Assembly: GCA_038087875.1 (NCBI GenBank)
Contig: CM075989.1
Span: 14,138,001-14,198,000, forward strand
Source: Malacoraja senta
Taxonomy: Eukaryota
DNA length: 60,000 nucleotides
Direction: 5' to 3'
The first letter of the stretch is position 1. Each line of letters starts with the position of its first letter. Positions 1 to 60,000 of this stretch are shown here, piece after piece. The notes under the pieces were generated by a model. That model saw only the letters and a program-made list of their open reading frames with translations, did no database searches and was not told the DNA's origin. A program made the position numbers and the translations under genes.

Positions 1-331
1 CTTCCTGCAAAGATATAGGTCCCCCTTTAGTTCAGGTACAACCAGCTATTATTTTACAGGTCTACCTCAGAAGAGATGCCAGTGATCTAAAAATGTGAAG
101 CCATTCCCCTTGCACGAGCTCTTTATCCATACATTTATCTGACCTATCTTCCTATTTCTATAACCATTCACACGTGGCACAAATTTATCCTGAGATAATA
201 TCAACACTATATAACTTTTGTCTAACATCCTTAATTCTCTTTGCTGGCCTGTACCTCTGTTCTTACCTATGTTGTTAGGACTAAATGTACTATGATCTCT
301 TGTGGAATGTTTTGTATCAGCTCTCAGGTGC

Positions 332-381
332 GGGGTGGGAGATTGCAACCTTCACGTGACCCTGTTTCGACGAATGCAATC
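332..381 (+). ncRNA. HDV-like ribozyme motif, probably damaged in this copy
   Basis: P1 GGGGT(332-336)/ACCCT(359-363) with a G-U first pair; P2 GATTGCA(341-347)/TGCAATC(375-381); L3-like TTCACGT(351-357); J4/2 CGAA(371-374); the P3 3' strand is incomplete. Confidence 0.65.
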
Positions 382-466
382 AACCCGGCGTGCACAATCA
401 AATAAGATCAAATAGAACAAGTTGTCGTACAACTTTAGGCTGTGCACGCCATACACAAGAAGAAGA
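332..466 (+). mobile_element. Short non-autonomous retroelement (putative Vingi-mobilised) with 5' HDV-like ribozyme fold and (AAG)n tail
   Basis: Perfect 13-bp TSD AGCTCTCAGGTGC at 319-331 and 467-479; tail ATACACAAGAAGAAGA; internal 10-bp stem GGCGTGCACA (387-396)/TGTGCACGCC (441-450). Confidence 0.85.
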
Positions 467-2403
467 AGCTCTCAGGTGCCAAGGTCAATAATATTCTTGA
501 CCCTGGGACCTAAGAAGCAATACATCATCTTGGCATCTCACTCACGGCCACAGAAACACCTGTCAGTTCCCTTGTTTATTGAGCCCCTTATCACTGCTGT
601 ATTTTGGACTTCGTCCTTCCCTGCTGTACAGCAGAGCCAGTCGTAGGGCCACCTATTGGCTGCAGCTGCTTTCCCCTGAAAGGCTATTCTCACCAACCGT
701 ATCCAAAATAATATACCTGGTAGGGAGAGGAATAGCCACAGGAACTGCTGCACCACCTGCCCGCCCCTCCTGGTGATCACCCATCTACTATCCAGCTAAT
801 ACTGCGGTGTAACCCAAGCTCCTATTTATCTGTAACACTTTCTGTCTCCAATGTGCTCCTCAATATGTCCAACTGCTGCTCCAACCAATCTGTGGGGTCT
901 GAAAAGAGCTGCAGCTGGACATAGTTGTCGAGGAAACTTAACTTTTCCCCATCTCACAGAAGGAGCATTCCACTGCTGACTGCACTTTGATCTCAGCAAC
1001 AGCACTTTGATCTCAGAAGCAGCATTCTCAAAAAGACTGCTCAGTATGTGGTATTTTTCACCCTAGAAAGGTATTGATTCATTTAAACTGTCATGTCTTT
1101 TCAATCATCTAGGTAATAATTTGAGTGCTGGCACAGCCATCTCTGTTTACTTTGGCATACTCCACCTCCTTGAACATCTTTCCATTTAAAATAAAAATAA
1201 CAAAAATCATGTGCTCTTTAGATACTGAATGGAGAAGTGAAGTACTTTCTGCAACCGATTCTAATGTCAAGCATGTCAAGCAAGTATGTTCCCTAGTTTG
1301 TGATTTGTGGTCATAACTGCCCTTTCAGTCACGGAGCACTCTTCCTTTAGGGAGCATCTACCCGCATTGTTCACAGCCTGATTAATCTTCGTACCGTTGC
1401 TCCAAATAGCTTTCCTGTGGTATCTGTGATGTATTACCTGCACCATTGCGTTCTCATTATATTTTAGTGGCACATTTTCACTGTTGACCAAAGGTGGGAA
1501 ATGTGTTTTGTTGATAAATAAATCATTGGAGTAGTCTCTAATATGTCAACCAATGGTAGGAGAGTACAGACAGTGCCTTGATAAGAAGGGAATAATATAC
1601 CGGCACTCCCTGACTTATGCAACAGGCAACCTATGTAAACTCGCACTTACGTTAGCAATTCTTTAAGCTAACTGCTTTACTTCAGAGTTGCATGTCTCAG
1701 TAGCAGTCCGCTACTGCTGTTGCATGTGGCCATTCCCGCAAGCTAGTCAGCTGTTCTTGTGGGAGTTCCTATGTGGTCTCTGCGTCGAATAGTAAATGTA
1801 CAGGTATGTAGTAGCACTTCCGTTTCTGACTTGCGTAACATCTGATTTATGTGAGGATCCACGGGACGTGACCCTTACGTAAGTCGGGGAGCATCTGTAA
1901 TGTGGAAGAGATATTAGTACCTCATAGTTCTGTTTTTTTATTGCGAAAATAATAATCATGGGTTAATATTACTCATACTTGCCTTGATTTTAACTTGCTC
2001 CCAGATGTATATATGCTTTGAACAAAACTTCATTTTATTATTCTGATTTAAACTGCGTAGAAATAGATGAAATTTACAGCATTTCCCATCCAGACAGCAT
2101 CAATGTTTTCTCTCAGTGCTACAAAGTGTGTAAATCTGATTCTCACAGCTCACACATCTTCATCTTTATATTTCCTTCAACAAGCAATCCAATATTGAAT
2201 GTTGAAGTAATTCCATCCTCTGCCCGTTCTGCTTAAGATTTACAAGCCCCTGTGAAATTATTTTTCCCCTTCTAAATCTCTTCCTTTAATTTTGTTTCAT
2301 TCTGGATCTGGTGACTATCAGACAGAAATTACTGCTGCATATCAGTCCCATCATCTTTTAGATTTAGGTATGTCGATCATGCATATCGCTCATTCATTCT
2401 GTC

Positions 2404-2860
2404 AATTGGAAAAGTGCAGAGAAGATTTATGAGGACGTTGCCAGGACTCAAGGGATCTATAGGGAAAGGTTGGGCAGGCTCGGAGTTCATTCCTCAATGC
2501 AGGAGGCTGAGGGGGGATCTTAAAGAGGTGTATAAAATCATGAGGGAAACAGATGGGGTGAAACCACAGTCTTTTCCCTAAGTTTGGTGAATCAAGAACT
2601 AGAGGGCATAGGTTTAAGGTAAGAGGAGCAAGATTTAATTAGGAATTCATATTATGGTGGGTATATGGAATCAGCTGCCGGAGGAGGTAGTTGAGGTATG
2701 TACTTTTACAGCATGTAAAAGACACTTGGACAGGCACATGATAAGAAAGGCATAGAGTGTAATGGGCCAAATGGGCAAATAGGTTGAGCTAAGCTGAGAC
2801 ATGTTGGTTGGTATGCACAAACTGGGCCGACGGGCCTGTTTTCTTCTGTATGACTCAATT
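2404..2860 (+). mobile_element. CR1 LINE 3' fragment
   Basis: Degenerate LEKVQRRF.R.LPGL and RRLRGDLKEVYKIMR motifs, then a 3' UTR ending GGGCCTGTTTT...TATGACTC. Confidence 0.8.
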
Positions 2861-3159
2861 ACTCAATTTTGTACTATTCAGATGGGAGGGAAAAAGTTGA
2901 TGTATTTGAGTTTCTCAAATTAAAAAAAAAGAAATAATATCATAACATTTTTGAGTTTTTAATGTGCTCTTTATAGATGTTTTCAACTTTAGCAATTTTA
3001 TCACCAGAACATTGCAAGATCTTGTTATTTTATTTTATAACATTAAAGGAAGCCATGCAGCCCAATGAACAATTTAAAACAATGCTAACTGTTCGAGCAA
3101 TACCCACAAACCTATCCCAAAAGCCTATTCTCCCACCCATTCCCATGTACCCCTTGACT

Positions 3160-3345
3160 CTCCTTCCACCTACCTATACCTGGGATAATTTACAATACCC
3201 AATAAGCCTATAAACCAGGATCCAAGAGGCCTTGGGGGTAATCTATGCTGTCACAGAGAGAACCTGTAAACTCCATACTGACAGCAATGAAGAGCATGTA
3301 AGGTGAGCTGTGAAGCAGAAGCATTACCTGCTGAGCCACCATGTC
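3160..3345 (-). mobile_element. Degraded HE1-like SINE
   Basis: Segments GAGAACCTGTAAACTCCATAC and TACCTGCTGAGCCACC resemble the better SINE copy at 28173-28483. Confidence 0.55.
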
Positions 3346-4194
3346 ATCCTTAATACGGTGATTAATTTGTTTACTAACCCATTTATATATTGAATGCTCA
3401 TTTTGTATATATTGAATGCTCATTGTCGGTGTCTTGAATGACAAAGGTTCAAACATGTTCCTCAAACTCTTGTGAATAATTCTTGTAACAGAAAAAAATA
3501 TAAATTTCTTTCAGGGATGAAGAGGTAGTTTGTACCAGAAGTATTTCAAGGTCGAGATGGAGAAGAGTCATTGAAAAAGTAAGACTGGATCTTTTGAAAT
3601 CTTTTAAATGCAGTATATTTTATATTTTGGGAACTTTGAGCCTTATTAAGTTTATAGTTCACTATAATATTAATAATATACTATAAACATAATATTAATA
3701 TTATAGTTGACAAACTGTAAACAATAATCATTGAAAATAAAATGGCAGAGTTTCTTTGATTAAGAGTGGGAATTTTCAGCACGCCTTAAGAGGAAAAATT
3801 GAGGTTCATTTTTGGTCAAAACATTAAAACATTAAGGGAAACTAATGGAAATTTAAAACAAAATTGCGTCGCTTTATTAAATGTTCGGGGTTAGGCTAGG
3901 ATGGTTTTGAAATGCAAAGTTTAAATTTGCATCAGTTTCAGCAGAATGAAGTTGTGAATATTTTGTCTCAATCCACTGCTGGTCTATTAAACTGGTGATT
4001 TTGATCACATCATCAGTATTGGAGCTGCCCAGTATTATATATCAATTAAAAAAGAACATTGAGTGGATTCAGTAGCAAGTGCCCAACTGTTAGCATTGAT
4101 TTTGCAGTATGGTAAGTTCAAAATTTAATCCGTAATAATCTTGTAAAAGATCTTGCAATGTTAATAACTGCAGTATTTTTGGATGTTAAGCATA

Positions 4195-4903
4195 TCATCT
4201 TTGTGCAAAAGGCTTAGATGGGGCAGAATTTGTTAGGTGTATCTAGGAGGGATTCTTGAAACAGAATGTGGATAGTCCAACTGAAGAAGGGACCATACTG
4301 CACATTATATTGTGAAACAAGCCTGCCGCGGAAGGGCATTTTGGGAACAGTGATTATAACTACACAAGTTTTAAGTTAGTTATCAATAAGGAAAAATATG
4401 GAACTTGGGGGAGAAAGTACGAAATTGCGGAAAAGCAGATAACAACATTATTAGAAATGAGCAAGGGAGAGGGTGCAGAAGAGGTTATCAGAACACCACC
4501 TTGATTGAGGAATATTAGCTACACAGAAAGGTTGGACAAACTGGGATTGTTTTCTTTGGGGTATTGGAGGTTCAGGGGAGACTTGAAAGAAGTATATAAA
4601 ATTAGCAGAAGCGTAGATCGGGTTAAAGGTCAGAACCTTTTTCCCATGGTCAAAATGTCAGAGAGGGAAAGCTTTAACGTTAGCGAAAAAAGTTTAAAGG
4701 AAATGTGCGGGACAGAGAGTGGTGAGTGCCAGGGATGGTAGTAGAAGTATATATGATAATGGCGTTTAAGAGACTTTTATGGTTATGTTTAACCATGTGG
4801 TTATGACTTTTATGTTTAGGGGGCACATGGTTATGGAAGAATATCAATCACGTGCAGGCAGAGGAGATTAGTTTCACTTGGCACAGATGTTGTGGGTTGA
4901 AGG
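4195..4903 (+). mobile_element. CR1 LINE fragments (endonuclease region plus 3' end)
   Basis: ORF 4505-4741 SYTERLDKLGLFSLGYWRFRGDLKEVYKI is the CR1 ORF2 C-terminus. Confidence 0.8.
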
Positions 4904-5008
4904 GCTGTTGTTGTGCTGTTGTTGTGCTGTTGTTGTGCTGTTGTTGTGCTGTTGCTGGGCTGTTGCTGGGCTGTTGCTGTGCTGTTGCTGGGCTGTTGCT
5001 GTGCTGTC
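4904..5008. repeat. Compound (TGTTG/TGCTG) microsatellite at the CR1 3' end
   Basis: Visible tandem TGTTGTTGTGC and TGTTGCTGGGC units. Confidence 0.9.
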
Positions 5009-5338
5009 CGGCTCTATGTTCAGCCAGTAGGAATTTTATGTTGTGAGCATTAATCAATGGCTTCACGAATAACGAGGCTAATAGTCAAATCGTTTTCAGA
5101 TATATTCTGAATCCAAAGATTTTATTACATAAATTGCTCTCTGACATATGTTTTGGCAACTATACAGTTAAGTAATAAGAATTGAATATATTCTTGATTG
5201 CCATATTATTTCCTTTCAAGATGTTATGAATGCTTTAGTTGGCCAAATGCTGAAATGGAAGATGTTAAAGCACAGACTTCTCATACGCTGAAATTTGCTG
5301 GGAAATGTCTGCAGTTCTGTGGTGATATCCTACCATTT

Positions 5339-5690
5339 AACAATACAATACAATACAAATTTATTGTCATTTGTACCTCAAAAGAAGTTCAAACGAAATT
5401 TGGTTTCTGCAGTCATACAACAAGAAAAGAACCAAGACACACAAACAATACAATTTACACAAACATCCATCACAGTGAATCTCCTTCTCACTGTGATGGA
5501 AGGCAAAGTCTTGTCTCTCCCCTGTGTTGCATTCTTCTCCCGATGTTAAAGCCCACAGCGGGTGATGGCAAGTCCCGTGGCCGTTAAGGCCGCGCCAGGC
5601 GATGTAAGGCCCCGCTCCGGGTCTTAATGTTGGAGCCCCCGGCGGGCGATGGCAAGTCCCGCAGCCGTTAAAGCCGCGCCGGGCGATGCT
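5339..5690 (-). mobile_element. Rex1/Babar-tailed non-autonomous element, 5'-truncated copy 1
   Basis: (CAATA)n on + strand then TTTATTGTCA; shares ACATCCATCACAG...CTGTGATGGAAGGCAAAGTC with the copies at 38.4, 39.7 and 45.3 kb. Confidence 0.75.
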
Positions 5691-6944
5691 GTTAACCATG
5701 TGAATGCCAACAGATTAGGCACTACTGGCAGATTCCAGCCAGCAAGGATGATGGTACCTTCTGCTAGGGATATAGGATCCACTGGTGGCGGGCAAACCTC
5801 CTCAGCATTTGCAGTGGGATATCTGTTCATGAGTCCTGCAGATGGTTAGATCATTCATTTCAGTGGATGTTTTCGAATTGAGTTTTCAAAACACGATGCC
5901 AATCCAAGTCTATATTTATCGAGCTGACTCTTTAAAAACCTTCTTCCTTGCTAAGCTGAGCCTAACATTGTTCAATACCTTCCCTATAACAGAGAAATTA
6001 CAGGGATGTATCGTTGCTGGAAAATTATTTGGCAAAGGACATTTGAACTTCAATTCACTGTGTAAACAAACAGCCATCATTTTTTTAATTTATATTGTCT
6101 GATTGGACCACTATGTTTATTTGATCTTTAAAACATTCCAAATGCATGTTCTTGGGGCAATTTGTCCCACTGAAGAGTTCTAAATATGATTGCCTGGTCT
6201 TCCATGAGCCCTCTCTCAATGTTTATTTTATGAAAAAATGATGAAAGTGATCACAGTGAATGGTGGTGCTGGCTCGAAGGGCCGAATAGCCTACTCCTGC
6301 ATCTATTGTCTATTGAAATTAGACAGCATTATACTCAATATTATGAGTAACTATTATTGCTTTTCTAAATGCACAGTCTGCTTGTGTAAATCTATAGCAT
6401 TATTACTTATTGGTTAAATTACATGGTAGTTTGTGAAAAAACATTAAACATTTCTATTGAACATTATTATTTATGAGAGTAAAATTTTAAAAAAAGTGCA
6501 GAGATGAAGGTAGTATTTATATTAAAAGAATAATGCAGTTGAGTTTACTGGTAGGGGTTTTAATTATGACATTTGAAAAGTTTATTTGCTTCTCTTGTCT
6601 GATGATGAACTGCAAATCTGATTTTACTGAAGAAATTAATTTTACCAATCAGCATTAACAATACCCCATTTTTCAGAATACTGCAACACTTGTAAAATTA
6701 TTTGTGCATGAAAGGTCTTTCTAATTAAACAACTCTTGCCTATTACTGATGGTTTATGTTGTGTACAGATACAAAACAGTGTGTAATACGTTGCGAATAG
6801 ATGTTGCTTGCATTTTTACATAAGTATATTAAACTGGACCAGGCCTCAAGATAAATAACATTTAAATGATCAAGTGACCAGGTTCATATGAAGTCCGTTG
6901 CATGGTTACAAATTCCTGTTTCTAAAAGCATATTAATTTAACAT

Positions 6945-7530
6945 GAAGTGTAGGAAAGAACTGCAGGTGCTGGTTTCAATCAAGATGCTGGAGTAACTCA
7001 GCGGGTCAGGCAGCATCTCTGGAGAGAAGGAATGGATGAAGTTTCGGGTCGAGACCCTTCTTCAGACTGAAGTCAGTGGAGTGGGCAGGACAGAGATAGA
7101 ATGTAGTTGGAGACAGCAAGACTGATGGGATCGCGAGGAAGGAGGAGGGGATGGAGACAGGGAAAGCAAGGGCTATTTTAAATTAGAGAAGTCAATGTTC
7201 ATAGCGCTGGGGTGCAAGCTACCCAAGCAAAATATGAGGTGCTGTTCCTCCAATTTGCGCTGGGCCTCACTCTGACGATGGAGGAGGCCCAGGGCCGAAA
7301 GGGCAGATTGGGAATGGGAGGGGGAGTTAAAGTGCTGAGCAACCAGGAGATCAGGTAGGTTGAGGTGGACTGAGCGGAGGTGTTCAGCGAAATGATTGCC
7401 GAGCCTGCACTTGGTCTCACCGATGTACAGAGGTAGACACCTGGAACAGTAGATGAGGAGGTGCAAGTGAACCTCTGTCGCACCTGAAAAGACTGTCGGG
7501 GTCCTTGGATGGAGTCAAGGGGAGAGGTAA
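6945..7530 (-). mobile_element. Penelope-like element 3' part: GIY-YIG endonuclease plus terminal repeat
   Basis: ORF 7173-7466 IYCSRCLPLYIGETKCRLGNHFAEHLRSV...VAQHFNSPSH...RKLEEQHLIFCLGSLHPSAMN is a PLE GIY-YIG domain; followed by the repeat carrying the hammerhead motif. Confidence 0.92.
7038..7065 (-). ncRNA. Minimal hammerhead ribozyme motif (PLE-associated)
   Basis: Minus strand CTGAAGA-A-GGGTC TC GACCC-GAAA-C-TTC. Confidence 0.65.
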
Positions 7531-7922
7531 TTTAGCATGTTCACTCAAGATATGTGTGATATACTATTTGTGCCACATAAAATTGTCATTAAATTTTAAT
7601 CATCCTAGTGATTTATTTTACAAAAAGATATCTTCTTTCTTAATCATGTTTCACATTGGAGGCAACCCGATTCTATGAATACATTTTTCCAAGCAACGAT
7701 AGAATAAATTGTCTTCTTGTTTGGGTATAATGTTTTGAATGAGTTTTAAATTTGAAGTGAGCCAATTAAAACAATTTTTTATCTTTAAAATGTCTCTATG
7801 TAAGTTAAAATTAAATTGTTTAACAAATGGCAATTCTTTGCCAAACATGTTTGTGCTATAATCTGGTGTGTCAGTACAATTTAACAATGCACTTTGTTGA
7901 GTGATGCAGAATTATGAATATA

Positions 7923-8570
7923 CTAGACTAAGTGGGACCCGTTGGGTCCCTATCACACGGGAGGCCTGGTCCCCCAACGCACCTGTTCCCCAACGCAATA
8001 TTCCACCACTCACACCTATCCCCCTCCCATCAAATCCACCCCTCCCTGTCCCCCTCTCCCTCTGCCCCCCCCCATCCCACCTTGCCCATCACCCCGGGCC
8101 CCTTCCATCCCCCTGCAGTCCACCACCCCTCTACCCCATCCTCCCTCTCTTTCCCCCCTCCCTCCCTCCCTCTCTTTCCCCCCTCCCTCCCTCCCTCTCT
8201 CCCTCTCTTTCCCCCCTCCCTCCCTCCCTCTCTCTCTCTCCCCCTCCCTCACCCCTCTCTCCCCACTCCCTCCCTCATCCCTCTCTCCCCCCTCCCTCAT
8301 CCCTCTCCCCCCTTTCTCCGTCATCCCTCTCTCCCCCCCGCCATCCCTCATCCCTCCCTTCCTCATCCCTCTCTCCTCCCTCCCTCCTCCCTCCCTCCTT
8401 CTTCTCTCCCCCCACCCCCCCCCCCCCGTGCTGTGGGCCGGGCTGCAGCGCTCCCTCTCTCCGTGTAATGGTGTGGTGCGTTAGGACTATTCCGGGTGTC
8501 CGTGCCCACGGGCAGGAGCAGCTGGAGCGCTGCCCGTCCTGGGACCCGCTGTGTCCCTCGCCAGCGGGTT
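7923..8570 (-). mobile_element. Non-autonomous Helitron; 3' end clear, 5' end not located
   Basis: Minus strand hairpin GGGACCC-AAC-GGGTCCC (7934-7950), 7 nt, then CTAG|T; shares CCCCAACGCAATATTCCACCACTC with the element at 43285-44711; internal C/T-rich tract. Confidence 0.75.
8010..8430. repeat. Polypyrimidine (CCCT/CT) low-complexity tract inside the Helitron
   Basis: Almost only C and T. Confidence 0.95.
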
Positions 8571-8814
8571 AAATAACAAAGCACAAAATAATTAATATTG
8601 TTTAAGAAGCAATCAAATGGAAGATCCTATTTGGGGATAGAGAAACAATGAAATGTGTTGAAATTCTTGTTGTGCGATATAATTTCAGTCACATTGTTGG
8701 CTGTGATCCAGGAACAGGTCACCTCACTGCCCATCAGCATGACTTAATGTATCAATTAGGAAGGAGTAAGGTGGGAGGACTATACCGATGCTGCACCTTT
8801 TTGCTGAGTCTTGG

Positions 8815-9190
8815 AGTCATGAAACAGGCTATTCGGCCCAACTTGTCCACACCGACCAACATCTCCCATCTACACTAGTCACACCTGCCTGTGTTTGGCC
8901 CTTATCTCTTTAAATTGATCCTATCCATGTACCTGTCTAAATGTTTCTTAAATGTTGCGATAGTACCTGCCTCAACTACCTCTTCCAGTAGCTTGTTCCG
9001 TACACCCACCACCGTTTGTGTAAAATAGTTAACTCTCTGGTTTCTATTAAATCATTCCCCCCTCACCTTAAACCTATGTCCTCTGGTTTCCGATTCCCCT
9101 ACTCTGGGCTAGAGACTGTGCGTTTTCCTCTTGTGATTTTGTATACCTCTATAAGATCACCCCTCATCCTCCTGCGCTCCAAGGAATAGA
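8815..9190 (-). mobile_element. CR1 LINE 3' fragment
   Basis: Reverse complement of the CR1 end at 2404-2860 (GTATACCTCTATAAGATCACCCCTCATCCTCCTGCGCTCCAAGG encodes LERRRMRGDLIEVY). Confidence 0.85.
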
Positions 9191-9621
9191 GTGGGCCCCG
9201 CTTCTGTGCTTCCTTTCTCTCACTGGGGCCCCTCTCCCTTTCCATTCACTGGGGCACACACTCCCTTCCCTCTCACCCCAGCTCCTCTCCCTCTCTCCCT
9301 TTCCATTGAATGGGCCCCGCTCCCACACTACCTTTCCTCTCACTGGACACTTATCCCTTCGCTCTCACTGCAGGTTCCTCTCCTCACTGGGGCCCTGGCT
9401 CCTGCACTCTCTTCTCACTCGATCTCCAGCTCCCACCGCACTCACTGGGACCCTGGTTCTTTTGCTCCCTATCAAACTTACCTAGTTTATTGGAATACTG
9501 TAATTACGATCATACTGAGCAAGGTTTAAAAGTATAAATTAGAAGTGTATTGGCTTATTAATGAAAATAATACCCAATAGTTTGGAAAATCTGCCAGATT
9601 GCCACCACCAAAGTCTTGAGT

Positions 9622-9649
9622 CTGAAGAAGGGTCTCGACCCGAAACGTC
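9622..9649 (+). ncRNA. Minimal hammerhead ribozyme motif (best-preserved copy)
   Basis: CTGAAGA-A-GGGTC TC GACCC-GAAA-C-GTC; helix III reduced to palindromic ACGT; GTC cleavage triplet. Confidence 0.7.
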
Positions 9650-9799
9650 GCCTATTTCCTTCGCTCCATAGATGCTGCCTCACCCGCTGAGTTTCTCCAG
9701 TATTTTTGTCTACCTTGTATCTCTATTTGTTGTCACCTTCTTATAGTTAACAATGGTCTATTCTACAATTTCCTTGATCTCCATCTCTTTTGATCTCTT

Positions 9800-11162
9800 T
9801 TTTTAAATTTATTTTTTAAATTTAATTTATTAGAAGTACATTAAATTACAAACAATTACATTAGTGCACATCACGTATATCTTATTACAATTAATGTACT
9901 CCTTCATTTTTTAAAGCTAATAAAAAGAAAAGGTTGAAATTAAGAAGAAAGAGAAAGTGAAAGAAAATAGTGTGAAAGCGTGTCAAAAGGAAAGAATAAA
10001 GACCCTGTAGAAAAGAAATTAGAGAAAAGAGATTAAGAGATAGACCCTAGGAAAGAAAAAAGAGAAAGAAGAAAAAAGAGAAAAACAGATACTCTATTAT
10101 GAGCATCACACAAAAGGGATATACCAACTCGCCACCTTTCATCCCCCTTTACTAAGTCCTGACATCGGTACCTTTTTAAAGTACTGTTGCACCTTATGCT
10201 TGTAGTAGTTCTATAAATGAAGACCACGTTCTATAGAAGTGATCTGATTTGCCTGCCAGGAGGAGTCTTATCTCTTCCAGGTGTAATGTTTCAAACATAT
10301 TTGAAATCCACATGTATATAGTTGGTATTGGAGCATTTTTCCAGAATTTTAGGATAAGCTTTTTTCCAGTTATTAACCCGTAATCAAATAGGTTCTTTTG
10401 AAACACATTTAGTTCAGGGCTACCTTCTGTTGTTCCAAAGATAATCCATTATGCTTTTGGTATGTTTTATTTTAAATAATTTTGTAAAGATTTCAAATAT
10501 ATCAATCCAAAATTTTTGAATTTTTGTACAAAAAACAAATGAGTGCGCTATAGTAGCTTCTTGAGACTGACATTTATCACAGATAGGTGACACGTTGGGA
10601 AAAATGTTACTAATTTTGGTTTTTGAGTAATATAATCTGTGTAAAATTTTGAATTGTATTAAAGTGTGTCTTACATCGAGCATTTGTGCACATTTAATAA
10701 ATGTTCATTCCAACTCTCCTTTGAAAATTTAATAGCTAATTCTTGTTCCCAGTCTCTTCTAATACCTTCCGTAGCTGGTATTTCTACATTTAAAATAATA
10801 TTATACAAATAAGACATTAAATTTGCTGATTCGGCTTTTATCTGCATTGCTTCGTCCAGTAAATCTAGTGGCATATTATAATAATCTTTTGTATATTTTT
10901 TCAGATAATCACATATTTGGAAATATTTAAAGTATTGATTGTTTCCCAGATTATATTTTAGTTGTAATTGTTGGAATGATAGTAATTTTCCAGTTTCATA
11001 CAAGTCTCCGAGCATTTTAATTCCTAATCTTTCCCATTGTATAAATGATTTGTCTATAATGGAGGGTTTAAACGAAGGGTTATTAACTATTGGGGATAAA
11101 AGCGATAGATTTCTTAATTTTTAATTATGTTTTATTTGTTTCCAAGTTCTAATTGTACTATG
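9800..11162 (-). mobile_element. 5'-truncated L1-clade LINE (ORF2 C-terminus with CCHC zinc finger, 3' UTR, A-rich tail)
   Basis: Peptides LIQFKILHRLYYSKTKISNIFPNVSPICDKCQSQEATIAHSFVFC, LLSFQQLQLKYNL and KKLILKFWK; perfect 15-bp TSD CTCTTTTGATCTCTT at 9785-9799 and 11163-11177. Confidence 0.92.
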
Positions 11163-11689
11163 CTCTTTTGATCTCTTACACTTCCTTATTTCTGTAACTC
11201 CCTTTCCCCTGATGCTCAGTCTGAAGAAGGGTCTTGACCCAAAACGTCACCCATTTCTTCTATCCAGTGATGCTGGCTGTCCCGCTGAGTTAATCCAGCA
11301 TTTTGTGGCTATCAATGATGTTATTGGGTTTGTTTCCCAGAATCATGTAATTCAGAACATTTGGTTGAGGAGTGCATTTAACAGTAAAATATTGACTCTC
11401 AGTAGTGATTAAATTGGTTTCCTTACACATTTTCACATCCCACCTTGATACTACTTTTCCTGGGTATCTTTGAGCATTAGGATTACAAGATTGATGAGGA
11501 GAGCCTGTAACTGATGACACTGTCAAAGATAATTATCTGCACACTTATGAAACAGTTGGGGCACGACCGAGATCAAAAATTATCGAAATCTCTCTACTGG
11601 AAACATCTGCACACTTTTATGTGTTGACATTCTTCTTTTGCTGCTAATTAGCCATGAAGTACCATATATTTAAGATTATGTATTATTTT

Positions 11690-12170
11690 TTAAATGTTTC
11701 CCAGTTGCAGTCTGTTTCTGTGTAGATAGTATTCTGCCTTTGGATTTCTCTTCCCAGAAGTGAACGGCCTCACACTTCACTAAATTAAATTTTATGTGTC
11801 AACTTTTCACCTATGCAATCTATCTGTATCCTGTCTAATATCCTTGTCATAACTTGCCCTTTCACCTATTTTTGTGCTATCAGTAAACTGGGATACCTTG
11901 CATTCCACATTATCCACCAGGGCATTGATATAAATAGTACATATCTGAGGATCAAGGACTGATCCCTGGATTACTCCATGAGTTTCTCCTTCCATTTTGC
12001 AAAAGGTCCATTTATTCCATAGTTTTCCACCTGATAACAAGTTTTCAATCCTTGCACATCCTCCAATACCATGAGCTCTTCTGTACCAGACGTTTATGTG
12101 GCAATGTGAAATGTCTTCAAGAAGACAAAACACACCAGGTCAAGAGGTTCCCTCCTATTGACTGCATTAT
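11690..12170 (-). mobile_element. Degraded CR1 reverse-transcriptase fragment
   Basis: GVIQGSVLDPQICTIYINAL...VSQFTDSTKIG resembles GVPQGSVLGP...IYINDL...SKFADDTK. Confidence 0.8.
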
Positions 12171-13115
12171 TACAGACTCCTGCACTTGAGCAAAACTCAT
12201 CAATTCTGTTACTTTTGTTACAAACTTCTACCATGCCCTCAAATTCTCTTGGACATTTCTGACACCTCTCTCTCTTTTCTGGATTTCTCTCTCTGTCACA
12301 GGAGTTAAACTATACACTGACATTTACAACAAACTCACCTACTCCCACAACTACCTTGATGATACCTCTTCCCAATCTGTCTCTTTGAAGGACTCCATCC
12401 TTTTTCCTTATTTTTTTATTTCTCCGTCTCATCTGTTCTCAACATGTTCCAAAAGATTTGAAATGTACTCCTTCAACCACAGTAGAGGGTTCCCCTCCAC
12501 TGCGGTTGATGGAATACTCACCAGCATCTCCTCCATTTTACGGACTTCCGCGTTCGCCCAATCTCCACCCATACAGCTGAAAGATAAAGTTCCCTTGGAC
12601 CTCACTTTTCACCCCACCGGCCTCCACATCCAGCACATCATCCTTTGTAATTTCTGTCAGTTGCAATGGAATCCCACCCCCAGTCACATATTCACTTCCC
12701 CTTTCCTGCTTTCCACATCCCCCTTCCCAACTAAGTTGGTGTGGTTTTTGTTTACCCCTTGCACTTTCCCTGCAACTGTGGGAGATGCCACACATGTAAA
12801 TATACCCTCTCCCTCACCAACATCCAGCGACCTAAACAGCCCTTTCAAGTCAAACAAAGATTCAAAAGCACCACCTGCACTACTTGTGACCATTTTGAGG
12901 AAGAACTTTGCTCTGTTTACAGTGACTATCATGACTTCACGGTTGCATGCAATTTCAGCTCTCCTTCCCATTTCCATACTGCAATGTCAGTCTTCAACCT
13001 CCCCTACTGACAGGGTGGGGCCAAAAGCAAACTCGAAGAACAGTACCTCGTATTCTGCCTGGGTCGTCTACAACCCAATGGTATGAACATTGAATTTCCA
13101 ATTTCAGGTAACCCA
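12170..13115 (+). mobile_element. Degraded Penelope-like element (RT C-terminus, linker, GIY-YIG)
   Basis: Peptides RGFPSTAVD, KVPLDLTFHPTGLHIQHIILCNF.QLQ and FPCNCGRCHTC...IQRPKQPFQVKQRF; 3' end similar to 7173-7466. Confidence 0.85.
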
Positions 13116-13394
13116 CACTCCCTGTGGATCTTTCAACCTTGTCTACCTTTAATCTCATGAGTTTTTTTCTAATACCAGGTCTTATTTGATAGGATTTTTT
13201 GCAAGTTATTCCATGTGCTTGGAAATCAGCCCTGTTAACATCAAAGGGCTTGTTCATTTGCTGTACTGCTCAAATATGTCACTTCCTTCTTTCCAGATAT
13301 TAATTCTCCTGTCCCATTCTCTGGAGGTCCCACACTGATCTGAGCTACCAACTTAAAAAAAATATATCCTGTTCAATTTGAAATTATTTGCAGA

Positions 13395-14197
13395 TGAAAT
13401 TCAGTATGGCAAAGTGCGGCATCATGCATTGTGGTAAAGGCGTAGATTATTTTCTAAATGGAGAGAGAATCCAGAAATCGGAGGTGCAAAAGGACTTGGG
13501 AGTGCTGGTGCAGGACTTCCAAAAAAATAATTTGCAAGTCAAATCAGTAGTAAAGTAGGCAAATCCAATGCTAGCATTTATATCAAGAGGACTGGAATAC
13601 AAAAACAGAGAAGTAATGCTGAGGCTCTATAAGGCGCTGGTCAGGCCGCATTTGGTGTACCGTGTGCAAATTTGGGCCCCATATCTGAGGAAGGATGTAC
13701 TGGCTTTGGAGAGGGTCCAGAGGAGTTTTACGAGAATGATTCCAGGAATGAGTGGGTTAGCATACGATGAGTGTTTGACAGCACTGGTCCTCTACTCGCT
13801 GGAGTTTAGAAGGTTGAGAGGGGACCTAATTGAAACATACAGAATAATGAAAGGCATAGATAGCGTGGATGTGGAAAGGATGTTTCAACTAGTGGGAGAG
13901 TCTAGAACCAGAGGTCATAGCCTCAGAATTAAATAGCGCTCTTTTAAAAAGGTGGTGAGGAGGAACTTTAGTCAGAGGACAGTTAATCTGTGGAACTCAT
14001 TGCCACAGAGGGCTGTGGAGGCCAAGTTAGTGGATATTTTTAAGGCAGAGATAGACAAGTTATTGATTAGAACGGGTGTTAAGGGTTATGGGGAGAAGGC
14101 AGGAAAATGGGATTAGGTGGCGGAGATCAGCCATGATTGAATGACGCAGTAGACTTGATGGGCCAAATGGCTTATTTCTACTCCTATAACTTGTGAA
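13395..14197 (+). mobile_element. CR1 LINE 3' portion
   Basis: ORF 13568-13936 MLAFISRGLEYKNREVMLRLYKALVRPHL...LERVQRSFTRMIPG...RRLRGDLIETYRIMKG. Confidence 0.92.
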
Positions 14198-14582
14198 CTT
14201 GTAAATGCAAGGTTTTTTTTTTCCCTCTGGTGAGCTTTTTCGTCGTTTGCAGTTGGTTCCTAAAATATTCTCAATCGTCTGATCTACCACAAGCATTTAC
14301 CACATATTAAGCCCCACTTTTCAATTTAACATTATCTACGACCTTTAATCATGAATGGTCCCTCTTTCTCAAGGAATACCTCTTTCTAGCTTGGATACTT
14401 TTCTGCTAAGGTTAATTGATGAGACAGAGGACGACGGAATGGTGGGATGAGGGGTGGGAGGGAGGGGGCTGGAAGGTCAGGGAAGGGTGAAACTGGAAGT
14501 GTCGTGAGGTTGGGCGGGAGGTGTTTGTGAGGGGGAGGAGTGTTGCTCCATCTGCAGGGGTTAAAGGGTTACATCTTGGCTT

Positions 14583-15253
14583 CATGGGTGGAAATCCCAG
14601 GGGGACAGGGGGGACAAGTCCCCCCCCCCATGCTTTGAGAGGTGGGGAACAATCCCCCCCATGTTTTGTAATCCGGACTTTATCAGATGCTTTCTAAGGG
14701 CTGAATCGGTCCGTTCGCAGGGACCTTTCAGCGCCTGGTGCGGCTTAAAATCAAACTGCTGCATCGAGGCGATCGAGGCTCCCGATGTTGAAGCCCCCGC
14801 CGGTCGGGCTGATTCAAGCCCCACGATTCGGGGCGGACGACAAGACAAGGCAAGACAAGACAAGAGACATTTATTGTCACATGCACCAATTGGTACAGTG
14901 AAATGTGGGGTCACCATACTGCCATACGAATAAAAAAAGAACACAGCACACAATAAACTTTAACATAAACATCCCCACACAGCGGAATCAAAGTTTCCCA
15001 CTGTGAGGGAAGGCACCAAAGTTCAGTCATCCTCCTCTGTTGTTCACCCGTGGTCGGGGTCCTCCCGAGCCCCCCGCAGTCGAAGCTGCTGTTACTGGAG
15101 TTCGGAGTCGGTCACCAACCAGGTCAGCTTCCGATGTTACCGTCCACAGGGCCCACGGCCGAAGCCTCGCGTGTGTGCGTGTGTGCATGCGCGCACGCGG
15201 CTGCCAAGAAATTGTGTGTCCCCCCTATGTTTTGATAGTGATTTCCGTGCCTG
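14583..15253. mobile_element. Possible hAT-like MITE with a nested retroelement
   Basis: Imperfect TIRs CATGGGTGGAAATC / GATTTCCGTGCCTG with subterminal GGGGGACA / TGTCCCCC; no convincing TSD. Confidence 0.45.
14838..15165 (-). mobile_element. Rex1-tailed non-autonomous element, variant copy 2
   Basis: (CAAGA)n then TTTATTGTCAC; ACATCCCCACACAGCGG...CACTGTGAGGGAAGGCACCAAAG resembles the other copies. Confidence 0.6.
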
Positions 15254-16353
15254 TTGGATATGAACATAGGAGATCTGATTGGTTAATTTGTGACCATCAC
15301 AAGCTCACACTTAATGTGTATTGATCCTGGTCCTTATGGCTCCTAATGATATTTTAAACGCACTTGCTGGCTCCCTTACACCAGATAGTGCTGAGCTGAG
15401 TGTCTGTATTGCATGGTTCAGCCACTGAGCCACCAAAATGGAATTGGGTCATGAACGTATTATTGGGTAATTTATAGGGAATATGAAGTTTCTAACCATA
15501 TACCTAGTGTGGTTTAAGTTTTTTTTTTAGTGTATTGCTGACCATAATTATCACTTCTTTCCAGTAATATTTGGCTTTAAAACAAATTTTACTGGAGCTC
15601 AGAATGAATCAAAATTGTGGAATGTTTTTCTTTGGACTTACCCCAAATTCAGTCCTAGTAATTAAGTATGACATCAGCATAATGATGTTGAATCAAAAAC
15701 TAAATACTGTAAATGCAACATAGAAAATGTAGGAAATAATCAACAAGAGAATACTGCAGACATGTTTTCAGGTTCATTAACATGTTGATTTTTCCCATGA
15801 ATAGGTTTCAAATCAAACAATCTAATCTCACCCACTTAGGTGTGATATGTCCTTTAGAATGGATCTGAATATTTTTTTAAACTTTGATTATGTTTCAATT
15901 GAAAATTTTCAACCTGTGTTTACATCAATTTCCCCTTAAAACAGAAGTGAGGTTATAACGATAATCTAGAATTGAAGTTTAACCTTGAAGGTCTTTTAGG
16001 AGCTGATGTGGTCCTTTCAAACCCATGACCCTATCATGTTGTACACCACCTGAATTTCACATGGAGTGGCATAAATTATTTCTATTGCCAAACCAACTTT
16101 CCTGAATTAAAAAGCTGTGGATACTGGAAACCTGAATGATGGAGATGCTTTGCAGGTTAGGCAGCATCCATGGAGAGAGTAACAGAGTTAACATCTCAAG
16201 TTGATGATCTATCATCGGAACTGGAAAATGAGAAAACAAGCAAGTTCATAGTTGTAGAGTAGGGAGAAGAGTGGAAAGGATGAAGGGAATGTCTGTGATA
16301 GTGTGGAGATCAAGAGAATCTTGATGACACAGATGTTGTGTCTTGCCATAGAG

Positions 16354-16588
16354 CAGTGGTTCCCAACCTTTTTCGTCCCGTTTACCCCCGGCAACTTTTC
16401 GAAAGTAAATTTAGCCCCACCCTGTTTTGTTCAGTCATTTGAGTTTACATTTCCACCATAATAAAGCAACCTGCAAAGGGGAAATTTTAAAACACTGTTT
16501 TTAACAAATCCAGAATCAACAAATTTACCCCCTGGGTAGGTGAAATTTACCCCCTGGATGTAAATTTGCCTCAGGTTGGGAACCCTTG
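16354..16588. mobile_element. hAT (Charlie-type) MITE, 235 bp
   Basis: TIRs CAGTGGTTCCCAACCT / AGGTTGGGAACCCTTG; perfect 8-bp TSD CCATAGAG at 16346-16353 and 16589-16596. Confidence 0.92.
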
Positions 16589-17681
16589 CCATAGAGAGTG
16601 GTGAATGCTTTGTTAATCATAGCCTTTCAGGAGGAATGTGCAGCCTGCGCCAGCAAACGTTTACATTTAAATTGCTGTTATCATTCTACAAATGTATGCA
16701 AGCACATTTAGACAGACCTCCATACCGGGCAAGAGAATTATAGTTTAGTGGGGAATGCTGATATTGCATTTGATGTAAGAACAATAAGCTGTAATATAAA
16801 TACCATATTTCACTCAACAGATTTGAATACCTAATGTAATAATGATATAAACTAAAGGTCACCAAGAAGACCTAGAAGCTGGCACAAATCTATTTCCAGT
16901 GAATATCTAAAGATATTGGATGGTATCTAGGTCTGCAGCTGTTAACAGTTGCAATAAAAAAGTAAAGAATCTTACCTGGCAGATCATTACCTTGCTGGAA
17001 TGTTGCCATTTAACACAGAAAGATCTCCTTATTGGCAATGGACAGAGGTAAACAAATGGGTACAGTTGCTGATGTTCTAGATAGTCAGTGCAAAGTCAGG
17101 TATGTCTACCAATAACAATGTCTGGGCAGCTTGATAAGATTTTGAAAATGATGGTCATTTTTTGGAAAGAAAAGCACAAAAATTGCACTGAGATTTTGAT
17201 GACAAGAAAGGTATTGGTCCTGAGCATTCCCATTCTCATTGCTTGGACAAAGATCTCTCTGCTTGTCAGTGATCCTGGGATTTACTTCATATAATCCACC
17301 CACTGAAAGTGTTTTGTAATAGTTGGCAATGAATAGTCCAAAAATGTAAGTACGTCAGAATAACACATTGCGTTTGAAAAGCTACTGCAAGATTATAATT
17401 AAAATATTACAAAAAAGCTGGGAAAACCAATTCTTTATTAAACTTCCTTTAAAGATAAAGCTCTTAGTCAGTCATATTAACTTTCCAGACATCTAGCTGA
17501 AACTGCAGGAGTAACTTCAAAGCACAAGCACTATGCAAAATAGACTGCTTTATCTATCTGAGAAAAGAGGTTTACTTGTCCTTTCTCAAACCTGTAACCA
17601 CACATGGGACATAATCAAAGTGAGGGATGATCTAATGCCTAACTGTTTGATTATGGAAATGATGGGGAAAATATTCAGTTA

Positions 17682-18179
17682 AGGGCCTGTCCCACGGGCA
17701 TGCGACTCGATGCGGCAAGCGCGACCTAACCGCAAGCGGGGGCAGTGCGGGGGCCGCGCGGAGGTCGCGGGGCCGGTCCCACTTCGATCGCCGGAGCCGT
17801 ATGGAGTTGTGCGGAGCTGGTCCCGACATCGTGCGGGGCTCCGAAAAACTGACACTGTTCAAAAATTCCGTGCGGCAACCGCCTGCCACCCCACAGCCGC
17901 ATCGAGGCCATGCGTGCCGCATCGACGGCTGTGCGCACCGCCTCGACGATGGACGCAGCCGCCTCAGCGGCCGTGCGCACGCCCTCGCCGCCGTACGCAC
18001 CGTCTTGACGTCACTCGACCTCCGCGCGGCACCCGCTTCCGATTTGGTAGCGCTTGCCGCATGCAGCCGCATGCTGGTGGAACCGGCCCTGTACGGGGAT
18101 CACTCGACCTCCTCTCGGCCCCCGCTTGCGGTTAGGTCGCGCTTGCCGCATGGAGTCGCATGCCCGTGGGACAGGCCCT
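17682..18179. mobile_element. PIF/Harbinger-type GC-rich MITE, 498 bp
   Basis: About 60-bp near-perfect TIRs beginning AGGGCCTGTCCCACGGGCATGCGACTC; TTA on both flanks (17679-17681, 18180-18182). Confidence 0.9.
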
Positions 18180-19389
18180 TTAGTAACTGTAATGACTAAT
18201 GAGGATAGATCTAGAAATACAGTCACTTTTGGCTTTTCCCTCCAAAGTTAGGCGATTGGAAATTGACTTCAGCTGAAAGTTCAATCTAATAATGAATATT
18301 GCTGGGTGGTTCAATATATTTCTGGAAACTTAACTAGGCACTTCCCAAAGTATTTTATCCTTTCATGCCTGATACAACTTCCTGCCAGGTGTGGCTGGGT
18401 TGACACTGCTGTGTACGGATGTTGCGGGGAAAGGCAATCAGGTTTTCTTTGTTGGTCAGTCCTATCAACCCAAGAATCAAACTAATGGGCCTTTGTTATG
18501 CAGAACTGTGCCCAGTTTTCCTAGCGCTATCACACCAAAATCTACATAATTACAGTAAGATTTATTTCATGCTTCAAAACCCTTGTAATGAAACCATAGA
18601 TACCATTTACCTTGCTAATTGCTTGTTCTATCTGCATATTAACTTGCTGTGATTTATGTACATCTAAATTCTTTCTGATTAGCAGCATTTACCACCCTGT
18701 CACCGCTTAACATTAAGGTTGCTTTTCAATTCTTCCTATCAAATTTCACACTGCCCCTCATCTCCCACCTTCTTTTGCAATTATCTAACCTGGCCGTTCT
18801 TTTCATAGGATCTGTGTGCCCCATATTCCTTTCCTATAAATTCTGCATAAGAAGATATGGAAATACTGCAGATTTCCTCACCAAATCATTGTTACAGATT
18901 GTAAACAGTTTAAGCCCAAATTGTCGCAGTACCCTATGCCTCTTTACCTGTTAACCAAAACTCACTTCACGTTGATGTACATAATTCCTTAATTGCTGAA
19001 TTCCTAATTTTTGCAATAACCTTTTGTACTGGACCTACATGGAAAACGTTTTGAAAATTTAAAATATACTACATTTACTGGTCACTACTTAACTGTCTGG
19101 TTACTTGCACTTTCTTAAATAAAAATAGATTGGCAAGCTTGGTTTTCCTTGCATTTCTCTAGTTCTTGTGTCCTTTTTGAATCCATTCTTTCATTTGCTA
19201 CCTTTTCATTTGTTGCAACAGTTCTTGAAACCAGCAAATTATATTTCTGTTCCCCCTCTTTTAAAACTAGCATTTAGGCTATCCGGTCTTTTGGGAGCTT
19301 TTAGTCTAATTAATATTTCCTACATAAAGTTGTCATCAAGTGCTTCAAGAGACTTGTCATGTCATACATTAACTTCAACCTACCAGAAA

Positions 19390-19895
19390 GCCTGATCCAC
19401 TGCGATTTGACTACCATAACACTAGGTCCACAGCAAATGTCATTTCCCTAGTTCTATACTCATTGCTGGAACATTTGGATAACAAGGACCACCTTTGTTA
19501 CATTCCTATTTATTAACTATAGCTCCACCTTCAACATCATAATATTAACCAAACTCTTGGACCTTTGAGTCAGCATCCCTATTTGCCACTGAATCATCGA
19601 CTAGCTGTCTGACAGACCACAATTTGTGAGGATAGGTACCAAAACATCTACAACAATGGTGCATCACAAGAATGTATTCTCAGACCCTTACTATATTTCC
19701 TGCACACATATGACTGTACAGGCAAATTCTGATATAACTGGCATTTCTAAGTCTGCAGATGACACCACAGTAGTAGGCCGGATCTCGAACAATTACGAGA
19801 CAGAGTACAGGAAGGAGATCGAGCGCATAATAACATGGTTTCAATACAACAATCTTTCCCTCAATGTCAGCAAGTGGAAGGAGCTTGTTATTCAT
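19390..19895 (+). mobile_element. Degraded Rex1/Babar LINE RT fragment
   Basis: Peptides FINYSSTFNII and ISKSADDTTVVGRISNNYETEYRKEIERIITWFQYNNLSLNVSKWKELVI. Confidence 0.8.
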
Positions 19896-20660
19896 AAGTT
19901 CTTAAGTCATTTGGCCCACTGAGTCTACTTCACCATTCAATCATGGCTGATCGATATTTCCCTCTCAATCCTATTCCCCTGCCTTTCCCCCATAACTCTT
20001 GACACCCTTACCAATCAAGTATCTGTTAATCTCCACCTTAAAAATACACAATGATTTGGCCTCAACAGCCGTCTGTGGCAATGAATCCAACAGATTCACC
20101 ACCTTCCAACTGACGAAATTCCTCCTCATCTCCTTGCTAAAGATTTGTCCTTTTATTCTGAGGCTATGCCTTCTGGTAGTAGTCTCTCCCACTAGTGGAA
20201 ACATCCTCTCCACATCCATTCTAGTCAGGCCTTTCATTATTCGGGTAAGTTTCAATGAGGTCCCCCCTCATCCTTTTAAATTCCAGCAAGTACAGGCCCA
20301 GTGCCGTCAAACACTTATCATACCCAATCATCCCTTGGATCATTCTTATCATCACCTCAGCATCACTGGAGCCTCTCAAATGCCAGCACATCCTTCCTCA
20401 CATTCGTGGCCCGAAATTGCTCACAATATTCCAAATGCGGACCGACCAGTGTCTTATAAACCCTCAGCATTACATCCCTTTCTTGATTTTCTAGTCCTCT
20501 TGGAATAAATGCTAACATTACATTTGCTTTCCTTGCTACTGATTCAACTTGCAAATTAACCTTTTGGGAATCCTACACCAGCACTTCCAAGTCCCTTTGT
20601 ACCTCTGATTTCGGAAACTTCTCCCAATTTACAAAATAATATATGCCTTTATTCCTACTA
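19896..20660 (-). mobile_element. CR1 LINE 3' portion
   Basis: ORFs 20363-20554 (KANVMLAFIPRGLE...LRVYKTLVGPHLEYCEQF) and 19971-20255. Confidence 0.9.
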
Positions 20661-21689
20661 TTTTCACTGTATCTCGATAAATGTGACAAAAATAAACAGA
20701 TTCCAATGGAATCTCTTCGTTTCGGGTCGAAACGCCACCCATTCCTTCTCTCCAGAGCTGCTGCGTCCCACTGAGCATTTTGTGTCTACCTTTGATTTAA
20801 ACCAATAGTATTATGGTCACTGGTCCTAAAATGCTCCCCAACTAAGACCTCAGTATTTTGTTATTTCCTTATTTCCCCACAATATTTTCTCCGGACTTTA
20901 CCAGTTTTCTTTGCAGGTTTGTGGTTTACACTCACCTCAAATAAAATATGGAATGTGACAGTTATTCAAAAGATCAGGCAGCATTTATGAATGAAATTTT
21001 CAATGATTACTTGATCATTTTTTACTTGTTTTTAAAATCCTCCCTATGGTCCATTTTGCAGGCTTTTAATGAAATACTTTGCTTAATTTCTCTGTCAAAA
21101 CATTTTTTACAGTGTAGTTTTTATTTATTGTATCGATTAATTAATTTTCTCATCTAACTTAGCCACTAAACAAGATCTTAACTACTTGCAAATAAAACTT
21201 GTGCATTTGTCTATGTGTGATTTATTCTCTGGAAGTGATACCATTCCTGGCTGGTTGAAAATAAATATTTTGCAGAATTAATGATGCAAATATACATTTT
21301 TATTTCATCCATTGATCCTTGCAAACTAATGCTTAATTTTTTTTATTGGCAAAATGCAAGCTTTTGTTAAAAAAAATTTCAGGCCAAGATTTAAATTCAA
21401 TAATGCCTAAAACTATTCCTCTTTTGTTTTCTTCATTAAAAAAGTTGTAGATTGAAGTAGATGCGTTCTGTTGTCTTGATATGTACAAGAACACCTTTTT
21501 TTCCCAATATTTACCAAAGTTTCTGCATTCAGGAACTGTTCCAGTGGATTGGAAGGTTGAAAATGCAACCACACAATTTATGGAGTGGAATAATAGAGGG
21601 GAAATATAAACGAGGAGTAAACAAGTAATGGAGAAAATGCACAGCAAACATGGTGCAATACATCAGATGCAAGAATAATGAAGGAATTA

Positions 21690-21910
21690 GTGTCATAGAG
21701 CATGGAAACAGGCCTAACTCCATCCATGCCGACCAAGCTGGCCTATGCCCACTAGTTCTTGATTCCCATACCTCAAGGGAAAATATTTTGTGCATTCACC
21801 CTTTCACTTTCTCTCATTATTTTATACCCCTCTACAAGATCATCCCCAGCCTCCTGTGCACAAAAGAATAAGGGCTACCTGCCCAACCTCTCCATGTGGC
21901 TCAGGCCTCA
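21690..21910 (-). mobile_element. CR1 3' fragments
   Basis: CATAGAGCATGGAAACAGGCC and TATACCCCTCTACAAGATCATCCCCAGCCTCCTG match other CR1 ends in this window. Confidence 0.65.
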
Positions 21911-23779
21911 AGTCATGTATTGCACCACTTTTTGTGGATACTTTAGTTTGCACAGTGAAGAGTTGTCAGTTTGGTTAAAAAATGATTGTAGTTTTTGTGT
22001 TCTGCTGAGTACGTCTGAGTAACAATTCCATTTATTGAAAACGCATTTGTGTGGATAAATATTTAGTATTGTATAATTTATACTTCTGCCTGCAGTTAAA
22101 TCTTATCCATTGGAAAGGTCAATTGTGCCATTCTTAAAATTATGCTTTCAATGTATGTGCAGCAGAACCTGGTCTTAGTTGCCTTGACTCCCTTGTCACA
22201 GGATCAAGACCTTGCCCTGTGAAACTTGTCTGAAAGCTGGAATGTAACCTCTTCTCCACATTGAAAGAAATGACACATAGGCAACATCTACTCTACAACA
22301 TGGCAGAGAAAATGTTGCACAGAAGGCTATAACTATAAATAGGTGCTAGTACAGCAATTAAAATTGTCGTTTTATGGGATGCACTGCCATTGGTAATTAT
22401 TTGTTATGTTAATAATGTAGTGCGTTTATATAGATTGTCATTTTCTGTACTTCCTAGTGCTATGAAATAATCATTTACTTGTGCGCAGATGATTCATACA
22501 TCCCAAGTATAAGGACCTATCTACCTCATGTGCTCCTCCATGTATACAATGCATAACTAGTTTCCCATCAATATGTTTACAGACTTTGTTTTCAGTTAAT
22601 TTTCAAAGAAAAGTACTATGGATTCCTTTCCTTGAGGAATATAGATCCCATTATCTTGGAAAATACATATGTGTTATGTAAGAGCAATCTATTAATGGAG
22701 GTTGTCGTTTTTGTTTCAAATTGATGTGAGTTGTCCTGGAAGCAATTTATAAAAAATAGTGGTAAATCTAGACTCTTAGATTTTACGGAGAATGAACAGA
22801 ACAATCTCATTATACGCAGGACACTGACAGATTTTGGAGATGATTAAGTAATCCAATAAGCCAGCAAAGACAAACTTATCGAAGATGCAGGATGAGATGT
22901 ACAATTGAAGTGTTGCTTCGAGCCATCCATTTTATAAGACTTTTGACTAGTTTAGTGCAGAGATTTTCCGTGTCCCATTTCTTGATCCTTTATTTCAGTA
23001 ATAAGTGGTGGGAGAGATGGCTGGGAGGTAAGTTGCACAGCCCATCAGTTTAAGAGTTAAGACAAGATCTATACTCCCCCATTATAGCTGAACACCATTG
23101 TGATGCCATCGTTTCCTACTGCTTATACTTATTTCTCTCACTGTTTGATCAGTTTACCAAATGGATTACTTAAGAGTTGTAAATGGGTTGGAACAAAAAT
23201 TGCTAAGGTTAATATCATATCCTTAAAACATTTTAAAGAATCAAAACTTTCTTTTCACCAAATTCAAAAGTGCTCTAGACAGGTATTGATTATGCTTTTC
23301 AAAATATTACTATATGAGAAGAATCAAATGTTTAGTTTCACAATAACTGCAAAAGAGTTTTAATGGCCTAATATTTCATCGAACTCCATTCTAAAATAAA
23401 ATGTCTAAAAATGAATGCACTTTTATATAAACCTTCACATTTAACGGGGTAATGAATGCTGGTTTTGGTTCTGTGTCAAGTTATACCTTAGCTGTTCACT
23501 CTTGACAACCCCCTCCTTTGTGCTGTCTGACTGCTTGCCCAAACTCCACTTTTAGATGTTAGATTAGTTAACCATGTGCAGCTAAACGTTGGAACTGCTG
23601 AACAATGTATTTTGACCCTCACTGTAAATTCTACCCTGAACCTATCCCAACTACATTTTTTTTCCTTTTCTTGCACCCTTTATTTTCTGAAATGAGCGTC
23701 TGACATAATGTTCTGTGTAAAACTGTGACAGATTTTGCAACAACACCAACCTCTTCCCTTACACCCATCAAGTGCTAAA

Positions 23780-25410
23780 ACCTCTGCATGCCTTTACTTT
23801 TCTGGAGACTTGGATAGGTTATCTGCACCAGATGGACTACACACCAGGTTTCTGAAAGATGTAGCTGCAGAGATTTTGGAGGCAATAGTCGTGATCTTTC
23901 AAGAATCGCTCGAGTCGGGAATGGTTCCAGAGGACTGGAAAATTGGAAATGTAATTCCATTCTTTAAGAAGGGAGTGTGGCAAAAGAAAGAAAGTTACAG
24001 GTTCAGTGCTTGATAAGATTTTAGAGTCCATTATTTAGGATAAGATCATAGTCATACAGCGTGGAAACAGGTCCTTCGGCCGAACTTGCCCATGCTGACC
24101 ATGCTGCCCCATCAGCAATAGTCCCACTTGTATGTGTTTGGCCCATATCCATTTAAACCTATCCAATCCATCTAGGTTTCTCAGTTGTTGCAAGCAAATA
24201 ATAAAATAAGTCAAAGTCAGCATGGTTTTGTTAAGGGATGATCTTGCCTGACAAATCTGTTAGAATTCTTTGAAGATTGATAAAGGAGAGTTAGTCGATA
24301 TTGTTTACTTGGATTTTCAGAAGGCCTTTAACAAGGTGCCACATGTGAGGCTGCTGAATTAGATAGGAGCACATGGTATTAAAGGCAAGGATAGAAGCAT
24401 GGATAGAAGGTTGGCTGACTGGCAGAAGGAAAAGAGTGGGAATAAAGAGGGCCTTTCTGGTTGGCGGTAGTTGACTAGAAGTGTTCCGCAAGGATCGGTA
24501 TTGGGTCCGCTACTTTTTATGTTATATGTTAATGATCTGGATGATGGAATTGATGGCTTTGTGGCCAAGTTTGCGGATGATATGCAGATACGTGGAGGGG
24601 CCGGTAGTGTTGAGGAAGCAGGAAGTCTGCAGAAGGATTTGGACAGGTCGGGAGAGTGGGCAAAGAAGTGGCAAATGGAATACAACGCAGCAAAGCTTAT
24701 GGTTATGCACTTTGGATGAATGAATAAAGGCAGAGATTATTTTCTCAAGGGGAAGTGGAGTCAGAACTTGGAGGTGCAAAGGTACATGGGAGCACTGGTG
24801 CAGGATTTCCGAAAGGTTAATTTGCAGGTTAAGTTAGTAGTAAGGAAGGCAAATGCAATGTTAGCATTCATTTCGAGAGGACTAGAGGCAAGGGTGTAAT
24901 GCTGAGGCTTTATAAGGTGCTGATCAGGCCACAGTTGAAATATTGTGAGCAGTGTTGGTCCCACATATCTGAAGATGCATGTTCTGGTGTTGGAGAGGAT
25001 CCACAGGAGGTTTATGAGGATCCCGAGGTTAATATTGACGAGGAGCATTTGATATCTCTGGGCCTGTACCTGCTGGAGTTTAGAGTGAATATGAAGAGGA
25101 TATTTCCAGTAGTGGGAGAGTCTAGTATCAGAGGGCACAGTCTCAGAATAAAAGACCGTACATTTAGAATGGGGATGAGGAGGACTTTATTTTGCCTGAA
25201 GTGGTGAATCTGTGGAATTCATTGCCACAGATAGCTGTGGAGGCTGAGTCATTGGGTATTTTTAAGGCGGAGATTAATAGGTTCTTGATTGGAAATGGTG
25301 TCAAAGGTTACGGGATAAGGCAGGAGAATGAGGTTGAAAGGGAAAAGTACATCATCGTATGTCGGAGCAGACTCGATGGGTTGAATGCGTAATTCTGTTC
25401 CTATGTCTTA
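23780..25410 (+). mobile_element. CR1 LINE ORF2 (RT to 3' end), degraded, with a small inverted CR1 tail inserted at about 24045-24170
   Basis: Peptides PDGLHTRFLKDVA...IFQESLESGMVPEDWKIGNVIPFFKKG; SVPQGSVLGPLLFMLYVNDLDDGIDGFVAKFADD; LRLYKVLIRPQLKYCEQCWS. Confidence 0.92.
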
Positions 25411-27805
25411 TGTTTATCTTCTGCATTAAACTCCAACATCCTGCACTTATCTGCACTAAGTTTCTCAAACAAAAACAGTAAATACCTGGAAACACTCGAC
25501 AGGTCAGGCAATATTGAATATCTGGCAAAGTTTCCACCTAGAACATTAACTCTTTCATCTTCATTTTGATGCCAGTTTTTACAACAGTGTGAAGGTATGA
25601 TATACACTATCAAATGATTTTGTGCATTTTCCAACATGGACAAAATTGACTTAAGGACTTTGTAAAAATTGAATTGTTCGTTACCTGAGGATGGCCTCAA
25701 ACATAGAGGAAACTGATGCTAGAATCAGATCTGAAAATGTGCATTCTTGCACACTTACTTTTTCCATCCCTCCATTTCCCAACCTCACAGCTGAACTATC
25801 CCTTCTCCGTGTAGAAAAAAGGTATTTCCCTTACTCAGCTCCCCACTGTGCAATCCCTCATTCCCTTCCCCTTTGGTAAGGCCTTTCTTTCAGCTGCTAT
25901 GCACCATTCTGAACTTCTTGCACATCACCTGCCTGCCTTGCCACCTCTGGCTCAATGCATTCCATTTTTGTTGTCCATCCACCACAGCGAGCTTCATCGA
26001 TTATTAAAGTACAATGCATGTACAATTTTTTTGGTATGTTACATACTTTGCCAAAGGGCCAATCTGCAGTTTAGATGGATGGAAAAAGATTTCAGATAGA
26101 TTTTTAAAATTAAGTTGTTTATTGGATTGCAAACACATGATTTATTTTTTTATTCTCAGGACATTATGATTGTGTGTATATATTATTGATGTGTAGACAT
26201 TCTCTAAGAATGGTAGAGGCCCAACAGTTTCTTGGATATTTATGCAGCTAATTAGCTTCCCACCGTGGTTCCAGAATGTTAAAAATAAACTATTGTGCGG
26301 ATGCTGGCCACATGTTGATCACACTAGGTAGAGACGGCAGGCTCATTCCCTGAAGAACGTTGATGAACAAGTTAGGTTTTGTTATATCCTGACTGCATGT
26401 TTCCTGGTTACTTATTTCATGTTTTCAGGTATATTGATGTCACAAGCTGCTGTGGGGATAAGCACCAGTCAAGTGGCCAACTCTGCTTCAGTCTCAGTAA
26501 CTTCAGTTATTGTTATCTCGAGCAAAACTATGAAACTGTAGGATACTAGATGGTTAAAGACTGGTAGTAAACAAATCCCATACCATAATGCTGGTGGTCT
26601 CGCATATTGTGGAATTAAGGCAGGGTGATCAATGAGACAAAGGAGTACTATATTTGGAATGTTCCTGCAGGCACCAGAAGGTCATAATATTGGCCAATTT
26701 ATAGTAAAAATAAAGTTCAATTAGTCTTTGGGTCAGAACCGGTGACTATGCAAATCTGCCAAAGATTGCTACCCAGATCCACCTATTCACCGGAGAGAAT
26801 CTTTTCCTCAAAATTCTTAATTTAAACTACACATTAAACATTGTCTTCCACCTATATAGTAGGAACATGAAGACACCAGTCAGGGGATATCCTGTACAAG
26901 TGTTTAATGCTGCAATGCATTGAAATGACTAAACTTACCAGAATTACAGAAGGCAAACCTATTTTTTTTGCCATTAATGAAATACTAAAGTTACATTATA
27001 TGAAAAGTTTGCTATCATTTTTGATAGGAATATAATTTAAAAATATCTGTGAAATAAAACTAACGTCCAAACGCAAAATAAAGCAAGTGCTAATAATTCT
27101 CTAAGGAGAGAAAAACACCCCTCATTTGCAGAACATCCTTTGCAGAGTATCAGGGACAATGAGTTATGAGATTTGAGGTTTTAAGCTTGTCTCAAAGGAA
27201 AACATACCGCGGGAAGTGTCATAGTCATAGTTTCCAAACACTTTGTCAAGCTAGCGCCAAAGAACTGAGTAATGTATTAGAGTCGGGAAAATTACCTTGT
27301 ATCGCCATAATTTATGCATTGTAGATAATAAATTACCAGAATAGAAACATCTTTCTCCCAGTTATATACTCAAGATTTTCTGTGAATTGGAACACTTCAT
27401 GTTTTGTTGAAATCCCAGAATGTAGGGAGGATTGGGAATTTTGTGCACATTAATGTTGGCTAGAGTTATGGGGGTATTCGCATTGTCCCATCGGAGTGAG
27501 TTATTATGACAATTGCCTTTAATGAGAGGTCCGAGTGACATCAAGCAGAATCTCACAGTCAACCACATGCAGAAACAGTAGCGTAGTGACAAAGAGTTTG
27601 GTAAAAGACTATATTTCAAGGGACATCTTAGAGTATGGAGAGCGAGCTATAGAGAGATAGGGAGAGTCAATGAGGGAATTCTAGAATATCGAGGCCAGGG
27701 ACAAAGACGAAAAATTGAGATAATTAATTTAGCAATGACTCAGCGACCAGATTAGGTGGAGTACAGTAACCTCAAAGTGTTGTAGGGATAGTTGAGATAT
27801 AGAGA

Positions 27806-28095
27806 GTGATAAGTGGTGCAGCAGGTAGAGCTGCTGCCTCACAGCACCAGAGACCTGAATTCGATCCTCACCCAAGGGTGCTGTCTGTGTGGAGTTTGCA
27901 CGTTATCCCCTTGACTGCATGGGTTTCCTCTGGGTCTCCAGTTTCTTCCCACATCCCAAAGACATGCAGGGTTGTAGTTCAATTGCCCTTAGTATATTGG
28001 GAGTTGAAAAAATGAGATAACATAGAAATGGTGTGAGGGGGGCGATCTATGGTCGGTGTGTTAATCAAAGGGACTATCTTTTAATCAATTCCATC
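27806..28095 (+). mobile_element. HE1-like tRNA-derived SINE
   Basis: Box A-like TGGTGCAGCAGG, GAGCTGCTGCCTCACAGC, box B-like AATTCGATCC and core TGTGTGGAGTTTGCACGTT. Confidence 0.8.
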
Positions 28096-28172
28096 AAAGT
28101 GAGGAGAATGCAGATGTTTGAAATCAAGGATGTTAATCTTAAAATCACTGTATTGCTCCCTGTGAGCCAGTG

Positions 28173-28483
28173 GTTTAGTTTAGTTTGGAGATATAGCACC
28201 GAAACAGGCCCTTCGGCCCACCGAGTCCGCACTGACCAGCGATCCTGCACATTAACCCTATCCTAGACACACTAGGGACAATTTACACTTGTACCAAGCC
28301 AATTAGACTACTAACTTGTACATCTTTGGAGTGTGGGAGGAAATCCGAAGATCTCGAAGAAACTCCACGCGGTCACGGGAGAACGTTCAAACTCCATACA
28401 GGCAAGCACCCGTAGCCAGGATTGAACTCGCGTCTCTGTAAGTGCTGTAAGGCAGCAACTCTACTGCTGCACCACCTTGCCAC
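28173..28483 (-). mobile_element. HE1-like tRNA-derived SINE, near full length, (ACTAA)n tail
   Basis: Reverse complement of 57442-57763; CR1-like tail GAAGGGCCTGTTTC. Confidence 0.85.
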
Positions 28484-29654
28484 ACATTAAGTTCATTAAG
28501 GCTGATGAATGATGAAAATTTGGTACTTCTCAATACAGCGAAGCGTTCTAGAGGAGCTCAACTGTTTGGAGTGTAGATACTGGTAATGGGATTCATTTAT
28601 TAATGTCACGAGCACTGAGATACAGTGAAAATCTTTGTTTAGCGTGATATACAGGCATATCATACGATATACGTCCAATCATATTATACAAGAGTACGAT
28701 AGGCAGTGGAAAAGAGAAAGGAACCACACTGCAGAATATAGTGCACAGCTATGGAGAAAGTCCAAATAAAAAATATGCATGTGTTGGAATGAGATAGATT
28801 GTGAGATCGAGAATTCATCCTTGGCCCATAAGAGGTCTGTTCAAGAGCGTTTTGGGGAGCAAAGGATTGATATCTGTTGGTTACAAGGTCATGGATGAGG
28901 GTATCACTTGCAGATGAAACCCTCAACTGTGACCTTGCTACCCATAGACATCAATCTTTACTGAGACATGGGGATGGGAGGGGAGTGGCTGAATGATTTA
29001 AATATTGGCTGTTTTGAAGATGGAGAGGGTATCGAGTTTGTTCTTGGAATCAATGAGTTGCAGTCTGGTTTGGCAGACTTTGAGAAATAAGCTTCATTAC
29101 ATGAGAATTTATGATGGAGATTGAGGATAATGAGCTAGAAATCGCACCTTCCATGGAAAGGACACGATGAAATGGGGACTAAGGCCAGCATCCTCTCTGA
29201 GGCAACTTGCACCATAAAACAAGCCACTAGCAGTGGCACACAATGCCTTAACCAGGAGCCTGGGTTTGATAGTATGGGGATTGGTGTGCAAGTAAAGAGA
29301 ATGTTAGGGAGAAAGTAGCAAAAGCATTAACGAAAAGACCTGAAATGATTTCCCATTCATTTAATATGCATTTGGTAAAACTTGTTTAAACAGCACACAA
29401 ACATTTTGCTGTGCATTCGAATTTCGAGGACAGTAATTGTTGATGATACTCTGCGTTAATGTATTTGGCAGCAGTTTTTGGCACTGTATCAAATTAATGG
29501 AATCAACATTTTTACTTATTTCCATTTCTATTGTTGTAAATTATTAATAAGTCTTTTTGAATTGCATGCAAACAGCACCAGTTATTTCAACCAAAGCTCT
29601 CAATTTTATTCAGTCTAATAATACGAGATTTTGATATTCCGACTGCGCATGCCC

Positions 29655-29796
29655 AGGTCATAGGTCACTCGCTATAAACATTCTCGGCAACTGGGGTGCT
29701 GCGTTGTGTGCAGGCTTGCGATTCGTCCGTGGTTTATTAGCCAGCTTATACAGCCAGATTTTTTTTGCTTTTTCTTTATAGCGAGTGACCTTTGAC
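29655..29796. promoter_or_regulatory. Inverted repeat with a nuclear-receptor DR1 site in each arm; candidate enhancer or ancient element
   Basis: AGGTCA-T-AGGTCA at 29655-29667; perfect 17-bp inverted repeat AGGTCACTCGCTATAAA (29662-29678)/TTTATAGCGAGTGACCT (29775-29791); right arm continues TGACCT-T-TGAC; adjacent NRF1-like TGCGCATGC (29644-29652). Confidence 0.5.
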
Positions 29797-30762
29797 AAAT
29801 CCCATGATTCCTTGCATTTTTCAGAATACCAAACTCGCTTATTGCAGCCATGCATTAAATGTTACATTTAATTGGAACATTGGACATGGATCTGTGATCC
29901 GTGTCCAATATTCAGAGCTATTCTAAATACTCTGCATTATTGAGGGCTCCTCCATGTTTCTGCAAAGTGACAACAATGAAATTAGAAGCAAAAGACAATT
30001 CTTGGAATATTTTTAGGGGAAAATCTATTGCCTAGAACAGGTAAATTCATATCGGCAGGGTAACATTTCATCCTTCCACATGATATACTGACATGCACTT
30101 CTTCCAGTAGAAACTTATTCCAGGTACTGTCTCATATATCTGCTTCATATTTTCCAGGGAGAACAGCTCACAATTTGTTCTCAAATTAATTCATGTACTT
30201 TTGATATGCCTCAAATCAGAAATGACCAAGTCAAGAAGCAAAATAACAATTTCTTATTTCGGGAAGTTAGCTCTTTAATGATTGCAATAGGCTTATTGAA
30301 TAAGAAGATTGAAGATTGGATGACTTCAAGTGATCTGGGGATATTACCAGTTTGGTGTAGAAGGCTGCTTTGACTTACACTTGCTTTGTGCTGAAATATC
30401 ATCAGCTTGTTTGAATGCTGCACAGTTGTGTGGATTCACTTTTCTTCATGGGATGAGGTTCACACACTGAGGATTGTGTGGGTATGGATTAGCAGCATTG
30501 TGTTTCCTATAATTTGGTACAAAGTATCGAATCATTCAATCTTAATCCTTGCAAGTTAGGAAAAGAATAATGGTGTGGAAAAGTTGGAGGGAGTAAGATT
30601 GCAAAGGAATCATTCTACAACAGTAGAGAGTCTTTTAAACCTATGGTTCGGGCAAATGATATATATATTTTGCATATATTTCTTTGCAATAGTGAATATA
30701 TATCATCTGGACTCCTCAGTAGTGGCAGGAAACAGAAGATCACAATAATGGTGTATAATTTC

Positions 30763-31583
30763 AGGGCCTGTTCCACGGGCAGGCGATTCCATGCGGCAAG
30801 CGCGACCTAACAGGAAGCGGGGGCCGCGTGGGGACTGCACGGAGGTCGCGGGGTAGGTCCCACGTAGATTGCCGGAGCCGTATGGAGTTGGTCCCGACAC
30901 CGCGCGGGGCTCCGAAAAACCGACACTGTTCAAAAATTCCGCGCGGCAACGGCCTGCCGTCCCGCTGCTGCATCGAGGCTGTGTGCACCGCCTCGACGCC
31001 GCGTGCACCGTCTCCGTCAACTCTGGAATTGTTGTGAAGGAAGGAACTGCAGATGCCCATTTACACTGAAGATGGACACACCAAAAATGCTGGAGTAACT
31101 CAGTAGATCAGGCAGCTTCTGTGGACAGGTGGTGTTTCGGGTCGAGACACCTTTTTCGGGCTGAAGTCTTCTGCAGTCTTCTATGGTCTGAGGAAGGGTC
31201 TCGACCCGAAACATCACCTACCCGTGTTCACCTACATAAAAACAGAAACATCACCTACCCGTGTTCACCTACATAAAAACCGCTTGACCTTCCAATGGAC
31301 TTCGCTCGAACTGGATGTCCGCGCATCCCCAGCATCCGGTAACGTCGCGCTCGCCGCATGGAATCGCATGCCCGTGGGACAGGCCGTACGGTGATCACTC
31401 GGCCTCCGCGCAGCCCCCGCTTCCGGTTAGGTTGCGCTTGCCGCATGGAATCGCATGCCCGTGGGACAGGCCGTACGGTGATCACTCGGCCCTCGCGCAG
31501 CTACCGCGCGGCCCCCGCACGGCCCCCGCTTCCGGTTAGGTCACGCTTGCCGCATGGAATCGCCTGCCCGTGGGACAGGCCCT
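30763..31583. mobile_element. Second copy of the PIF/Harbinger MITE, with a nested Penelope repeat and triplicated right end
   Basis: Same TIR as 17682-18179; CCCGTGGGACAGGCC ends at 31385, 31472 and about 31582; TSD not cleanly preserved. Confidence 0.85.
31035..31260. mobile_element. Inverted pair of Penelope terminal repeats with hammerhead motif (31188-31215, +)
   Basis: GGAACTGCAGATGC...TGCTGGAGTAACTCAG...GTTTCGGGTCGAGAC, then GGT-CTGAGGA-AGGGTCTCGACCC-GAAA-C-ATC-ACC. Confidence 0.8.
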
Positions 31584-31660
31584 TACCGCCTAGAACACAA
31601 CAAAGAATTTGGACTCAAATGTGGCATTGTTACTGGCACATTGCTCATGTTATGTTCTCT

Positions 31661-31696
31661 CCAAAGATACTAGAGGAGCTCCACTAGTATCTTTGG
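31661..31696. mobile_element. 36-bp palindromic micro-insertion with 6-bp TSD
   Basis: CCAAAGATACTAG-A-GGAGCTCC-A-CTAGTATCTTTGG flanked by TTCTCT (31655-31660, 31697-31702). Confidence 0.75.
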
Positions 31697-32939
31697 TTCT
31701 CTCTGCCCCTCACCATGCTTTTTTCTCAGGATGTATGCAGATAATTTGTACTTGGATGTTGGTAAAATAATATTGAAATATAATGACAACACAAGTACAG
31801 ATTTGTTAAGCAGTATTTGGTATGTAAACAGTGTTCAGAGTGGGCAGACATTAGGATATAATATATTTTGGTGGTAAACATAGGTTAACTTTATTGTGCT
31901 CAAAAGGTAGATACTGGCGAGTTTGGATCCTCAGGAATATTGTGTTCTTCATAAGTATAAGCAGATAGAAAAAGAACTGTGACGTTTTGGATTTTACAAA
32001 TATTCACAAAAAACAAGAGCTAATAAGAAAGCTTAAAAGAACATTGAAAAGAGTGTAATCTTGGCAACCTGCTCAAGAATGAGTAGGGAAGGCAGGCAGC
32101 ATTGATTAACCAGGATGATATCAGAAAGGAAAAACATAGTTACAAGTGGAAGGTTGAGATTCTCTGTCTATTTTCCCTGGAACAGAGAATGGTAATGAGA
32201 GATTTATAGTGTTTGTTTTAAATTGTGACGGATCTGATGAAGTGAATGGGGAAATGCAATTTCTTGTGGTAGTTGAGTCAGCGCCATGGAATCATCAATT
32301 TAAACTTGCATAAGCAGATATTGTTGGAACCTGAATTCCTTTGTCACAACAAATGTTTCTGGCGTGGGCCATTGGATCTTGCAACAATGATAACTTGTAT
32401 GCGAACAATAGGTTTAAGGTCGAAAAGTAATAAATATAGAACTGGAAATCTTTTTTGACAAAAACAAGGCTTTTATCATCGCAACCAGCAAGGGGGAGAA
32501 CAGGAGATCAGTGGAAGTGATAAATCTGGATTTTCAATAAACAGACAGATTGGCATTTATGATGTTACCAGCTGCTATACCAGGCACTGCTTGGGTTATT
32601 ATGCTGGCTGTCATAATGCTTGCATTTATTTCCATGCAATTGGGTTTTATAACACTCCTTGTAAATGGAATAAAATCTAACTTGAATATATAATTATTTT
32701 ATGAATAATATAATTAAAGGATTAGAATGTTGTAATTTAATTAAAGTTGTCAATAACACAAAATAAATATATACACAAAAATCACATATATTTCTCTAAG
32801 TAGCTATGTACTGATGCACAATGTGCCAATTTATTTGGTTTCAACATTGAAGAGCTTCAGCTTACGGTAAGTATCTTTTGAATCTGGTGTAAACATTTTT
32901 GTTAAATCTCTAACTCTGGAATATCCAGCATGTTGTTGT

Positions 32940-33980
32940 CCATGGGAAATGTTCAAGTTAATCCTCATGGCGAAACAAAGTCGAACAGAGATTTGAAGTC
33001 ACTTGAATTGAAAAGGTTGATGAGAAAAGAAGAAGACATTTTCCCCAATGGTATTACCAGTCATTGTTGTCCCATCAATTACACGTGGTCATACATTTTG
33101 AACTGATAATCTTGTGCTGTTGCATGGTATTGGTGGAAACAAATTCCACAGTAACACGAATGGAGCTCCTCCTTTTAGTTCAAGATCATATGATGGCACA
33201 CCAGGGGTGACAAAGAGTTTATACATTCAACAGAAAAATGTACATCATCATCAATGTCTGTCACAATGTCAATAGATTCATATTTTACAGGAAGCTTTCA
33301 AATAAGGTCCTGCGTCACATCTCATGGGTTGCACTGCTTTATTTTCTGATGTTAAAATTGCTCTTTGAGGCAACCATTGGTAATTCAAATAGTGTTGGGT
33401 GACATTTGGAAAAACAGCTTGAAACAGATAATGAAGTGATGTAACAATTTGAGCCAAATTTTTCATTGAAAGCATTCCTGTTAGTTCTTCGTGTTTTTAA
33501 TTCTCTATTTCCTAATTTCAGTAACTTTGACGCAAATTCTCCCACAAACAGATCACCTGTCAAATGTGCTCGTATGTTAGTTCACAAGTGAAATGTTTGA
33601 GCACTTTCCCAAATGTATAATGCTTTAATACAGACATTTTACTCATCTAAGCACCCCGTGGAATTACATGTAGCATTTAATGAAAATCTCCAGACAGCAC
33701 TAAATTACAGTTTCCTTTAATTGATTATTGTGTATAAGATCTTCCAACATTCGAGCTAATGCTTCAGTGGCTGTTTTGTGAGTCACATATACATTCATCT
33801 CAGATCATTAGTTTACAATCTTTTAAAAATGTTTTCCTTTGCAATTCCCCAACCAATGTCATATTTTTAAGTCTTCACATTTGCCAAATTTAAAGAGAGT
33901 TTAAGAGCCAAATGTACATTTTACTCCTTGTCAAAATGTTGAAGTAATGCTTGATGATGCCATGGTCATAGCAATCATGT
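32940..33980 (-). pseudogene. Fossil Helitron RepHel PIF1-family helicase domain
   Basis: Collinear degenerate motifs on the minus strand: IAMTMASSSIT (ASSGIAA), CKLMI*DEC (Walker B WDE), LSGDFH (GDFRQ), FASKLLKLGN, VFPNVTQHYLNYQWLPQRAIL, PGVPSYDLELKGGAPFVLLWNL...CNSTRL, PFQFK*LQISVRLCFAMRIN. Confidence 0.88.
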
Positions 33981-34271
33981 TTTGTCTATGAACTTCTTCC
34001 AAAAGTGGATTAAGAAGGAAAGTTTTTCGCATTTCACAGAAGCATCTAAAAAAATAATATACAGGTATAAAAGCAAATGGAAAGCAAATAACATGTTAAA
34101 CTACACCATTTTGCAGTGGAACAAGGATGTGTATTCAAATTATTTAAAACTTTGCCCGAACCATTTATGAAACAATTTCTGGATTATCATCATACTAATG
34201 GAAAAAATATAGTTTAGATAGAAAAAGAAGTTGAGCTGGTGGTAAAGGTGAAAGAGAATGTTTCAGCTTTA

Positions 34272-34286
34272 AGGGCCTGTCCCACT
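34272..34286 (+). mobile_element. Solo Harbinger-type TIR
   Basis: TTA|AGGGCCTGTCCCAC, the same as the MITE terminus at 17682; no partner end seen. Confidence 0.55.
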
Positions 34287-34304
34287 ATATGAGTTTACCC
34301 AAAT

Positions 34305-34520
34305 GTTTTACATAGAGAATGGTGGGTGCCAGGAATATGCTGCCAGTGGTGGTTGTGGAGGCAGATAAGGTATTTAACAGGCTTTTAGATAGGCACATGT
34401 ATATGCAGGAATATGGATCACGTGTGCGTAGAGGAAATGAGTTTAACTCAGCATCATGTTTGGCACGGACATGTAGTCTGAAGGGTTCTGTTCCTATGCT
34501 CTACTGTTCTATGTTCTAAG
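34305..34520 (+). mobile_element. CR1 3' UTR fragment
   Basis: GTGGTTGTGGAGGCAGAT...GAAGGGTTCTGTTCCTATGCTCTACTGTTCTATG. Confidence 0.7.
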
Positions 34521-36139
34521 ATTGAGACCATAGAGTGTTGAGAGAGTTGGTATAAATATGGAATGTATGTGCAGACCTTTGGAAGCTAAATGGCATGATG
34601 TAGGTGAAGCATATGGGACTCCTAGGAACAGAAAAAAATAGTAATGGCATGCCCTCAAGACAGATCTGCCATTCAATAAATTATCATTATTGGCCTCAGC
34701 TCCACCTTTCCATCTGACCCCAATAATTCTTCATTTACCTTCAACCCAAAATCTATCCTTGAATATATCCAAATGTTCACAATTCTCTGGGTCCTTTTCC
34801 CATTATACAGTGCTGTGTAGTTCCTGAATTCTCACCAGAGGAAATCCTCAGTAACTTGCATCTTTATTTTGTAATCTCCCATTCTTTGAATCTCCAGAGA
34901 AAGTAAGTCCAATCAGTTGGTCCTACTTCATAAAACAATTCCTTAATTCCAGAAATAAATATAGTGCACAGTATCCAAGGCAAGAATATCCTTCCTTAAG
35001 GAACAAAACTGTTTGTAACATCTTGCAATGTTATGGCCATTTTATTTTCGTACTTAATTTCTCTTCAAATTTAGGATGATGATCCATTTGCTTCTGAGGT
35101 AATGATGCAGGAAAAGGAAGAGGAATGATTGCTGGAAATAATTTGATTACAACTGAATATAAACAAGTGTAACAAAGTGAAGGCAACTAAATATCAAATT
35201 TTGAAGCGATAATTGGATATATATCAGATGAACATGGAGGGAGTATGACCTCCATTACCTCCAGCATAGAGCTGGCAGAGACATGATGGACTAGGTAATA
35301 AGCTGACATGGTTCAAGGTATACTGAGGACAGGAGCTGCTGCTGGTATATATCTTCCTAAACCCTTCAACAATTTGAATTATATTGGATTTTCTGAAGGG
35401 AATATCCCCTAATGAAACCCGCCAGATTTTTTTGAAAATTGCTTTGATCATCAGCTAAACTTGTTCTTTTTTTCTCTGGTTATATTGTTACTTTTGTTAG
35501 TGTAAAAAGGTATTTTATGTAGCAGTTCCCCTGGCATTATGCGAAGCGGTTGCTGGAGCCTATGTCATTCAGTCTATGTTCGAGAGCTAGACAGAGTTTG
35601 TCTTGTACTGATAAAAACTGATTGCTTTGACCCATCTATTAATGGTACTTGAACATACGGAGAATGGAGGAGCCCAGATATGATGCGAGTAAGACTAAGG
35701 ATCCCGGAAACTTGGAGGGTGCTAGGATTGGCGTGAGAGATTAAATTGACTGAATTATTGATCATATCTTTGTAGGTTATTGGGGGTTGTAATCAGTGCC
35801 TACTCTAGCTAAGTTCTCAAAATAACGATCTGAGCTGGAAGAAAGTTAGCTGGTCTATAGATCAAAACTGCTGTAAATAGTCAAATTTGAGTGCAGATTC
35901 CTCTTCAGTTTGGATGTACAACTAAATGTAATCACTTGGGCTGGTAGGATTGTTAAAATTACTTGTGCTTCTGGTTGCCATGGTGTTAAATGTTCAAAAA
36001 ATAAATCAATACATCATTAAAGAACTCCTCTGACTATTCGCAGCATTTGAATTGAATGCACTTGAGCCTTCATGGATATAGCCATTTCATTGTAAAAGAG
36101 GAAAGAAGTTAATTATTGAGCTATACGGCATAAAATAGG

Positions 36140-36800
36140 TTCTTCGGCCTAACTCATTGTGCGGGAGGCCACAGACGGAAAGGCCAGAGTGGAGTGAGAC
36201 AGAATAACTAGAAGTTCAGGGATGTTCCTGCAAACTCATTGCAGGTGCTCCTCAAAGCATTCACCCATTTATGTTTGATTTTTACATGGCTGAGGAGACT
36301 ACTTCGTGAACACCGAATGCAGTCCACTAGATGGGAAGAGATACAAGTGAATCACTGCTTCATCTGGAAAGACTGGGTCCCTGTCTTGTGGGGAAGGAGG
36401 AGGTGAAAGAATGTGTTTTTCATTCTGTGGTTGTATGGGAAAGTGCTGTAAAATGGGGATGGGTGGTGAGGTTGGTAGAGTAGAGTGCAGAACTATGATG
36501 GGAATAGACCAACTAAATACTTTGTGCACTCCTTTTGTAGCTGGTGGAAAATGTGAAGGATGATCTGTTGAATGTAAAGGTTGGTTGAGTGGAAGGTGAG
36601 GACCAGAGCAGAAGGGGTGAGAGCAGAGGTGTGGGAAACAGGTAAGAAAGGGCTCTGTCCCTAATGGTACAACAGAATCCATAGTTCGCAAGGAAGGAAA
36701 ATTACCTTGAAGTATCTCAGGAGAAAATCGTATCACTAGAGAAAATGCAATAGAAGCAGAGAAACTAGGAGAATGAAAGTCCATACATAAGGCAGGGTGG
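36140..36800 (-). mobile_element. Highly degraded Penelope-like element
   Basis: Similar to 7300-7530 (GAATGCAGTCCACTAGATGGGAAGAGATACAAGTGAATCACTGCTTCATCTGGAAAGACTG). Confidence 0.65.
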
Positions 36801-37899
36801 GATGAAGAGTATTTATGATTGCTGTGAAAGTGATTGATGTGTAGAATGCACTGCATTATTATCTACTTTAGTGGAGCATTGGGAAGGATGCATGGTAAAG
36901 GATGAGAAAAGCCAGACAACGTCAGGAATATAGGTTTATCATAAGTTCAGCGATGAGGTGGCTGGATATTTGCCCTGGCCCAAAGTAAGCCAGCGTGGGT
37001 GGAGAGTGTATGGGCTCTATCTCCCAAAATTAATTTAACTTTCTGAAGGGAAAAGTGGTGGGTGATGACTGTAACATGATGGTTACTGTTTCAATCTTTA
37101 GAAGGAAATTCTAAAAAATTTCATGAGAGATAGCTTAAATAAACCACACAACCAGAGGTAATTTTGGCATGTGATTTGGTTATTGGTTCAGTGATTGGAG
37201 TTATTCAGCTCCTTCTAATTCCTTCTCTTTCACCACAACCCTGCAAGTTTTTTTTTAATAATCTATATTTATAATCTATTCGTTTGAAAGTTAATGTTGA
37301 ATGTTATGACCTTGTAGCATTTTAGATTCAGCCATTCCATTTCAGGTAAGTTATATTGTGTGAAACAAAATATTGATACACAGCTGATCAAACAGAATGA
37401 AATGCTGCTCACAATCCAGAATGGCCTATTGATCTGTGCATTTACAATTGGAAAAGATTTATCATTCAAACCTTTGATGTGCTGTGCATTTTCTGCTTAA
37501 TATGGAATATATCAGAACCTTTATTGTAATATTAGTTCACTCTGGCTCTTCCCATCGATCTAGAAAATGCATTTTCCTGAAAAACAAATAATTTAAAACT
37601 TTCAGCAGCATGTAAATTGGTATATTTGTTATCTTGAACAAGTCTATGAAAATTTAAATAACTTACAGGAAAGACAAAATGGACTGGCTGACGTTAGATT
37701 TTCCAATTAAGCACTATTACCTTTGAGACCAATCACCATCTGTTTTATGGACAGAGCTGTCAGTTGTCTCTTGAAATTATTTATTAATTTAACACTGTAT
37801 GGAGGCCTGTTTTATTTTTCATGGAATAATAATGTATAATTTAGAAGGAAGCTATCCTATTTTATTGGTACTGACTGCATTGAACAGGAACTCAGAGCC

Positions 37900-39280
37900 C
37901 CAGTTATTCATGTCTTTACCATATTCTGCTCTAACTCCATTTACAAGTTTGCAAATGGCACCACTATAGTGGGCCGGATCTCGAGCAATGAGGAGATGCA
38001 GTGCAGGAAGAGATAGAGAGCTTGGTAACATGGTGTCAAGACAACAATCTCCCTCAATGTCAGCAAGCCAAAGGAGCTAGTTATTGACTTCAGGAAGTGA
38101 GGTGGTGTACATGCCCCAGTCAGCATCAATGGTGCTGAATTAGAGATTGTTGAAAGTTGCAAGTTCCTGGATGTAAATATCACAAGAAATTTGTCATGGA
38201 CCAATCACTTTGAAGCTACGACTAAGAGAACACATCAACATGCCGTGAATCTGACCAGCTTTTACAGATGCACCATAGAATGCACCACAACTTGGTTTGG
38301 CAACAGCTCTGCCCAGGCCCACAAGAAATTGCAGGGTTATGGATGTACCCCAGTTCAATACAATACAATACAATACCATTTTTTGTCATTTGAACCTCAT
38401 GGTTTCTGCAGTCATACAAACAAGTAAAAAGAACCAAGACACAACACAATTTACACAAACATCCATCACAGCGAATCTCCTCCTCGCTGTGATGGAAGGC
38501 AAAGTCTTATCTCTCCCCTGCACTCCCCATTCTCCCCTTCCGATGTCAGAGTCAGAGCCCCCGGCGGGCGATGGAAAATAAGTCCCGCGGCCATTAAAGC
38601 CGCGCCGGGCGATGCAAGGCCGCCCTCCGGGTCTGGATGTTGGAGCCCCCGGTAGCGCTAGCAAGTCCCGCGGCCATTAAAGCCGTGCCGGGCGATGTTA
38701 GACCCAGCTCCAGCCCCGCAACTCGGGCGGGAGAAGTTACCGTTGCGGAAGCCCCGAAAAGCGGTCTCCCACCAAGGACCCGCGAGCTCCCGATGTTACC
38801 GTCCACCAGACCTGCGGCTGGAGCCTCCGAATCTCCGGGGTCGGGTCACAGCCGCGCGTCACCGCAGCTCTCCGCGCTCCGAACTCGTCCAGCTCCACGA
38901 TGGTGAGTAAGTCCGCAGGCTCCGCGACTGGAGCCCCAGGTCGTTCCGGTTGGAGGCCACTCCACGGTGCTAGGCCCCAACGACAACGGAGACCCGACAG
39001 AGAAAGGTTGGGTCCTCCATTAAGTTTCCCCCTCCCCCCCACGCCCCCCACATATACACAGTTAAAAACAATATAAAAAAACACAAACAACTACATTTAA
39101 CTAGACAAAAATAAAAAAAAGACAGACGGACTGCAGTCGAGCCGCTGCCGTTAGGCACTGCCACTTCCGGGAAACTTGCACGTCAGGCAGAAGATACAAA
39201 AGCTTGAAAGCGCACACCACCAGAATCAACAAACAGCTGCTTCTCCATAGTTATTAAACTATTGAATGAAGCTCTCATAA
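37900..39280 (+). mobile_element. Degraded Rex1/Babar LINE (37900-38355 and 39175-39280), host to the nested copy 3
   Basis: KFANGTTIVGRISSNEE, LTSFYRCTIEC, WFGNSSAQAHKKLQ; resumes with SGRRYKSLKAHTTR after the insert. Confidence 0.8.
38356..39170 (-). mobile_element. Rex1-tailed non-autonomous element, near full-length copy 3
   Basis: (CAATA)n tail; GC-rich body; 5' end CCGGAAGTGGCAGTGCCTAACGGCAGCGGCTCGACTGCAGTCCGTCTGTC. Confidence 0.8.
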
Positions 39281-39688
39281 GCTAAGGGTGTATCCTGATC
39301 TCCAAACATACCTTGTTGCGGCCTTTTGTTGAATGGGCAAGATAAAGAAATTGGATGGCCTCAATATTAATGAGAACAAAATACATGAGCTCCTTATTGG
39401 GAGTGAGAAAGGTACAGAAATTGAAGATGCGTTAAAGGTGAAAGAAGCAACTGAATATTATTTTTGCTTTCTACAATAATCCTGGAATTGAGTTCGAGTC
39501 ATATGGTCCGAAACATGGCCCCTGGCTCACTGAGTCCACGTTGATCATCAAACAACTCTTTTTTACTGTAATCCTATCCTAACCTATAATATTTCTCCCC
39601 ACAACCCCAGCAACTCTCCCCAGAGTTCACCACTCACCTACTTGCTTGGGGCTATTTAAGGTGGCCAATTAACCTACCGACCTGGAAG

Positions 39689-41090
39689 TTAGATTAGATT
39701 AGATTAGATTCCTTTATTTGTCATTCAGACCTTTCGGTCTGAACGAAATTTCGTTGCCTGCAGTCATACATATAATAATAAATAACAAAACACACAATAA
39801 ACACAAATTAACATCCACCACAGTGAGTTCACCAGCCACCTCCTCACTGTGATGGAGGCAAAAGTCTTAAAGTCTCTGTCTCTTCCCTCTTTGTTCTCCC
39901 TCTGCGATGAGGCGATCCAAGCTTCTGATGTTGTGACCCCGCCGGGTGATGGTAAGTCAGTCCCGCGGCTGAATCCGTGCTCCACGACGGGCCGGTTCAA
40001 ACTCCGCGGCCCAGGGTGGCCGAAGCTGCCGCCCTCCAGTCCAGCGGACGCAGCTGTAGTTGCGGGAGCTCCAGAAAAACAGGTCACCCACCTGTGACCT
40101 GCGAGCTCCCGATGATGTCGTCCACTGGGCCAGCCGCGGCCGAGCCCTGGATTCAGGTCGCCACCAGTGTCTTTGGTCGCCACCGCCGGAACGCCGGAAC
40201 GCCACCGCAGCCCCGAAGTCAGCCAGCCTCGCGTTGGTAAGTCCTGGCTCTGCCTCCGGAGCCTCGAGGTCGGTTGCAGTTGGAGGCCGCCAGCTTGGCC
40301 ATTAGGCCTCAGCGCAGACGGAGGCAGAGAAGGGGGATACGACAAGAAAAAGTCGCATTCCCCCGAAGGAAGAGACAAAAATCATGTTTCACCCCCCCAC
40401 ACCCCACCCACACATACACAACCCAATAAGAATAGAATAGAATAGAATAGAAACTTTATTTGCCACACGACCAGGGTTGGTGGTAATTGGGTTCGGTACA
40501 TGATGGTACACTGCTTTAGCACATTAACACTAACAACAATAATAATAAAGCACATCACAAATCACAAATCTCACCAACAATACATAGTGCAAAAGAACAG
40601 ACAAAAACCATAGACAAGACACTGTATACATCAAAGTCAAAAAGTTATTGGAGGGAATTAAGTGTTCTTATTGCTGAGGGGAAGAAACTGTTTTTAAAAC
40701 GGGTGGATTTTGTAGCAAGTGTCCTAAGGCGCCTCCCTGAAGGGAGAGACTGGAAAAGGTGGTTTGCTGGATGGGAGGGGTCCGAGATAATCTTTGTTGC
40801 CCGTTTTGAGGTACGTTGGAGGTAAATGGAATGGATTGAGGGGAGGGGAGAGTTGATGATCCTAGAGGCCTTGGAGACAATGCGCTGTATTCTGTGTAGT
40901 GAGTGACTGTCAGTGTTGCCGTACCAGACTGTGATTGAGGAGGTGATGATGCTTTCAATGATGGATTGATAGAAGCGTACCAGGAGGTGTTCGTGGACTC
41001 CGAACACGAATAATTTAACTAAAACAGGTCAAAAGAAAACAACAACAAAAAGTAAAAACAGATGGACTGCAGGCGAGCCACAAGTCTTAG
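39689..41090 (-). mobile_element. Rex1-tailed non-autonomous element copy 4 (39689-40426 and 41009-41090)
   Basis: (TTAGA)n tail; high similarity to 45292-46145 on both sides of the LINE insert. Confidence 0.85.
40427..41008 (-). mobile_element. 5'-truncated Rex1/Babar LINE with an uninterrupted C-terminal ORF
   Basis: ORF 40645-41007 FYQSIIESIITSSITVWYGN...RIQRIVSKASRII...IISDPSHPANHLFQSLPSGRR...TRFKNSFFPSAIRTLN; (AATAG)n tail. Confidence 0.92.
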
Positions 41091-41689
41091 GGCCGCCACA
41101 AGTCTTAGGGATACTGAAGGAAACCAGAACACCAGAACACCCAGAGGTAACAGTTGCAAACATATGGAGAATGTGGAATCTCTTCGCAGGCAGCACGAGA
41201 GGTCAGGATTGAATCAGGATTGCTGAAACTGTAAAGGATCATCCCAACTAATTGTACCACCATGCAGCCTGGAGAGCTGTTGGTGTTGGAATGTAGTCAT
41301 CAACGTGGTCCCATGAAATCTGGAAAAGTATGTGTTTGTCAGTGATGATTACATCTGCATTCCCAGTGCTGAGGAAGAAAGACGTGGTGCACAAAAATCA
41401 GCAGATGAAATTGTAACCGATCTGTTAAGGACAAGAGTTTCAAGGCAGAGGTGAATGTCTGATTACAACAATTGAAGTTTGCAGAAATATTGTGGCAAAT
41501 GTAGGTTAAAAAGAAAGAAAATGAAAGTTTGATAGCACATTTTCAAATGATATGGAAAAGGTATTTTGAATGTGAATGTAGGAGGTATGATGATGAGGAG
41601 GTTTGTGGATGGATGACACAAAGGTGCGTGTGTTGTGGATATGAAAGAAGATTGTCTAAAGCCACAGCAGAAAATATATCAGAAAGAAA

Positions 41690-42710
41690 GATGCACGTGG
41701 CAGATGGAATTTACACCTGACAAATGCAAGGAGAAGTATTTTGGCAAGTCAAACAGGGAGAGGACATGCACAGCAAACGGTTGGGCACCAAGGAATGTTG
41801 ATGAACAGAAGGATTTTGGTATTCAGGTTCATAGTTCTTGGAAAGGAGCAATATGAGTGGTTGCATGGATGTTGCAACACAACATGCAAACTTTTGTATT
41901 CTATGCCCAACATATTCAAAACACTGGTCCAGCCAAACTTGTGATGTTCTGGTCAGCACATCTTTGGAAGGTTGAGGGAGAGAGTACATAGGGGATTCAC
42001 CATGCAGTTCCCTAGATTGGAGGACTTCAGTCATAGGGAGAGATTAGATAACCTGGGCTTGCTTTCCCTGGAGCAAAGGAGGCCAAGGGGTGACCTGATA
42101 ACAATATATAAAATGATGAGGAGCATAGATAGAGTAGATAGTCAAAATAGTTTTTGCCCATGGTTGAGGTATCAAAAACAAGAGGATTTAAGCGGAGGTA
42201 TTTGAGGGGTATGTTTTTTTTTAACATAGAGTGATGCTTAAAATCTGGTGCTAGAGAATTAGTGGAATCAGATACAATAACTACATTTAAGGGACATTTA
42301 GACAGATATGTAATAGGCAAGTGGCATAGATGGTAGAGCTGCTGCCTCAGCACCAGAAATCTAGATTCGATCCTGACCTTGGGTGCGGTTTGTGTAGAGT
42401 TTGCAAATTCTCCCTGTAACCACGCACGTGTCTTCCGGGTGTTCCGTTTTCCTCCCGTATCCCAAAGATGTGTGGGTTTGTAGGTTAGTTGCCCTCTGTA
42501 AATTGCCCCGAGTGTGTAGGAAGTGGATGCGAAAGTGGCATAACATAGAACAAGTGTGAATGGTCAGCGTGGAATTGGAGGGTCGTAGGAACTTTCTTTG
42601 CTGTATCTGTAAACTAATACATTTTTCAGGAGGGCAGATGGGATTTGTGTGATATGGATAAGCTGGGTCAAAGCTCCTACTTTTGCATTGAGCAGCTTTA
42701 TGACTATTCA
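41690..42710 (+). mobile_element. CR1 3' portion interrupted by a SINE
   Basis: WQMEFTPDKC, FKTLVQPNL, ERLDNLGLLSLEQRRPRGDLITIYKMMRSIDRVD. Confidence 0.85.
42321..42617 (+). mobile_element. HE1-like SINE nested in CR1
   Basis: GGTAGAGCTGCTGCCTCA...ATTCGATCCTGACC...GAGTTTGCA; tail CTGTATCTGTAAACTAA. Confidence 0.8.
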
Positions 42711-43284
42711 AAAACACACTGCTGTAAGAATTCAGCAGGTCAAGCAGCATCTGTGAAGTTAACAATGATGGTGCTCGATCTGCTGAATTCTTCCAGCAGT
42801 GTTTTTTTTGCTCCCGAGTTCAGCATTACAGTCTCTCATATCTCTATGAGTAGGAATGGAGTAAGGTTGATTACGAGGAATGCAGAGAAAGGTGGAAGAT
42901 CGTAGTGATAAAGAACCACAAGAGACACTGAATGTCTGCATGGATGGATAAGTTTAAAGAAGACGGAGGAAGCTACCAGCTTGTATCCTAGCACAACAAC
43001 TGGGAATATAAATTCAAGTGATTAATAAATATAGAACAATAAGCTAGTCTCAGTAACGATGACTGAAGCCACTTGATTGTGGTAAAAACCCATTTGATTC
43101 CGCAATGTTCTAATGGATATGAAATTTGCCATTCTTACCTGGCCTGATTCCACACCATGAAAAATGCTGTCTCTTGTCTACCTTCTGAAATGGACTCTGA
43201 AGCTAGTCACTCAAGGGTAGTTAGGGAGGGACAATAAATGTCAGCAGTCAATGCCTGACATTATTCTTCAATTACTAGATTTTA

Positions 43285-44711
43285 CTAGACTAAGTACAGA
43301 CCCATTGGGTCTGCTCCCCCAATGTAATATTCCACCACTCACCCGTTCCCCCAACGCAATCCATTCCCCCAACGCAATATTCCACCACTCGCACATAGCC
43401 CCCATCTGCACAGGCGCAGCTCATTTCCCCTCGTCCGCTAGCACTTCCTCCCCCTCCTTTTCACCCTCCATCTTCTTTCCCCTCACCTCCTCCCCTCCCG
43501 AATCCCTCCCTCACCTTTCCCTCCCTCTCCATTCCCTTACCCTCCATCACTCCCTCCCTCCCTCCCTCCCTCCCTCCCTCCCTCCCTCCCTCCCTCCATA
43601 ACTACCCTCCTCTCGCTACCCCCTTCCAATCTCTCTATCTCCCCCAACTCCCCACTCCCCACCTTCCCCTATCCCCCTCACTATCCATCCTCACCTTCCC
43701 CACTGCCCTCCTCTCCCTCTAATCCCCACTCCATACCTCCCCAACCCCCCCTCCTCCCTCTATTCCCCCTCTACCCTACTCTCCCTCCCCACCCCCTCCT
43801 CTCCCTCAATATCTCCCACTCTCCCTCCTTACCTCGTAGGATTTTTCCCCTCTCCTTCCCAATCCCTCTCTAACCTCTCCCTCTCCTTCCCTTAGTCACT
43901 CCCTCCCTCCCTCCCTCCCTCTCTCCCCTCCCTACCCCCCATCCTATCCCTCTATCCCCCACCTCCCCACTCCTCACTCCCTCTATCCCCCCCACTATCC
44001 CTCCTCACTTCATCCACTTCCCACCTCTCCCTCTATTCCCCACTCCCTACCTCCCCCAATCCCCCCCTCCCCCTGTATTCCCCCTCCTCCCCCACCAGAC
44101 ATGAGACAGGAAAAAACTGAAAAAAGAAGAGATAGATTTCTCTGCAGATTTTTTAATTCGGCAAGGCCTCACCGCTGCCCCATCGTCGCGAGGCCTCACC
44201 ACCGCGGTGTTGATGCCTCCTGGATCACCGCGTAGAACTGCAGCCGGGGCCTCGTGGGTAGAAGCCTGGGTCGGACGAAGCAGCACCATGGAGGCGCTGG
44301 CAGACGCAGCTCCAGCCTACTCCGCTCCTTCAGCCTTATATTTTCATCGCCGGGCAAGAGCTTTATTGATGCTCACTCCGCTACTTCAGCTTTATATTCT
44401 CCTTGCCGGGCCCCGCCTGTGATTAACAGCGGACCCAGCCAATCAGTGCGGCGATGGTGCAGGAAGGGGCATCGCCGTCCTGGCGACTGACAGGAGAGAC
44501 AAATCCGTGCATGCGCGTTTTTAAAGATTTTAAAACTTTAATAACTTTTAAAATTATACCATCGATCGGAACAAAACTTGTTGCTCTTGTAGCACAGGAG
44601 AATGGTGAGTAAGATGGCGAAGAATCGTAGCTCTCGCCTACCGTTTTTGTGCAAATAGAAAAAAACGCAAAACAGGAAGAGCACAAGATCAGAGTTTTAG
44701 TTATGTATAGA
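43285..44711 (-). mobile_element. Complete non-autonomous Helitron (about 1.43 kb)
   Basis: Minus strand A|TCTATACATAACTAAAACTC at the 5' end; hairpin CAGACCC-AAT-GGGTCTG (43297-43313) then CTAG|T at the 3' end; inserted between A and T without a TSD. Confidence 0.88.
43440..44095. repeat. C/T-rich low-complexity tract with (CCCT)n, inside the Helitron
   Basis: Direct inspection. Confidence 0.95.
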
Positions 44712-45291
44712 TAGAAGATTGCTGTGTTTGTCAGTAAGAAAAAATAAACTGCTGTTATGCTAGATAAAGTAAGAGCAACTTCGGTGAGATATGACAGACA
44801 CTGTCTGATATAACCTGGGAAAATCTGTAAAATGGCAAAAGAGGTAATAGCAAAAAAGGCCTCATCGTTATTTATCAATATTTTTTAACCAGCTTTGATG
44901 GATATTTTTGTACTTGTGTTATTGTCAGAATTGCAATTTGAAACTATTCAAATTAGATTTGGCAAAGTGTCATAGTGCATATAATTAGGAGAACATTTTC
45001 CACTGTACGTTGCAAAATTGTAATATTGTACGTTACAATATTCTTATTGTAAAATCGTTTGCCAAATGTAATGCAGTGTTACAGGAAAATCCACCTGAGA
45101 ACACTATGCTGCCTTTCTTGAAAGAACAGCTGGGTATTGCTATAAATATATAATTTGTGGAACTTAGATTATAATGAAGAAGAAAATGCAATAGTGATTA
45201 CTAAAAGTAAGTATTACATTCACAAGTTCAATTTGGTTCTGTATCATTTGATGCAATGGAGTTTCCAAATTTGCCTGAGTCCTTTGTGCTT

Positions 45292-46145
45292 AATTGAATT
45301 GAATTGAATTGAATTGAATTATCCTTTATTGTCATTCAGACCTTTTGGTCTGAATGAAATTTTGGCAGTCATACATATAATAATAAATATCAAAAACACA
45401 CAATAAACACAAATTTAACATCCACCACAGTGAGTTCACCAGGCACCTCCTCACTGTGATGGAAGGCAAAAGTCTTAAAGTCTCTGTCTCTTCCCTCCTT
45501 GTTCTCCCTCTGCGCCGAGGCGATCCAGGCTTCAGATGTTGTGACCCCGCCGGGTGATGGTAAGTAAGTCAGTCCCGCGGCTGAATCCAAGCACCGCGAA
45601 CGGGCCGGTTCAAACTCCGCGGCCCGGGGTGGTCGAAGCTGCCGAAGCTGCCGTCCTCCAGTCCAGCAGACGAAGCTGTTGTTGCGGGAGCTCTGGAAAA
45701 ACAGGTCACCAACCTGTGACCTACGAGCTCCCGACGATGTCGTCCACTGGGCCCGCGACCGAGTCCACCGGGCCCGCGGCCGAGTTTCCGAAGTCTGGTC
45801 GCCGCCGTCTGAAAGCCGGAACGCCGCCCCAGCTCCAAAGTCGAGTCGCCGGAACGTCGGAACACCGCCATAGCTCCGAGTCGCCGCTGCCGCTGGAACG
45901 CTGCCACAGCCCCGAGGCCGCCAGCTCCGCCATTAGGCCTCGGCGCAGACGGAGACGGGGGATATGACAAGAAAAGTCGCATCCCTCCCGAAGGAAGAGA
46001 CCAAAAACATGTTTCTCCCCCCCCCCCCCAGATACACAACCTAATAAACCAAAATTAACTAAAACAGAACAAAAGAACAAAAAAAAAGAAAAAGACAGAC
46101 GGACTGCAGGCAAGCCGCAGCTGCTAAGGCAGCGCCGCCATCTTG
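45292..46145 (-). mobile_element. Rex1-tailed non-autonomous element, full-length copy 5
   Basis: (AATTG)n tail on + strand; 10-bp 3' hairpin at 45333-45356; 5' end CAAGATGGCGGCGCTGCC. Confidence 0.85.
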
Positions 46146-46184
46146 GTTAACAATAGTTAACAATGTTAACAATAGTTAACAATG
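46146..46184. repeat. Short tandem repeat of GTTAACAAT(A)
   Basis: Four units immediately beside the 5' end of the element. Confidence 0.85.
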
Positions 46185-49100
46185 AAGAACTATGAATACA
46201 TGGCCATGCAATCTAATTAGCAGTAACTGTATTCAAAGGTCAGAATTATTTTACAATTAAGTTAAATCACCATGAACAAACAGGTCAAAGTAATTTTACT
46301 AATTTAAAATGTAAAGATATACAACCAAATTCTTCCACAATAAAAACTCTAATTCCATTAGTTAATTAGTACCAATTTAATATGAGTAGTCGATATCAAT
46401 TTTATTGATCCTTATTAGCTCAAAGGAATTTTATTACATTCTAATTTCTGTTAAGATTACATTAAGAGTACAATGTACATTTTATGGTCACAACTGCATT
46501 TCTCTGTGCTCTTTACCATCTTCCAGAATTAAACTAATTAATAAATTGTTTGCAGCTCATCTTGTGTTTAAAAAAATGGAGTACAACTAGAAGTAAACTA
46601 CAAAGTAAAATTTGTTTTTAAAATAATATATTATCACTGTGCAGTTTGATCTTCTCGCCACTGGGGGGACACACCAGCTTTTCCTATGTTATGGTCAACA
46701 GTTTTATCGGCAAATAAGTAAATAATGTTCATTATTTGTTCTGGAGAAAGTGTGCCCTTCCATTCTAGCCTGGTTTACATCAACCATTAACAGTTAGACA
46801 CTCCAGCCCTGCACATTGATCTAAAATTGGAGAGCTCATGTGAACTCCCATTATTTCTCTTAGATATATGTGGAAAATTATTAATTTCAATAAAAAATTT
46901 TGGAGGATTAATTTAGGATATGCTGGAAATTCTGTCTGTAATGGAGGATAATTATTGGTTTGGTTTCTATTGGACAAATTCAAAAATAATTTTAAAGAAT
47001 CCATATTGTCTTGTCAAGAGAAGGTTAAAGGAATTGTCAAGTTCAGACTGACGCTTTACTTTTGATGTGAATAAATTATAAAACATAGGGTTAAGAATAG
47101 GCTATATGGCCCTTCTCATCTATTCTGATCTTAAGTGGGTGACCTCTCATTGTGAAACTAGCCTCCTAGTTCTAGATTCACTAGGAAGGAAAATGTCCTC
47201 TAAGCATTTGTCTTGCCAAGCCTTCTTTGCATCCTGTAGTTCAATAATATAACTTCTCATTCCTTAAAACTACAATGAGTAATTGTCTGACCTGCTCGAC
47301 CGTTCCCCATCACAGGATTCAATCTGATGAACTTTCTCTGAAGTACCCCCAATATAATGATATCTCTCCATAAACAAAGCCAAAGCTGTCTATATCATTC
47401 TGGTCTCACCATCAATTGTAATAATCGGGGTCACCTGGCTTCTCCTCATTTATCTACTGTGTGTACTACTACGAGATTAGTAACAGCTTGAGAAATGACA
47501 AACGGATTACGTTGTAGTTAAGTTAGTGACCAATTATTTTCCAAAGTTGTCAAATAAACAGGTTATTAATTAAATGACCATTCTAGAAATGGTGTACTAA
47601 ATTCAGGTCATGGTTTAGGCAATAGACCCTATTTTTGACCCTATTTTTATGTTGTTTCTGCAGCAAAGACAATTATTATAAGTCACAAACACCCAACTTA
47701 TGTACAACCTGTACATATGAACAAGCGTTTGGGAAAACAACGGGATGGAATGCTGGCTGCTGCAGGGCTGCAAGCATCTTCTGCCCTGTGGGAACTTGGT
47801 TTGAATCAATATCTGAGTGGTCGAGTTAAACACTGGTTGGACTATGTTTTTATATTCAATTATTGCTGGGTCGCACATTTCCGATCTGTGAACGGTATCG
47901 GTTACCAACACCCCTCAAGAATGAAAATGTGTTGTCACCCCGGGAGGAGCTGCATGATGTTGACTATAAATATCCAACAGGATCTGACAGTAAATATGCA
48001 AAGGTGTCTGATTTGACTACTTCTGATATCCATAAAGCCCAAGTGTTTAAATTGATGTGTATGTTACCAGGAGTCTTCATGTGGAAATCATGGATTTGTT
48101 TCACAGTACTTACATTTTTTAAACTCAAAGTTACTAAAGGATAATTATTTATCTATTTGGATAACTGAATAAAGTTAATTGGTTCAAAACTGTTCACCTT
48201 GGTCCACTAGATTAAAAAGCGTATGGAGATTCTGTGGAGCAATCTAAGGACATTGTTGAAATACAAATGCCTGACATCAATTGTTAATTTAAATACCTTG
48301 AACAATGTTTAAATCTAATGCTGCAGCCAAATGTTGATCACTCACTGCCATTTGGTCACTCTGCATGGTTTTGAGTATTTCCCCCCTCTGGATCTTGTTC
48401 ATTTATCCAATAATCCATCTCCTGGATGAGGGCAGCCAGGTGATCAGGTGAGTTTCACAACATTTGTTCACAATGTCTCATCAGATCAATTCAAACCAGA
48501 TAAATTCACATGGCACGAACATTAAGAATGGGTTCCAGGAAAAGTTGTCTATTGATAATAAATTTACAGGGTACTGTACACAGTTGACATTCTTGTTGGC
48601 AAAACACATTACAATTATGATGCAGGCAATGTGCCGGATAGGGTACATGCTTGACTGGCTGGGAAAAAACTCACCTTTCTGTTAAAGTTTATGGCTAAAC
48701 AGAAGGAATAACAAGTCACCAATTTCTACTTCTCTTTTTGGATGCCACCCATGCTGAATCTCTTTAAATAATTCAAAACCAAGCTAAAGTGTTTGGGTCT
48801 ATAGTGTAGGATAATGCCAAGGCTAAAAAAGTAGAGGAGATGAAATAAGTTGACACTTAATGGTTACATGGCAATGCGCTTGTCTCAATAAGCTAAAATG
48901 TGTGGAAGATCAAGAACCAAATGTGGTAATAGGTTTCATTGCTTTGTATCTGAGATTTAGAATCAGAAACCATCAGTCTGTTATAAGGATACAAGGATGA
49001 GAAACACCATGCAATATTGGATAGTTGAAAAGAGAAATGTGCTCAGAGGAATATTAATCGACAACTATCAGTCTAAAGGGAAGTATGGATAAGTCATAGG

Positions 49101-49535
49101 ATAAACTATTTTTCCTGGGTCTGGAGTTGATTGGCATGAACATTATTATCGTTCAGATCAGACGTTTGAGGTTCTTTAGTAAATCATGCTTTTTATTCAA
49201 TTCCTTTTTCACTTCTAAAATAATATACGTTTCCCATTATGATATTCATATTGACAATGTGATTGAAATCTCTCAGTTAAAATACATATTTAATTGTATG
49301 CAATTATGGAATATGATATTTTGATCCGGCAGTGGATAGGGTGAATTGCTCTTGCCTTTGTTCTGGTTTCAGATGAGCTTTTTCCTCCTTGGATATTTTG
49401 GTTCAAGACATCTAAATCTAACAAGTGTGTACAAAAGGAATGGCTTGCTGACAATCTTATCAATGTTGCTTTCCTTGAGTTGCTCCTGCCTTGGATAATC
49501 CAATTCCATGCTTCCTTGAATTCTTCTGTCAGAAG

Positions 49536-50024
49536 TCTTCTTCTTCTGTCGTGTGTCTTTTAGACCTGCAGCTCCGTTGAGGCGAGCCAGGCCAACGTGT
49601 CATCCTCCAGGTCAATCAGACCTCATTCACCATTCGGTGGCCGGTGTTTGGGGCAACTGGTGACTATGTGCTCCACTGTCTGTGTTGGGTCCCCACACTC
49701 GCATGAGGCGCTGTCCACGAGGCCCCACCTCTTCATCGCTACTCCATAGTGTCCGATGCCTGTCCTGAAGCGGTTGAGGGTTGTCCACTGCTTTCGGGGC
49801 AGGTCCTGGCCAGGGACGTCCATGGGGTCACCGATGTAATGATGTAGCCTAGATGGTTCCGCTGACTTCCACTGGTCTCTCCTTCTCGTCTTGATCCAGG
49901 CAGCCTTAGAAGCGTCAGCCGGTGTTGTGCAGAGCAGCTCTTGGGCTTGCGTGGCAAAGGGGTGCCGTGACTTGAGACGCACTCGTCGTGGTGTCTCTGT
50001 GACGATCTGATGGAGGAGGTGGGA
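49536..50024 (-). mobile_element. 5'-truncated Vingi/Ingi-clade LINE (C-terminal CCHC region, short 3' UTR, (AGA)n tail)
   Basis: RLKSRHPF...WTTLNRFRTGIGHYGVAMKRWGLVDSASCECGDPTQTVEHIVTSCP, one internal TGA, then GLIDLEDDTLAWLASTELQV*; tail GACACACGACAGAAGAAGAAGA. Confidence 0.8.
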
Positions 50025-51079
50025 AGTGAAGTGAAGTGTTTGTAAAGAATGTGTTTCAGGATAATGTGGAATAAGCTTTGATTTTGAAGATCAGATGCAG
50101 TGAGGAAATCAACGTGCACTGTTTCTTATTTGGTACTGAAAAACAGCAAGGGAGGAAAGGCCAAAAGATTATGGACCATGAATACTTTAACCAAGACTTT
50201 ACATGTGCCTCTACCTTCCTGGGCATGAAAAATAGAATTGGAGAAACTCCTAACTGGTTATTTTGATCATCAAACCATCCAGAGGTACTGTCCCTTTGCC
50301 TCCACCTCTCTCGCTGCTCCGCCTACTGGCTATCTCCTCTTTACACTCTCAGTCTTGAGGCAAAGTTTTGACCTGAAGCATTGACTGCCCGTTTGCCTTC
50401 ACTATCCTGCCTGGACCTGCTGTGTTCCTACAGCTACATGTTTTTTGCTTCATATCTCGGCACCCGCAGTCTCTTGTATCTCTATTTTCATCCAGAGATA
50501 CAGCCTGTCTAGGGTGAGAACCATCTTCAAAATGTACTGCAGAAACTTACCAAGCCTTTTGCAACAATGCTACCCAAACCTCCCACATCATGATGTTCAT
50601 GGGAAGAAAAGGCTAATGTATCCTGATTTACAAGTAAATTGCTATTTGAATAGATCCATTTACTGGAATCATCTGTTCAACAGCATTGTGGCACTATTTT
50701 TGCCTTAAAAAAGGGGAGATTCAGGGAGGTTTCTACCCAGCATCCTCTCAAGGGCAATTAGAAATGGGCAGTAAAATAATTGCTCTGCCTGAAACACCTC
50801 AGTTATGGAAATGGCTTGATAGGCATAAATGACAAAGGTTAAAGATGAAAAGGATACAAAGGGATGTCAGATTAGGAGAGAAGAGGAGTGAAATGTAAAG
50901 CCAGAGGGAAGATATGAGTGGAAGGGGATGGAGGGTAGAGGAAAGAAGGTGGATAAAAATGAAATGTGGATTTGGGGATGGGAGATTTGGGGAAGGAGGG
51001 TAAAGGAGAAGGGTGACTGGGGGCATGGGAAATGGTAAAAAATATGTGTGCACTGGGGTGGGAGAGGTGGCAGGCTGGG

Positions 51080-51440
51080 TCTTTATTCTTGAGACATAGG
51101 AGACAGGGTGTGCTTACAGAGGTGTATAAAATCATGATGGGCATATATAGGGTAAACACACCATTTTCTCTGATTTAGGGAGTCAAGAACTAGAGGACAT
51201 ATGTTTAAGGTGATAGAGGAAAGATTTAATAGGAACCTGAAAGGGAACATTTTCCCCACAGAGAGTAGTACGTATATGGACTGTGCTGCCAGAGAAATAG
51301 TTGAAGGCATTTACAATAACAATATTTAAGAGTCATTTGGACTGGTATATGGATATGAATGGTTTAGAGGGATATGGTTCAAGAACAGGCAGATGGGGCT
51401 AGCGTAAATTTGCATCTTGGTCGGCATGGAGGAGGTCGTA
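51080..51440 (+). mobile_element. CR1 3' fragment
   Basis: CTTACAGAGGTGTATAAAATCATGATGGGCAT...AGAACTAGAGGACATATGTTTAAGGTG. Confidence 0.8.
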
Positions 51441-53329
51441 TCAAATTCTTCGTTTTACTCAAATTCCTTCATCAGACCATTAATGATGCACAATAGGAGC
51501 TTTACTCAGCTTATGTCTGCTGTGGTTGCTTTTTGGCCAACTGCCAGCATTCCCAAATATATGGCTAGCATTCAGGTGAGACTTTTGCAACATTAACCTG
51601 TAATTTAGCATGATGATAATGTGATCTACATTTGGAATTTGGCTGGTAAACATTAATTTGTGTTGTATTGTTTTCCCTTAAGAGATGTTTTTTGGTCATG
51701 TTCAATACACTAGAATATAGGTGTATGTTCACTTGAACACATGGCAGTGAAATCAAGGCCTTTGATCCATTATTTTTTAGGTTAGTCATTTAGAGTAAGG
51801 TCTAAATAGGCTAAAATAGTTCCAAATTCCTTTTATTTAAATTAGTTTAAAAACATGGATCACTATACACCTATTTTTCATGTGGGATTAGGAAAGGTTT
51901 ACATTTGTCACTCATCCCTAAATGCCGCAGACACGGTGGTGGTGAATCATCTATTTTCACCATTGTAGTCCATGCTAAAGTGCAAAAATCTGTGTTGATC
52001 TTGATATTTATGGTATTGAAAGGTCATTAAATGAAATAAAATGAAAAATAGATATTTATTAACATGTGACAAAGGGAAAAATAACATAACAGAGAAATGT
52101 AGGAGAAGACTTAGAAACAGTACACAGTGTTGAATGAATAAAAAATATTCAAGAAAATATTCATCACTGAGGTAGTTGCTCATTTCAGGCGGGCATAAAA
52201 AGCCGAGGTACCAAAATAAGGAAACAGAACAATTCTGCACTGAGATCGTTGCTGGTTTCGTTTTGAGCAGTTCTAATTTTCTTCATCTTTATCAGTGTTT
52301 GATTGATTGTGCTCCTCACCTTGATAAGCAATAAAAACCATTATGAAGAGAAGCTGGAACCAGTCTGCAGTCTTCTTGGTAAATCCAACTATATAGCTTA
52401 TTTTTCTTTTTATGGTTGTCCCAGAAATGACAGTGTGTGATTTTGTTACTCAATTACTATGTACTCGTTGTATAAAATTCAAAATCCAGAACATGCAAAA
52501 GCTAGACATTTTGTAGTCCACAGAGAAGCTTATCTTAGAGTTGGCATTACCTCTTGGATTTGGGCTGTGATTATTTAGACAAAGTGCTTATTTTTCACCT
52601 TCAGAAATGGATGAGATTTATTCTGAGAGCAGACATCGAGGTACACCTAAACAGATGTTATGTTGTTTTAACTTGATAAATCAATCTAATAGTCTATTAA
52701 CGTGTCCATGTGAGTAAAATAAATGTTTAAGTACACATGCAGGAAGCATGACCAGGTAATGACTCTTATGGGAGAGCTGAGTGTGGTCAATTAGAAGCTC
52801 AGTTTAACGTACTTAGTAATAGTAGTAGTATACCATTACGATATACCTGCTAATTTGGTACCTCTGCTGGATGTGTCTTCATTATTTTGGTTGAAGTACA
52901 TGGCATCTGATGTATTAACTTGTAACTAGCAGGTATAGTTCTTTCTATTGCAATCCAGAACATTTTAAGATAGCCATACTTGTCTTGGAGCAAACAACTT
53001 CAAGGCAAGTGAAGATTCATATCAATGGGCGTAATGGAAACCAATGGACATAAGAACAGATGGAAAAGTGAATTTGAGGGAAGCAATCAGCTCAAATTCT
53101 GGAATGGTGAAAGGTTCAAGGGTCTGCATGGCCAACACTTATATTCCTTGTGTTTGTGCAAGAGGTGTAGCCTAATCAGTACCAAGGACACATGGGGAAT
53201 GGGTAGTATTGGCTAATCCAACACTAAACCTGAGCCTGCACCCAATCTCCCTGGAATGGGATAAATAAGATACTGTAATTCTTCACATCCCATCAAAACA
53301 CAACACACTTTACACTCAATTTTGTACTC

Positions 53330-53620
53330 TGAAATGTTTCCAATGCTGAAATATATGCAAAATTAATTGCATTTGAGCATGGCCAGATTACACAGATTGC
53401 AATAAGATAAATAATCTTGTTGTTGGCCGTTGATGTTGGCTGAAGGATGATTGTTGGTCAAGGTGAGTCGCTTGTTCTTTGAAAAAAGCCTTGGTTTAAT
53501 TTGGTATCAAAAGACGGCGTCTCCTTTGCCGATTTCAACCCAGTTTCTGCAGCTCAGAAGAGGCTTTAACCAGCAACCTTCTGATTCAGATATGAGAATG
53601 TTGCGACTGATGCTATAGTA
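53330..53620 (-). mobile_element. Possible ancient Deu-domain SINE remnant
   Basis: GCCTTGGTTTAATTTGGTATCAAAAGACGGCGTCTCC and CAACCTTCTGATTCAGA resemble DeuSINE core and head sequence as I recall it; highly degraded. Confidence 0.4.
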
Positions 53621-56474
53621 GAATGGGAATTCCTTGCATGCAGGCTGTGATTTCTCATTTGGAGATTTCTAAATGTAGTGATGGCTTTCTTTATGTGGCT
53701 GATTGACAAAAAGGGAGGTGGGGTATATGAAAAGAATCCTCTGCAGGGTCTTCTGGGTCCCAATGGCATTTTTCAAACATATAATTACTCGTTTAGAATG
53801 GATACATTATAGTTGTTTTTGATTTATGGAATCAATTCAAAGGAAGCAATTTGAAATGATGTTCCCCACGTGTATCTGATGTCAAAAATTTAATAAAGCA
53901 AGTGAACTTCAAATTTCTTTATTGATTAACAACTTTCTGATATGGACAGAATGTGTTTCTCAATACAGCCACACAAAAAAACCTACTGTAGATCATAGAA
54001 TATTCCATTCCTCAAGAAGTCATGGGACAGTTGACATTGAGGTGAATGCTCTTATGACTGACATTTTCTCAAAATGGCATATTTTAAATTGCTGAGGTTA
54101 TATCATGACCCAAAGAGTTAAATCTGGAAATTAGGTTTGTAATTAAGAAGTTTTTGTCATCAACTGTTTTGCTTAAAATTGCTTGTTTTCTTGTCACAGC
54201 ATATTAAAAGTATACATGGTAAAACTTCCATTGTTAGAAGATGGATTTTACTGATATCTGCAAAGCAAAATTCTTGATGAATCTTTGGCCACATTCCGTG
54301 TTGAAACTTTATGGAGGTATACATTTCTTAAAGAAATAATGCATTGGATACTCATTTAAAAAAAACACTAATCTTTTTAACCTAATTAATATATAGTTAT
54401 GTTCAAATGATTATGTGTAAATGGCTATTTCATTGGTGTACATTTTAATTACTTCTTGTTGAATGGCTAATATCATTGGGGGAAAAAATGAAACTATAAT
54501 CTGCTGTCAATTGATAACTTTAAATGTTTGTCTTTGATGATTAATTAAGACAGATATACTGGGAATAGAGTAGTTTTCAATTTAAGTGTTCTGATATTAA
54601 AGTTTAAAAAAATTAAAAATTTAAATTATTCAAACATTCATCCAATCCCTAAACTAAATGATAATTATAAACATTTGCCTATTATGGAAAATGGTTATGT
54701 AGTTGTCACAATAGGTCACGTTGAGCTGATAAATGAAAGGTCAGGTACAGCACAACCCTGACAAACAGATTTCCTTACCGAGCCTGAGGAGAGCTTCACA
54801 CTGTTATCAGTATTGCAGCTAGCAATGCATCTGCTGTCGGCTGTGGGTCTCCTACAGCATTGCATGTGTAAAATCTGTGTGCGGGGTTTGTTTTTTCTTC
54901 TGTGGTGAGCTCATTTCACACCATCTCTAAGCAGGAAGACACGTTACTATAGGAGAGAAAGACTGCTGGTCGTACAATTCAGAATGTGGGCAGAAGAGTG
55001 CAAAGCAGTGGCACAAAGCAGGCTGCTATGTGAAGTTAAAGCTGATGCACGCGATGATAGGATTGTCAGTCCGTAGTGATTGTTGAAAGCTGTACCAATT
55101 CAATAGTTGTCAGGGGCACTGACTTAATCCCATGCTAAAGCTTCATCAAAGCAGCATGAAAGGAAGAGAAAAGGATTGTACTTCAGGTGATGCTTTGGAA
55201 CCGTATCAATGTAGCAAGTTGTAAAGAATGCAGTTAATGCTGCTTAGGGAAACCACTGGAATTTAGAGAAACAGATAACATTGCAGGGCACCAGTCTGCC
55301 TGATTGCACTTGAGTTGAAGCACTGTGGATCGGCTGTGCTGTCTCCTGTACCATTTCCCCTTTTGATTAAGCATGGGAGATCAAATGTGTGGTTTTTGCT
55401 CTGTGTTTCTGCACTGAAGGAAAATTCTCATGTGTCCCTTTGTTTGATGGGTAGTTTCTTTAATTGCAAATCTGGAAAAATACAGGTATGTTCTTGCCAA
55501 TTTATTATGTCTCTGAAATGTGTAAGATATTTAATCTTGTATTTATTTTTTATAATTCATCTTAAATGCTTTAATTAATTTCCCTGACACTCAAGTTAAT
55601 TCTATTATAGCTATAGCTATTGTTTTGTCTTTTTGTTCCGCTTAAATCAACTGTTATGCAGAAACCATGGATTAATAATGTAAGTAAATCCCATTTGATA
55701 CCTCAGTGCTGTAAATTCCATGTATATTACAGTTTCACTGCCTGGGGTTTAAGAATGTAGTTCAATGCGTAGCTGAAGAACCTATTATTTCTTTAGTGCA
55801 ACCATGTTGTTACATTTTTGCTGTGTAATACAGCAATTTTAAGTCATTTCACAAATAGGAATACAAATGTTTTACTCCATCTGTTTTGTTCATCCCCGTA
55901 TCCTGATTAATCTTTCAGCATGAACAGCTTGCAAAATTGCCACGCCACACAACCTGTTTAAAATGTATACATGTTATTTTTTTCAGTAGTGCTAGCAAGA
56001 TAGCCAGCAATTGTTCTCACAGTTACTACCTGTTCTTTCAAATTGGTTCTGAAGGCTTCTTGGTTTTATATCTGAAATAATTTTAATTATCATTAACTCT
56101 GTCATTCTCAAGCAATTCATTAAATGAGGTTTAACCAATGCAGTGTAAGCTTTACAGAGGAAATTGAATCATAACCCTTGTGACAACCTCAAATCTTTAA
56201 GCTAAATAATATATGCACTTCATATTTAAATATCCTGCTATGGAGTTTAGGAACTAAAACCAGAGTTTACATTTAGACTGTTAAATGTTGATTGCATGTG
56301 AAATAGTAAGATGATCTAACTTTTAACAAAATGATAAATCTATTACATTACATCATTTCACAGGCACTTTTATCTGGTGATCTCAGAGGCTTCCCTCACT
56401 TCAGAGACTTTCCATTGTTTAAAGAGACATTGTCAACTCAGTAAAGAAGTTTTCAGGCAGACCCATGCTACTGT

Positions 56475-56580
56475 CAGACACAGAAAGGTGGAGTAACTCA
56501 GTGGGTCAGGCAGCATCTCTGGAGAAATGGAGTAGGTGACGTTTCGGGTCCAGACCGTTCTTCAGACTCGAAATGTCGCC
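56475..56580 (-). mobile_element. Penelope terminal-repeat fragment with hammerhead motif (56538-56565)
   Basis: Minus strand AGT-CTGAAGA-ACGGTCTGGACCC-GAAA-C-GTC-ACC. Confidence 0.75.
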
Positions 56581-57441
56581 TTTATTGCTTCAATTGGGAT
56601 AATGGTCACATATGAAGAAAGCATGGCAAAATGGCTCTTACCCAACCCTTTTAATGGCATTTAGTATATCCCATATGAATAAGAGAGAACAGAGAAAAGA
56701 CACAAGATAGAAATCAATACATTGGAACACTTGAATTTCAGTGGACCTTGAGCTCCTAGCATTCGTGCTGTGAATTGCACTGGTCTACTGTGGGTACCTA
56801 AAACAAAAACAGAAAATTCTGGAAATACAGCAGGTCCAGCTGAATCTGTGGGAAGAGAAGAAAAGACAATGCTTCAGATCAGAGATCCTGAGTTGGGAAG
56901 GTGACAAAAGAAACTCGCTTAGCTGTAGCAAGGGTGAAGGAGGTGGATGTCTCTAAAAGCGTAATTATTTACAGTTGATCCCCATGTACACAACAGTTTT
57001 GCCACTCCAGAGACATTGCCCACTCTCTCGTCCTGTAGCCCAAATTGATTCTTTAGTCTCCAGTTCTGACACAGTCTCCGACCTGAAACTTTGACTGTGT
57101 TTCTCCTCCCACAGATACGGCCTGACCTGCTGAGTGTTTCCTGCATTTTCTATTTTTGTTTTTAATTTACAGCATCTCCAGTTTTTTTTTTTCTTCATAT
57201 ACTGTGTTAGCCTGTTGCTTTACATATGCTAAGACATCCTGCCATGATAATGTGCCTCATAAGAGACAGTTTTTTCAGCTATAATTTGATAAAGGCAATA
57301 ATAGGGTTGATGATTAAAGTAAGATTTGTTTTTATAAATTACGTTGCTTGCTAAAATTGTACAGAGCTGGCAACACATAACATGCACATTTTCAATGGCT
57401 AATGATAATTTAAAAATTAATAATAATGAAATAAAATAAAA

Positions 57442-57763
57442 GCGGCACATTGGTGTAGCAGTAGAGCTGCTGCCTCACAGCGCCAGAGACGCAGGTGTGT
57501 TCCTGACTACGGGTTCTTGCCTGTACGGAGTTTGTACTTTCTCACCATGACCTGCATGGGTTTTCTCCCCGAGATTGGTTTCCTCCCACACTCCAAAGAC
57601 GTACAGGTTTAGGTTAATTGGCTTGGTGTAATTGTAAGATTGTCCCTAGTGTGTGTAGGGTAGTGCTAATGTGTGGGGATCGCTGGTCGGTGCGGACTCG
57701 GTGCACCTAAGGGCCTGTTTCCGCGCTGTATCTCTAAACTAAACTAAACTATACTAAACTAAA
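57442..57763 (+). mobile_element. HE1-like tRNA-derived SINE, full length
   Basis: Head GCGGCACATTGGTGTAGCAGTAGAGCTGCTGCCTCACAGCGCCAG; CR1-like tail GGGCCTGTTTCCGCGCTGTATCTCT(AAACT)n. Confidence 0.88.
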
Positions 57764-59415
57764 TAATCAGTTTTTAACTATGCATGAGATTGAAAGTAAG
57801 AATCTTGTGCCATATCTTATAATCAGCACATGAAGATAAAAAAAGACTGTAGATGCGAGAAATCTGAAATAAAACGAAAAGTGCTGGAAGATCTCGGCAG
57901 ATTAGGATGTATCCTGAAAAGAGAAACAGTTATTGTTTCAGATCTGGGATCCTTCATCAGAATGCCATAGCGCTTATAACTCATATTTGTAATTATAAAG
58001 TTTAAATTTCCTTGGTGCCAGAAACGTTCATAGCTGGACCTTAAACAAGATTAAATGGAGGCAGGTAAATCAAATTGCAGCTTCATAACACAGAAGAAGT
58101 TTGTTTTTCATTTATATGCATTTATGTGTTTAACTCAATGATGGATTATGGCTTTCAACATCAGCAAAATCTTAGCACATACTAGTTTTGCAATAATATT
58201 ATTTATAAAGTAGTTTAAATTCATTATATACAAAACCTGTCACAGTTGGTACAGTTTAGTTAAATTGCAATGGAAGTTTTTTTTGTATGCAGCTTTTAAA
58301 GTGCATTAAAGCAATTTTTAAATGGAATTTACTTATCATAAAAGCAATTTAATCGAATTGGGACTTTTGTTCTAGGCTCCACAGGTATTTTTAAGAAAGG
58401 CTGCAATTATTTAAAAAGTGCACGATATAGACATTTTTATATAAAGACAGTTTTTTCTTTTGCAATTGTTTCCTGATTTTATTAAGAACAATGTGAACTG
58501 TCCAGTGTTTAAAGTTCTTTAAAAAAGTTTCAACTTTAATGGAATTACCTGATACCCAACCTTGAGTTATGTTCCTGGCTTTAGCCTTGGCCTGCCTCAT
58601 CAGTAAGACGCAGCACTATGCAGTAGAAGAATCTGTCGATACTGATTCTGTAGTAGAGATGCAGTCTTTAGCTTTGGCTGATCATACAGCAGAATAAACT
58701 GCCTTCAAAGAATTCTCCAATTTAGGTATAACTTGCTTCTCGCTGAAGAAATTAGCATTGTTTTGGAAGTTAGAAGAGGAGCGTTTTCCTTAAGGGTCTA
58801 ATATAAGCATTTAACGGCACATGACCAATTGAATATTAATATCACAATACCAATTGCAATCATGTTGCATTGCCCATTTTCAACATGTCGATTGCACCAG
58901 GATCAAACGATTGACACATTTCCTAAACATAAGCATCTGACATACATGTACCTGCACTCAATTGTCAATTGAATAGCTTACTGAAGTGCTACATTTATAC
59001 AATAAAATCAGCCTATTAGCCTCATTTCCCCCGAATACAATTGCAAATAATGTCATATTCAAACTTGCACTTTCACCGAAGGAAAATTATTTTTTTAATC
59101 TGTTTTCCAGTAGTTGCTGGTGTTATTATTCCCTGTTATTTCTACTAAAGTGCCTATGAACAGGTACTATCTGTAATGGTTCATGAAGAGGAGCTGAATT
59201 ATTTGCTAAAGTTGTGAATATTGAGCTTTTGGTTGTGAATTAACAATGGGTGGAGACTACTAGCTCTTCTGTCAAGGCTTTCTGAGGATTCACAATTAAT
59301 TGTCATCAGACACCATATCTACATTGAATATTTAACATAATTTGAACGGTTTTAGAAAGCTAGTGGTAATATTTTGTTAAATATATTGCCAAATTTGGCC
59401 AAATTCTAAATGTTA

Positions 59416-60000
59416 ATGCCCCTGTCCCACTTAGGAAACCTGAACGGAAACCTCTGGAGAGCAAAGTTTCCGTGAGGTTCCCGGAGGTTCCCGGAGGTTT
59501 TGGTCACTCTCCCTAATGGTGGAAAGTGGTTTCCGCGTAGTCTAGGCTTTTTCTATGTTCCTGTGATTATTTTAAAAAAACAAAAAACGGCCTCGACTAA
59601 AAATAGGTTGCTGTTTGGTCGAAGCCAGTGGAGTGGGGTTGCTATTTACTTACAGGCAGTCGAAGGCAATCTCCTTCGTTGACCGGCCATTTTGATTGGC
59701 TCATTGGAGTTTTCAGCAAAGATCCTGTAGGATCTTTGGTTTTCAGGACCTAGAAGATCCGCCGGATGGTAAAATGCCCGCTAACTTTATTAAACTTCTT
59801 AAAACTGCCTCCACTCCTTCTCCCCCCACTTCTCCCCCCTTCTCTCCCCCCTTCTCTCCCCCCTTCCCTCTCCCCTTCTCTCTCACCTTCTCTCTCCCCT
59901 TGTCTGTCCTTTTCTCCCCTTCTCTCCCTCCCTCCCGTGCTCTCTAAAGGACTTACCGTGCTCTGTGGCAGCTGTTTACCTTCCTCTTCATCGCACAGAC
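59416..60000. mobile_element. Harbinger-type non-autonomous element running off the window end
   Basis: TTA|ATGCCCCTGTCCCAC terminus related to AGGGCCTGTCCCAC; GC-rich body with a GAGGTTCCCG repeat and C/T tract. Confidence 0.6.
59716..59739. mobile_element. 24-bp palindromic micro-insertion with 6-bp TSD
   Basis: G-CAAAGATCCT-GT-AGGATCTTTG-G flanked by TTTTCA (59710-59715, 59740-59745). Confidence 0.75.

Follow-up and report, generated by a model that had tools for sequence, protein, structure and literature searches.

This locus raises the question of whether Penelope ribozymes cut in living cells and how the upstream terminal repeat (pLTR) of their host element is regenerated. The window, a stretch of 60,000 nucleotides from Malacoraja senta (contig CM075989.1, positions 14,138,001 to 14,198,000), carries dispersed minimal hammerhead motifs. 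The initial annotation placed six of them at 7038-7065(-), 9622-9649(+), 11221-11248(+), 31188-31215(+), 56538-56565(-) and 57932-57960(-), where all six strings are found; a profile search finds 13 related pieces rather than six. The window features are as follows.

6948..7540, minus strand: 5'-truncated, frameshifted Penelope-like copy (tblastn 70-72% to the intact ORF)
7173-7540, minus: linker end and GIY-YIG endonuclease of this copy
about 7071-7172, minus: its pyrimidine-rich 3'UTR, followed by ribozyme and tail
7038..7065, minus: minimal hammerhead, triplet TTC, without the palindrome
9619..9717, plus: solo stub starting 3 nt before the core, short 3' end; holds ribozyme 9622-9649
11175..11313, plus: copy that includes about 46 nt of 3'UTR; its ribozyme, 11221-11248, has lost G12
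12160..13097, plus: divergent Penelope-like RT/EN remnant, 39-44% identity
16133..16225, minus: decayed old-family copy
20720..20795, plus: partial copy with a fold-back inside stem II at its start
31051..31229, no single strand: head-to-head pair of a decayed piece, 31051-31164(-), and a short one, 31186-31229(+), with ribozyme 31188-31215 (ATC)
36235..36642, minus: divergent Penelope-like ORF remnant, 35% identity
42712..42834, no single strand: inverted pair of pLTR tail pieces
56470..56581, minus: solo stub behind a short inverted remnant; ribozyme 56538-56565, G10.1 to C
57060..57200, plus: old-family copy, core decayed
57820..57964, minus: old-family copy; ribozyme 57932-57960, triplet AAT

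The six motifs are real and each carries the extra A described after the CUGANGA box, but several conserved positions are lost in individual copies, and only 9622-9649 is letter-perfect. The motifs at 7038 and 31188 keep cleavable triplets and have lost the ACGT palindrome claimed as helix III. The change from GAAA to AAAA reported at 11221 is the loss of G12, a conserved position, by CpG decay. At 56538, the replacement of G10.1 by C, absent from the initial annotation, disrupts the conserved G10.1-C11.1 pair, and the motif at 57932 ends in a non-cleavable triplet that falls outside the C-NTC pattern ascribed to it. By a strict minimal-hammerhead descriptor, the CUGANGA, GAAA and NUH core boxes are intact in three of the six copies. 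This descriptor gives three matches in the window, where 50 dinucleotide shuffles yield zero or one apiece; evenly spaced genome totalling 800 kb has 47, with zero or one in five shuffles. Both counts exceed the shuffled background, and a chance origin of the motifs is thus rejected. An Rfam search returned no match to the hammerhead motifs; its sub-threshold Plastid-psbJ-4 match is the hairpin of the inverted tail pair at 42712..42834. Ten window copies examined for target duplications show none that is convincing, and none was found around the older solo stub at 9619..9717. Five of the six window motifs, like the majority of copies in the genome, are likely inert.

The assignment of these minimal type I motifs to Penelope pLTRs is upheld by the copy behind the GIY-YIG remnant and by intact elements of about 4 kb that carry the ribozyme in both pLTRs; tandems of about 4 kb also occur. 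The intact element has a single ORF of 1,200 aa with an RT, a Cys-rich linker between RT and EN (CxxxxCxxC at residue 1105) and GIY-YIG at its C terminus, and includes the motifs YIDD and YIGET. Pfam recovers RVT_1 (E 7e-6) and GIY-YIG (E 0.0015) in this ORF, both below the curated cut-offs, and nothing in nine window fragments; a solved-structure search with the RT-EN frame gave no match. The ATG lies about 163 nt downstream of the core start, and two 3' ends (tail sites) lie about 95 and 131 nt after it. Elements show pLTRs, partial tandems, inverted partners and an optional tail of 30-40 nt. In an unbiased sample, the endonuclease end is followed by the motif within 400 nt in 18 of 23 cases; the profile search of the window found no ribozyme piece behind the RT/EN remnant at 12160..13097. 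Judged by its features, the element is an EN+ Penelope-like element of Neptune/Nematis type, here called Neptune-like. The genome-wide count proposed in the initial annotation gave 18,728 and 19,101 copies of two exact 28-mers (about 38,000 together) and 0 for the reversed controls. Copies decay neutrally after insertion. The young family has about 19,000 exact copies of the ribozyme and many elements that are intact, which allows insertion ends to be read at single-base resolution.

Across subfamilies the core is more conserved than its flanks (11/11 versus 46/83 columns), so that the earlier reading withstands the conservation test set for it; none of the 11 core positions varies between the majority sequences of six subfamilies. 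An extra nucleotide between 9 and 10.1, together with the G10.1-C11.1 pair, is present in 46 of the 47 strict matches. Old-family rows have T at 11.1 in 97% of cases, and the extra A may pair with it. The palindromic 15.2-16.2 that replaces helix III is ACGT in five subfamily majorities and ACAT in the old family, which we read as CpG decay of ACGT. The youngest family has a GUU triplet. Helix I, which lies outside the initial annotation, has 5 bp in the old family (CAGTT/AACTG); every younger subfamily has 2 bp. The stem II of 57932 (GGATC/GATCT), previously taken as different but still paired and hence structurally conserved, is not supported as compensatory covariation and is no trait of its family: it occurs in 2 of 32 aligned family rows including the query, the majority being GGATC/GACCT, and no two-sided compensatory change was found among younger subfamilies. 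Predicted folding does not favour the active hammerhead form, with the active dimer 7-11 kcal/mol above the best predicted dimer. The 2 bp helix I of the successful young subfamilies and the burial of the core in the predicted lowest-energy folds speak against strong cleavage.

The first footprint consists of 5' ends just before the ribozyme. Among 97 consecutive young copies, 50 start 0-6 nt before the core; the next start is at 13, with none between. Older copies pile up alike, with 87 plain junctions and 50 inverted ones versus 47 that enter the UTR (n=186). Solo copies were inserted directly, and target duplications are frequent around them: such a duplication reaches a score of at least 10 for 22 of the 34 stubs that are not inverted. 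In four stubs the opening 9-11 nt of the core occur a second time, as if copying hit an end and then re-primed. As a cause of the pile-up, cleavage at the GTC immediately preceding the core is rejected, since many stubs reach -3 to -6. A cap-derived G before AGT is not claimed: among older copies it fits 8 of the 12 cases that are not C, but the young copies are mixed. We favour, with some confidence, the explanation that these are minimal hammerheads carried in a Neptune-like Penelope's terminal repeat and that the solos are directly inserted stubs, produced by RT run-off on uncut RNA that starts just before the ribozyme. Reverse transcription would begin inside the RNA, at the tail, as in the anole element, and the stub template would be a linear, uncleaved RNA with its 5' end at an initiator-like TCAGT.

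A copying stall or template switch at this point, with no RNA end, could also pile up 5' ends; the joins at +28 described below would then be microhomology accidents and the ribozyme would barely cut. The sequence TCAG-T-CTGA is palindromic, the CAG after a pyrimidine tract resembles a splice acceptor, the tract can pair with the core, and in predicted folds the UTR pairs over 9 bp with GAAGAAGGG. The palindrome predicts inversion, and 9 of 13 copies ending at -5 are inverted; non-inverted stubs, however, are most frequent at -2 and cut off sharply at -6. A stall fixed by sequence would be expected on the second pass too, yet only 1 of 22 upstream pLTRs starts at the 0-6 nt site against 50/97 of the young copies (p 2e-5). 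A barely cutting ribozyme is consistent with the weak helix I and with cleavage being unneeded in vitro in the anole system (PMC11167929); a core conserved across subfamilies speaks against it, and we regard this explanation as improbable. Less probable still is that the ribozyme lies in a spliced exon, with the CAG before the core as acceptor and a donor at the start codon, such that splicing unites ribozymes or repairs helix I, as was suggested for Drosophila Penelope. Of 44 copies with UTR, 41-42 keep the pyrimidine tract and CAG; a sequence resembling a donor, AAG-GTATG, is present at the ATG, and the D. virilis intron is described as terminating at helix I (PMC4209133). The predicted exon-exon junction nevertheless has 0 genomic copies, stubs have no upstream exon attached, and no GT-AG joint occurs among the joints listed from contigs of related organisms, which are only guessed to be RNA. 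Assembled contigs of this kind cannot show where an RNA ends, and as evidence on RNA ends they count neither for nor against. Splicing out of the ORF, from the ATG donor to the pre-core acceptor, was likewise rejected, with 0 genomic junctions and none among the joints listed.

The earlier interpretation had further proposed that solo copies spread SINE-like without the ORF; its Penelope setting stands and its covariation does not, while SINE-like spread finds weak support at best. Solos did insert without the ORF. Every variant and both 3' ends found in them, however, also occur in ORF-bearing copies, and it is therefore simpler to view them as short products made by the autonomous element. 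A SINE-like cycle, in which stubs are transcribed from their own TCAGT and recopied in trans by the Penelope protein so that solos beget solos, seems unlikely to us. It would account for a pile-up confined to the first pass, older families have more stubs, and at three positions in the tail older-type variants are commoner in solos than in long copies (p 0.009-0.03, uncorrected). Against it, about 97 young copies hold no solo-private variant and show only mild frequency shifts, and tail-bearing 3' ends are equally frequent in solos (16/52) and long copies (10/44, two rows being duplicated). The two tail sites mark the 3' ends, which are not poly(A), A-rich or simple-repeat ends. By eye, stem II resembles a Pol III B box; it lies within 20 nt of the 5' edge, with no space upstream for an A box. 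The pLTRs are described as able to act in trans (PMC3846280), but the anole enzyme requires an ORF leader downstream of the start site (PMC11167929), which solos lack.

The second footprint consists of joins at the predicted cut site. The assembly has 413 copies that contain the leader. Six of 17 independent leader-to-ribozyme joins fall at +27/+28 (null 8.5%, p about 0.002), two of the six in tandem arrays, and two further joins are ambiguous. Without the two arrays that prompted the test, the count is 4 of 15 (p 0.03), and a third search yielded 0 of 2. Inspected by eye, five of the six joins at +28 have at most 1 nt of microhomology, which argues against microhomology accidents; one array join sits next to a CCTA microhomology. 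No clear accumulation at +28 is seen among solo 5' ends, most +27/+28 calls being internal deletions. Four arrays elsewhere in the genome consist of tandem units of 254-384 nt with a ribozyme per unit, and two arrays, whose unit begins at the cut site, are for that reason without the core. Four of the six arrays can be traced to a 3' end, and three of these end at +130 to +136. Judged from sequence, the rare joins on the predicted cut site likely record occasional cutting in the living animal.

Under run-off copying of uncut RNA, long and tandem copies would need a template without an end at TCAGT, most simply an RNA that the ribozyme has cut in each pLTR and that has then been circularised, as proposed for Penelope-like elements (PMC4209133). 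Rare mis-joined products, the leader-to-+28 joins and short tandem arrays, would then reveal the cut site. Cleavage would likely be weak and would need a second ribozyme and the element's protein; hammerhead dimer cleavage is attributed to Lunse et al. in a review (PMC6765202). For the anole element, an internal reverse-transcription start and protein-assisted cleavage are shown, and the account in PMC11167929 gives no RNA-seq ends at the cut site and describes cleavage as dispensable in vitro. Run-off on uncut RNA with occasional cleavage and circularisation would fit both footprints. A second 5'-end cluster, at -312 to -320 and present in both passes, is unexplained by a pure circle. More tentatively, the genome may preserve the Penelope cycle itself, with one enzyme start site and two RNA pools, together with the birth of a retrozyme and a GUU hammerhead with a two-base-pair helix that cuts in vivo. 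Uncut linear RNA would give the 100-135 bp run-off stubs; cut and ligated circular RNA would give long copies, the upstream pLTR and tandems; and mis-joined small circles starting at the cut site, copied repeatedly, would give arrays. If this is true, retrozyme birth from an active vertebrate Penelope is visible here.

Animal non-LTR retrozymes, as presented in PMC7229834 and bioRxiv 10.64898/2026.07.22.740005, share with the four arrays short pLTR-derived units with one type I ribozyme each; unlike these tandem retrozymes, the window copies are dispersed and two arrays have no core. Neptune/Nematis-type EN+ elements, as described in PMC8557442 and PMC3846280, have the same order of RT, Cys-rich linker and GIY-YIG, and also partial tandems, an inverted 5'-truncated partner, a palindrome at the inverted junction and an optional tail of 30-40 nt; the fixed 5' pile-up at the ribozyme edge is seen here and does not appear in the available text of those sources. 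PAc, the Poseidon element of Anolis carolinensis (Frangieh et al. 2024, PMC11167929), likewise has two tail-defining internal start sites, a ribozyme near the ORF start and uncut RNA as its main template. Its ATG is placed within stem II, as opposed to about 163 nt after the core start, and genomic cut-site joins are seen here whereas no RNA-seq ends are described there for PAc.

The closest relatives are the minimal hammerheads of metazoan Penelope-like elements (Cervera and De la Pena 2014, PMC4209133), which from that account have the same type I core with G10.1-C11.1, extra nucleotide between 9 and 10.1 and palindromic 15.2-16.2, and are also found in both pLTRs and mostly as single motifs tied to truncated elements. 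Stem II is 4 bp here versus 7-8 there, helix I has the 2 bp of the D. virilis variant rather than the typical 4-5 bp, and the GUU triplet of the youngest family differs. We extrapolate about 114,000 strict motifs, compared with 4,000-9,000 in coelacanth and Xenopus under different descriptors. The text available for PMC4209133 holds no 5' end mapping or in vivo evidence. The motif itself is thus already known, its extra A and ACGT palindrome being hallmarks published in 2014, and the two footprints are less ordinary. If both hold, the 2014 circle model becomes directly testable and the solitary state of most Penelope hammerheads in animal genomes is explained.

The six strings that the initial annotation had read as minimal type I hammerheads in Penelope terminal repeats (pLTRs), named here by their start (7038, 9622, 11221, 31188, 56538 and 57932), are all found at the positions it gave. 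Three of them (7038, 9622 and 31188) pass a strict minimal-hammerhead descriptor, which matched 0-1 times per replicate when the window was shuffled 50 times. The sequence is letter-perfect in 9622 alone: G12 has been lost from 11221, the G10.1-C11.1 pair from 56538 and the ACGT palindrome from 7038 and 31188, while the terminal triplet of 57932 is AAT. The motif has no Rfam match. Searched with a profile made from 118 natural copies, the window shows 13 related pieces, and a sample of 80 10-kb stretches, evenly spaced over the larger chromosomes, shows 282; the reversed control gave no match. Extrapolated from these stretches, the genome would hold some 685,000 such pieces, and strict motifs would number about 114,000; two exact 28-mers have 18,728 and 19,101 genome copies. 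The window contains further repeats:

17632-18199, 30703-31687: GC-rich repeat of direct and inverted 87-bp units
5420-5690, about 15100, 38416-39000, 39764-40400, 45360-46146: another GC-rich dispersed family, with internal 83-84 bp tandem units
10671-11120, 13435-14114, 19967-20654, 24359-25314, 40645-41028, 49623-50090: LINE-like fragments

The GC-rich copy at 30703-31687 is split by a Penelope pair (31051-31229). The LINE-like fragments, which we take to resemble 3' ends of CR1/L2, L1/Tx1 and RTE-type LINEs, gave no Pfam match where searched. At 42725-42793, an inverted pair of pLTR tails explains an Rfam hit to a plastid 3'UTR family that falls below threshold.

A GIY-YIG frame ends ~105 nt before copy 7038, and a motif follows within 400 nt behind 18 of 23 endonuclease ends in an unbiased sample (edge-located ends left out). 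An N-terminal piece used as query led to a young family in which many copies are identical and open frames exceed 1,200 codons. Retrieved examples run pLTR, ORF, pyrimidine-rich UTR, pLTR, form ~4-kb units in tandem as well as inverted partners, and end at about +95 or +131 (the C of CTGA is 0, and cleavage is predicted between +27 and +28). The ORF matches RVT_1 and GIY-YIG weakly, under Pfam cut-offs, and has the CxxxxCxxC linker that marks Neptune and Nematis elements in the accessible part of PMC8557442. The young family (L191-L210, several contigs) comprises many near-identical intact copies, 4-kb tandems and an ORF of about 1,212-1,238 aa with a 78-bp repeat region that varies; it is probably recently or still mobile. 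Such a repeat would point to a cartilaginous fish as host. The Penelope family is also present in contigs of other organisms (runs X1-X24, four examined in alignment), where loose ends include its identical terminal boundaries.

The first footprint is a pile of 5' ends just before the core. On one contig (C1), the first 100 listed matches to an exact 28-mer of the young family were taken, a selection that excludes copies beginning within the 28-mer, and 97 of them were mapped. Of the 97, 50 start 0-6 nt ahead of the core; the next start is at 13, and the remainder scatter to beyond 1,400. Setting aside copies with an inverted or duplicated neighbour piece leaves 72 of these listed matches, 34 of which start at 0-6; a target duplication scoring at least 10 accompanies 22 of these 34 stubs (short copies without the ORF). 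Solos are therefore direct insertions rather than remnants left by deletion. Whichever 3' end they carry, stubs share one 5' stopping place, so position, not length, decides. An unbiased sample of 186 copies with the ribozyme start present divides into plain flank (87), inverted partner (50), continuation into the UTR (47) and tandem (2). Stalling at the TCAG-T-CTGA palindrome would account well for the inverted class, but it leaves unexplained that the pattern is confined to the first pass: only 1 of 22 upstream pLTRs starts at -6 to 0 (p 2e-5 vs young copies) in a hand-compiled list of pLTRs that include the core and run on into the leader. That list counts duplicated loci once and omits pLTRs starting downstream of the core, one internally deleted copy, the arrays and a tandem of three units. 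Solos may also have been re-mobilised, SINE-like; at three positions they tilt to older variants (uncorrected p 0.009-0.03), yet no variant is private to them and their 3' end ratio matches that of long copies, two rows being duplicated in these comparisons.

Another 5'-end cluster spans -312 to -320, with 4/97 first-pass ends (corrected p 0.006) and 4/22 second-pass ends, and possibly represents the main transcription start. It lies inside the endonuclease region (L255, L268, L327, L328, L198, L205, L206, L348). TC(A/G)GTC underlies both clusters and resembles an initiator consensus. Four stubs (L254, L271, L316, L321) have, at the 5' junction, a direct repeat of the opening 9-11 nt of the core, which suggests re-priming at a template end.

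The second footprint consists of leader-to-ribozyme joins at the predicted cut site. Three gapped searches yielded 17 independent joins, read by eye: six at +27/+28, two ambiguous (shared GTT), one at +29 and eight elsewhere. Cut-site joins thus exceed the 8.5% null (6/17, p 0.002), also without the two discovery arrays (4/15, p 0.03); the third search contributed 0/2. Solo 5' ends form no clear pile at +28 among profile-sampled and mapped copies. Tail-to-leader junctions number 413 and frequently lie within short arrays, of which six were retrieved for unit boundaries. One array has 11 units of 138 nt beginning at +28 and another has 4 units of 165 nt beginning at +27/28; in the other four, which look like nascent retrozymes, units begin at -35 to -129 and each keeps the ribozyme. 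The first array unit is permuted, and the last stops at +130 to +136 in three of four arrays traced to their end, as expected from repeated circle copying from the tail site. These arrays (L333-L338, on C1) have 138-384 nt units of ribozyme, tail and leader.

Both footprints could arise if uncut RNA beginning at TCAGT gave run-off stubs, while long copies would need a template in which the start site has the UTR upstream and the leader downstream. A cut and ligated unit circle would supply such a template with no visible seam, as would template jumps or transcripts of tandems; rare mis-joins would then expose the cut site. A splicing model failed a genomic test.

Six subfamilies were assembled by their tail sequence; in their majority sequences all 11 core positions are invariant, compared with 46 of the 83 remaining columns (p 0.003, the subfamilies being related and not independent), so that the core is more conserved than its flanks, in keeping with the initial annotation; the downstream hairpin is likewise invariant. 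Subfamilies differ at N7, loop II, position 17 (GTC or GTT) and two one-sided pairing-preserving changes (U-A to U-G), with no two-sided compensatory change among the younger ones. Within subfamilies, among copies preselected at <=4 substitutions, core and non-CpG stem decay alike (3-10% vs 6-9%) and CpG sites more quickly (18-43%). Judged from sequence, this combination indicates that selection worked on master elements, not individual copies. Helix I is full (5 bp) in the 57932 family and 2 bp in the younger subfamilies. The GGATC/GATCT stem of 57932, earlier taken as structural conservation, is present in just 2 of the 32 rows aligned for its family and gives no evidence of covariation. In predicted folds the core is mostly buried, and the predicted active dimer reaches -13 kcal/mol where other dimers lie at -20 to -25, tertiary contacts being outside the model. 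In the young family (L193), a pyrimidine tract at UTR -25 to -12 is predicted to pair over 9 bp with the core purine run, a possible off-switch in UTR-containing RNA.

Neither footprint is described in the literature searched, including the accessible parts of PMC2377424, PMC3846280, PMC6765202, PMC7229834, PMC3138052 and PMC8557442, a set that most subscription papers fall outside. This kind of ribozyme is already known, and the two footprints offer a useful, if unproven, mechanistic trace. The consulted portion of PMC4209133 lists the extra A and the palindrome as hallmarks, and describes most motifs as single and probably truncated elements. For the anole element, the available text of PMC11167929 reports internal starts at the tail, a required downstream leader and protein-assisted cleavage; by analogy, we infer that all three may apply here too.
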